64,000 nt of DNA from Magallana gigas (lineage: Eukaryota): NCBI RefSeq assembly GCF_963853765.1, contig NC_088854.1, positions 7,750,001 to 7,814,000 on the forward strand, given 5' to 3'. The translations under genes and the position numbers were made by a program. The notes beneath the pieces were generated by a model. It was not told where the DNA came from and searched no databases. It was given only the letters and a program-made list of their open reading frames with translations. Numbering within the stretch: position 1 is the first letter of the stretch; each line of letters begins with the position of its first letter. Below are positions 1 to 64,000 of this stretch, one piece after another.

Positions 1-205
1 GCATGATCAATGAACAAAATACACAGTCTTAATTCTATTTATTCCTGATATACAATATAATATAATTTAATTACATAAAATATGTAAAAATGCATGTGCG
101 CAATTCTTGTTTCATATAATGACACTACCTGGTAAAGTAATTATTTCCAAAGCAACCAACGTGTGTTTCCACCACTTTGTTTTTCGAAACTGACACACAA
201 AAATA

Positions 206-418
206 TATCATATACAGGAAAATATTTGCCCCCCTTTTATTTTTGCCCCTTTCCCCCTCATTGACTGCGGGCGAATTCAAAACCTGGCGAATTCCTATGT
301 TTCAAACAATATTCTTTATATAAAACTTTGTTTGGGCAAATTCAAGACAGGGCGGAACCACTTGCAAGTAAAAAAAGAGCGAAAATAACACGGTGCGAAA
401 ATAACCCTGTATACAGTA
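206..418. mobile_element. ~210-bp MITE with TACTGTATACAGG-type TIRs (Tc1/mariner-like), copy 1
   Basis: Ends in CCCTGTATACAGTA with internal GGGCGAATT repeats. Homologous to 3792-3991 and 63849-64000. Confidence 0.7.
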
Positions 419-450
419 CCCTTAAATAGTTGAAGCAAAGTACAACTTAC

Positions 451-3400
451 TCTGAAGTTTGCTAAGGAGGAAGGACTTGCCACTCCCCCACTTGGCGTAC
501 AGCCCCACAGTGATGGGCGTGTTCAGAGAGGGCTCACTGAGAATGTCAGCCAGGGCACTGCTGTACACCTCATAACCCAGCAAGTTCTCCCCGTCATTGG
601 CATTCAAGTTCCCTGACAATGGATAAAATGCATTGAAAGTTTGTCACTAAAGTAAGATTGACAAATAAATTTCAGAGACTACTTTTAAAAAAAAATATAA
701 TATAAAAAATAATTAATACAGACCAGATTAATGTCTATTTACTGCAAAATTTCTCATCATGTTTACATATCAGAGAATAATCAGAAACAAGAGAACGGAT
801 TATCAACAAATATAAATTACCAATATCATTAGTTATCTTATATTGCACTACTTATTTTCTCTTAAAAAAAACTTATTAAATCATATCCTAGTTAGTCTGT
901 TACAAGATCTTGTCCACTCACTGTGACCAAATATCTGGGTGAGGATCCCTTTCTGGTGGTAGGCGTCGATGTTGTAGGGGGTCTCTCCGGCCTTGTTTGG
1001 TCGGTACAGCAGACGACTGTTTCTAGGGTTACGCAGAAGCAGCTCTGTGATTCGCTTACTTCTGGCCCTCAGTGAAATGTGGAGGGCAGTGTCACCTCTC
1101 TGAAATCAAAAGCATAACATCCCAATACATAATTGTATGTATCTAGTCCAAGTGTACGATAATTCAAAGGAGTACTATGGTCAATCATTAATATTTGTGG
1201 TGGATAAATTTTTAGAGATTTTATGGTTACCTGCACTTAACAATTAACATATTGTACGTTCTCAACAAATTATGTTTGATCTATACTTCATAAGAATAGA
1301 TATGTGAAATTACATCCCTTGAACCTGTAAAAATCTAGTAATCAAGGAAAAAATTGTCCCCCAAAAATTTAAATGATTCCGCACTATATCCTGTAAGGTA
1401 CTGATGTAATAGCACTGTGTACCGACACAAAATGGCCACTGACCTTGTCTACAGCCCCGACCCTGGCTCCTTTGTCCAGCAGCAACCTGACACACTGCTC
1501 ATTGCGACTTCTGACAGCTCTCAGCAGGGCGGTGTCTTCATCCTACAGGGTAGAAACAAGCAGATCTTAATCCGATATAAAATGACAGATGGAAATCACT
1601 AAAAATAGAACTTCAGTCAAATTACAAATCATATAAAGAGGACAATTCAATCAAGTTCCACTTCATGTTTATAAAGAGAATTTAAACTTTATATTTCAAT
1701 TTTTCTCTTTTGATTATCCTGAACAATTAAATGTATTGCATTCATATCGTAACATACTCAAAGACTAGTTGTTATCCTCATAAAATTGTAGTGTAACAAA
1801 CCTTGTTAGCTATCTCCAGGTCTGGATCATTACTCAGCAGCAGTTTACAGATTTCCACATAGCCTTTCTCTACAGCCCAGTACAAAGCTGTTTTACCTTC
1901 CTGCACAAATGAAATATTTAGTGTAAAAATAGCAAAATAGCACATCTACATATATAAAAGAAAGCAACAGATTTACTAATATCTAATAATGTTCGTTTTA
2001 TTTTTCTAAAAAAGAAAACCAACACTATATTAAAATTTATTTTCAATTATATTCAGCTTGATATAAAGGTAGTATTTTGCACTTACAGCACCAATTTCAT
2101 CCACATCAGCATACTTATCAATCAATGCTCGAACAACTTCAATATGGCCGCCTTTTACTGCATGTATCAGGATAGTGTCCCCTGCCTGTGATGAGAACAG
2201 TTAATGAACTAATCAAAACGACATGATTAAGATCATTCCAGTATAGCTGTAAAAATTACTCTTGTTTAATGGGAAAAAAATACAAATGAAAGTTTTTAAG
2301 GAATTAGTGAGGCAAGAGATATGCACCCTGTCTTTGATGTTGACATAGGCCCCTTTGGAGAGCAGGTCATGGGCTATTTCATTGTAGCCTTCCTTGGCTG
2401 CTATTGTCAATGAGGTGAAACCATCCTGTGAAAATGAAAATATTTACTATTATTCTGCATTGTCATTTACATTGAAAATTTACTTGGTTTGATACCAGAA
2501 CAATATATCAACAAGTTCCATTTTTCACTTGATTTGATTGTCCATAGATATGGTATTTCTGTGTACCTTGTCGACAGCATTGACATTGGGGTCGTAGTCT
2601 AACAGCTGATGCACCACCTCAGTGAACCCACCCCGTGCCGCCACCAACAGAGCTGTCCAAGAATTCTGCAAGGATGGAAAATTTTGGAAATGTTGGAAAA
2701 ATAGTTAAACATTGAGATTCATCATATTTTTGGCTTTTTGTGTTTTGTTATCAACTTTTCCTTCAGTTTTCCAATAAAAGGTACATGAATAGTAGGTTTT
2801 TGTACATTAAATTAATATCCTCTAAATGGGTCTAATGTTCATTTCCGTACAATCGAAGACCTCTGACTCGACAGTTCTTATCCAAAGGCATTAACTGAAT
2901 ACAAACGGGAAAGTTCTTTCAGTTTCATTTAAAAATTCAAATGGAAAAGAGGAACACTTTTTCAATCAATTTCAAAGAAAAGTATTCAAAATTTTCTGCA
3001 GACCACAGAGATGACTAGATGTACAGGTATTACCTAGATGTACAGGTATTACCTAGATGTACAGGTATTACCTAGATGTACAGGTATTACCTAGATGTAC
3101 AGGTATTACCTAGATGTACAGGTATTACCTAATTGTACAGGTATTACTAACCATTCCCACCACATCGGTGTTTGCCCCTTCAGTCAGCAGAGATTCAACA
3201 ATCTCCAGGTATCCCTTTCTGCAGGCCCAAATCAAAGGTGTTGTACCATACTGTAACACAAATCAAAACTTGGTCATATATTTACAACATTGGAAACAAT
3301 TACAATACCAAGCGACTACACAACTATAAACCTGTACAGTCACATGGATTAACAAAAGCAGTGCTCTCTGCTGTTTAGCCCTATCTGTTTACTTTATCTG

Positions 3401-6400
3401 GAGTGTTGACTTTGGCCCCCTTCTGTATCAGGATCTTCACTACATCAGTGTGTCCACGGCCAGCAGCCCAAGCCAAACATGTCATGTTCATCTGAAAACA
3501 GAGTATCACCAATGTACAGGTCCACAAAAAGAGGAAATTATTCTCATCAATATCATTAGTAAATGTATGTATTGTCAAGTAGATACCTCCGCTTTGATGT
3601 TGCAGTTAGCTCCCCTCTCCAGGAGTTCCTGGACCACCAGATATCTCCCTTTGTAGGATGCCCACATCAGGGCTGTCCAGCTACACTGTAATACACAAGA
3701 CATTTTATCCTCTTATGTTTCCTACAAGTTCCTACAACTATTTTTTATTAATGCAATGTAAATTAATGTAAGTTAGCAACTGTCAACTGTTTACTGTATA
3801 CAGGTAAATATTTGCCCGTTTTATTTTGCCCCTTTCGCCCTCATTGTTTTAAACGGGCGAATTTAAGACTGGGCGAATTCCGATGCCTTCAATTAATTTT
3901 CTTTAAACACAGCTGTGTCTGGGCGAATTCAAGATGGGGCGAAACTGTTTGCCCGAAAATTACACGGGGAGAAAATAACTTTGTATACAGTTTTTATTTG
4001 CTATTTATTCAATCAAACAATGTTCAATGTAGCACATGCAAAAGTATATGCAATACCATTAAATTGATAAAGTTAGTGGGTCATAATTGAAAACTTTCTA
4101 TTACAGAGGTAAAGAGCGGTATAAAATTGGTTGAACCCCAACCCCCCAACCCCAAGGTTATGATAAGCTTGTCTCTAAATCCAGCATGAGGAATAAAACA
4201 TTCATGGAATAAAAATATCTGTATGTTTGGTTTTTTATTAAACATTGTTACATCATATACTGTAAGACTACCATGAAAATAGAGAAAATCATTATTATGA
4301 GGCAGGGTAAAATTCCACAGAGGAGACAAGATTCACAGTCAGGGACAAGGCTTTGTAATCAGTTACGCAATGCAATTACATCATGGATTAGCACATTTCA
4401 TCATTTTCTTACAGCAGATGATGTTTCTTTACATTTTAAAGCAGCATTGTAATATACAAAGACATACAAATCTTGCACTGCTGTCTAACTGGATAAACTG
4501 ATCCCACACATTCAAGTGATATAATTGAGTTTATCACTACATGTATTTCATACCAGATCTTTGTGCTCAATGTCTGCCCCTCTCTCCAACAGCTCAATGA
4601 CAATCTCAAGGTGCCCCTCCTTAGCACTGTAGAGCAAGGCACTCCAGTTATCCTGAAGAAAAAATACAGCAACTACATAACTACTCAATGAAAGAATCTT
4701 TCTATTTAATATATAGTATCTAGATTATCTATCTATCATACTCTCTCTATTTCTTTCTCTCTCTCTCCAAGCATTAAGAAATTTTACATGACAATACAAA
4801 TGTTTCCTGTCTGATACATACCATGTCCACTGCGTTAGGGTCCACATGGGCCTCCAAGAGTTCCCGGACAATGTTGAGTTCTCCAAATTCACAGGCCAAC
4901 ATCAGGAACGTCTGGCCATTCTGTGTAAATTGATGTTAAAATGACATCATTATCAATCTGGCCTTTTGATAAAAAAGAAGTGATTTCAACAAAATCAAAG
5001 TGTAATTTGATCGTTCAGAATCAATGAGTCATATATCTTCTCATAATTACTGTGATAAATCAGGAGTGTGTGCTAATGATATACATTAGACAGGTTCAAT
5101 GCTGAAATTTTGTTTGTGATCATTACATAATTAAGTCAGTCTTGTTTGTACATGTCATAGACCAATATGTCGAGGAATCTACTGTCCAGTTTTGTTTGTC
5201 AGACAGATATTATGACAGAGAATTCTGACATAATATTCTGTCACTGCATGCTTTTCTATCAGGATATCATACATTCTGACATGCTGTTCTACTGTCATTG
5301 TGTCAAATATTCCAAAATGCTTTTATAGAGTTGATTTTAATCAACTCTCCTATGAAGGCACTGGAAAACCGAAAGTGAAGCAGTGTTTGGACCTAAGCAC
5401 AAATCATTACCACTGAGAAGACTTTGTACTTTGATAAATTTGATGTGATGTATACAGAAGAATTTTTTTCTTAGGAAACTTATTTATAGATGTCTTGAAA
5501 ATAGTCAGATTTCAAATAGCACAAACAAATTAGAAATTTTTTGTAGTCGTATGTATTTCTACAACAGAGTTCGTTACAATATAGTAGAGGAGCAATTCTA
5601 TCTTTTTTATTCGGTGGCATAGTGATCAACATCAATTTCCCCACAGTAATGTCGTTTAAAATTGAATCTCATTGGTTAATGCATTAAGTGTTGACCAATA
5701 AGACTTCGGCTAATGTGGGTTTTTTTTTAAATTTGAAACATTTTTGGTGTCTTGTTAGTAGGTTTTAAAAGGAACGATATGTTCTGGAATTTTTTACCAA
5801 GAAAATGCATGTGTATTTCTAAATTTATTTCGTCCTTTGGGATGCACATTTAATGGAATCACGTGTCCTAAGCAAAATTTGTGCATATTTTACATAGGAA
5901 GCATGCCAAATGAATCAATGAATTGATTCTATCTTTAAACGTTACACAACATGATTCATATAAGGTTATCTCAGAATTCTTTACGGAAAAGCCCAAACAT
6001 TCACATCAGAAAAAAATGTGTGTAACATAATTCAAATATAGTAAGAAACTACTTGCCTTGAGAAATTACATATTGTTGATTTTGAAATAAAAATAAATCA
6101 ATAAAATCAACACCTGTCAGTACTTCAAATCTCTGATTTATCAGGATATCAGATATTAAGACATGCCATGCATGTTGTCCTGGCACAAATTAAGATATTG
6201 ATGCAAACCATTTTGTCGGGGTGTCAGAAACTCCAACATGTCACATATTCTCAGCTAGAGTATCTGTTATTATGTTAGATTGTCAATGTATAAGATATTC
6301 TGATATGTCATTCTGTCAAATATTATGAAATCCCTTTCAGTCATCACTGTGTCAAATATAAAATCTGATTAAATCCTAATTGTGGTAAGTATATAGACTT

Positions 6401-6513
6401 ACACTGTCCCGCTCTTCCAGATTGATGTTCCCACTCTCCAAGAGACCTATCGTTCCAGTCAGGTCTCCTTTTCTGATGGCCTCCCATAACATCTGTGTCT
6501 TAAAGGTCCCCAT
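451..6513 (-). CDS. KIDINS220: Kinase D-interacting substrate of 220 kDa / ARMS, 5' part (ankyrin repeats and start of KAP P-loop NTPase); gene continues beyond the left edge
   Basis: Thirteen coding exons with GT/AG and continuous frame: 6403-6513 ([17 protein letters not shown]...), ten 99-bp ankyrin exons (4822-4920, 4554-4652, 3587-3685, 3393-3491, 3152-3250, 2567-2665, 2327-2425, 2087-2185, 1802-1900, 1444-1542), then 922-1099 ([45 protein letters not shown]) and 451-612 ([18 protein letters not shown], Walker A). Ankyrin array followed by a KAP NTPase is the KIDINS220 architecture. Confidence 0.95.
3015..3147. repeat. 19-bp minisatellite x7 (CTAGATGTACAGGTATTAC) adjacent to a KIDINS220 splice donor
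   Basis: Six identical units plus one variant, read directly. Confidence 0.95.
3792..3991. mobile_element. Same MITE family, copy 2 (KIDINS220 intron)
   Basis: TACTGTATACAGG...TTGTATACAGT termini and internal GGGCGAATTTAAGACTGGGCGAATT. Confidence 0.75.
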
Positions 6514-6540
6514 GGTGAATCTTTATACACTCACTAAAAC

Positions 6541-7013
6541 CAGAGACATAAATAACAGTGATTGGCAACTCTGCCATTAGCATGTTTTGTTGTTGAAAAA
6601 TGGTACGGGACCAACCTTACTTTGAGAACTACATTTTAGTAAACTGAGATAATGATCTTAAACCAAAAGTATATTGTTTTAATGAAAACTGTGCATAGGT
6701 TTTAGACATTTTTGAAACAAAAATTTGAAAAATAAGATTAATATATAGAAAATACATTGGCCAGCTATAAAACATAGGCGAATTCTCGGATGACAGGTAG
6801 CCAACTGCCTCCTAAAACTCCTCTTTTAATATTGTTTATATGACATAAACTCATGAAAATATAATATTTTAAATGTTTTGGTAATAGGTTTTAGCTGTTT
6901 ATATTTCGATATAATTGTTTATTAGAAAGATTGACTGATTTAAACTGGGAACACTTTACAATAGGGACCACAACATTTCGATCAGTTGTCAATCTCTGTT
7001 ATCTATGTCTCTG
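6541..7013. mobile_element. ~470-bp MITE with ~30-bp TIRs (CAGAGACATAAATAACAGTGATTGGCAACT)
   Basis: The right end is the reverse complement (AGTTGTCAATCTCTGTTATCTATGTCTCTG), flanked by CTAAAAC and CTAAAAT. A second, interrupted copy lies at ~14996-16334. Confidence 0.8.
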
Positions 7014-7182
7014 CTAAAATGCTCTCTTCATCTATCAGATAAAAGTGATGGGTGATTAAAAAATCAAATTTAAAAAAAACCTGAAGAATTTGAAATCTGT
7101 AAAGAAGCACATACATCGATTTACCAATGACAACCATATTTTTTAATTGTATGTTGTAATCAAATCTTACCCCACTTCTATT

Positions 7183-8297
7183 AGAGTACTACTAAACAGA
7201 GAACTCTAGAGAACTTTAGAGAACTCTATAGAACTCTGGGGATTTTTTCATATTTAAAGTATTTAGAACCTATTTTTGCATTTTATATGATAAAAAAAGT
7301 TGTATTTTAGTCGAAATATATATTAAAAATATTTGGATTTAAGTAAATATTAATTATTTCACGCAAAACATCAAGTTGGGGGAGACTAAATCATTCAAAG
7401 GAACTCGATCCCGAGCAGTTTACAAGTCCATTAAAATTACTCTTTTTAAAATTCTTTCAACATTTAATATAATTCTTATTATGGATTTTATTTAAGGTTA
7501 ATTATATTTTATAATTTGTAGCGTTAGTGTCTTTATTCTCCGTTTGTGATTTGTTATGATTTTAATTAAGATACTGACTTTTTGCTTGTCGTCAACTTCA
7601 AATCTTGATACTTTTACTGCTGAGTGTAATAAAACAACTCTTCTCGATGAATATGCATTTATAAATGGACAATCGAAAGAATATCCGAGATCCACTATGA
7701 CACTAGAAATTGTAAATATTAATTAAGTGATATAAAGGCTTTAAAAATAGTGCATAGATTGCCTTTTCCTTACAGAAGAAATTAAAGGGGCATGTTCACG
7801 ATTGTGGTCAAATTCTATATTTCTGTTTTAATTATTTACAATATGCTTTAGGAATACATTTTTAATGATCAAATGTAATTTAAGAGTCATTCGTTAACGG
7901 TAAAAAGCAAGATACATTTTTTCTTTACAATGATAATAACGTATGTGAGTTGTTATATTTATAACAACAGAATATTATCATTGAAATGTGATAGCTTAAT
8001 ATATATTATGTTGTGTTTTTACGTGCATTATTATACCAATGGCTTGAGGTAACCTGTATATAGAAACAATGTCTAAATGACATTAGATCGGGATCGGAGT
8101 TTGACGATCACGCCGAATAGATTTCCTTCGGGAATTTGTCTTTAATTAGTTTAAAATCAACTTTAATGAGTTAATGTATGTAGAATAACATGTTACTGAA
8201 CAGATACATGCATAATAAAGCATTTATTAGCCCTTTTAAATGAAAAAATCACAGAGTTCTCTAGGGTTCTTTAGAGTTCTCTGTTTAGTAGGACCCC
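7183..8297. mobile_element. ~1.1-kb non-autonomous DNA transposon with TIRs carrying 10-bp GAACTCTAGA sub-repeats; contains a truncated TTAA-MITE at ~7786-7945
   Basis: Left end GTACTACTAAACAGAGAACTCTAGAGAACT mirrors right end AGAGTTCTCTGTTTAGTAGGAC. The internal TTAA-AGGGGCATGTTCACGAT matches the 15120 family. Confidence 0.65.
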
Positions 8298-8844
8298 TTG
8301 TATTATAAATGTTTTGCTTTTATTTTTATAATATGTATACATGGGTTAAAAAAAAAAGAAACATTACTTTTATTAGTGAAGAGTTTTATTGTTAAAGTTA
8401 GCTCCTATTACAAGAAGCTCTCTCTCTCTTTTATTTTCAGCAAATTTCTTCAACCAGATAATTATTAACATAGAGAGTGAGAATCAAAGCAGAACGAAAT
8501 TCTTGGGAATTTTTCATCCAAAAGTGAATGCCTACTGCAGTATAGCTTGGACACCATTCTAAAGAAACCTATTAGGCCTATTAGCATTCCTTGTTTACAA
8601 AGCTGTCTTGAAAATTCATAAGTAAGGGAACCTTAACAGATGCAGTCCAATTAATCTATAATTGTGTCGATAATTGCTGGTTAAACAAATAACAGTTATA
8701 TCTAGCCAAGCGCAGGAAATATGTCGTTCAGTATCAGCTGACAAAATATTGCCCAAGTATAACGTTATATGATAAAGTTTTACTCTCTGTCGTTGACAAA
8801 AATTATAATTATTTTTTTAAACTGACATGAAAAGTTAAACATAC

Positions 8845-9019
8845 CTGAATTTGTCGACCAGAAGGCCTAATAGGCCTAAAGTGTCAATAAACTATGTCTG
8901 ATCTTCTCCCTTCTTCGCTTTATTTGTTTTCTGTTACGCATGCGTAACACTTACTTTCACTTTCGATTTAAACTTTCACTTTCTCTGAACCTCGTGAAGA
9001 ATACTTTGATATTATCATT
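8845..9019. promoter_or_regulatory. Probable bidirectional promoter region between a putative KIDINS220 non-coding first exon and the POLR1D-isoform-2-like gene
   Basis: Minus-strand donor GTATGT (ACATAC at 8839-8844), plus-strand ATG at 9020, an 18-bp perfect palindrome TGTTACGCATGCGTAACA (8932-8949), and two ACTTTCACTTTC copies (8953-8964, 8972-8983). The KIDINS220 5' UTR exon is inferred. Confidence 0.55.
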
Positions 9020-12000
9020 ATGGCAGCTCCTTCACTTACAGATGAAGATTTAGAACAGTAAGATATAGATTTTCATAATAGCATTATAAACTCGCTCCTT
9101 AGCATTTCTAGCCTATTTATTTTAATCAGGATCTCCCCTGAAGTGGCTATCATCAGCTGTATGATCACTGATCATATATATCATGAACACAGAACAGCTG
9201 ATGAAGGTTGCACTGACTAACATGGCTTATAGTTATGTACTGTTTTATTACGAACAATTTTGCCCGTGTTTTGCAAAGTTTCATTTTTAACCCACCCAAC
9301 TCATATACAGAGTTATACTGTGCATATGGCACGCCAAATTCACAAAAATGAGCTAATCATTTCACAGTCGATAAACTATAGGTTTAACGGTTGTAATTAT
9401 AGTTTATGGATAGAAAACTACAGTTAATGACGATAATCTATATTTCACATCTGTAGACCATAGTTAACGCGATCATCTATGTCTCAGAGGTGTTAATTAA
9501 ACTATAATTTTAAACACCATGAACACTGAAAACAACCATTTGCGATTGCAAAACATAGTTTATCTGATAAATAAAATTTCACAGTTGTGAAACTATGATT
9601 AACTACTCTAAACTATGGTTATTGAATTCAAATTATAATTTACAGATGTAAATCTATATTTATCAGCAAAATCTATCGTTAATGTTATTTGTATACAGAT
9701 AAACTGAGATTATCCATGTTATCATTCATAACTATAGTTTACAACTGTTAAATTATATAGTTTTACAGATAAAAACTATGGTTAATGGATTGTTAATTAT
9801 AGTTTACAAATCATTGATTATAGTTTACGAACTGATAACTATAGTTAACAATAAACTGTTGTTAAATATAGTGTAGCCTACGTAAACTACATGTATAATT
9901 TATAACTGTCGATAAACATAGTTTATCATCTGTGAAACTTTAATTGACACCGTTATTCTATATTTCACATCTGTAAACCATAGTTTATGCGTTCATCTAT
10001 GTTTCAGAAGTGTAAAACTATATAATTGATTTGAAGTTTTGATGATTATCTTGCTGAGATTAAATTACCGGTATACACAGCACTGTTAAGGCTGACTTTG
10101 AAAATATTAGCGGATTTAAACGTTCATAAAATGATGCATCTATTACAAAATATTTATGTAAAGTTATATTATCATGATATAAATGTGATATTAAATGAAA
10201 CAGTATAGTAAATGCTACTTTGTATGACACTTAGTGTGGTCCCCTGAATTGGCAGTCACGTTATGTGTTAATAATTCTACCGAATGGAGGTCATAAACAA
10301 ATTTCAATATTACAAGAACATACCCTTATTTGAATTAAAAATTTAAATGATGATTAAATTCTGCTCTTCTGGTAGATTCTGAAAAGTGCTTCTGCTTTGC
10401 ATAGAGTTCATCCTTTATTAGAATATACATCGAGGAAATGAGCTCCGGTCAGAATTTATATGACCTTTGCTTAATATTTTACGTATTTATTAATTCATTC
10501 TAGTATAGATTTCATCAAAGCAGCAGCACTTTTTAATAAATTAAACATTTTCTTAATTTATATCCAAAAAATCGTAATGATCTGTTAAGTGTATGCCCTT
10601 GTAAAAAGCGGATTTAGATAGGCTTCCCAATGTCAAACACATCGAACTTGTACATTAAACACACATCAAGAATAGAAATAATACAGTGGCTCTAAAAAAT
10701 AATCACATGTCGAATCAAAACAAACATAATAAATAGAATTTAATGGTATAATAATTGTTTTAAGATCACATGCTCTGTTCATTTATAAAATGCATTTTTC
10801 CATGTAAAAAAATCAATTGATCCGCCTCTCTCTTATACACAAAATACATGTATGCGTCGAAATTTACAGTATGACGTCACATCGACAAGTGCACCTCGAA
10901 ATAACTGTCAGTTATTTATATTTATCGTTGTTGGACAGATTTGACTGCAATATTGCACATATAGGTAATTTTTAATGTAGTTGAATGTTTTTGTAACCAT
11001 AACAATTGGAAATCTCTTTATTTATTAGCATTTTTGACGACTTGTTGTTTTGTATGATGTCATAGTTAACATTTCCCGTACTTTTTGGCAGGGCGACCAC
11101 AAAGTAAATCTTAACAGTGCTGTGTATGCAATTTGAATTGGAGTTATTGAAATTATAATGTAAAAACAGGGTAAACTGTTAAATTACAGAAACAAGACTT
11201 GTGCATATATATGCTGCTTGCTTATTCACCCCATCAACAATGTATTGGAGGTTACCGGTACATAAACCCTATTAACAAATATACTTACACTAACACCAAC
11301 TTGCCGCCATTGCATATATCATTAAATGTTAAATCAGTTTTCTTTGTCTTTAAATTCTATTTGTCTATTTTATAATTTTAGAAAAGAATATGAATGAAAA
11401 ATTATCCATTATTTATTAATCATTACCTTAGAATGGCCATGGATGAAATTTTAAAAGAAACCAAAAGGAATTCAGAAAGAGCAAAAGAGTTTGGTTCTCT
11501 TGGGTGGTAAGTGACATTTATGTTAACCTCTAAGTGGTGAAAAAGTCAACATATCAGTGTCATTTACCTCAATTTAAATTTTTAAGCTAAATAAAATTAA
11601 TCAAAGTCATATTTTATCCCCATAAGTTGTACATATTGTGAACTAATGATGAGATTGACAAATTAAGGTTTTAACTTTCTGCTGGTAAATAAGATGTTGT
11701 CACAGCATTTTTATACTTCTGACCCAACCCTAGCTTCATAGCAAAAAATCATTGCTCCTTCAAGATCCATGCATTTTAATTTGTGCAACATTTACTTATT
11801 GCATCACATTCTTATATTTTTATCAAAAGGTCAACAATTTCCTGCATCAAGTCAACTTACCATCTTTGTATGTAATTTAAAATGCTTGCACCTATAATGG
11901 CTATTGCACAACTGGAAATCAATCTCTTTTGATTGCTATACATAATAGGTAACTATGCATGTGATCGATTAGCAGGCTTGAGGGATTGTAGACTTAAAGC

Positions 12001-14277
12001 ATTATGAACTGTATATTTTAGAATTTTATTTTGCTGCAAAAGCCTTCTAGTATGATAAGGCTGCATGTAACTTAAACTTTTATAATAAATAAGATTTGGA
12101 AAAAATCATTAATTTTTGTCAGAAGAAAGATTTCTCTTCTAAGGAATATATAGCAGATCAATTTTTTGTACAGGACGACAATAATTCAAATTTGCTTCAA
12201 TTTAGGCTTCTAAACGGCTTTTTCCACAAAAATAAGGCTAGCAGAAATTTAAGAACCATTATGATGGTAATTTTGTCATTTTATAAAGTAAATAACATTT
12301 TCATAACAAAAAATTTTAGCATTAAAACTGCAGCTCATATTGCTTTAAGTTTGTTTGAATCATGCTCCCCAGGGGTAGGGTGGGTCCACAATGGGGGTTA
12401 AATTTTAAATAGGAATCTATTATAGGGAAAATCTTGAAAAATCTTTTTCTCCAAAACTATGAATATTTGGCCAGAAGAAGTTCATGGCCACAATGAGGGG
12501 TTAAATCTTTACCTAGAAATTTGTAAGGGAAAATCATTAAAATCTTCTTCTCAAAAACCATTTTCCCAGTAAAATTGAAACTTATGTGGAACATTTTATT
12601 AAACAAGATTTTGCTAGGTAAGTTGAATCATATATAGAAGCAATAATTATTTCTCCGGTAGTGTTATGTCAAATTTGTTTAAATCATTGTCCCTGGAGTT
12701 AAGGTGGGGGCTACAATGCCACAATTTTTACATGGAATACACGTATGTAGAGAAAAATCTTTCAAAATCATAATCTTTAATAATGGGGACTCAATGTTAA
12801 AAAATGTACATAAGAACCCCCCCCCCCCCCCCCCCAAAAAAAAAAAACAAAACAAAAAAAAACCCCATCATAATTGTACAAATATTTTAGTATTTTATAA
12901 ATTAAAGCTGTTTGGATCACAGTTATGTAAGTTTCCTATTATTGCTCAGGTAAGCAATGTTGCCCCATGACCCCTTTTTTTTTTTACATTACTTCAGAAT
13001 TTGGAATATCACAATAAATAAAAACCTAGATATTTAGATACATTAATCTTGACATGATATTCAGTTATGGTCAGGTTCAACAAATCTACTACATGTGTAT
13101 TACAAATTATCTGTACATATTATATAAGTCATTTATTTCTTAACAGTATCAACTTGATTCTCTTAAAAGGCAAAACCCTAGAAAGACTGCCAACAAGAGA
13201 TTTTTAAGCAACATGTTGGTCAGCACATTGCGCAATCCTCTCCAGAGGAACAGTCATACTGCTGGATCAGAGAGAGGGAGGCATGACAGACACCTTGATT
13301 CTGACAGATTGGGGAGTCACAGGGACCAGAAATATTCTCAGGGAGAGAGGAAGGACAGCTCATCAGAGTCCGACAGGAAAAAACATCAGAGTCCGCAGGA
13401 TTTTGAGAGGAGCCAAAAAATTGAGAGGCATGAGAAAACAAGGGAAAATTTTCATCATAGAGCGAGGCGTTCCTCAGAATCTCCAGAGTATTTAAATAAA
13501 GGTAAAGAACTAGGTAGACAAAATGAAAGAAAAAATGGTAGTAAGAGAAATTATTCTTCTGACCGAAAGTCTTATCGGGATGAAAGCCAAAGGAGTTATC
13601 CTAAAGTAAGGAAAGGTGATGAAGGAAGTAGAGATCATAGAGAAAAGTCATGGCTTCACGGGGAAGGGCCTCCCCGTGACCTCAGAGATGTATACCACAA
13701 GGATTACATGGAGTACATACAGAATTATAAGAAACACATGAATTACTTTGAAAAAATGGAGGAGAAGGAACTGCATCAAAAACATTCAAGGTCATATCAG
13801 TCTGAAGAAAGAGAGACATGTTTGTACAAAACTAAGGAGGAAAGGCACTCACCAGAAAGTAAAATGCACCAAAAATCTAAGAAATCTAAGAAGAAAAGAA
13901 GAAAGATATCTAGTGAAAGTGATGACAACCCAAGTAGTGATTTCCCAGAATTTGGAGAGAAATGTCATGAAAAAAATAACTCAATCTTGAAGAGCAAGGG
14001 AAAACCAAGAAACAAAACAAAAAAGTCTGATGAAAAACTTCATAAATCTGCAAAGAAGAAAATGAAATCTGCAAAAATATTTGTAGATTCAAGTCCAAAG
14101 GAGGGTGTAAATCTGGGTGAGAAGCTGGAAAGTGACAGTTCAGTAGAAAGTGTTGATGGATTAAAGGGGGACTACTCTGATTTGTCTAACTTTACAGGGA
14201 CATTTCCAAAAGGAAAAAAGTCAAAACACAAAAAGCACAAGGATAAAAAGAGAAAAAAATATACCAAGGAAAATTAA
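9020..14277 (+). CDS. POLR1D: POLR1D isoform-2-like protein (not the RPAC2/AC19 polymerase subunit) with long Lys/Arg/Ser/Glu-rich low-complexity C-terminus, ~406 aa
   Basis: Exons 9020-9057, 11432-11506 and 13170-14277 join in frame to MAAPSLTDEDLEQMAMDEILKETKRNSERAKEFGSLGWQNPRKTANKRFLSNMLVSTL. This matches, from recall, the human POLR1D isoform 2 pattern (..ELERKAIEELLKEAKRGKTRAETMGPMGW...TNKRFLINTIKNTL). The symbol refers to that isoform only. Confidence 0.8.
9365..10030. repeat. Degenerate AACTATAGTT-rich repetitive tract in POLR1D-like intron 1
   Basis: Many ACTATAGTT/CATAGTTT variants and a ~70-bp internal direct repeat (about 9437-9500 versus 9957-10020). Confidence 0.6.
12340..12975 (+). 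mobile_element. Degenerate satellite-bearing Helentron/HINE-like element fragment
   Basis: Repeated GGGGTTAAAT..ATAGGGAAAATCTT units and a 3' end GCTCAGGTAAGCAATGTTGCCCCATG typical of this class. Family assignment is from recall. Confidence 0.5.
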
Positions 14278-14387
14278 ATATTCTAATGAAAAAATACCTG
14301 TATAACTTAATTTATTGATATAAATATGAATGGATAAAATTAATGTTTTTATTTTGTTTTATCCTTATCTTTTATAGATAGGTAAAT

Positions 14388-14560
14388 TTAGCTACAAGTA
14401 ACTGGCTATTAGTAACTGGCTACGAGAAGTAAGAAGAGCTAGTTACTAGTAACTGGCTACGAGATGAAATAAAAGTTGGCTACTATAGTAACTGGCTACG
14501 AGAATTAAGAAAAGCTAGCTACTAGTAGCTGGCTACAAGGTGAAAGAAACTTGACTACTA
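14388..14560. repeat. Imperfect ~40-bp minisatellite (TAGTAACTGGCTACGAG core) downstream of the POLR1D-like stop
   Basis: The core motif recurs about five times. Confidence 0.75.
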
Positions 14561-15119
14561 CATGTAGTTACTGTCAAAGTGAGAAATTAGGATTTCTATC
14601 TGTGTTCTTAATATGTACATTTCACTATAACATCATTTACTCATATTCCTCTCATACTCTCATCGGTAATTGGTGCATTTCGTTTAAAATATCTCTATTT
14701 TAGACGATATTGTCCATTTGACTCAAGTAGCTGTACTTAAGATTGAAAATATCATGTATTCCATGTAATTTGAGTGCATGTGTAACACACATGCGTTTAT
14801 TTCATGCATTACGGAAAGTGGAGGGGGGGGGGGGGGGGGGTTTAAGGTCGGGATCGGATATCGAAGTACGCATAGAATTTAAATCGAAAGTAGAAAAAGG
14901 ACTTTCCCATGGAGACTTAATCTGGTAGACTTAACCTGATCGGCACAATTATTCATAAGGTGTGTTGTACGTAATGAATTGAAACATAACAATAACGTAA
15001 ATAACAGAGATTGGCAACTCCGCCATTTGCGTGTTTTGTTGTTGAAATATGTTACGGGAACAACCTTACTTTGAGAACTACAAAAACAGTAAATTGATAT
15101 ATTCAAATATTGATCTTAA

Positions 15120-15621
15120 AGGGGCATGGTCACGATTTTGGTCAAAAATTATTATTTTTCCGATTTTAATGTTTACAATGCTTCAGTTAGGCATTTCTAA
15201 TAGGCAACCAAAATTTGAGTGTCATTCGTTGAGTTATAAGCGATTTACAGAGCTTAAAATTCTTTGCCATGTAAAACAAAACCTTTGTTTACATTATGAG
15301 TGTTGAAGTGAAAATTCCAGTTTTAGATAAAAAATGAATGTGCTAAACGTTACGAACTGTTAATCTATGATTTAAATGAATAAAAAGATAGACAAATCAG
15401 CTTGAAAAATACTTTTAATTGGTATATTGACTCTATGTAAACAAAACAGGGCACAAGCCTTGTTTACATGACAAAGAATTGTGAGCTCAGTATATTTCTT
15501 ATAACTCCATGAATGACTCTCAAATTTTATTTGATCATTGAAAATGCCTTTTTAAAGCATTGATCATGAAAATAATAAAATCAGAAAATTAGAATTTGGC
15601 CAAATTCGTGACCATGCCCCA
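15120..15621. mobile_element. ~500-bp TTAA-flanked MITE (Kolobok-like), TIR AGGGGCATGGTCACGA
   Basis: TTAA|AGGGGCATGGTCACGATTTT ... TCGTGACCATGCCCCA|TTAA. TTAA duplication with purine-purine termini is characteristic of Kolobok. Confidence 0.85.
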
Positions 15622-15625
15622 TTAA

Positions 15626-15977
15626 GGTGGCTCACTACACCGTGAAATATTTTCTCAGATCAGCAAAAAATTACTTGATTATGATAGATATCATAATGGA
15701 TAAGAAGTATATACATTGTAAGTCTAATAGGCAAAAAAATGTGGAATTTTGGATTAAAAATTACATTTTCAAAAATTTAATAATTCAGTAAACATGAACG
15801 AAAGCTCCAGGCGGATTCGAACTCATGATCTGCAGTTCAGAAGTCCAATACATTAATCACTGAGCTACGACGATATACAACCCAATCGAACGATATAAAC
15901 AGTTTAACAAAACAATTAAATTGCCATCTTGTGACGTAGTGTCTTAAAATGTATAAGTGTAGGTGTAGTGAGGTACC
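15626..15977. mobile_element. ~350-bp TTAA-flanked MITE, TIR GGT(GG/AC)CTCACTACACC
   Basis: TTAA|GGTGGCTCACTACACC ... GGTGTAGTGAGGTACC|TTAA. Confidence 0.8.
15803..15872 (-). pseudogene. tRNA-derived relic (Arg-TCT-like) inside a MITE
   Basis: The minus strand reads GTCGTAGCTCAGTGATTAATGTATTGGACTTCTGAACTGCAGATCATGAGTTCGAATCCGCCTGGAGCT, with A-box TAGCTCAGTG, B-box GTTCGAATCC and ATTGGACTTCT as in tRNA-Arg(TCT). The stems pair poorly. Confidence 0.6.
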
Positions 15978-16469
15978 TTAAACCCAAAGTATATTGTTTT
16001 TATGAAAATTGTGCATAGGATTTAGAAGTTTTTTGAAACATTAAATTAAAAAATAGGATTAATATATAGAAAATATATAGGCCAGCTATAAAACTTTGGT
16101 AAAATCTTAGACAATGGGTAGCCAACTGCCACCTGAAACTCTTCTTTTAATATTTTTTATAAGACACAATCTCATGAAAATATAATAATTAGAATATTTT
16201 GATAATAGGATTTAGCAGTTTTTATTTCGATATATTTGTTTAATAGAAAAACATACTGATTTGAACTGGGAATACTTTACAATAAGGACAGCGAGATTTC
16301 AATCAGTTGCCAATCTCTTTTATTTATGTCTCTGGTGGCAGTCATTCTGTCACATTTAAATCACAACTGAGGTTATCATTTGTAAATATTACCAACATTG
16401 TGTTCAAAATCGTAGAGTGCATTTAACTAGCTGCAAAACTTTTGCTCCCCTGTATAAAAAAAAAAAGAT

Positions 16470-16711
16470 TTTGTGATTGCAGAGATCTGCCACCACACGT
16501 CAGATAATGATGTTGTCGACTTGTCAGATGTTTATGTGGACTTGTCAGCTAATAATCATTTTGACTAAAAATTCAATGTTTTGTTGTCAAAGCGCGTTAG
16601 TGCCACTAACTGCCATATTTACTTGTCTTCATAATATCTGACAAGTCGACATAAAGATCTGACAAGTTAACATAACTATCTGACAGGTGGTGGCAGAAGT
16701 AAGACACCATA
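16470..16711. mobile_element. Short MITE with TCTGCCACCA TIRs and internal GACTTGTCAG sub-repeats
   Basis: TCTGCCACCA (16486) ... TGGTGGCAGA (16697), with mirrored GACTTGTCAG / CTGACAAGTC repeats. Confidence 0.7.
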
Positions 16712-18042
16712 CAGATGAGATTTTAAATGGTTGTTTGTTTATAACACACGGCCTCATCAAAGTATAATTTATAGCTGCAAGTCTGAAGCTCTTAGACCAC
16801 TAAAAATACCAGTTGACATGCTGTAGAGCAAAAGTATTTCATATACAAAAACAACTATCAATTTACGGCACACAAAAACTTACCTATTTGTTTGTATTTG
16901 CTTGATAAGCTTATATAATTTCCTAATAGTAATCAGTCATCCTGTACAAATAGTTGATACCAAAACATTCCTCAGACATAATTTTAATTGACACTGAAAT
17001 GTCATTATTTTACATGACTTCAAAATTCTTTTAAATAACATCCCCAGCCCTGAAAAGAGAAATAATGGGGTTTGTTTACATGTAAAAATGTTTCAAATGG
17101 CCTGTGACCTTTATATACTTAACTTGTGAATTAAACATATTCTTTACTCTCTGAGGTTGGATAGCATGGTTGAAAGTAGGTCTGAGGCAAGTAAAGTAAT
17201 GGCATAAGTAGTAAATTGCCTGAAAAATGTTAAAGTATTATGTATTTACACAGAAATGTAATACTATTACGAAATGAATTTGAGGCTATATGATTAGTAA
17301 AAAACTAGGGTAGGTTTTTGCGAGCTGTAAATTGTAAGTTTTTTGTGTTTAAAGCACTAGATATGAAGATTCTATCATTACGTTGACAACATAATTGACA
17401 ATAAATGTGATTTATAAATATAAAATGGCAATATCTCCTTCTCCTTACACTGAGAAATCTCAACACTCAATTGTCCAGGCACCCTGTAGTGATCAGTCTG
17501 TCTTTCCTTCCATCTGAGATCACTTGTCTGGAGCATATTTTTTTTCTCTTTGTCTCCACAGAGTGCCTTTGGTTAAAGGGTGTACAGTAACTTTGAACAA
17601 AGTTTCTAGGTCAAAGGTCTACACCATGGCAGAAATATGTGAAAAAGCCTTGTCCGGATCTTATATTCCCTTCCCTCAGTCCAACCAGGCTTGTACTTCA
17701 CCAACAGAATATGTGCCTTTGGTCAAAGGATGTACAGTTACCTTGAGTTTTAGACTAAACATTATTTCCCATTGGCTTAATCTTGCTCATAAACCCCAAA
17801 TATGCCTGTTGGTATTAATTTTCTATGCCAACCTGAAAATTTTTAAGTCATAGGTCAGTGTCAAAGCAAAATCTGAAGTGCTTTTATTCTATTTTCCATT
17901 ATTAAAGGGGACCCTTTGAGATGGTCCACATCTCAATGATGTCTACCCGATAGTTCAAAATATTTTGCTCTGTTTCAGCCAACATGCAGTTCTTAAGGGA
18001 CTGAAGTAAACACAACACTAAACCTTTTTAAAGAAATTGAAG

Positions 18043-21000
18043 ATGTCAAAAAGAAGAGGAAAGACACATGATCGGGAAAGTACTAAAGGTGACATTCCAG
18101 ATACATGTATATCTGATGAAATTCCAGAAATATCTGATGATGACTCTCCAGGGACTATGAGGAAAGAAGACCCTGGCTACCTGGCTCCTTTATCTACAGA
18201 ATCAAAATCTTGGACACAAAAATTTATGCTTAAATTAACACAGGAAATAAAAGCCAATCCATTTTGGAATGATCTGAAGTTTTGGATCCTGATAGGAACT
18301 TTTCTTGCTTTTCAATTGTATGTACTGGTACAGAACTTTCTCATTTTTAAGGTTGCTCACTGCATCATGAAATATCATAAAATAATTTCTCAAATCAGCA
18401 GAAAATTACTTGATTATGATAGATAGCCATATATATATATATATATACTGTTAAAGCAAAAATATTCATTGAGGATTTAATTTCCTTAATTCCTTTGGCA
18501 GTATAAATCAACAAAATTAAATCCATGACAAATTATTTAAACCAAGTATTAATGATTACAAAGATATTACGATATGACAATATTAAATGCTAACGAAATT
18601 CTCTGGTATTAAAACAACGAAGTTTTAACCCAACGAAAATATGTGTTTCTACAGTATATAGTTTTATTTCTTTGTATAAAAGGACATATTTTCATAGATT
18701 ATTAAATCATAATATATATATATCCTTTATTTCTTTTTCCTTTAAAAAAAATGTCTCCTCACAACAAATTTTATTTATATGCTTACCTAAGCTGAAAGCT
18801 CATGCAAGTAAGCTGTTTTGATCACTGTTTTTTAGATATGTGTGTGTCCCTCTATCTGTCCTAAATAAGCTAAATTAAACAATCTATTTTTGATTTCTTC
18901 TTCAGATTTACTCATTTAACTTTAATAAACCTTAGCACTTCCATTCAAGAATGAGGCTAGCTGTTGAGAAGGGAGATAACTAAAAAAGAATGAAAATGTT
19001 ATGGGTCAACCATTAATATTTCAAAAATCTTCTCAAGAATTTAATAATCTGTCAAAAATTTTACAGACTAAAGCTAGCTTCTTGAATTTTGTTGAAATCA
19101 TGACCCCAGGAAAACCTGATGGGGTTCTAAGTTTATTATGAAAATAGATAGAAAACGTACAACTCTTAATTAAATACTTCTTGAAGGGCGATAACTCTAA
19201 AGATAAAAAATTATGCAATCTATAATTTATAGATCGGGTGAAAAAAACCCAAAAACAAATTCAACGTCCTTGGCTAGTAGAGATTTAGGACCTTTACCTT
19301 AAATCACATTGTACATGTACTTTAAATTTACTTAATTTTCAGAATGACAGTTGCATATTTTATAAATTCAATGGAGAACAAGATCACAAATTTGAAATCC
19401 TGCCAAAAAAGAATTGCAAATTCAGACAAATCTTTATCCTGTTCAGACTGTATGTGCATTGCTACGGATGGATTTTCTTCAAAAGAGTTTGAAGATGTCA
19501 TTGAGAATCAAAAGAAAGATAGAAAAAAATATCAGGAATTGGAAAAAGCAAATGTTGATTTGCTAAGTCAGTTGTCAAAATATCAGGAACAAGTAGCAGA
19601 GTTTAAAGAAACGATATCAGAGTTTAAAACAAAGTGCAGTGATGATCATGTTACTAAACTTTTTGGTATAAACTGGAAGAAGGAAAAAGATATTTTTACC
19701 AAAGAAATTGAGAAGGCAGAGACATCATATAAAGTTTCACTGGATGAAGTTCAAAGCAATGTCGAAAAAAATTCTCAAAATGTTTTCTCTCAAATAGAAA
19801 AACAACGCAAGGAAATCACTGAATTTAAAGGTATTTGCTTTTAACATTGATCTTTTCAGGGGCCTATTATGTTATGCATTTTAACAGAAGATAATGTTAG
19901 AATTAATTAAGTAAAATTCTTTGCATATTAGTGCACTTTGCACTTTGAGGGGGAAAATATAATCTTTTAAGAATTATGATGTTTTATTAAAAAGAGTTAA
20001 TTATATTAACACAAGTAATTCTTTTTTGATTTAAGAAAAAATTCAGCCAGTAGATGATTTGAAAGCACAGTTTGAAGAAAAAATGGATAAAGTCAATGAT
20101 GAATTAAACAATTTGTTAGATAAATACCAGTCATTGGAAAAAAAGCAAAAATTTGAAGAAGAGAGAATTAATTCTACTGAAAAGAAACTTGGTGGGGTAG
20201 AAAGACAACAAAATTACGTCTTCAAAGAAATCAATGACATTCGTAAGTATCAACATCAGCATGCATGATACGTTGAATATTTGTTATGAGAAATAATGAT
20301 TGGATTGTTTCAAATAATATTTCTCAAAAATGGTAGACATTGCCAGTTTAATACATTTCATTTGATAATATACAGTTATTGACTGGGTATGAGGGCAACA
20401 TATGATTTGTTGGACCTAAAGACACAAATGTCGCCGAAGGCCAAAGACAGAGGAAAACATTTCATACAAGTCTGATTTGAAATGGCAAACAGCCATTTAT
20501 GTTGCGAAGCCCTTTGGCAATTTCAAATCCTAAAGACCTGTTGAATTGAATTCGCATTCTTTTTGCTAGACTTTTTGTTACTAAAAACTATATAGAAGAA
20601 TATTTATAATGGCATATTAACTATTCTGTTTACTTGAAAGTGACCCGATCTGCAGACAGAGTCACATTTTGCATAAAAAAAATAGAATCAAGTTAAAAGA
20701 AGTGTCCTTTATATTCACGGGCATTGGAACAGGGACAGCAGAGCTGGTGGTAACCATCCCAATACCTTTGCCAAATAAAATGTACATCAAATTTGTAATG
20801 GTGATATATGCTCAATGGAGTGGCTAAAGTAATCATGGCTACTTCTGACCAATGGAACAGCTTAAAGTGTATTGAAGTAAACTATTCTGTTTATACACGT
20901 GATAGCTTTCAAAAAGCTTGCCAGACTGAACAAAATTATTCCATGGAAGCATGAATGTATCAATTTGGATATTTTATAAGAAATGGATTTAAATTTTCGC

Positions 21001-24000
21001 TGCTGATCATTTATTCATCAAAGGAGCTTGCAGATTTAGGAAGTAACTTCAGTCTTTTTTCATCGTGCATGTACATGTATGCAACTTGAAATTACATGTA
21101 AATTATTTCATTATTATGCCCCCCTTCGACCCCCCTTCGAAGAAGGGAGGGCATATTGCTTTGCTGCTGTCTGTCAGTTTGTCAGTCTGTCGTTCGGTCG
21201 GTCCACCAACAGTTTCAGTTCATTTTCTTCGCAGAGGATGAACATATTGAAATTAAATTTGGTATACAGGTTTATCATGATAATATCTAGGTTAAATTTG
21301 ATATTGGGTATGATCAGGCTATTTTCGACAGAGTTATGGCCCTTGGACATAGAAAAATTTCAGTTATTTGCAGTTTCCGCTCATTTTCTTTGCAGAGGAT
21401 GAATATATTGAAATGAAATTTAGTGTACAGGTTTATCATGATAATATCTAGCTTTAGTTTGATATTGGGTACGATCAAGATATTTCTGACAGAGTTATGG
21501 TTCTTGGATGTAGAAAAATTCCAGTTATTTGCAGTTTCCACTGATTTTCGTCGCAGAGGATGAACATATTGAAATGAAATTTAGTATACAGGTTCATCAT
21601 GATAATATCTAGGTCAAGTTCGATATTGGATACGCTTGAGCAAATTTTCGACAGAGTTATGGCTCTTGGACGTAGAAAAATTCCAGTTATTTGCAGTTTC
21701 TGTTCATTTTCTTCGCAGAGGATGAACATATTGAATGAAATTTAGTATACAGGTTCATCATGATAATATCTAGGTCAAGTTTGATATTGGTATCGCTCGA
21801 GCAATTTTGACAGAGTTATGGCTCTTGGATGTAGAAAAATTCTAGTTATTTGCAGTTTCCGCTCATATTGATAAGAAATTTAGTATACACAGACAGGTTT
21901 ATCTAATTAATATCTAGGTCAAGTTTGATTTAGGGTATGATAAAGCAATTTTCTAAAGAGTTATGCCCCTTGGACTTAAAAAAAATTCCAGTTATTTGCA
22001 GTTTACGTTCATTTTCTTTGTGGATGTTTCCAAGGGAGGGGGGCATACGTGTTTCACAAACATCTGTTGTTTCAAATTATTTTAGGAATGTATCAAATTA
22101 TTGCATGTAAGCTTGAAAACGGAAGATAAAACAGTCAAATTTAGATTGTATTAGTTTAAATAATAATAGATATTTTTAAGCTTTTGAGTCAATATGATCC
22201 CAATTCTCATGATCCCAATTTGGACTTGAACACTAATTGGCATGCAAAAACTATGAATGAGACATAATGGTGCAAAGTCCTGCTTTACTTTCCACGCAAC
22301 AGCTGAGATTTCAATCTGATGGTTTGAATGAACTCATCAATTGGCGTAGATCCATGGGGAAGATGGGGGTCAAATGAATTTTTTTGGCATTTGTTTTTAA
22401 CAACTTCATATTATATACTTTGGATCGAATGTTATCGAATTAACATACATACTTGACTAGTAATTGTTTAATGTACACTTAGTAAGTCACCCATGTGCTT
22501 TTCAGGATGAATGAAATTGCCCAATTGATAAAAAATTTGGTCAGACCATGTTTGGCGTTAGTTCTCCCGGTAAATATTCAAGCTAAATGAATATATATTT
22601 GTTTTTATCCAAACTGATGATTCTTTGTTAATGATGATAATCCAACACCAATTACACCAATAGCTCACTGTTACTTATTACATCCATTTAACATTTTCAT
22701 CAATTGTGAATTTAAATATTGGCACATTAAACATGCATCGGTTTATTTTTTTAATGAAAAATCTTGATATTGCTTGCTCCCATTGCCAGACTGTTTTGAG
22801 AAGGCAACTTTGAAACTTTAGATATGCCTGATGCATGATGTCAGGCAGCAAACACAACATGACTTGCATGTGATGACTAAAGTATAGTTAATCGGCTAAC
22901 CAATAGATGTGACTGGAGAATAATCAGGGTTCTTAGTTTGCTGCAATTTTTTTTTCTGTAAAGAAATCTTTAGTATTGAAACCAAATGTTTCCTCTTATT
23001 TTTTTTTTTTAGATTTATACATTATCCTGTTCCTTGTTGTGGTGGTGATTGCTGTCATCTTTGCATCCCAAAAACTACTGCTTTATAGACAACCTTCTCA
23101 TACAGCTGAAAGAACAGTCTACCCGGTAGAGGCAATGTCGATGAGGTCAGGTCCAAACCAGAGAGTAGGAGGACAGGAAGTGGTATGAGTGTTCTATCAC
23201 TTTGTCAGATAACTCTGCTGTTTTCAGATTCTTGAAAAAAGATAGTGTTATTTAACATAGAGTTTTTAATGTACAAAACAAGTTTGATACAAGTAGCTAC
23301 TGAGTTTTTCACTTGAGTCGACCCAGGTTGACCCAATTTGTTTTTATTTTATCAACAGTTTTCAGTAAATGTCAAATATCGTAAGTTTTTAGAAACTCCA
23401 ATATCAATTATTATCTTTTTTTCTGATCAATAACAGTAGAAAACATCTTCACGATTTAAATAATCAAATTAAGATTAGATCGTTTGATCATGCAATCACA
23501 TAAGGTCTCACTTAACACAATAAGTAACATTTTAGATATCCAGTTATATTCTTGATAGCAAGTTTTGCTAGTGGTTCAAATCTAGCTGGCAGATTGCCAG
23601 TGTGCATCTGCTTGACTATATCTAATAGGTCATTCAGTTGTGACAATCTAATGGGTTCCTCTAGATCCTTGTGTAGCATTTTACAAGAAGAAATCCAAAG
23701 ATAAGATTTTAATCAGATTGAATTTTGGGCAGATTGTTGATACCCGGTATATAGTTTATAGTTAATTGATCATGTTGAACCTAGTACTTACTATTGATAA
23801 TATGTGCTCCTTTCAGTCTCGCGCTGAACTTCTTGCAAAAGTTTCTAGCAAAAAATTGGAGAAAGGGATTGGTATTATAAGCTTTCACTCCTCTACTCAG
23901 GAGTTCCATCAGAACCTTTTGAGAGTAGTTCCTAAACCCCATTCTCTGCCTATGCAGGTAATGAAATAGATATTTTACATGTTTGTTCGGTGGATTTTCA

Positions 24001-27000
24001 ATGCTAATTTTTTTCAAATTAAACTGTTCTTTGAAAATAATTACGTTTTACAGACCTATCTGATTGAAAAACAAGAGGATTTACTGAAAGTAAAGCCATA
24101 CAAGGTAACCATTGTTTTTGTGGACTTCAACGAAAGAAACATTATTCTGGAAAATCCTGACACTGAGGTTGGAGATTGTAGGAGACTAACAACAGAGATT
24201 TTTCTTTCGAGTAAATGTAAGTCTTCAGTATAACTATCTTGAACTAAGACTGATTCTCAACTTACCATACCAAAAGTATTAGGTGTCTATCTGACCTTTT
24301 GTCTATCATCAGGATCTGTAAATTTTTCTGTCTATTCAACTTTTTCTTCAGAACCACAAAGGACTATATATGGTATGGGCCTAAAATGGCCCCCTAAAAG
24401 GAATATCATTATTTTACTGTAATTCTTTGTTTTCTTTGTACAGATATATATGTCGTGTTTTAACTTAATGTTCATTTTGATTCAAGTGCCCACAATTTAG
24501 AAATACGGCATTGTAAAGACAGCCTGTCCCCGCTATTTTTGCATTTTAGCATAAAAAAGCTTGTTTTCAAGAAGTTTTTCTTTCAGGAAACATAGAGCGC
24601 ATGCTTGAACCAACACATTATTTTAATCAGAGATGAATCTAGCCAAGACTAATAAGTGACAAATATTTTGTCCTGGTTCAAGCATGCGCTCTATATTTCC
24701 CATTCGTAAAAAGATGTGAAAAATGTCAATTTCGACTGATTTTGATTGAATGTTTGAAATAGCGTCACTTCTGACGTCATATACTGCAAGTGAGTGCAAA
24801 TAAATCAAACAAATAAGTGAAAAATATATTTTATATGAACTCTTCTAAATTATAACATAACATTTTATTGTAACCGAAATACTTTAAAAAATGGTGAATT
24901 ATGGGGGCCAAATTCAACTCTTATCATATATAGTTCTTTCAACCAAACTTGGCAGAAAACATCTATTGATGAAAAGTTGTATTTGTGAAAATAGACTTTT
25001 GTTACCATATTGTCAAGTGCATTTGGAATTAAATTTAATTAGAAAATATGTGCTTGAAATTAATGAGAGAGTATCCAAGTGTCTCCAGAGTCAGTACACT
25101 CTTTGTTAATTCATATAAGGTATAACATTTTTCCCTAAAAAAAACCCCTATTATAATTAAGAAGATAACTGACATACTAATGGTACAAGAACAAGCATGC
25201 TACAATTTGTATTATTTGAATGCAAACATCATGCTGTTGTTTACATGTAAGTTTGAGACCAGTAATAATTAAAGTTGTATTTGAGGCAAGATAGTATAGA
25301 TAGGGATGCAAATAAGAAAAATAAATTACTCATTATTCAAATGAGGTATTGGTCTCTTGTTATTTACTCATTATTCAAGTGAGGTATGTGCCTCTTGTTA
25401 TTATAATTGCTTTGCTATAGTTAGGTGTTGGCTCACCAAGATGAAGGCAGGGAGAGCTTTTGGTATACCCTTGGTGTTGGGGTCCTGTTAATTTTTTTTA
25501 AGCAAGCTCTTATATAAGTTATTACTGGTTCTAACGTTACCAGACTCGCATGGATGGTGCATCTGGGCATACTTAAGGACTAAATAGAATTGGATGCTTA
25601 ATCTGAGTCATGAACTTCAGATGCTGGAGGAGGTAAGTTTTTTGGAGCAGGTTAAAGTTTTTGGAACAGGTGCCCTTTGATGGCGGCATATGTAAATTAT
25701 TGCTGGACCAGGTTCTTTCTTCACAAAACATAGTTACATGGATGGTACATCTTATGATACTGATCAACCTGGGGCTTCAATGCTGAATCTGAGCCTTAGG
25801 TTTTGGATGCTTGAGGAAATTTTGGTTTTTGGAGAAGGTTAAAGTCTTTGATGACCATATCTTAGTTATAACTGGTCTTATTTCAGGGAATGTGGATGGA
25901 TGATGCATCTTGTAATACTAATGTTCTTGACAGGCTTGGATTCTAAATCTTACACAGTTTAGGATGCTGATGCTAAAGTTTTTGGAGTAGGTCACATATC
26001 ATGGAAAACTTATTCAAACTTGCATGGTTGATTTATCTATGTGAACGAATTAAAGATCTAGCATAAAATACAGACAGTGATCTTGATTGGTTTAAGATTT
26101 TAGAGCAACTCAAAGTGTATTAGAATCTTGGAGATGGTTACATATTGAAGTAAATCCTGATTATACCCCATTCAGATGTGTACAGTTTATGATATAAATC
26201 TGATCTTGATTATAAAGGATGTTAAGAAAACGTGGTCCTTCAGACTCCTTCCTCAATTCAAAATTGCTTTATAGATGTGATTGTTGATATATTATAATAT
26301 CTTATAATTATAATACATCATATTTAGTTATTTAAGGAATGAATTTAATCTAATTTTTAACTATGTTATATGATTTAACACAATTTGGGCAGTTTTGGCT
26401 TTTTTAACCACAAAGCGATTTATAAAAAAAGCGTAAACTGTCCCAACTTATGTTATACTTGTATAACATAGTTTGAAATTAAATTTATTCCTTATGATTT
26501 AATTTTCTACTACTAAAATCAGAAGAAATTTACATTTTCCAGTGCCTTTGCCTGTGATAACACTACGTATTGATTTTGTACTATATAACCCATAACTTCA
26601 AATGACGCCAAATTGAGGCGCCAGTGGGGTTTGCTTATTTATATTTAAATATTTAATCGTACGATGGCTTAAAATTATATAAATATAAGTAATAAGGAAT
26701 CATTCTTAGAATTTTATGAGGTGATAATTTCAGTTGGGGGTGATCAAATATATCCCAAAGCCCTTCGGGCTTTATTGGATCTGATCATGCCCCAACCAAA
26801 ATTATCACCTCATAATACTCAAAGAATGATTATACCTCATTTGGGTCAGCTCTGTTTTCTTTGATTATAGTGTACATACTAGTGTTTTTTTGGTGATAAA
26901 TTAAAATAAAGCATACTTTTGTTTGTTTAGGTGATGTGTTTGTGGTTTACTGCAAAGATAGAGACTCCCAGTCTCTGCCACCAAATCAACTTTACAACAC

Positions 27001-27130
27001 CAAGCTGCATTCAGTTAAACAGCAGCCAATACTGTCCAAACTGAGTAAAGAAAACAGAGTGTTCTCTGTTAATAAAGCTTTACTTCCCCAACAAGCACAG
27101 CTTTTGGAGAACTGTTTCAAACTACTGTAA
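18043..27130 (+). CDS. Uncharacterised 2TM coiled-coil protein with C-terminal alpha/beta (TIR/SEFIR-like?) domain, paralogue 1, ~547 aa
   Basis: Exons 18043-18317, 19343-19830, 20036-20242, 23013-23182, 23817-23957, 24054-24216 and 26931-27130 total 1644 nt in frame. TM1 is FWILIGTFLAFQLMTVAYFI, TM2 is LYIILFLVVVVIAVIFAS, and the core motif is VFVDFNERNIILENPDTEVGD...CDVFVVY. Confidence 0.85.
18446..18656. mobile_element. Possible TA-flanked MITE (TACTGT...ACAGTA) in paralogue 1 intron 1
   Basis: Short inverted termini next to a (TA)n run. Confidence 0.4.
21112..22053 (+). mobile_element. Helentron/HINE-like non-autonomous element with ~5 internal 161-bp tandem repeats
   Basis: 5' TTATGCCCCCC...GGGAGGGCAT hairpin, (GTCT/GTCA)n microsatellite, units starting at about 21221, 21382, 21543, 21705 and 21864, and 3' GGGGGGCATACG. 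This layout is known for bivalve satellite-bearing Helitron-related elements. Confidence 0.8.
24365..24932. mobile_element. ~570-bp TA-flanked MITE in paralogue 1 intron 6
   Basis: Imperfect ~30-bp TIRs: TATATGGTATGGGCCTAAAATGGCCCCC and GGGGGCCAAATTCAACTCTTATCATATA. Confidence 0.65.
26332..26840. mobile_element. Hairpin-bearing non-autonomous element (possibly Crypton-like)
   Basis: Long imperfect palindrome (~26690-26835) centred on AAAGCCCTTCGGGCTTT (26757-26773), plus a second inverted repeat at ~26332-26495. Confidence 0.55.
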
Positions 27131-27446
27131 ATTTGCTAATTGTGCTGTGGATTAAAAAAAATATAAATAATAATTTTGATTATTGTGATTTTGTGTTGGG
27201 AATTTTTTTTATTCATATCATGTTGATTTTTATGATGAAAGTTATTTTTGGATGGAGGACTGCACCAAGTATAAAAGTAGCTTATAATGTTGTGACCAGG
27301 AAATAATTTTTTTTAATGTAATAAATAAATATTTCACCAAGATCTTATTCATATTGCTTTTGAAACTTATGATTAATTTTTTCCTTTTCTGTAAAAATAG
27401 TTTGTGGGTAATCAAAGCTCCATATAGGTTATTATACAATCATTAA

Positions 27447-27938
27447 AAGGGCATGGTCACGATTTTGGTCAAATTTTATTTTTCTGTTTTTATTATTTAC
27501 AATGCTTTATATATGCATTTCTAATGATAAAAAAAAATTTGGGTGCCCGTCGATGAATTTTAAGCAAGTTACAGGGCTCACAATTCTTCGTCATGTAAAC
27601 AAGGCTAGTGCCCTGTTTTTGTTTACATAGGTTCAATATACCAGTAAAAATCTTTTCCAAGATGATTTGTCTGTACTCTTATTCATTTTAAGCATAAATA
27701 AACAGTTCCTAACAATCAACATATTCATTTCAGGTTCAAAACTGGAATGTTCACTTCAACATTCAAAATGTAAACAAAAGCTTTGTTTACATAGCGTGGG
27801 ATGGTAAGCTCTGTAACTCGCTTCTAACTCAACAAATGAGACTCAAATTTTGGTTGATTACTTAAAATGCCTTACTGAAACATTATAAACATTTAAATTG
27901 AAAAAATAATTTTTGACCAAAATCGTGACCATGCCCCT
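27447..27938. mobile_element. Kolobok-like TTAA MITE, same family as 15120-15621, opposite orientation
   Basis: TTAA|AAGGGCATGGTCACGATTTTGGTC ... GACCAAAATCGTGACCATGCCCCT|TTAA. Confidence 0.85.
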
Positions 27939-28618
27939 TTAAATGAATTCTAATTGATACAATTTCTTTAGAAGTTTGATACTTTGAAATAAATGCAGAG
28001 AATAACTTGCTGATATGTGCGTAATTTTTTTCCCAACAGTAACCAACTATTTTGCTTCAAAATGGTCCAAACTTATGGAATATGCTTTTCAAAAATGACA
28101 TTGTACAGTTTGGCTTCAAAGCTTCAAACTCATAATTACATAATAAAAGGAAGCTGTATAACAAGTTGCCAGGGGTAAAATGTTTTTGATTCGTCCGTCA
28201 GTCAGTGACCCCTAACCAATAATGGGGCCCCAAGAGGGGTTCAAAGTTTAACATAGATATATTTAGGGAAAATGTTTAAAAATCTTCTTTAGAACTACAA
28301 TGCATAAATTTGTGTTATTAATCGTCAATATGTTTACTCTATTTAACGCGACATCTAGAAATCACGTGACATGGCAATAAAATTTCATATTCCCCTGTCA
28401 TCGTCATATTTTTCATCATTTCCTACCGCTTTGAGTTTTCATTCTATGCTTTTGAAAAATTCCGATGATGAGCATACGATGTAATTGAATGATTAATTTC
28501 GTTAGAAATCGTTTTAAAATCCTTTTCATATCAGAAACCTGTCATAGAAAGAAACTGGTAAACATTAACTACGTTATTGCTTTACTAGAATTGAAAAACG
28601 ATTACTTAGAAACCGATG

Positions 28619-28940
28619 TATTATATAAATAGTGCCTGTTTGGGAGGGTAACAGTTGAAATTGACACCAATTGAGGGGTGTCAATTTCAACTGTTATCCT
28701 CCCAAACAGACACTATTTATTTTGTTATACTGAATGTCTTAATTTTAAGAAAATTTTACTGCTTTAATATAGGAATAACGTGAATTCTACAGCGAACCGT
28801 ATGCGCATAATTTTCGCGCATGTAACATTTTTTAATGTTACCCGTTGCTAAGTGCGTTGCTAACGCTGAGGGTAATAGAAAATATTATCAACTGCGTCTT
28901 AACCAATCAGATTTCAGTATTTAACATGAAAGTATAACAA
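28619..28940 (-). mobile_element. Hairpin element, reverse-oriented copy of 60019-60393 with deleted hairpin tip
   Basis: Near-identical to the reverse complement of 60019-60393. The central ~53 bp of the hairpin is replaced by AATTGA. Confidence 0.85.
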
Positions 28941-29448
28941 TCTAAATTATCACCTGTCGTTCGATATAAATTATGAGGGAAATATGAAGATTTATTCCTC
29001 CATGAAAAATCATATTTCCCGGGGCAAAATATGTTTTTTTATTAGATATAAATCTTCATATTTCCGTCACAATTATGCTAAGAAATATATGATATTGCTA
29101 TGCAAGCATACTAAGATAGTGTTAAACCCTGACTCCCTAAACAATACTGGGGCCTCGAGAGGGTTCACGGTTCAATATAGAAATGTACGTGTATTAGGAA
29201 AATGTTTTAAAAAAACAAACCAATACTACAATTTGTGATATGTAATTTTTTTCAAACCGTGACCCCCCAGGCTAATACTGGAACCCTAAGAGAGTTTAAA
29301 GTTCAGTATATATAAAGAGATACAGGGAAAATGTTTTAAAATCTTTTTTTAAGAAACACAGTGCTAAGCTTAGTTACATTAAGTGAACTTTGTAAGCATC
29401 CTCATATCCTTATCTCATAATATCAAGGTCACAGCAACCCCTTTCATT

Positions 29449-30320
29449 TTTATACCCCCCGCAAACAAAGTTTGGGGGGTATATAGGAATCACCCTGTCC
29501 GTCTGTCTGTGCAATCGTGTCCGGTCCATATCTTTCTTATGGAGAAACATTGGAAGTTCTTACTTCACACAAAGATTGCTGATGACCTAAGGGTGTGTCA
29601 TGACCTTGACCCAAGGTCATTCAGGCAAGGTCAAGGTCACTGGCAGAAAAAATGCAAAATTCGTGTCCAGTCCATATCTTTCTTATGGAGAAACATTGGA
29701 GGTTCTTACTTCACACAAAGATTGCTTATGACCTAAGGGTGTGTCATGACCATCACGTAAGGTCATTCAGGCAAGGTCAAGGTCACTGGCAGAAAAAATG
29801 CAAAATTCGTGTCCGGTCCATATCTTTCTTATAGAGAAACATTGACATTGGAAGATCCTACTTCGCACAAAGATTGCTTATGACCTAAGGGTGTGTAATG
29901 ACCTTGACCCAAGGTCATTCGTGCAAGTTCAAGGTCACTGGCAGAAAAAATCCAAAATTTGTGTCCGGTCCATATCTTTCTTATGGAGAAATATTGGAAG
30001 TTTTTACTTCACACAAAGATTGCTTATGACTTTAGGGTGTGTCATGACCTTGACCCAAGGTCATTTGTGCAAGGTCAAGGTCACTGGCAGAAAAAATGCA
30101 AAATTCGTGTCCGGTCCATATCTTCCTTATGGAGAAGCATTGAATGTTCTTACTTCACATAAATATTGCTTATGACGTTAGGGTGTGTCTTGACCTTGAC
30201 CCAAGGTCAATTGAGGAAGTTCAAGGTCATTGTTTCGAAAATGCTAAATTTTGTCTGTGCCATTTCTTGTATTAATGGAAATATTAGAAGCTAAAATTTG
30301 ACACAAAGCTTGCTCTTCTC
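29449..30320 (+). mobile_element. Helentron/HINE-like element with ~5 internal 146-bp tandem repeats
   Basis: 5' TTTTATACCCCCGCAAACAAAGTTTGGGGGGTATA hairpin, (GTCT)n, and units at 29515, 29661, 29807, 29959 and 30105. A likely 3' end (GCGGGGGGTATC..GCTCACAGT..TCTAGTT) lies at ~31120-31155. Confidence 0.8.
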
Positions 30321-30459
30321 AGGCCATATAAAATTATTTTTAGATTTTCATCCCCATTTCTCTGAAAATGGCCTGCCCCGATGAAATTTTTATTTGGTAA
30401 AAAAATGTGTGGAAAAAAAATTTCGGAAAAAAATCGGGCTCAGTATACCAATAATTCAA

Positions 30460-30839
30460 AATAATTTAATTCTGGTTGTAACGCGGCATTTGATTGGATA
30501 GAAAAATTAAGTTTAATTTGTATAACCTGGTTTGCACGTCACAAGACACGTCACAATGCACTAACGTCAAAAACGTACTAATCCGCTTGACGTTACGTTT
30601 GAATTTTGAACAGATTAATATCATTTCTAAAAGTAAACGGACTCAATTTGTACAGCAAATTACAGAAAATTAAATTATAAGAAATGAACTCAATAGCTAC
30701 CCAAGTTATACGAGTATAACCTGGGTTGGAGCAATTTACGCTTTTTTTATAATCCGCTTCGCGGATTATAAAGCGTAAATTGCCCCAACCCAGGTTATAC
30801 TCGTATAACTTGGGTAGACATTGAGTTCATTTCTTAAAT
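30460..30839. mobile_element. ~380-bp element ending in a long (~75-bp arm) hairpin, copy 1
   Basis: AAGAAATGAACTCAAT...ATAATCCGCTTCGCGGATTAT...TTGAGTTCATTTCTT palindrome. Near-identical to 31223-31582. Confidence 0.85.
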
Positions 30840-31222
30840 GTTTAAATATTAAATGGCTGCTTGACATGTGGATTCCGTTTGATTCGTGTTTGATTTGAGT
30901 CATAGTTGTTAAAGGAAGGATGCAAATGTCCTCATGCATCACTGAACGGTTAACTTAAAATAAAATGGAATTAAAGGATAGATATTGGTTTGTTTACTCC
31001 TATTAGCATAAACAGTTTTAAAAAATAGAGCAGTTGTTATTTATAGAAAATGGTCAGTGAAATAGATTCATCCAATATTTTCTATAATAGCAAAAATACA
31101 CGCGTTATGATTTTTTCTTAGCGGGGGGTATCAGTTGTGAGCTTGCTCACAGTACCTCTAGTTCTAATTATTTTAAGTTCATTTTAGAACTTCGTTATCT
31201 TTAATACGTTAAGGCATATGAT

Positions 31223-31582
31223 AATAATTTAATTCTGGTTGTAACGCGGCATTTGATTGGATAGAAAAATTTAGTTAAATTTGTATAACCTGGTTTGCAC
31301 GTCACAAGACGCGTCACAATGCACCAACGTACTAATTCACTTGACGTTACGTTTGAATTTTGAACATATTTATATCATTTTTAAAAGTAAAACGGACTCA
31401 ATTTGTACAGCAAATTCCAGAAAATTAAATTATAAGGAATGAACTCAATGTCTACCCAAGTTATACTCGTATAACCTGGGTTGGGGCAATTTACGCTTTA
31501 TAATCCGCTTATAAAGCGTAAATTGCCCCAACCCAGGTTATACGAGTATAACTTGGGTAGACATTGAGTTCATTTCTTAAAT
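31223..31582. mobile_element. Same hairpin element, copy 2 (direct orientation, 8-bp deletion at hairpin tip)
   Basis: Aligns end to end with 30460-30839. The tip reads ATAATCCGCTTATAAAG. Confidence 0.85.
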
Positions 31583-33201
31583 AAAACTGGTCAGCTGATG
31601 CATCTTAGATCTTAGGATATCATGTCAAAAAAGTAGGCTTCTTTCGCATATGTTTAATGTCTTATCAAATCTTGGAATATATTTACGATTTTTACGACAT
31701 TTTTATAATTAAACATTTCGAAATAGAATGATACAAGAACTATTGTTAAGGTGAGCAATGTGGCCCATGGGGGTCTTGTTAGATAAATATTCAAATTTAT
31801 TTGCACTAAGACAAAGCCCGAGAATAAGTGTAATAGGAGTTCAGATCATTTTATAAAATTTACAAGGAAAATCACTCGACAACTGATAATCAGGTGTGCA
31901 GTGATAGCCAGATATTGAGAGACCCAAATTTAGAGATATGAATGTAGGCCTGCTGAGACGGAGAAGAAATACTTCCCCGTGATCTTCAAAATTTGTGTAT
32001 ATCTTTAACTTAAAAACCGAAGGTAGGTTATATTTTTTTTATATATATAATTCATAATAATTTATCGTTCACTTGTTCTTGTTTTAGAAAACGTGACTTA
32101 AAATTGGTTGCAAGTCATATGGTATGTAATTACTATAAGGAGCAAAAATCAAAAAGGTTACCTAGTATGCGCGAATGTTTAATCTTATCATCAAACCTTT
32201 ATGTTGGTGATAAGAAAGATAAAGGCCAACGTCTTTATTTTTGCACTATATTCAATAATGTGCACGCAAACCTTTACTATGACCTTGATTTTTTTTTTAT
32301 ATTGGAGGAGTATCTAGTCTTGTCGAATAATAATTGTTAAATTTTAGAATAAACAAAACAGATTTTGGACCAAATATATGTGACCGCAAATATTTCTTTA
32401 AAAATGAATGAATCAAGAATACAATCATTCATTAAAAATTTAAAATATACTCTTCAATCATGCATGAAATGTGAATATACAGGTATCAGACGTTCATATG
32501 TACGTTCATGCCGGGATGGTAACATTTTCGAATCTCATTGACAAGAATTCAAGAGTAATAATCCAAGAATTGTATTCCGATTTATTATTGCAAAAAGATG
32601 TTCAATGAAACGCATCAATTTTATTATTTCATTATCTTTTTTTTATTTCTGCAACAAAGGGTTAAAAAATAGAATGAAGATGTTCCTCTTTATATGGTTA
32701 AAGTAGGCTAGTTTTGTATGAAAACGAAAAGAAAAGAAATCGTTTGCATTTTTGTAATAAATGTAAAGATTGAAACAAAGATAAGAAATACATGTATATG
32801 GTAAAAGTTTCTTTTTTTTATATTAACATGTCTGCAATCATCTTGCAATTGTGTAATACAAAAACAGTACTAACTATTTCTTTGAATTTAAAAAATGGGG
32901 TTCTTAATTTTTTTTTCTTTTGATGGGTATTTTTACTGTACAATTAATATATTTTCTAAAAAGAGTTTTGTATAAAAACATTTTACGGGAATTCATAACT
33001 ATGAATAACTTTAAGTTAATTTATTCAAATAATTGTTGGTGCGTATTATTTCCTTAATTTCAACTCGAAATCGGTTGATCATACTTAACAAGGGTATATA
33101 GCAGCATTCGCACACTTTCACAATTCAATCCCTACCAATTGTTTTTGTAGAGTACTCCTTGATAATATCAAGTGACATTTTAACGTCGTAGAAGTTTGGA
33201 G

Positions 33202-33458
33202 ATGAGGGGAAACAGAGGGAAATCTAGAAGTAGCAGCTCTGTACCAAATGAATCCAAGAAAAGTCCAACGACTTCCACTCATAAAAATAGCCCTGACGAC
33301 TGGTCTTCTTCAGCCCCAAAATCAGAGGCTTCGACAGAAAACAAATCTCAACGAATAGACATAAAACCTCTGGGAAAACTACCTGACGGATTTCTAAATG
33401 AGCAGAAGTTTTATATCCAATTGGTAGTCTTACTGGTTTTGCAACTGTATGTATTCAC

Positions 33459-33501
<43 letters not shown>

Positions 33502-36500
33502 ATGAATATATCTCTTTATTTTAACTAAAGGTAAATCTAAACTAAAGCTTGTTTAAAAGCAACTAATTTGTCTTCGGATACAACTGTAAGTCAGACAGGA
33601 CCGACTTTATGCCATGCATGATATATATACATGTTCTAGCGATTCATGCAAAATGTGTCAGTCCTTCATAGGAAAAAGGCATTTGCATATGCTAGAAAAC
33701 TTTTGACTTGAAAGGGAAATGGCCATGAAGTAAAAACTGTCAAATAGTTTTTCTTTCAATGCTTCACATATATGTTTATAATAGTTACCTAACATTCAAA
33801 ACTCAAGTTATGAGCGAGATAAAGAGCTCAAAATGGTTTGTACAAGTTTAAGATTTTTGAGAGAAGTCACAATGTCGACAAAAAAGCAAACGCACACAAC
33901 AAACAAGACACGTTTAAGCCATTTTGGTAAATAAAAGTAAACATGTAGTGACCTTGGAATGACCATGCATGGGAGCCGCGTAGCATCTAATCGACTTGTG
34001 TGAGGATAGCATGAATCCCTGCAGAACCCTAGGATTTACATCTTATCATTTGTTTTTCAGAATAACAGTTCCGATAGTAAATCTTTTAATGAAAAGCGAC
34101 AACGTGGAAAAATGTATTGAAACTGTTGAAAGGAAACTTTATCCTAGACAAGAGAAATTCTTCGAATTAGATAAAAAGTTTACTGTGACAGAAAACAAAT
34201 TGTCAGAGCTGGAAAAACTGCTCCACGAGAACTATTTCACTGGACTGTTAGATAAGGAATGGGAGAAGAGGAAAGTATTATTGACAAAAGAATTAGAAAA
34301 GAAACACGCTATTTTGAATGATATTGTGGATAACGAGCTGAAAAACGTTTATGAAAAGATCACAGATGTATTTCAACAGATTACCACTCATAAAAAAGAA
34401 TTTGATGATAAACTCAACGAGAGAGGTAATTCATTTATAAAATGTGACTAAATACGTTGTGAGGTTACTCGCAATTAACTTTGCTTAAAAAACTGTATAA
34501 GCTTACTTATTTCATATTACATATAACTTTACATCATGTCAATGAGCTTTGATTGCTATATTTTGTTCGACATCATAATAAGAATTTTTTAGCCGAAGAG
34601 CGACTACAATAGATTGCATATAGCAATGACAAAGCCTATTGATATGGTGTACTTTCTGTAACTACCATTATGACTCCAGACCAATGACAAATTGTCTCAC
34701 ATTCCAGGAGTTAATCAAAGATTAGCAAAGTAATATAGAATTGGAAGGAATAAAATCTTCTGAATAACATTTTAACAATTTTTGATATTGTAATACATGA
34801 AAGTGTCCTGATAAAGTAAAAATGCTATATTGTTAAAACCATTTTCAATCTATAGTCCTTTGAAGTAGTGCATCGTTTTACATGTACAGTGTATATAGGA
34901 ACAAACTTAGTGGAGGTAAAACTTTTCAACAATTTCCTCTTTAAAATATCAATCTTGCAATAAGTGATATAAAATATCATCATGATAATGTGTAGTGTAA
35001 AGTTTATCGATTGAGTCCCATGTGTTGCAATAAGTGATATATAATATCATCATGATAATGTGTAGTGTAAAGTTTATCGATTGAGTCCCATGTGTTGCAA
35101 TAAGTGATATATAATATCACCATGATAATGTGTAGTGTAAAGTTTATCGATTGAGTCCCATGTGTTGGTATTTGATATATAATATCATCATGATAATGTG
35201 TAGTGTAAAGTTTATCGATTGAGTCCCATGTGTTGGTATTTGATATATAATATCATCATGATAATGTGTAGTGTAAAGTTTATCGATTGAGTCCCATGTG
35301 TTGGCATTTGATATATAATATCATCATGATAATGTGTAGTGTAAAGTGTATCGATTGAGTCCCATGTGTTGGCATTTGATATATAATATCATCATGATAA
35401 TGTGTCGTGTAAAGTTTATCGATTGAGTCCCATGTGTTGGCATTTGATATAAGAGAGGTGGATGGTCTCAGCTATGTATAAAGAAATGCATGTAGGAACA
35501 TTTTCAAATTTTAATGATAAAATGTATTATATTTAAAAGCTAACGACAGAATTGATGGTTAATTAGACGAACACACAGGCTCTTTGATATCTCTTTCATA
35601 ATGTGCTTATAAAAACGGGATCAAAAGAAAAAAAGGCTATTCATATTTGAAACAAATATTGATGCATCACTTAATGGTAAACCTGAAAAACAATAGTACC
35701 CGGTATTTACGGTAAATTTCATGTGATAAGAGGGGATGTAACTTTTGTATAAAATGGCAAAATTACTTTATACAGTACTATTCAATTGAATTATATTACC
35801 GCTAATGAAGTATTACTTGATGCGTTGTCGATTGATGATCTGATATTGTACACTCCCGCAGCTGTGCCATTTGGAGTTCTATAATTAAAAAAATTGCCCC
35901 TTCTTTTGTTGATCATATGTAAAAATCTTAGAAAATATCCACCTTATACTAAATGTCAAATATATTTATGATATACTTACTTATTTGATTACCAGTAAAC
36001 ATACATGTATATGTTATCGGAAATAAGTATATCTAATGAATTAAAATGTGTTTTCTCAATTCTTTTAGAGGTACTTTTGAAAGGCAATATGGAAGTCACA
36101 CTTGAGGAGGAAATAAAAAATGTAACTCAAAAAATGAAAAATAAACATTCAAATTTGACTAAAATAGTCGAAGATATAGAATACAGACTTGCTGAAGTTA
36201 AAGAGCAGATGGAATCTTTCTCGGTCGACATGAGAAGTGCAATGGAAACAATTTATAAGGAAGTTAAAGGAAAGCAATCAGAAATGGAGACGAAAATAAA
36301 ATTGAATGAAGGTACTCTTGAAATAGTAAATGAAAGGATGTATTGTTTCTCCAACAAAACTAAAGTATTAAGGAGGGAGACAGAAAGATTGGATGCGAGT
36401 TCTTCAAAACTTAACAGAAAAATGAAATCTAATGAAAAGAAAATTATTGAAATCAATAGACAATTATATTTTAACTCCAAAAAAGTTAACGACCAAATAA

Positions 36501-39500
36501 AACATTTGGAGAATAATACAGAAGAGAGACTAGATGGAGTAGATGGGATGTTCAATGTTACCAACGAGAGACTAGATGGAGTAGATGGAATGTTCAATGC
36601 TACCAACGAGAGACTAGATGAAGTAGATGGTATGTTCAATGCTACCAACGAGAGACTAGATGGAGTAGACAGGCTGTTCAATGTTTTCACCTCTGATCTT
36701 TACGACATTAGTAAGTTTTGACTCAACAAGTAAACAATATGCTATTACGTATTCGTTTTCCCAGTTTGAGATATTGAGAAACTTTGAATAATTGATACCT
36801 ACTTTGTTTTACTGGTATGCGAGATTAAATTGATAAAAGGTTACAGGGAACACATGGTTTTTGATTTTAAAACAAATGTGTTCATTGCAGGGTTTCTTAT
36901 TTCAAAGGAGGGCTATAACTTGTTTTTTGGGGTTTTTTAAAAATAATTTCTTTTAAATTCCTCCATTTATACTTCCTTTTTTGGTTGGGTTATATTTATT
37001 CTTCCATCAATAAAATATGATGTATTTTGAATTTATAAACCATTTGGTTTGTTGTTGTGTTTTTTAAAAGAAACGAAATTCCTTCTGTGCTGTTTTCCCT
37101 TATAACTTTTTATGTTTTTTTTAATCGAGCTTAATTAACTGTCTCTAAAGGATATTTTGATGATACTTCTTAAATAAGTATATACCTATACATCGAAGAT
37201 TTTAAGATTTAAAAAAATCCCCATGCGTTTTCCATTTTAATTATGAATGTGTGAAAATTTTCAACTTGTTTCTTCTTTTTTTTTTTATTTCAAATATTAT
37301 TTAAAAATATGTTTTGATAAATAATAACAAAGTTTATTTATTTACAAAAATAATTTTTATATAGAATATTAAGTCTTATTGAACTGTAATATATGCTATA
37401 CTTAATGGTCTATCAACAAATGTCTTTGTAAAATATCTTTTCATTGCCAATATTTTAAAACCGTCATTCATTATTTTCTTAATATAACTTTAAAAAAATC
37501 TTGTTCCCATACCTTTATTTTATTATACTCATTTATATTTAATTTTCCTCTTGTTATTGTTTTACAAATATTAATTAAAACAATTAAAGTCTATATGGTG
37601 TATTGGCCATTATTATCCAGCTGCATACTTCAGTTTGATTGATGGTGTCTTTTTTCTCACGCGAATTTTTTAATATGCGTTATACTTATTACCTATACAC
37701 TTTTTTGTTTAACAAATACATGTTAAGACACTTTGAGTGCCGAGTATTTTTTGTTTTGTGATACTAGAACTTTTGTTTGTTTGTTGGGTTTTTGTGTGTG
37801 TTGAAACCACGACTAATTTTCAATTTAAGTCAAGTTACGGTATTATTTATCAAAAGCAATAATAAGAAACCATGTTAATAGATAAGTTTAGTCCAATGTT
37901 AGAATGCTGAAAACTGTATATTAATTGTTCTTTTTTATATATCCTGCTGATTTTAAACTTAGGTTTATACATTGTTGTGTTGCTATTTGCGGTGGTATTT
38001 GCTGTTTTCCTTGCTGCCTATGAAAAATTGGTATCAAAACAACTTCGGACTGTTGATAGTGCAGCGCCTGCAGAAGTTACGAAAGGCCACATGTTGGAGT
38101 CTGGACGAAACAAAAGATTAAAGAAAGAAGATACGGTATAAAAATTGTATTTTATACATGAACACCAACAACGTATAGCAGAATAGCTGCATCACAATTC
38201 TAGTTTAAGCAGATATATTTTCAAAATGTTGCAACACTTTAAAGAAGCAGCTTACTAGTATTTTACAGAACATATATTCAATTCAAACAGAAAAATAATT
38301 TCTATGGTATCAGTATAAAAAAAGAGTACAGCTCTTAGCTAGCCTAGTTGCTATTATAAATGTGCAAACTTCATTAATCATTACCTTTTTTTATCAAAAC
38401 ATCATTAGACTACTACATATATTCTAACATTAAAAATGATCTATTGTTTTGATTTCTTTTTTATATTTTGACATCCGATCTTCTTCGTTTGTGACATTGA
38501 TAGTAGCAATTTAACTCGAATTTTTCTAAGCTCATTGTCAAACGAATAATACATTGATGTCAATTACTAACGAATTACTGAAAGCTTGTATTTAGAAGCA
38601 ATAGTTAGACTGATAAGTTCATTCTAACAGCTATAATCCAACTTTATTTGCATGTTTTCAAAGAAATAAAATACATTATATGTTAAAACAAATAAGAATA
38701 AGGGGAATTTGTCATATCATATTTATGATCATATTCTTTGATAAGTTTTGGTGTTTAATATAAGGATTTTTACTGCTAACAATTTAACAAAAAGTAAATT
38801 ATAAAAAAAAAACAAATCAATACAAGGAATGTGTATTGTGTTGATTAAATGTAGAGTGCTAAGGCAAATTATTAAATATATAAATTAAAGGTTTTCAAAT
38901 AGTAAACTTTAGGAAGTAAAAGGACTTTCCTATAATTGTATTTTTCTCACACTTATCAGTCGGTTATACAGTTTTCCAGTGCTCTTATTGAGAAACTATC
39001 ACGAAAAAACAAGGAAAAAGGAGTTGGTATTATCAGTTTTAATTCGTCAACTCAAGAAAATCACAAGAGGTCTTTTGAAGCAATTGATATACCCTCATCT
39101 TTGCCAGTTCAAGTAAGAGTAGTGAATAAATTGCATTTGTTATTTGATTTCTAAAAAGTTTGCATTTACTGATTTAGTCAATTTTTAAATTTTAATGTTG
39201 AATTTCATACATTTTACAGGCCTATGTTATTTTAAAATTAGATGACCTAATGCTCGTGCAACCTTACACGAAAATGTTTATTTTTGTTGACTTCAATGAA
39301 AGAAACATTATTCTTGAAAACTCCGAAACTGAAATTGGAGACATCAGGAGACGAACCACTGAAGTCTTACTCGAAGTAGGGTGTAAGTATTTGGATAAAA
39401 AAGGAACTTGGAACAGTTGTTATAATTGGCCGTTATTAATATTATGTTTTCTTTAATTTTACTATCAATTTATTTTGGGGGAGCAAAACAAAACTTGCTT

Positions 39501-39702
39501 ACATTTTCTTTCAGGTGATGTCTTTGTCGTCTACTACAGAGATAAAAATTCTAAATTTTTGCCAAAAGAAAACCTTTACAGCACCAGTCTATATTCCATT
39601 GAAAAGCAGACAGTACTCTCCAGATTAAGAAGCAGAGGCAGAGTGTTCTCTGTTTATGATACTTTCCATCCTCAGCAAATTCAAATATTGAATACTGCCT
39701 AA
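33202..39702 (+). CDS. Uncharacterised 2TM coiled-coil protein with C-terminal alpha/beta domain, paralogue 2, ~638 aa
   Basis: Exons 33202-33446, 34061-34425, 36069-36710, 37963-38135, 38972-39112, 39220-39382 and 39515-39702 total 1917 nt, with the same intron phases as paralogue 1. TM1 is FYIQLVVLLVLQLITVPIVNLL, TM2 is LYIVVLLFAVVFAVFLAAY, and the motif is IFVDFNERNIILENSETEIGD...CDVFVVY. Confidence 0.85.
33459..33500. repeat. (ATCT)n microsatellite, about 10 units, just after the paralogue 2 exon 1 donor
   Basis: Read directly. Confidence 0.95.
34955..35451. repeat. 68-70-bp minisatellite x7 in paralogue 2 intron 2
   Basis: Units start at 34955, 35025, 35095, 35165, 35233, 35301 and 35369, with core CATGATAATGTGTAGTGTAAAGTTTATCGATTGAGTCCCATGTG. 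Confidence 0.95.
36524..36691 (+). repeat. Coding 42-bp (14-aa) tandem repeat x4 in the paralogue 2 ectodomain
   Basis: ERLDGVDGMFNVTN / ERLDGVDGMFNATN / ERLDEVDGMFNATN / ERLDGVDRLFNVFT. Confidence 0.95.
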
Positions 39703-40289
39703 AATGACAACCATCTTCATGGGAAAAAAAATCAAGATTCAAAATATAATGAAATTTAAATTTTACTTGATTTACATTCATCTACCTTATTCTAAAAGAA
39801 ACAAAACACAAAGATACTTTTAGGGGCCAATGATTTTTTATGTGTAATGTTTTCAATATTTGTGATTTTTAAAACAAAAACAAATTAAATCAAAGTAATA
39901 ATTCTGCATGGTTTTTATGTTCTTTTCTTTGATAAAGCAACACTCAAGAAATGTTATTATGGGAAAACCTTGGATCACTTATTGTCTTTAATCTGTGGAT
40001 GTAAATTTATACAATTATACAACGATAATAATGAGGATGTCTGTAGAGGTTGTTTTCAAAGACATTGTGTTTCTTTCTGTAATAAAATAATTGTATACAT
40101 TTTATTTATTTACTCATCTACTAATTGCAACATTGTCAATAGACACTGTCAACAGAAATTGTCAATAGACAAATAATAGCGGAAAATGTGGTGAGACATA
40201 ATTTACCGACAGCCACTAAGATTAATTCGAAATCTTCTTCATATTCACTATACGGCTATATTTGTTACATGTATTTCCCCTCCCTTATA

Positions 40290-41150
40290 AAAAAATGAAA
40301 ACCTTGATTTTTGCCCCATGGGAGGGAATTCAACAAAATACATTTAAGGACAGGACATTATCAAAAAAAATAACAATGTAAATAGTTTATCTCCCACGAT
40401 TGTAATAGTACAGAAGAAAATATTTCTGAATCAATTCATATTCATTATGTAGCTATATTGACCAAGGAACTCAACCCCTGGTACAGGGGTCGTGAATTTC
40501 ACAATTTTGGTAAAAGGCTTCGTGGACATCATAACCATGTATGCAGTTTTTCTCAAATATATATATATGAAAGAAGAGAAGAAGATTTTATACATCTAAT
40601 ACATGTTCGCTATAAGGCCATATTGGGCGAGCCCGGGGACCCAATCTTTCTAATCAATGGACCATAAATGTCACTATTTAGGTAGAGGCATTCATGGACA
40701 TCATAACCATGCAGCCACTTTTTCTGAAATATGTACGGGAGAATTGGTTGAAGAATATGTAATTATACATTTTCACTATATTGTCATATTGACCTACCCT
40801 ATGGCTTCAATCTTTTTCCGAGGCGTCTTGTATTTCACATTTAAGGTAAAGGGCTTATGAATATCATAACATTGCACATAGTTTATTACCCACTTGTAAG
40901 CGTTGAAGTGAAAAAGAATAAAAAAAAAAGATTTATTTCACCATACATATCACTTGAATTTTAGATTAGAGGTATTCTTAGATATCAGGACCACGTATTT
41001 AGTTTTTCCTTAATTTTACCAATGTGGTAAAGGTCTTTAATGGAAATCACAACCCGCATTCAGAAGTTCTATTCACTATTCGAATAGCGAATAACATTCC
41101 GTGGTCGGTATCCTTGCATTAAGTCTCTTGAGTGACTCAGGTGACCTAAA
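40290..41150 (-). mobile_element. Degenerate satellite-bearing HINE-like element between paralogues 2 and 3
   Basis: Repeated GGACATCATAACCATG units. The terminus GAGTGACTCAGGTGACCTAAA at ~41130-41150 is the reverse of the usual TTTAGGTCACCTGAGTCACTC start. Confidence 0.5.
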
Positions 41151-43332
41151 ACATTATCATCGTATTGAAATTGTGCAACATGCAGATGATCTTACAAACA
41201 AGACATAAAAAACAGACTGTACAATAAGTACTAGGTCCATCATTTTTTTCTCTAGAGATCAGGTCATAAATAACAAAGGGCGAGTTTACTGATATACATA
41301 TCACTTTACAAAAAATTACTGGGATTACGATTTACTTAGAAAGCTAGAATTTTGGGAGTTCGACGTTTGACAGACCGAATGTTGCAATGACCTGTATAAA
41401 TTGCATGGTTTTTTTGTAGTTTGGTTAGTGAACCCTTAATAAGATTACAATTGTTTACATTCAAATAATACAACGACATAAAAAGGATTTTGATTGATTG
41501 TTTTAGTTCAAGAGTTTCATGTTTACTTTGCTAATTTCACTATTCTATATTTTTTTATCATGTCAGTTATGCAGTCGTTTCTCCTACACATAGCTCAAGA
41601 TTTAAAACAACGCAGTTTTCAGTTTAATGTCTGACAGTATTTTGAACAAAATCTGCTGTGCCTCGATCAGTAGTATAAATTCTTTTTGAGGAGTATTTCC
41701 AAATGGAAATGTTTTAAATAAATGTCAAAAAAAAAACCTAACAAAATAATATTGGTAATTACTAATACTCTTCAAGAATGAAAGAAAAAGTGAAGACAGA
41801 TACGATAAAAACGTAACGAAATATATACTTTGTAGAGTATTATTTTGAAGTTGCAGACAAAACATGATTTCTATAATTACGTTTATGACATATTTAAGGA
41901 TTATTGATAAAATAATGACGTTTTCATCTTTTATTGACGAGAAATAGGGAACGGTGCGTTAACCTTACTATACTGTGATATTGACTACCATTAAACACGT
42001 TAATAGATATGATAGTGGGACTACCACTTACGTCACCGGAAATGACCTTGGGAGCATTATCTGGTTGGATGTTTTATTTTGCAGGTTTGTTTTGCAGACA
42101 GCTAGTATGATAAGAAATATAAATTTAAAAAAATGATAAGGCATTAAAGTTAACTTTCATCAATTTGATTTCTTTTAAGAATAGTTCAAAGAAATCAGTT
42201 TAAACTTTCAAAAATCGCCGAAAGTAAGAATGTTATGAATGATTCACTGACAATGAATTGTCATCGTAAAGTTAAACATTATATGCTTTTTGAAACAAAT
42301 GTATAACCTAATTTTTACGCGTCGCCATGCATATGCTTTTATAAGTAATCTTATATCTAACTTCCATACGTTCGAATGTTAACTATAACCTTATTTGTGT
42401 AAAAAGGAAAAACGTCACATGACAACTAGTATAGCGATATGATACCAAGAAATGCAGCTAGATTTGTCGTCAGGTTTACGAACAAGGAAATCGATAAAGA
42501 CCTACGTGTTTGCACACTGTTAAGTAAATACATTGTGCAGAGATAACAAAAATCTGACTTGTAATTGAAATAATTCTATTATGAAAGTAGAATTCATCGT
42601 TTAATGTATTAGATAATTTACATTCATTTATACTAACAAAGCTCTTTGAAGAAAATAATTTTGAGACGTGAGTTAAAAAAAACAACAACACATGAATAAC
42701 AAATATTGATAAGTTTTTTATGATATTAGTCATGGACTCATTGGCAATTAAAAATTGTTAATTAGTAAAAGACAAAACTTCTAAATGAATTTAGTTATGT
42801 TTACCCGGGTTATTATAGATATAGTGTAGTATATCGATTTTAAATTCGAATTCACCCAGATAAGGTAACCTTTTGTCCGTTCAAGGTGTGAAATAAAGAT
42901 AAGAAAAAATCTTTTACATTTCAAATCCTTTATTTACCCGGAAGACTACATGTATATATGATGACAATAGTTCAGAATAAATTTTGTTGCAAGCAAATAG
43001 ACGTCAAAAACTGACCAAATCCAAGATTAAATTTACCCCCCCCCCCCCAAAAAAAAAAAGATGTCTTTAATCGGAAGAAAAAAATTAAACCATTTCATTC
43101 AAAAGTTCAAATCTCCCACAGCCCCAACCCCTACCCCACCCCCAAAACATTTTGCATGATCAACACCTGGCAAATATGATCCACAAAATTTTAAAATATG
43201 AACAGATTCCGTTTTTAATTAATTCTATAATAATATGTCTTCCATTTATCTACAATTAAATTCAAGACACGCAAAAGATTGTTCAGAACATTCAACAAGT
43301 AAACACTAGTTCCAATTGATTTTCAGGAGTTC

Positions 43333-46300
43333 ATGGCGCAAAACACATCCGACAATTCGGAATGTTTGGCAGAATCATGGCGTATAGAAGCTTTAGAGGG
43401 GAAAACGGAAAAAACTGAGGATATAGCACGAGATGTTGATTCGAGAAAATGTCAGAATACTTCGACGCAAGAAACTTTATCAAATTCAAATATTTCTGGA
43501 AAAACATCCGATCCAGAGGACTTTTTAGTGCAAACGCACCATTTATCGTTGCAAACAGACAAAACATATGAACTTCAAGAACAGTCGGAAAAAGAATCCG
43601 TTAATTTAAACGAATTCCAAAATGAACCTTTGAAAAATCCAAACTTTCAATCAGAAAAAACAAGAGATGATTCAGCACATTTAATACGTGAAAAATTAAT
43701 GACAAAATTAGAGGATTCAAATTATTCTTCAGAAACATGCCATCCAGAAGTGCCATCAGAACATTTAGCGTATCATACAGATGAAACATCTGAGGAAAAA
43801 TATGAAGAAAAATCAGAAAATATAAAAACATTACAAGATAACGTTCCAGATTTGAAATTAAATCACCCATCCCAGAATTTGAGGGACCCATCAGAAGTAA
43901 TTTCTCGTGATTTAAAGCATAACTTTCCAGAGACAAAGACACATGGGGATACCGGTATAACCGTTGCCCATGGTGAATTCAAACCTTCAGAACCAACAGA
44001 TAACACCACCACTGAAAAGCAAACGCAGTCTGTTGAAACAACAAAGACAGTGTCTTCCTATGGACTCTTGATTCTGACAACGATCTTAATACTTGTTCAT
44101 TTGTATGTATTTTTTGCCTTTTTTATAAACCAATCTTAAGCGTTGAAGCTATTTTTTATTTTCCTAACGAAAAATCATGGTTTATGTTAGGTTACATAAA
44201 CCAAAGTCTCAAGCTTTTCTGATTAAAATGTGCTGCTAAAATTACCTTCGTCAAGGGATCTTCTCGATTAAGAATACACAAATCGATGTACCAATATTGT
44301 CAACACTTTAAAAAAGCCGAGAAAAACACATCATGAATTTAATAATTTCATTATCTATTTTTCATTTGCTTTCTACTTTCAGATTTACGATTGTTTTTAT
44401 CTACAGTCGATTGACAGGGGATAATAAAATAACAACCGAAAATCTTTTAAACAAAGATAATACACATCCTGTAATTCAAATGAATGAAACCTGCGAGAGG
44501 ATATTAAAAGAAATGCAAGAAGAGTTTGAGAAAACACAGACCATTACTGAAGATCATTTAAAAGAGGAGCGCAAGGAAATCACTGAAATGAGAGGTATTC
44601 TTGTTTTTAAAAAAAAAAGTTTCTTACAAAAATTTATTGTGTTTCACATTTATATCAGTTATTCGTCTTAGGAGTTTGATTTTTCAAACACAAATTCAAC
44701 ATCACTGTTTACATTAATCAATAAACAAAATGAGTACTCATTCTGCATCTAATTTAAATTCTATTTTAAAAGGACAATTATGAACACGTCTCAGCTGCCG
44801 GATGTGGATATCATTCTGTTGTAATGAAACTTTATGTCAATACCTTATCTTAACATGCTGATACTTCTTAATCACTTGAACAATTAAATGGTTCTTTAGT
44901 GTTCCATGTGGGTATGAAGGTAGCTAGCATTGCAGAAGAATTACTTGCTTCACGTTAGAATTAATAAAAGCATAAGGCGTATAATTAGCAGGTAAAAACG
45001 AATCATATAATGATGCAACATCATCAGAACACGAATGGTATTAAAATAAAACATCTTTACTTTTAAATTCTTAGTTTTTATGGTTATAAAAACAGCATTA
45101 ATTTTGCTTTGATTTATTTAGAAATAAACAAAAAGACTAATTTTGTATACAACTCCTGTCATTTAAGCATTGAATGCTGATGTTTGGATACTAGTATCAT
45201 TGGTTCTATATAACACACCGAGGCTGTGAATACAAATTGAATATAATTTGTCTGTACATCATTGTTGTGTTATACGATCGACTACATCGAAAAATAAGTA
45301 TCCAATACAGTGTACTTATATTTATATTCACATTGATGTGAATTTGTATGAAGTATTTGTGTATCGTCGCTTTAAAGCCTTTATATACGCTCTGGGTCAG
45401 GGATATGAAACATAAATAGAGCAGTAATTTGAGCATGTTTATTTAGTTCGCATCCGCGACTAAAAATATAGTGCCAAAAACTTTGTAGAAAAAATCTTTT
45501 TATTTAACTAATAGATATGAGTTAATGGTTATTTTTTATGGGAACATATCAAATTGGTTCTGTAAGTTTGAACGTTTAATTTGTTCTCACAATAATGAAT
45601 ATACTCATAACACGTTATGACATTTATATTTGTGCTCATGGCGCATGAATAGGAAAAAATGAATTCACAGGAAATTGAACTTTGCATATTTCAATTCTAA
45701 TGCAATCATTCAGTCGCACTGAATGTAAATATTACTATATCTACAAGCAGAATTTACAATGCGGTTGCTTCGAATCATATATGTACAAGCTTCTTAATGT
45801 TAAATAGTTTACGATAGGTTTAGGATACAATATAAATGGTATTGTGAGGCCTGGTAAGTAATTACCTCATTTCTTATTTATCTCAAGGAGTTTGCCAATT
45901 TAAGAAAAGTTGAAATATCTTTATCAATTCTAGGAAAAATTCAGTTTTTGGAGGGTATTCAATCAAAACTGCAAGTCCAAATGGATACTCTGGAGAAAAG
46001 CTGCAAAGCAATGGAAGAAAAATATTCGGAAATCAAAACTAATATTATGAGTTCCGAAATTAATTTCAAGAAAGAAATATACGATATCAGTAAGCATTCT
46101 TTCTGAAAATAGTCTTTATTACTTGAAGGAACCCAATTTGTGGGTGCTGTATGCATGGTAAACAGTCCATCCATCCGTACGCTCGTCTTATATTTTCTAT
46201 TTTAAAAAAACTGCATGAACTAATTTACTGTAGGAATCTTTCCTCTTTTGAAATTATAATTTCTGTAGTATGTGTATAAAAATTTCACAGATCTTTCAAA

Positions 46301-48303
46301 ATATCCTGTAGAAAATTATTTTTCGAAAGGAAATTATTATTTTCATTATCATTTATAAAATTTAAAAGGTGAAAATCTTGCCTGACAGGTGAGATACACC
46401 AATTACAAATAAATGTACAATCAAATATTATATTTAATATTTATCTATCTTTCAAAAGTAAGTTGATATCTGCAGAATTGTATCATTTTGTTGACAATAA
46501 ACAGTCGATTTGATATTCTTGAACATCTTATAAGAACAAGAAACTCAGTATGATTGTTTTCTTTGGCAGATTTATACATAATACTGTTTCTGATTTTGAT
46601 GATAATCGCTGTCATCTTTATGGCCCAAAAGGAACTGCTACATAGAAAATATCATGAGTCTGATCATGGCCAAAAACAAAAAGTTGGAGGACAGGAAACC
46701 GTATGAATAAAGCTACAATTACTACACGGAACAACTGATAAAAACTGTATAATTTTATGTCTCAGTTCTGGTCCTTCTTTAGTAGTTCTCTTTGAAACGG
46801 TTGTTGTTGTTTTTTAGGCTTTTTCAGAAGAACGCTTTGTGATGAGTATGTCACAAAAAGTTAAAGAAAATGGAATAAGTCTTATCAGCTTTAGTTCATT
46901 AACTCAGAATTTCCACAAGGAAATACTGAAACAAGTTTTGGAACCAAAAGCTTTGCCGTTACATGTAAGTTATTTATGTACTTCAGTTTCTTTTGCTTAT
47001 CTACATTAACGCTTAGATTGATATTAAAATAAAGATTGTATTACAGACATGCGTGGTTGGAACTTTAAACGATTTGTTCAATATTAAGCCATACCAGGTA
47101 ACGATTATCTTCGTGGACTCCAATGATAGAGACGTTATTCTGGAAAACCCAGAGACTGACATTGGAGATCTTAGGAGAAAAACTACCGAATGTCTATCGA
47201 AAATAAATTGTAAGTCTTATAAACAGTACGTTCATGAAGAAATAAATGATGAAAACAATAAACCATTTTCGATCGCTGAATTGATATTAAGTTGGTACCA
47301 GTATTTTACTTTCAAAAAACAACAACTGATTTTGAATAGACCATATCAATGTTTAACAAGGTCTTGTAGATCTCTTGGCGACGATTTCAGCTCGTACATA
47401 TTTTTTTCTTTTGTTCACATTTTATACACTTTAGTTGGTGCAAGAGGAACTACTGTGTAGCAGATATTGCATTGCAGAAATTTTAAAGCTTATTTGCTCT
47501 TTTGTTTTGAAATATCAATGTGCTTTTTTAGAAGGGAAAAACATACATTCATTGCAACATTTAAACATTTCAAAAGATTCAACAAGTAATGATACTGTTC
47601 TCAGTGTTATTTTGAAAAGTTGATTCTGGGAACGGAACGTTCATGAATATGAAAAATGTGGCAGAAAAAACCAAAGAAGGGAAAATTCCTCAAAATTTTA
47701 AATCCGATAACGATTGATTGTCCTCGAATTACTGCATGTTGCCTTATTCAAGGTAAACAGTAAATGTGTAAGCACTTCAACGATGGCAATATTGTAAGCT
47801 TTCAAATGTTTTAGTCATTTAAGGATCACGTGGTTAAATTTGACTTTATCAGATTCACTGTCAAAATTGCAGAAAAAACCTCTTTCGTGGTTATAGTACA
47901 TTTTTCACAATTTGGGATCTTGTAGTCAATATTTAAATTTGACTTTTGTTGATATTTAAAAAGAATTCATCAGTAATCGGTGTATTAAAAATGATTGGTT
48001 TGTGTTGACTTTTCGTTATTGCTTGGAATGTGCTTGTTCTTTGTTATCAAATTTAGAGAAGAGACTGATATTTCTAATCTTTCTTCTTGTTTACTAGGCG
48101 ATGTCTTTTTGATCTATTGCAAAAACAAAGGGTCCCGGTCTTTGCCTAAAGATGAATTATACAATACCAGTCTACAATCAATTAATCAAAGGCCAATGCT
48201 GTCTACACTGAGTAATCAAAACAGGGTATTATCTGTGTATGACACCTTCCATCCCCAGCAAGTGAAGCTCTTGGAGGATCGCTTTAAACAGCTGGGATCC
48301 TAA
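43333..48303 (+). CDS. Uncharacterised 2TM coiled-coil protein with C-terminal alpha/beta domain, paralogue 3 (long acidic N-terminal tail), ~594 aa
   Basis: Exons 43333-44102, 44383-44594, 45934-46089, 46570-46700, 46818-46964, 47047-47209 and 48098-48303 total 1785 nt. TM1 is YGLLILTTILILVHLFTIVFIY, TM2 is LYIILFLILMIIAVIFMA, and the motif is IFVDSNDRDVILENPETDIGD...CDVFLIY. Confidence 0.85.
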
Positions 48304-48459
48304 CAAGTCTGCTGTGATTTTTCCATAAAAATGATCAAGATAAACATTGTTGAAATATTCATGCCTTTTTTATTTGTATTGGTATTATTTATGTTTATTT
48401 TCAAACGACTAGTTTAATAATATTTACTATTAATGGATTAATAGATACATAATTGTTAA

Positions 48460-48461
<2 letters not shown>

Positions 48462-48536
<75 letters not shown>
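48462..48536. repeat. (TA)n microsatellite, about 37 units
   Basis: Read directly. Confidence 0.95.
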
Positions 48537-48540
<4 letters not shown>

Positions 48541-58654: not shown

Positions 58655-61600
58655 CTAACTCTCCTTGGCCACCAGCACACCTCCAGTTTTCACATCTTTG
58701 CTGGATTTCTCCATATCCTTGGATTCTTCTCCTTTAATCTTTAAATTATGCCTCTCTCGGTATTTGTTAATTTCATTACCTTTAGTTTCTAGTTGTTTTG
58801 TTAATGTTTCTACTAGTTTGTTCATCTGAAAAAGAAAACATAATATGCAGCATCCTAAAAATAATATGTCCAAGAAGACAAAAATCAGAACCAACTGGAA
58901 AAACATTTTTACTTGTTCTTTGTTGTTCACTAAAGCTGGAAGTACGTCTTTGACTGTTCTCTCAACCAGAACTCCTCCAACCATTCGAAAGCATTTCCTT
59001 TCAGGTGCTACATCTTTTAGAGTTTCAATCACTAATCTATTAGAAAAAAATCATTAACATGGTCATATTCATACTGTAATAAGACTGCTACCCAAAGAGG
59101 GGGAAAAATCCTGCTTCTGGGACAGTTGGGTATGGGGGTATGTAGTTGTAGAATAATTCAGTTACTTCAAGTAAGCAAAAATAAATGAACATAGATCAAG
59201 TTTTAAATTGATAATAAATTTATTAACAAATAATGTAGATGAGAAACTGGTACCTTCAGATAAAGAAATAAATGGAAATATTTATAAAAATGACAAAAAT
59301 AACAATGAAAATGCTATAAAGTTTACTTTAGATTTACAATAAGAAAAATGAAATTCCTACAAGTTTTATTATAATTAAGGTTGGGCTCGAAATTCAAAAT
59401 ACTACTAAAGTATGACTCCTAATCTGAAGACTGAAAAATAAACTTCTAAGGAAAAAAAAATTAGTTTTATTGAACAGTGCCTTATCAAAGACAAAGTCAC
59501 AAAAGTTTAATTTATTAAGTATTTAATATTGAATTATTCCTAGTTTAGTTAATTGTTTATGAAACTTATGATTTTTAATATAATAAACAAATGATATAAG
59601 ATGAGTTTTATCACAATACAATGTACGACATTATTGTATGTTTGATTTTACAAACAATTTGTTATTTAAAACTATAAATCAGAATTGCCTACGACCATAT
59701 CATTACAATGTCCTTTTTACAATGTAATAACAATCTATTTAGTAACTTGAAACATGACAATTTAAAATATTAAATAAAATCAATCTCTTTAAGACAAAAT
59801 CAAGTTAAATATTTCAACTTTCTGGATGCATTTGATTGGTATCGGGTTTGTTTGCCCGAGTCCGTTCACCAAAAGTCCAATTATTGTTCGTTCTATTAAT
59901 CATTTGCCCTAAACCTTGTTTGCTACACCAAAACCTCGTCCATAATTAAACCACATTATCAGATCTTAACATAAAAATTATAATTTCAATCTCTGTCTAC
60001 TTTTTTAACAATAAATTTTGTTATACTTTCATGTTAAATACTGAAATCTGATTGGTTAAGACGCAGTTAATAATATTTACTATTACCCTCAGCGTTAGCA
60101 ACGCACTTGGCAACGGGTAACATTAAAAAATGTTACATGCGCGAAAATTATGCGCGTACGGTTCGCTGTAGAATTCACGTTATTCCTATATAAAAGCAGT
60201 AAAATTTTCTTAAAAATTTAAAAAAAGACATTCAGTATAACAAAATAAATAGTGCCTGTTTGGGAGGATAACAGTTGAAATTGACACCCCTCGAAAACCA
60301 TTGTCAACCTCCGCTTCGCGTCGGTTGACAATGGTTTTCTCGGGGTGTCAATTTCAACTGTTACCCTCCCAAACAGGCACTATTTATATAATATTTCACA
60401 TTTATCTCAAATTGCTTTACTTCCAATAACTATTTCTTATATTTTATTATTTTTATTTCTTCAAAAAGACATAATTGGTATTATTGTTTGATTTTAAAGC
60501 CGGAATTATAGATAACTGTCTTGCTGTTTTATGATTTGCTTGATGTTTTTAAACATTTAAAGAAATTGAAACATTAATTGGCCCTGTTTGAGGGTCAGCT
60601 GAGCAGCGGATTAAATAGCGCCTATTCTGTTGTGAAAAAATTTATATACCCGAACACAACACAATGAACACAATCCATTGATCGTTAACTGAGATATATC
60701 CGCTGATAGAACATGAAACTGTATCAAACTACTGTGAACCATAAATTTACAATTATAATTCACATTAAGTCATTGTAACGTTATCAGGTCAGCAAATTGG
60801 TTGGTATTTTTATCTTTAAGGTACAACAATATTAATTCTGTTTTAAAATAAGGCGAACGGACCTTGGGCGAAAGGAATTAAGGGCAAACGACGTCAACGG
60901 CGAATGCATTTTATGGCAAACGAACATACATTCCAATTGATTTTAAACCCTTTATATAACACTTGAGCACAAAAATTGTTGTGTGACAATCAAACGGGTT
61001 CAATATCAGGCTAGAGCCAGAAAGCTCAAAGGGTAGAGCACCTGTCAAAAAAATCTGGGGGCCTGGGTTGGAAATCCAGGTCTGGGCCATCAGTATTTCT
61101 TCCATCTTGTTACATTGTCATTTGGTGTCATGCCTACCCCTAGAAATGACAGTTAACTTCTGCCAGGGAAAAGAGTATGGGGATATGTCTTTGAGGGCAA
61201 AGATCATTAAGGGGGAGGAATGTGACAGTCATACCAGTCCAAGCAACGGGTAGGAAAGCTAAGTTGGTAGAGCACCTGACTAGAGACTCTGGGGGACAGA
61301 CTGAAATCAAGGTCTAGTCCATCATTATTTCCCCATCCTGTTACAGTTGTATAGAAATTTGATATACATGTAGAATGTCAAACAAAGACTAAGATAAAAA
61401 TATCAGAAATATCATATTCATTATGATTACTGAATTTCTATTACATTGAGATAAATTCATTTAGTGTAAACCTATTCAACCGAAAATCAACTATTACTTT
61501 AGCAAAACTATGATCTGCTCATAAGGCATGTCTCACTCATGCCCAAACAACGTGGTTTCCAATACACACAGAAAACATCATTATTTTGACGCGACCTTAA

Positions 61601-61752
61601 GCACATATTAATGATAGTAGGAAAACTTACTCGTGCTCTTTCATATCCATTTCTAATTCCGATATTTTTGAAGCTAGTGCCCTTTGTTGCTGCCTCAGTT
61701 CCTGAAAACCAGCAACAATTTGCTCCTTCGATTTGTTAATGGAGTTCGCCAT
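58655..61752 (-). CDS. PFDN2: Prefoldin subunit 2, 138 aa
   Basis: Exons 61631-61752 (MANSINKSKEQIVAGFQELRQQQRALASKISELEMDMKEH), 58913-59036 (LVIETLKDVAPERKCFRMVGGVLVERTVKDVLPAL) and 58655-58825. CFRMVGGVLVERTV is the PFDN2 signature. Confidence 0.96.
60019..60393 (+). mobile_element. ~375-bp element with ~70-bp-arm terminal hairpin (possibly Crypton-like), in PFDN2 intron 1
   Basis: Palindrome at 60245-60387 centred on CCGCTTCGCGTCGG. A second copy lies at 28619-28940. Confidence 0.85.
61009..61345 (+). mobile_element. tRNA-derived SINE-like repeat with two tRNA-like heads
   Basis: Two similar blocks, AGCTCAAAGGGTAGAGCACCTG..GGGTTGGAAATCCAGGTCTG..CATCTTGTTACA and AGCTAAGTTGGTAGAGCACCTGACTAG..CATCCTGTTACA, with degenerate A/B boxes. 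Confidence 0.6.
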
Positions 61753-62042
61753 TTTAGTAAACAGTACGGCATATTAATTTCACAAAATGAAAAACGTAAA
61801 AGATAATATATTTCAAAACTTTAAAATGATTTTGAATCTTTGAAATAAAATAAATATATAAATGAATTTATTTTATAAATAAAAATGTTGATAAAATTGT
61901 TTAATAAGCCTTGAATAAAAAAAAAAAATTGTTTTCGTTTTCTTAGTTGTCTTCGCAATCAGATTGTTTAAAAATGGCGGAAAAGGTTGAATTGTGAAAA
62001 ATGTGACACACCGATTTCCTTGCTTTTGACGATATTCAGATA
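61753..62042. promoter_or_regulatory. Probable bidirectional promoter / 5' UTRs between PFDN2 and the PROSER3-like gene
   Basis: Divergent start codons are 290 bp apart (61752 on -, 62043 on +). YY1-like CGCCATTTT/AAAATGGCG motifs lie at ~61748 and ~61971. Confidence 0.55.
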
Positions 62043-63760
62043 ATGGTTTTAGAATCCAAGACAACGAAGGTTCCAAGGTTTGTAAAGATCACGTTTTAGT
62101 TATATCATATTTGTTTATTTTCTTAAAACCATTTAAAATTAAGCTTTGCATCCTGAACATGCTGAAACATGACATAGTTTGTCAGCTGAGAAACCAACAC
62201 ATGAAACAAACGCTGAAAAATCAGTTTTGTGTGTTTACATGAATAATTTTCTATTAAGAAGGCAATTCAACAATATGATCAACACTTCACACAATGTTTG
62301 ATATTATACCAGTAGAAATTGTGCATATATATCAAGATATGGCAAAAATTCAAAGATTTCATAATTTACACGAGCATCTTTATACATTTCTTGTGAGATT
62401 TATAATGAGAAAATCTAAACCTTTTATCCATTCAGAAATTTTTATGACACAATGACAGTTTTCTGGTACTTTTCACATCCTTGCATTGCAAATTCTGCTT
62501 TGTAGAATTTAACAGGATAAAAATGTAATTTACTGTATCAAAATACAATGCACTAAATTATTGGTATGCTGAAATGAAACCATGTCTTAAAAGATTCAGT
62601 TATATATTATTGTGTATTTGTAACTTCTTTTTTTTTTAAATTTTAAGTGTTGCTTATTTGTTTTAGGGACCCGTTTGCAGTGAAACCTTTACCTAAAGCA
62701 TATTATCATCCAAGTAAACACAAGAATCTATCAAAAACACAGAAAAAGGTATTATGCTGGCACAGTATTATCTTAGTATCAGTGCTTTTGTCAACATTTC
62801 ATAGTTGTAAATATGTAGCTTAAAGTATAGAATAATTTTCATATTGACTTGTCTTCTTTTATCACTACGCCACTTTTGTAACAGACAAAAATATTGGGCA
62901 ACCCTGCAGCAGAAGACTGCAAAGAGGAGAGTCAACCCAGGGGTCCTGAAGATGAACTCTTTTTGAAGGGAGGTAATCGCTACATAGCAAAGACCCCACC
63001 TCCTGAAGACAATGCTTCATCCAAATTTGATGAGTCCTGGCCAAGCAGTGAGAGGCCATCTTCTGTGGGGTATACTTATAACTATAAACATTTACAGACA
63101 CTGCATTTATTTTACAATAAATCTAGATCTTTCATTGATTCTTAAATTTGTTAACTGATATATTAACTGAATGTGTAAAAAATGGGCCAAATTTAGTCAA
63201 ATATATGTACAGTGTTCCTAAATTTCATAGAACTTGCATTTAGGACTAAAATTTTGATGATGAATTTACAAACATAATTTAAGCCAACATTAAACAGGGC
63301 TAAGGGGCATTTGTCTTATTACAGGTTAACAGGCACCGATGACAAAAGTCCATACTCTCTCCAGACAATGTTAGATTTGTATGGAAGGAAGGGAGACTAC
63401 TCTGACATAAAACAGACTCTGTCTTTCACAGAGACTGACCAGAAGGAAGTATCAGGTGGAGAAGCATCCACACTGCAGAGGTAAGTATACTTTTCTCTTG
63501 ATAAATGAACCCAACATGTCAAAAGTTTTATCATAAAGATTCATTTACGGTGTAGTTTAATACCAAAGAACTGTTCAGTTGATGATTTTGGTCACTTTAT
63601 GTTTGATGACTGTTTTAGGTACATAGAGAGGTTCCGTAGAGGAGAGCCAATGAGTCGAGAGGATAGACAGCAACAAACAAAGGCCAGCTCTAGAGACTTT
63701 TGGTGGGTTGACCCAGCAAACCGGGAAAGTGAGGCAGTTAAAAAGCAGCCAGTCAGAAAG
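62043..63760 (+). CDS. PROSER3: Proline and serine-rich protein 3-like, 5' part; gene continues beyond the right edge
   Basis: Exons 62043-62077, 62667-62748, 62885-63069, 63325-63480 and 63619-63760 join in frame. Motifs DPFAVKPLPKAYYHPS, FDESWPSS and YIERFRRGEPMSREDR...DFWW match, from recall, PROSER3 (PF..PL..HYWPS, FEESWPSS, YINRFRQAQPTSREER...DFWW). Confidence 0.85.
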
Positions 63761-63848
63761 GTGTGTACATTTAATTAAAAGATAAATCATTAATTCACTT
63801 TTAAGTTTCCTGAGATTTCGTAATAATTTCATCCTCAAAATTCTTCAA

Positions 63849-64000
63849 TACTGTATACAGGGAAATATTTGCTACTGTTTTATTTTTCCCTCTTTTGCCT
63901 TCCTTGTCAGCGAGCTAATTCAAAACTGGGCAGATTCAAAACTGTTTTTAAATACGGTAATTATGTTAATTAGAAATTGCATCTATTTCTAACTGTGTCT
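63849..64000. mobile_element. Same MITE family, copy 3 (truncated by window end)
   Basis: Starts TACTGTATACAGGGAAATATTTG and is similar to the copies at 206 and 3792. Confidence 0.7.

What the first reader, a model, noticed from the sequence alone, without database searches (positions are those of the whole stretch)
18043..57178. Four-gene tandem array of unnamed tetherin-topology membrane proteins carrying a cytoplasmic TIR/SEFIR-like domain
Seen in sequence: four co-oriented paralogues, scattered across many small fragments of the ORF track, share 7 coding exons, intron phases 2,1,1,0,0,1, and the layout tail-TM1-coiled coil-TM2-linker-conserved ~150-aa domain. The inter-TM segment is heptad-rich and carries N-x-S/T sequons (NST; NVT, NLT, NKT, NNT, NAT; NET; NYS, NSS, NFT, NKS, NQS) plus membrane-proximal cysteines. 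Established knowledge: tetherin/BST2 has a cytoplasmic tail, TM, disulfide-linked glycosylated coiled coil and a second anchor, and restricts enveloped virus release. TIR/SEFIR domains are cytoplasmic innate-immune signalling modules, and bivalves expand immune receptor families in tandem. Inference: this could be an undescribed invertebrate receptor family coupling a two-anchor coiled-coil ectodomain to intracellular signalling. Alternative analogies are MAN1/LEM2-type nuclear-envelope proteins, CLIMP-63-type luminal spacers, or a helical-hairpin sensor.
Basis: partly seen in the sequence, partly recalled or inferred. Interest (0 to 1): 0.88.

Follow-up and report, generated by a model that had tools for sequence, protein, structure and literature searches.

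The report
Unnamed oyster two-anchor coiled-coil membrane proteins
Four neighbouring Pacific oyster genes encode an undescribed, mollusc-only family of membrane proteins with a sugar-decorated, fast-evolving coiled-coil rod outside the membrane and a conserved new domain inside the cell; neither the proposed TIR/SEFIR identity nor a tetherin-like function could be demonstrated.

Summary
The window is Magallana (Crassostrea) gigas, OY970746.1:7,750,001-7,814,000. It holds four co-oriented paralogues of 547, 642, 594 and 531/509 aa. Each has 7 coding exons, GT-AG introns and phases 2,1,1,0,0,1. My hand-built models equal the NCBI products, and assembled transcripts join the G1 and G2 exons at my borders.

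The layout is hydrophobic segment 1, heptad-rich helical segment, TM2, linker, conserved domain of about 165 aa. G4 has no N-terminal tail; its first segment looks like a signal peptide.

Across 32 family members the inter-TM segment is enriched in N-x-S/T sequons (139 against 77.6 expected, z 8.3). The C-terminal part is depleted, and charge flanking TM2 is positive on the C side. So the rod is probably luminal or extracellular and the domain cytosolic.

The domain matches no Pfam family (no TIR, no SEFIR) and no PDB sequence. AlphaFold gives a confident (beta-alpha)5 fold (pLDDT 94). Foldseek finds only weak flavodoxin-like neighbours (TM 0.52 or less): IRGQ, TRAPPC11, deoxyribosyltransferases, TIRs and flavodoxins about equally.

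Every family member with a source name is a mollusc, and the genes are often clustered. The ectodomain diverges much faster than the cytosolic domain. Function is unknown; a receptor-like role is my best inference.

The parts
18043..27130 (+). G1, 547 aa, 7 coding exons: 18043-18317, 19343-19830, 20036-20242, 23013-23182, 23817-23957, 24054-24216, 26931-27130
   Evidence: Hand model is identical to P0116 = XP_065930865.1. Transcript L001 aligns in 7 blocks at these borders.
33202..39702 (+). G2, 642 aa (X1) or 638 aa (X2, alternative exon 5 acceptor about 12 nt downstream). Exons 33202-33446, 34061-34425, 36069-36710, 37963-38135, 38960-39112, 39220-39382, 39515-39702
   Evidence: Identical to P0126 = XP_065930867.1. 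The annotation gives 642 aa at these ends. The spliced transcript L007 of a divergent allele or orthologue has matching blocks.
43333..48303 (+). G3, 594 aa. Exons 43333-44102, 44383-44594, 45934-46089, 46570-46700, 46818-46964, 47047-47209, 48098-48303. The N-terminal tail is about 244 aa long.
   Evidence: The GenBank annotation has a 594-aa product with the same start and end. I recovered no protein id or transcript for it.
51243..57178 (+). G4, 531 aa (X1) or 509 aa (X2, shorter exon 4). Exons 51243-51295, 54511-55190, 55305-55445, 55629-55837, 55980-56105, 56517-56685, 56961-57178
   Evidence: Exons 2-7 are. Exon 1 (17 signal-peptide-like residues) was among my candidates and is used by XP_065930872.1/873.1. 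No transcript contig was found.
19343..20242 (+). G1 exons 2-3: second half of TM1, the Cys motif (C-x12-C-x2-C-x-C) and the heptad-rich ectodomain. Equivalent exons are G2 34061-36710, G3 44383-46089 and G4 54511-55445.
   Evidence: Heptad contrast z 4.4-10.2. AF2 predicts helices 138-189 and 200-346 in G1. The Cys motif is conserved in oyster orthologues.
23013..23182 (+). G1 exon 4: TM2 plus a disordered linker. Equivalent exons are G2 37963-38135, G3 46570-46700 and G4 55629-55837.
   Evidence: Hydropathy 2.0-3.1 over 19 residues. Family-wide, the 15-aa flank on the C side of TM2 has 74 K+R and 33 D+E, against 53 and 77 on the N side.
23817..27130 (+). G1 exons 5-7: conserved C-terminal domain of about 165 aa. 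Equivalent exons are G2 38960-39702, G3 46818-48303 and G4 55980-57178.
   Evidence: Paralogues are 34-52% identical here, against about 20-30% in the ectodomain. A 51-sequence alignment has invariant F, I, E, Y and L. The AF2 model has pLDDT 94.2 and a (beta-alpha)5 fold.
36524..36683 (+). Coding 42-bp tandem repeat (3.8 copies) in G2 exon 3. It gives a 14-aa (two-heptad) unit, three of the four copies carrying an N-x-T sequon.
   Evidence: TRF, translation and sequon positions. Five units, four with a sequon, occur in the older C. gigas model P0002.

Best explanation
These are four intact tandem paralogues; spliced transcripts were recovered for G1 and for a G2 relative, not for G3 or G4. 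They belong to a mollusc-restricted, undescribed membrane-protein family.

Proposed topology: the first hydrophobic segment acts as a signal anchor, or in G4 and some relatives as a probable cleaved signal peptide. The heptad-repeat helical segment is then translocated and N-glycosylated. TM2 stops transfer. The conserved C-terminal domain of about 165 aa stays in the cytosol.

Proposed mechanism (inferred): the rod-like ectodomain oligomerises as a coiled coil and evolves fast as a recognition or contact surface. It holds two or more copies of the cytosolic (beta-alpha)5 domain together. That domain signals through its most conserved features. These are an exposed loop after strand 3 (consensus FVDFNERNIILE-x-P, then GDLR) and polar residues at the C-terminal ends of strands 1, 3 and 4. 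It could do so by binding a partner or by binding or processing a small molecule.

Shown: gene structure, splicing of G1 and G2, family distribution, heptads, sequon and charge statistics, and a confident fold prediction. Inferred: topology, oligomerisation, receptor role and any immune function.
For: Gene models and transcripts.

Family: 102 clusters at E<=0.001 from an exhaustive HMMER search with an exon 6 profile. Three are repeat artefacts. Every member that carries a source name is a mollusc.

Topology:
- 32 two-TM members carry 139 sequons between the TMs against 77.6 +/- 7.4 in shuffles (z 8.3). The C part has 32 against 45.8 (z -2.2).
- TM2 flanks follow the positive-inside rule.
- Six members, including G4, begin directly with the hydrophobic segment.
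- A four-Cys motif just after TM1 is conserved in G1 orthologues.

Domain: pLDDT 94.2, pTM 0.90, (beta-alpha)5, with flavodoxin-like neighbours.

Evolution:
- Paralogue identity is 34-52% in the domain against about 20-30% in the ectodomain.
- G1 against transcript P0114 is 98% identical in the domain and 66% in the ectodomain.
- dN/dS is 0.17 in the domain against 0.77 in the ectodomain, and 1.48 for the ectodomain of P0114 against P0113.
Against: - There is no experimental or expression-induction evidence.
- Sequon and charge statistics treat related sequences as independent, and coding repeats inflate the counts.
- The TM1 flanks are nearly charge-neutral.
- The full-length AF2 model is poor (pTM 0.36). 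It does not say whether the rod is a hairpin or extended.
- Coiled coils diverge fast without any recognition role, and dN/dS near 1 fits relaxed constraint as well.
- No known signalling domain is detected, so signalling is an assumption.
Confidence: 0.45

Rival explanations
1. The C-terminal domain is a very divergent true TIR or SEFIR (STIR) domain. The proteins would then be TIR-type innate-immune receptors that signal by homotypic TIR assembly or NAD+ cleavage.
For: The predicted fold is (beta-alpha)5. About 10 of the top 50 PDB neighbours are plant or bacterial TIR domains with Foldseek probability 0.93-0.98. An invariant Glu and a near-invariant Asp sit after strand 3.
Against: - 0 of 51 domain sequences and none of the ten full-length proteins scanned hit TIR, TIR_2 or SEFIR in Pfam (domain set scanned at E<=10).
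- There is no PDB sequence hit.
- TM-scores to TIRs are only 0.40-0.48. Flavodoxins, deoxyribosyltransferases, IRGQ (0.52) and TRAPPC11 score equally or better.
- No SEFIR structure is in the top 50.
- The link from strand 2 to helix 2 is only about 3 residues, so there is no BB-loop equivalent.
Confidence: 0.12
2. The proteins are tetherin-like physical restriction factors. A double-anchored coiled coil would keep budding enveloped virions such as OsHV-1 on the cell surface.
For: - Two membrane anchors flank a probably glycosylated coiled coil that carries cysteines.
- Rod length varies widely, from 115 to 324 aa.
- The ectodomain evolves fast.
- The genes are tandemly duplicated.
Against: - The only conserved part is the cytosolic domain, which tethering would not need.
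- The second anchor is a TM helix, not a GPI anchor.
- Both anchors enter the same membrane co-translationally.
- G4 and other members have a signal-peptide-like first segment that may be cleaved, leaving one anchor.
- There is no BST2 Pfam hit.
- There are no induction or virological data.
Confidence: 0.08
3. The proteins are non-immune structural or adhesive membrane proteins. Possibilities are a luminal spacer of an organelle (CLIMP-63-like), a nuclear-envelope protein, or a cell-cell, gamete or secretory-granule component. The C-domain would then be a cytoskeletal or trafficking adaptor.
For: - The family has a long coiled-coil rod of variable length.
- The nearest structural neighbours include trafficking-related and autophagy-related proteins (TRAPPC11, IRGQ).
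- No immune domain is detected.
- Fast-evolving ectodomains also typify reproductive proteins.
Against: - The family is lineage-restricted, multi-copy and clustered in several molluscs, which is unusual for housekeeping structural proteins.
- No LEM, MSC or other nuclear-envelope or ER-shaping domains were found.
- The hyper-divergent ectodomain block between near-identical flanks suggests diversifying or balancing selection.
Confidence: 0.25

Closest known systems
Tetherin / BST2
   Same: Both have a cytoplasmic N-tail (G1-G3), a TM helix, a heptad-repeat ectodomain with sequons and cysteines, and a second membrane anchor. Both evolve fast.
   Different: The second anchor here is a TM helix followed by a linker and a conserved 165-aa cytosolic domain, not a GPI anchor. 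There is no sequence similarity. G4 lacks the tail and may lose its first anchor. The rods are 115-324 aa, often much longer than tetherin's rod of about 100 aa (my own knowledge). Function is untested.
TIR domains (plant RPS4/RUN1, bacterial TIRs) and the wider flavodoxin-like fold (flavodoxin, nucleoside 2'-deoxyribosyltransferase)
   Same: Both have a (beta-alpha)5 three-layer fold of similar size. In both, conserved acidic residues lie beyond the central strands.
   Different: There is no profile-level sequence match. TM-scores are 0.40-0.48. There is no BB-loop. The conserved functional loop follows strand 3. Box 1-3 motifs are absent. TIR is not distinguishable from other flavodoxin-like folds as the nearest neighbour.
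Type II coiled-coil-neck receptors (scavenger receptor A, CD23 or DC-SIGN necks; my own knowledge)
   Same: Both have an oligomeric, glycosylated, repeat-built helical ectodomain next to the membrane. G2 has 14-aa units, and G4 has longer repeats that I judged by eye.
   Different: Those receptors end in a ligand-binding head (collagenous/SRCR or C-type lectin) and have one TM. Here the rod returns to the membrane, and the globular domain is cytosolic.
Human IRGQ GTPase-like domain (8q6q) and the TRAPPC11 N-terminal region (7b6h)
   Same: These are the best Foldseek matches: TM 0.52/0.50 for IRGQ and E 6.6e-4 for TRAPPC11.
   Different: Sequence identity is 10-14%, rmsd is 5.5-8.2 A, and no P-loop or other shared motif is present. 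The similarity is at the level of generic alpha/beta architecture.

Membership tests
TIR domain (Pfam TIR / TIR_2) | Significant match to a TIR sequence profile | tested here: not met
   0 of 51 domain sequences hit at E<=10. Ten full-length proteins gave no hit, and exons scanned separately gave none.
TIR domain | (beta-alpha)5 flavodoxin-like fold | tested here: met
   The AF2 model has pLDDT 94.2. Its elements are E11-18, H24-32, E42-46, H50-55, E59-67, H85-96, E99-105, H125-137, E141-144 and H150-160.
TIR domain | Closer structural similarity to TIR structures than to other flavodoxin-like folds | tested here: not met
   TIR hits have TM 0.40-0.48 and E 1.5e-3 or weaker. IRGQ (0.52), FprA flavodoxin domains (0.48) and deoxyribosyltransferases (0.47) score the same or better.
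TIR domain | BB-loop between strand B and helix B | tested here: not met
   DSSP of the model shows only residues 47-49 between strand 2 and a 6-residue helix 2. The long conserved loop follows strand 3 instead.
TIR domain | Catalytic Glu in the TIR position, or NADase activity | not testable with these tools
   An invariant Glu exists (E76 of A3). No residue-level structural superposition or assay was available.
SEFIR domain | Match to the Pfam SEFIR profile, or SEFIR structures among the neighbours | tested here: not met
   There is no Pfam hit. No IL-17R or Act1 SEFIR entry is among the top 50 Foldseek PDB matches.
Tetherin / BST2 | N-terminal cytoplasmic tail plus a TM anchor | tested here: met
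   Met for G1-G3, with tails of about 73-244 aa. Not met for G4, which starts with a 17-aa signal-peptide-like exon.
Tetherin / BST2 | Extracellular glycosylated coiled coil | tested here: inconclusive
   Heptad periodicity gives z 4.4-10.2 and sequon enrichment z 8.3. These are predictions only. Dimer state and disulfides were not testable.
Tetherin / BST2 | C-terminal GPI anchor | tested here: not met
   TM2 is followed by about 200 residues, including a folded domain.
Tetherin / BST2 | Sequence homology to BST2 | tested here: not met
   No BST2 family appears in the Pfam scans of ten full-length proteins.
MAN1/LEM2 and CLIMP-63 type proteins | LEM or MSC domain, or the CKAP4 family signature | tested here: not met
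   The Pfam scans found only sub-threshold coiled-coil noise.
Nucleoside 2'-deoxyribosyltransferase | Match to the family profile | tested here: not met
   There is no Pfam hit. Structural similarity is weak, with TM 0.40-0.47.

The most novel reading that the evidence does not exclude
A mollusc-specific class of innate-immune surface proteins. A hypervariable, double-anchored, glycosylated coiled-coil ectodomain would sense or physically hold enveloped viruses or foreign membranes. It would be coupled to a new cytosolic flavodoxin-like domain, a distant cousin of the TIR and deoxyribosyltransferase nucleotide-processing folds, which acts as the effector. Old, strongly divergent ectodomain alleles would be maintained by balancing selection.
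Probability: 0.15. Interest if true: 0.85.

Novelty: new variant of a known kind. Interest (0 to 1): 0.55.

Why it matters
Bivalves lack adaptive immunity and suffer mass mortalities from OsHV-1, yet many of their lineage-specific expanded gene families are unannotated. This family has a well-defined architecture that can now be tested, and its conserved domain has no Pfam family. It is present in bivalves, abalone and a chiton.

RefSeq gives its members misleading names (Smc, myosin, paramyosin, BRE1-like), so it is invisible to keyword-based immune gene surveys. The mosaic pattern of near-identical flanks around a 15-21% divergent ectodomain block is what one sees at loci under diversifying or balancing selection.

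If the cytosolic domain proves to be a signalling or enzymatic module, it would add a new receptor type to invertebrate immunity. If not, this work still corrects the annotation and defines a new domain family.

Tried and rejected
- Pfam on single exons gave only noise (KH_PARP14_6 at E 0.037, FERM_C at 0.14).
- Pfam on ten full-length relatives gave only sub-threshold coiled-coil families.
- PADLOC on the 51 domains gave single, inconsistent hits.
- A profile search of PDB sequences gave no hit at E<=10.
- Foldseek against viral structures gave only weak generic alpha/beta matches.
- My own scans for G4 exon 1 were not decisive. The donor motif conserved in G1-G3 gave no hit. The hydrophobicity scan listed the true exon among several candidates. 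It was settled only by the database model.
- Three hits of the representative search (P0024, P0043, P0091) are repeat artefacts.
- Literature searches for LOC105329367 and neighbouring LOC numbers, SRR10799818, 'DDB_G0290503' with Crassostrea, tetherin with oyster, and TIR, bivalve, transmembrane and coiled-coil found nothing relevant.
- The full-length AF2 model (pTM 0.36) could not tell a hairpin from an extended rod.
- I made no profile-profile (hhalign) test against TIR, because no tool-derived TIR alignment was available and I did not type sequences from memory.
- I ruled out pseudogenes and annotation artefacts. All four reading frames are intact, and G1 and G2 have spliced transcripts.
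Full report
**Source and gene models**

The window has no N and is AT-rich eukaryotic DNA. Database look-ups place it in Magallana (Crassostrea) gigas, assembly GCA_963853765.1, record OY970746.1. Window base 1 is record base 7,750,001.

I built the gene models by hand from stop-to-stop frames and conserved GT-AG sites. This gave three complete genes:
- G1: 18043-27130, 547 aa.
- G2: 33202-39702, 642 aa.
- G3: 43333-48303, 594 aa.

A fourth gene, G4, had exons 2-7 (54511-57178) with the same phases. I could not settle its exon 1 from sequence alone.

Independent evidence agrees with these models:
- G1 is identical to XP_065930865.1.
- G2 is identical to XP_065930867.1. Isoform X2 uses an acceptor 12 nt downstream.
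- G4 is identical to XP_065930872.1 (531 aa). Isoform X2 (509 aa) uses an earlier exon 4 donor.
- The GenBank annotation lists products of 547, 642, 594 and 531 aa with my start and end coordinates.
- G4 exon 1 in those models is 51243-51295. It encodes 17 hydrophobic residues and was one of the candidates in my scan.

Transcripts support the splicing. A 1769-nt contig assembled from SRR10799818 encodes a 546-aa protein 97% identical to G1. It aligns to the window in seven blocks whose ends coincide with my exon borders. A contig from SRR31729888 does the same for a diverged G2 allele or orthologue. I found no transcript for G3 or G4. tblastn finds no further copy in the window.

**Architecture**

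- Hydropathy finds two strong hydrophobic segments in G1-G3. TM1 spans the exon 1/2 junction and TM2 opens exon 4. G4 has TM2 plus the N-terminal hydrophobic exon.
- The segment between them (115-324 aa) has 1-4 prolines. It shows heptad a/d hydrophobic contrast far above shuffles (z 4.4-10.2), while the C-terminal domain gives z about 0.
- AlphaFold predicts it as long helices in G1 (138-189 and 200-346, the latter running into TM2). The tail (1-58), the Cys-rich stretch (104-137) and the linker (346-378) are disordered. The overall model is poor (pTM 0.36) and does not show whether the rod is a hairpin.
- In G1 orthologues of Crassostrea, Saccostrea and Ostrea, a four-Cys motif (C-x12-C-x2-C-x-C, ending in IATDGFSS) just after TM1 is nearly invariant.
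- G2 exon 3 contains a 42-bp coding tandem repeat. Its 14-aa unit carries an N-x-T sequon in three of the four copies.

**Topology**

Within the four oyster proteins, sequons also occur in the tails and C-terminal parts, so they prove nothing there.

Across 32 two-TM family members the picture is clear:

| Region | Sequons observed | Expected from shuffles | z |
|---|---|---|---|
| Inter-TM segment | 139 | 77.6 +/- 7.4 | 8.3 |
| C-terminal part | 32 | 45.8 | -2.2 |
| N-terminal tail | 45 | 36.6 | 1.6 |

The 15 residues after TM2 carry 74 K+R and 33 D+E. The 15 residues before it carry 53 and 77. The TM1 flanks are nearly neutral.

Six members, including G4 and a Mya arenaria protein, begin directly with the hydrophobic segment, like a signal peptide.

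Together with the conserved cysteines, this favours a luminal or extracellular, glycosylated rod and a cytosolic C-terminal domain. These are statistics on related sequences, not experiments.

**The C-terminal domain**

- The paralogues are 34-52% identical here, against roughly 20-30% in the ectodomain.
- An exhaustive HMMER search with a four-sequence exon 6 profile found 102 clusters at E<=0.001. Three are repeat artefacts.
- A 51-sequence alignment shows invariant F, I, E, Y and L. It also shows a strongly conserved loop with consensus FVDFNERNIILE-x-P followed by GDLR.
- No Pfam family is hit by single exons, by ten full-length proteins, or by any of 51 domain sequences at E<=10. In particular there is no TIR, TIR_2 or SEFIR hit.
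- A profile search of all PDB sequences is empty, and PADLOC gives noise.
- AlphaFold with the 51-sequence alignment gives a confident model (pLDDT 94.2, pTM 0.90). It is a regular (beta-alpha)5 fold with long, well-defined loops after strands 3 and 4.

Foldseek against the PDB gives only one match at E<=0.001 (TRAPPC11, TM 0.44), and TM-scores never exceed 0.52. The top 50 are:
- IRGQ (TM 0.52).
- Flavodoxin domains (up to 0.48).
- Nucleoside deoxyribosyltransferases (up to 0.47).
- Plant and bacterial TIRs (0.40-0.48).
- SGNH hydrolases.
- No SEFIR structure.

The viral library gives the same generic picture. So the domain belongs to the flavodoxin-like fold class, to which TIR also belongs. 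Nothing singles out TIR, and the BB-loop position is occupied by a three-residue turn. I could not run a profile-profile test against TIR.

**Distribution**

Every family member that carries a source name is a mollusc:
- Oysters: Magallana, Crassostrea virginica, Saccostrea and Ostrea.
- A scallop (Ylistrum).
- Mussels (Mytilus).
- Clams: Mya, Mactra and Mercenaria.
- Unionids: Potamilus and Sinanodonta.
- The protobranch Solemya.
- Abalone (four Haliotis species).
- The chiton Liolophura.

Members often sit on the same contig with close locus numbers (Haliotis, Solemya, Saccostrea), so clustering is a family trait. Source names such as Smc, myosin heavy chain, paramyosin, BRE1-like and 'leucine-rich repeat protein DDB_G0290503' reflect coiled-coil composition only.

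**Evolution**

Transcripts from two other runs (SRR4419969, SRR8856684) encode a 548-aa protein, P0114. Their identity to G1 is strongly mosaic:

| G1 region | Nucleotide identity |
|---|---|
| Exons 1, 4-7 and UTRs | 94-99% |
| Exon 2 | 84.5% |
| Exon 3 | 78.5% |

Amino-acid identity is 98% in the domain and 66% in the ectodomain. Nei-Gojobori dN/dS is 0.17 (dS 0.047) in the domain against 0.77 (dS 0.24) in the ectodomain. For P0114 against P0113, ectodomain dN/dS is 1.48.

This mosaic points to old divergent alleles, gene conversion or introgression limited to the rod. It fits diversifying or balancing selection. Relaxed constraint on a coiled coil is not excluded, and the species of those runs is unknown.

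**Interpretation**

The best-supported reading is a lineage-specific, receptor-like membrane glycoprotein family. A fast-evolving oligomeric rod outside the membrane is coupled through TM2 to a conserved, novel cytosolic alpha/beta domain. The conserved loop and polar residues of that domain suggest a binding or catalytic site.

- A true TIR/SEFIR identity is possible but unsupported.
- A tetherin-like tether is only a topological analogy. It is weakened by the conserved cytosolic domain, the TM second anchor and the signal-peptide-like first segment of G4.
- A structural or adhesive role remains a serious rival.
- No literature or induction data were found.

Noticed in passing
window 19343-20242 (G1 exons 2-3) against loci L003 and L004: Transcripts from two SRA runs match G1 at 94-99% nt in exons 1, 4-7 and the UTRs, but at only 84.5% and 78.5% in exons 2 and 3. 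This is a hyper-divergent block limited to the coiled-coil ectodomain. The same trend holds for G2 exon 3 against L007 (80.9%, with 95.8% in exon 5).
   Followed up: partly
window 51350-51673, 52957-53155, 53666-53824: Arrays of a 21-bp minisatellite lie in both orientations inside the 3.2-kb first intron of G4. They give long spurious ORFs (MLKYQHV... repeats) on both strands. G4 exon 1 lies just upstream of the first array.
   Followed up: partly
window 21210-22018, 29515-30229, 34965-35451: Tandem repeats of 161 bp (G1 intron 3), 146 bp (G1-G2 intergenic) and 68 bp (G2 intron 2), with 5-7 copies each. They are probably satellite or transposable-element derived.
   Followed up: no
window 38960-38972 and 55772-55837: The annotation shows alternative splice sites. 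The G2 exon 5 acceptor shifts by 12 nt (X1 642 aa, X2 638 aa). An internal donor in G4 exon 4 removes 22 aa (531 against 509 aa).
   Followed up: partly
window 58655-61752 (-) and from 62043 (+): The downstream neighbours are a prefoldin subunit gene (Pfam Prefoldin_2, E 4.5e-12 for the exon at 58658-59032) and a PROSER3-family gene. Neither is related to the array.
   Followed up: partly
window 13213-14277 (+): A 354-aa open frame, very rich in Lys, Arg, Ser and Glu, lies upstream of the array. It has no Pfam match and is probably an exon of a low-complexity protein.
   Followed up: partly
G1 residues about 105-145 (window about 19380-19500): A conserved membrane-proximal motif, NLKSC...C-S-D-C-M-C-IATDGFSS, is nearly invariant in oyster G1 orthologues. 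Several orthologues carry an N-I-T sequon next to it. AlphaFold predicts the stretch as disordered (pLDDT below 50). It may be a small disulfide knot.
   Followed up: partly
locus L007 (SRR31729888 contig): The G2-like transcript carries two consecutive ORFs (235 and 353 aa) instead of one. This is a frameshift or stop in that allele or species, or an assembly error.
   Followed up: no

What the first reader, a model, noticed from the sequence alone, without database searches (positions are those of the whole stretch)
23817..27130. Conserved C-terminal domain has a five-strand alpha/beta pattern with a TIR-like first strand and a candidate catalytic Glu
Seen in all four copies: b1 G(I/V)(G/S)(I/L/V)(I/V)SF, helix (TQEFHQNLL), b2, short helix, b3 (I/V)FVD, invariant N-x-R-x-(I/V)ILE(N/D)-x-x-x-(E/D)-(I/V)G, helix RRLTTEIF / RRRTTEVL / RRKTTECL / RGQTVDAI, b4 CDVF(V/L)(V/I)Y, LY..L.S, b5 RV(F/L)S, and a final helix. 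Established knowledge: TIR domains are b5/a5 flavodoxin-like folds starting with an FISY/FISH-type strand, and TIR NADases use a Glu in helix aC. SEFIR, receiver and nucleoside-deoxyribosyltransferase domains share related topology. Inference: IISFHSSTQEF resembles TIR strand A and helix A, and the TTE Glu sits where helix aC would be. Canonical WCxxE and BB-loop motifs are absent, so this would be a divergent or new family.
Basis: inference. Interest (0 to 1): 0.75.

Follow-up and report, generated by a model that had tools for sequence, protein, structure and literature searches.

The report
Orphan flavodoxin-like tail domain, oyster
Four neighbouring Pacific oyster genes encode membrane proteins with a long outer coiled coil and a confidently modelled inner five-strand alpha/beta domain found only in molluscs; it resembles TIR only in general fold, and the Glu proposed as catalytic is not conserved.

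Summary
The window is Magallana (Crassostrea) gigas DNA. It carries four tandem + strand paralogues whose last three exons encode a ~165-residue domain. The introns are GT-AG, lie at the same positions in all four copies, and are confirmed by RNA contigs for copy 2.

- Pfam, a profile search of all PDB sequences, and profile-profile comparison with oyster TIR (probability 2.3%) and SEFIR (0.6%) find no kinship.
- The 'TTE' Glu is Glu in only 8 of 50 family members.
- The invariant acid is instead the Glu of N-E-R-N-I-I-L-E, in the beta3-alpha3 loop.

The family is unnamed. All 30 or so looked-up members are molluscan, and the oyster genome has at least 15 genes in tandem clusters.

The architecture is N-tail, TM1 or a signal-like segment, a sequon-rich coiled coil, TM2, then the domain, so the domain is probably cytoplasmic.

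Best reading: a new flavodoxin-fold output module of a mollusc-specific surface protein family. Its biochemical function is unknown.

The parts
23817..23957 (+). Copy 1, domain exon A: N-terminal helix, beta1 (GIGIISF), alpha1 and the start of beta2
   Evidence: Acceptor cag| and donor |gtaatg; translation
24054..24216 (+). Copy 1, domain exon B: beta2/alpha2, beta3 (IVFVD), the loop N-E-R-N-I-I-L-E, and alpha3 (RRLTTE). It ends in phase 1.
   Evidence: The best genome match of the exon-B profile is here.
24150..24152 (+). Codon of the family-invariant Glu (the ILE Glu; E85 of model 1)
   Evidence: 50 of 50 sequences have Glu; position
24195..24197 (+).
   Evidence: Column composition is Q18 E8 R8 D5 K5
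26931..27130 (+). Copy 1, domain exon C: beta4 (CDVFVVY), the conserved loop L..LY..L.S, alpha4, beta5 (RVFS), alpha5 and the stop codon
23009..23182 (+). Copy 1, exon with the second transmembrane helix and the linker (...QRVGGQEVV)
   Evidence: ORF; tblastn with P0008/P0109
18037..27130 (+). Gene 1, approximate span: N-tail plus TM1 exon 18037-18318, coiled-coil exons 19344-19832 and about 20017-20250, TM2 exon, then the domain exons
33202..39702 (+). Gene 2 (= P0106, XP_065930869.1). Exons: 33202-33447, 34062-34423, 36067-36710, 37963-38135 (TM2), 38972-39112 (A), 39220-39382 (B), 39515-39702 (C)
   Evidence: tblastn at 100% identity; RNA joints
43333..48303 (+). Gene 3: N-tail plus TM1 exon 43333-44139, and domain exons A 46818-46964, B 47047-47209, C 48098-48303
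51243..57178 (+). Gene 4 (= P0004, XP_065930873.1): signal-like exon 51243-51293, coiled coil plus TM about 54500-55774, and domain exons A 55980-56105, B 56517-56685, C 56961-57178
   Evidence: model 2 was built on this protein

Best explanation
The stretch encodes the C-terminal domain of the first of four tandem paralogous Pacific oyster genes.

Each protein has this order of parts:
- a basic N-terminal tail;
- a first hydrophobic helix (a signal-like segment in copy 4);
- a 200-350-residue coiled coil rich in N-x-S/T sequons;
- a second transmembrane helix and a short linker;
- a ~165-residue domain with a (beta/alpha)5 flavodoxin-like fold.

The domain belongs to a family that has no Pfam model and no name. 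The family was found only in molluscs (bivalves and gastropods).

Shown: the four copies, their splicing and expression, purifying selection, the fold, the conservation pattern, and the absence of any detectable sequence relationship to TIR, SEFIR or any solved protein.

Inferred:
- The coiled coil faces outward and the domain is cytoplasmic.
- The domain is the intracellular output module of a lineage-specific, tandemly expanded surface protein family, probably a receptor and possibly immune.
- Its working surface is the C-terminal edge of the sheet. The conserved polar residues lie there or nearby: D76, N78, R80, invariant E85, Y113, D116, S119, S152, Q161 and H36 (model 1 numbering).
- If there is a catalytic or ligand-binding acid, it is the ILE Glu and not the TTE Glu.
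- Clustering of the domains through the oligomeric coiled coil would be the trigger, as in TIR, SEFIR and death-fold signalling. In that sense it may work like a TIR without being a demonstrable member of that family.
For: - Four copies with shared exon structure.
- Spliced RNA contigs for copy 2 in 3 RNA runs from 2 studies.
- dN/dS about 0.3.
- 102 homologues found by HMMER over 1.84 billion proteins. All 30 or so looked up are molluscan and carry no informative name.
- At least 15 genes in clusters on contigs C2, C6 and C9 of this genome.
- AF2 models with pLDDT 94 / pTM 0.90 and pLDDT 90 / pTM 0.88, both showing five beta-alpha units.
- Invariant residues are F28, I83, E85 and L127. Near-invariant residues include V75, D76, G92, T98, Y113, S152 and Q161.
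- Topology: 1.85 sequons per 100 aa in the coiled coil against 0.35 in the domain; net positive charge after the last TM in most members; signal-like N-termini in P0004, P0054 and P0097.
Against: - No experiment bears on function.
- Topology rests on sequence statistics only.
- I could not read model coordinates. Whether the conserved residues form one pocket, and what E85 overlays in a TIR, a GTPase or a receiver, is therefore not shown.
- The exhaustive sequence search used only the 54-residue exon-B profile. Remote non-molluscan relatives may have been missed. Foldseek does find amphioxus, coral and sea-urchin proteins at TM 0.58-0.66.
- An immune role is conjecture, based on tandem expansion and architecture.
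- The conserved N/R/E network could be purely structural, holding the 17-residue beta3-alpha3 loop in place.
Confidence: 0.55

Rival explanations
1. It is a true but extremely divergent member of the TIR/STIR superfamily. It would act either as an NAD+-cleaving enzyme or as a homotypic adaptor.
For: - A cytoplasmic position behind a transmembrane helix, on an oligomerizing ectodomain, is what a TIR would have.
- beta1 ends in S-F, like the TIR (F/I)S(F/Y/H) strand.
- alpha3 carrying TTE is topologically where alpha-C lies.
Against: - No Pfam TIR, TIR_2 or SEFIR match for 50 members even at E<=10.
- No PDB sequence match at E<=10.
- hhalign probability is 2.3% against oyster TIRs and 0.6% against SEFIR. 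The only aligned segment puts TIR beta-A on this domain's beta4.
- The TTE Glu is Glu in 8 of 50 members.
- There is no BB-loop-length insert between beta2 and alpha2, and no WCxxE.
- GTPase-like folds score as high or higher.
Confidence: 0.18
2. It is a degenerate P-loop GTPase-like domain (a pseudo-GTPase of the IRGQ/EngB kind). It would have lost nucleotide binding and would serve as a protein-binding module.
For: - Motif positions loosely recall the G3, G4 and G5 motifs: hhhhD at the end of beta3, hhY.(R/K)D after beta4, and a conserved Ser at beta5.
Against: - There is no GxxxxGK(S/T) after beta1. That loop is variable apart from F28.
- The domain has five strands, each followed by a helix, rather than the six-stranded mixed sheet of G domains.
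- No Pfam or PDB sequence match.
Confidence: 0.12
3. It is a receiver-like or other small-molecule enzyme domain, in which the Asp at the C-terminal end of beta3 (D76) is the reactive residue.
For: - D76 (D45/E5 across the family) sits where the CheY phospho-acceptor Asp sits.
Against: - The acidic pair after beta1 is replaced by an invariant Phe.
- There is no conserved Lys after beta5.
- Canonical two-component receiver domains are not known in animals (established knowledge).
- No Response_reg match.
Confidence: 0.06
4. The genes are ordinary cytoskeletal coiled-coil proteins, as their automatic names suggest (myosin heavy chain-like, paramyosin-like), and the C-terminal region is just a structural cap.
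For: The database names of the homologues. Only coiled-coil Pfam families match, and most below their curated cut-offs.
Against: - The coiled coil is flanked by one or two transmembrane helices, and some members have signal-like N-termini.
- The globular domain is the best-conserved part of the protein.
- There is no myosin motor or any other cytoskeletal domain.
Confidence: 0.03

Closest known systems
TIR domain (for example plant RPS4/RRS1, PDB 4c6t; TIRAP; IL-1RAcPb; SARM1)
   Different: No sequence or profile similarity (hhalign 2.3%). There is no BB loop, no box motifs, and no conserved alpha-C Glu. The invariant Glu lies in the beta3-alpha3 loop.
GTPase-like domains (EngB 2cxx, EngA 2dyk) and the pseudo-GTPase IRGQ (8q6q)
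   Different: This domain has no P-loop and no NKxD motif. It has five strands rather than six, and there is no sequence match.
CheY-like receiver domains and flavodoxins
   Different: This domain lacks the receiver acid pocket and Lys, and it lacks the flavodoxin FMN phosphate loop.
SEFIR domain (IL-17 receptors, Act1)
   Same: It is a cytoplasmic signalling domain of the same fold class. A Trichoplax SEFIR protein appears at TM 0.50 in AFDB.
   Different: hhalign probability is 0.6% against the oyster's own SEFIR domains, and there is no Pfam match.
Tetherin/BST-2 (architecture only; from my own knowledge, not tested here)
   Same: Both have an extracellular coiled coil anchored to the membrane at both ends, plus a short basic cytoplasmic N-tail.
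   Different: Tetherin's second anchor is GPI and it has no globular cytoplasmic domain. No homology is implied.

Membership tests
TIR (Pfam PF01582 / PF13676) | Match to the family profile | tested here: not met
   No TIR family hit for the exons, for full-length homologues, or for 50 isolated domains at E<=10. hhalign against 13 oyster TIR domains gives probability 2.3%. No PDB sequence hit at E<=10.
TIR (Pfam PF01582 / PF13676) | Flavodoxin-like fold with five beta-alpha units | tested here: met
TIR (Pfam PF01582 / PF13676) | Conserved catalytic Glu in helix alpha-C (in NADase TIRs) | tested here: not met
   The alpha3 'TTE' Glu column is Q18 E8 R8 D5 K5 across 50 members.
TIR (Pfam PF01582 / PF13676) | BB loop between beta-B and alpha-B; box 1/2/3 motifs | tested here: not met
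   The beta2-alpha2 connection is about 3 residues and alpha2 is 6 residues long. No motif was aligned by hhalign.
TIR (Pfam PF01582 / PF13676) | Structural match that stands above other fold families | tested here: inconclusive
TIR (Pfam PF01582 / PF13676) | NAD+ hydrolase activity or homotypic assembly | not testable with these tools
   The homodimer prediction gave no verdict. It counts neither for nor against.
SEFIR (PF08357) | Match to the family profile | tested here: not met
   No Pfam hit. hhalign against 4 oyster SEFIR domains gives probability 0.6%.
P-loop GTPase | Walker A / G1 motif GxxxxGK(S/T) after beta1 | tested here: not met
   The loop after beta1 is F-x-x-x-(T/S), variable apart from F28, with no conserved Gly or Lys.
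CheY-like receiver | Acidic pair after beta1, Asp at the end of beta3, Thr/Ser after beta4, Lys after beta5 | tested here: not met
   Only the beta3 Asp (D76) is present. beta1 ends in an invariant Phe and beta5 in Ser.
Flavodoxin | FMN phosphate-binding loop (T/S)-x-T-G-x-T after beta1 | tested here: not met
   No such conserved loop and no Pfam Flavodoxin match.

The most novel reading that the evidence does not exclude
The domain is a previously unrecognized class of animal cytoplasmic signalling or effector module. It would be TIR-like in fold and in proximity-triggered logic, but independent in sequence. It would use the invariant loop Glu (N-E-R-N-I-I-L-E) with D76 to bind or turn over a small molecule. 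It would couple a doubly anchored, glycosylated extracellular coiled-coil sensor to an intracellular response, in a mollusc-specific, tandemly expanding (possibly immune) receptor family.
Probability: 0.2. Interest if true: 0.8.

Novelty: new variant of a known kind. Interest (0 to 1): 0.5.

Why it matters
Molluscs lack adaptive immunity and rely on greatly expanded receptor families. Most known output domains in such families are TIR, death-fold or SEFIR.

This is a conserved, confidently modelled cytoplasmic domain with no family assignment. It sits on at least 15 tandemly clustered oyster membrane proteins and on homologues across bivalves and gastropods. That makes it a concrete candidate for a new signalling output.

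The work also corrects the target for mutagenesis. The residue to test is the invariant ILE Glu (with D76), not the TTE Glu. It also shows that the automatic names of these genes ('myosin heavy chain-like', 'paramyosin-like') are misleading.

If the domain proves to be merely structural, the finding is an ordinary lineage-specific orphan domain.

Tried and rejected
1. My first idea was that IISF..TQ / FVD..ILE / RRxTTE are decayed SF1-helicase motifs V-VI (the RecA2 half). Neither fold search lists helicases near the top, so I dropped it.
2. A weak Pfam hit of copy 1 exon B to KH_PARP14_6 (E 0.037, 14.6 bits against a cut-off of 27). It was not seen in other copies or in 50 members, so I treat it as chance.
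3. Profile comparison with oyster TIR and SEFIR domains: no similarity.
4. Profile search of all PDB chain sequences at E<=10: nothing.
5. Foldseek against PDB and Swiss-Prot models: only weak generic hits (PAF-AH/SGNH, TRAPPC10/11, FprA), TM below 0.5.
6. Homodimer prediction of the domain: score 0.02, no verdict. It is not evidence either way.
7. ESM Atlas feature search pointed to chordate clusters partly carrying DUF4630 (scores 0.80-0.89, a lead only). DUF4630 does not match any family member and is absent from the oyster genome. Rejected.
8. Literature: no paper mentions the available gene or protein identifiers or DUF4630. The Biomphalaria PTC2 transmembrane clusters are described as lacking homologues outside gastropods and as having no known domains (PMC7494358). 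No link could be made.
9. The search for homologous proteins with the Mya arenaria member returned only itself.
10. The linker motif (R/K)(V/L/I)GG between TM2 and the domain occurs in only 5 of 49 members. It is not a family feature.
11. The search of earlier findings returned only this same stretch.
Full report
WHAT IS THERE. The window is AT-rich eukaryotic DNA (GC about 0.30-0.37). It lies at G000:C2:7750001-7814000 of a 564-Mb, 29-contig assembly. Proteins identical to its exons are annotated as Magallana (Crassostrea) gigas, on a contig of the same length as C2.

Each copy is split into three exons with canonical GT-AG introns at identical positions. The first intron is in phase 0. The second is in phase 1 and splits the Cys codon before DVF. 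The given coordinates, 23817-27130, are exactly these three exons in copy 1.

For copy 2, RNA contigs from three RNA runs of two studies contain the joints 34423>36067, 36710>37963, 38134>38971, 39112>39220 and 39382>39515. The gene is therefore transcribed and spliced as modelled.

Pairwise amino-acid identity of the four domains is 35-52%. Synonymous sites are saturated (dS >1) and dN/dS is about 0.3. The only slip is that the first Gly of the beta1 pattern is Ser in copy 4.

THE PROTEINS. An exhaustive HMMER search of 1.84 billion proteins with the exon-B profile found 102 proteins, 43 of them below 1e-10. All 30 or so that I looked up are molluscan.
- Bivalves: Magallana/Crassostrea, Saccostrea, Ostrea, Mytilus, Mercenaria, Mya, Mactra, Solemya, Sinanodonta.
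- Gastropods: Haliotis and Batillaria. Foldseek adds what, from its accession and LOC number, I take to be a Biomphalaria protein (the organism column is blank).

They are named 'uncharacterized', or carry coiled-coil-driven names such as 'myosin heavy chain-like'. P0106 is the window's gene 2 and P0004 is gene 4.

Full-length members share one plan:
- a basic N-tail;
- a hydrophobic helix, or a signal-like segment at the N-terminus in P0004, P0054 and P0097;
- a long coiled coil;
- a second transmembrane helix and a linker;
- the ~165-residue domain at the C-terminus.

Pfam sees only coiled-coil noise and nothing over the domain. The oyster genome holds at least 15 genes with this domain, in tandem clusters: C2 at 7.77-7.81 Mb (this window), 51.64 Mb and 52.24-52.33 Mb; C6 at 39.76-39.86 Mb; and C9 at 31.46 Mb.

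TOPOLOGY (inferred). N-x-S/T sequons are five times denser in the inter-TM coiled coil (1.85 per 100 aa) than in the domain (0.35 per 100 aa). The residues after the last TM are net positive in most members, and those before it are neutral or acidic. Three members start with a signal-like segment. Together this places the coiled coil outside and the domain in the cytoplasm.

THE FOLD. I ran AlphaFold2 on a 50-sequence alignment (A3). The first sequence was P0002:446-615, which is 90% identical to window copy 2. The model has pLDDT 94 and pTM 0.90. Its elements in order are helix 2-16, beta 20-27, helix 30-41, beta 51-55, helix 59-64, beta 68-76, a 17-residue ordered loop, helix 94-105, beta 108-114, a 19-residue loop, helices 134-146, beta 150-153 and helix 159-169.

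A second model, built on the window-encoded copy 4 (P0004:338-509), has pLDDT 90.4 and pTM 0.88 and gives the same order.

WHAT IT RESEMBLES.
- Foldseek against PDB gives nothing below E 1e-3 and no TM above 0.5. The hits are PAF-AH/SGNH, FprA flavodoxin domains and TRAPPC11, with RPS4 TIR at rank 22. Swiss-Prot models give the same picture.
- The same search of model 2 gives IRGQ 9.5, RPS4/RRS1 TIR 9.4 (133 of 141 residues), EngA 9.1, TIRAP 8.5 and a CheY-like protein 8.7.

AFDB clusters and the ESM Atlas return molluscan relatives (TM 0.82-0.87). After those come uncharacterized proteins that, judged from their accessions and LOC numbers, are from amphioxus, coral and sea urchin (TM 0.58-0.66; the organism column is blank), and a SEFIR protein I take to be from Trichoplax at TM 0.50.

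SEQUENCE TESTS OF MEMBERSHIP.
- No Pfam family recurs among 50 isolated domains at E<=10.
- The family profile hits no PDB chain sequence at E<=10.
- I built a profile of 13 intronless TLR TIR domains from this same genome and one of 4 SEFIR domains.
- hhalign against the family gives probabilities of 2.3% and 0.6%. The only aligned segment is the trivial DVFVVY against the TIR/SEFIR first strand.
- The G1 motif of GTPases, the receiver acid pocket and Lys, and the flavodoxin phosphate loop are all absent.

CONSERVATION AND THE GLU. Across 50 members, down to 22% identity, the invariant residues are F28 (end of beta1), I83, E85 and L127. The near-invariant residues are H36, F74, V75, D76, N78, R80, L84, G92, T98, Y113, D116, S119, L122, Y128, L132, L141, L144, R149, S152 and Q161.

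However, its column is Q18/E8/R8/D5/K5, and it varies even among oyster proteins (TTQ in P0012, P0015 and P0019). The invariant acid is E85 of N-E-R-N-I-I-L-E (codon 24150-24152), in the ordered loop between beta3 and alpha3.

By secondary-structure position, D76, Y113 and S152 end strands 3, 4 and 5, and F28 directly follows beta1. This is the edge of the sheet where doubly wound alpha/beta proteins usually place their functional sites (established knowledge). I could not read coordinates, so whether these residues form one pocket is inference.

MECHANISM. The most likely reading (0.55) is a new cytoplasmic output domain of a mollusc-specific, tandemly expanding surface coiled-coil protein family. 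It would work like TIR or SEFIR, in that oligomerization of the ectodomain would bring the domains together. It is not a demonstrable member of those families. Its functional site would centre on E85 and D76.

Rivals:
- a true but very divergent TIR (0.18);
- a degenerate GTPase-like domain (0.12);
- a receiver-like or other enzyme using D76 (0.06);
- a plain cytoskeletal protein (0.03).

A homodimer prediction gave no verdict and counts for nothing.

NOVELTY. No Pfam model, no solved relative by sequence, no informative database name, and no paper citing the identifiers I could find. The fold class is known but the family and the architecture are not described. I file it as a new variant of a known kind. 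Interest is moderate: the domain is real, conserved and well modelled, but its function is open and the specific TIR/NADase claim did not survive.

Noticed in passing
window 58655-59032 (-): An exon encoding a prefoldin subunit (Pfam Prefoldin_2, E 4.5e-12), downstream of gene 4 on the opposite strand.
   Followed up: partly
window 13213-14277 (+): A 354-aa open frame rich in Lys, Arg, Ser and Glu, with no Pfam match, upstream of gene 1. It may belong to a separate gene.
   Followed up: partly
window 51236-51694 and 52936-53310: A minisatellite that reads as repeated MLKYQHV/MLKYHHV units in open frames on both strands. It lies inside the long first intron of gene 4.
   Followed up: no
window 29383-29736 and 29891-30175 (+): Two similar open frames (shared ...DLDPRSF.QGQGHWQKK.KI.V.SISFLWRNIG...FTQRLLMT) between genes 1 and 2. 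They look like a repeated or mobile element. No Pfam match for the first.
   Followed up: partly
window 36517-36700 (+), gene 2 coiled-coil exon: About four tandem 13-residue repeats (NERLDGVDGMFN[VA]T), each carrying an N-x-T sequon. The ectodomain appears to vary by repeat units, and P0002 from an older assembly has a slightly different set.
   Followed up: no
window 19344-19844 (+), gene 1: A Cys-rich motif (...CSDCMCIATDGFSS...) just after TM1. It is shared with P0008 and P0015 and is consistent with an extracellular, disulfide-bonded segment.
   Followed up: no
window 23009-23182 (+); also P0008, P0010, P0012, P0015, P0027: A linker motif (R/K)VGG between TM2 and the domain, present in 5 of 49 family members and also in window gene 1, so it is confined to a subfamily. 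Its meaning is unknown.
   Followed up: partly
G000 C2:51.64 Mb, C2:52.24-52.33 Mb, C6:39.76-39.86 Mb, C9:31.46 Mb (L001-L003): More distant paralogues of the same domain, in further tandem clusters. They keep the FVD..NER.IILE motif and have no TTE motif in alpha3; the two read (L002, L003) show no Glu in its place.
   Followed up: partly
P0002 versus P0106 (window gene 2): The older C. gigas reference protein differs from the window-encoded one by about 10% of residues within the domain. RNA contigs also show many SNPs. This points to high allelic or strain polymorphism.
   Followed up: no
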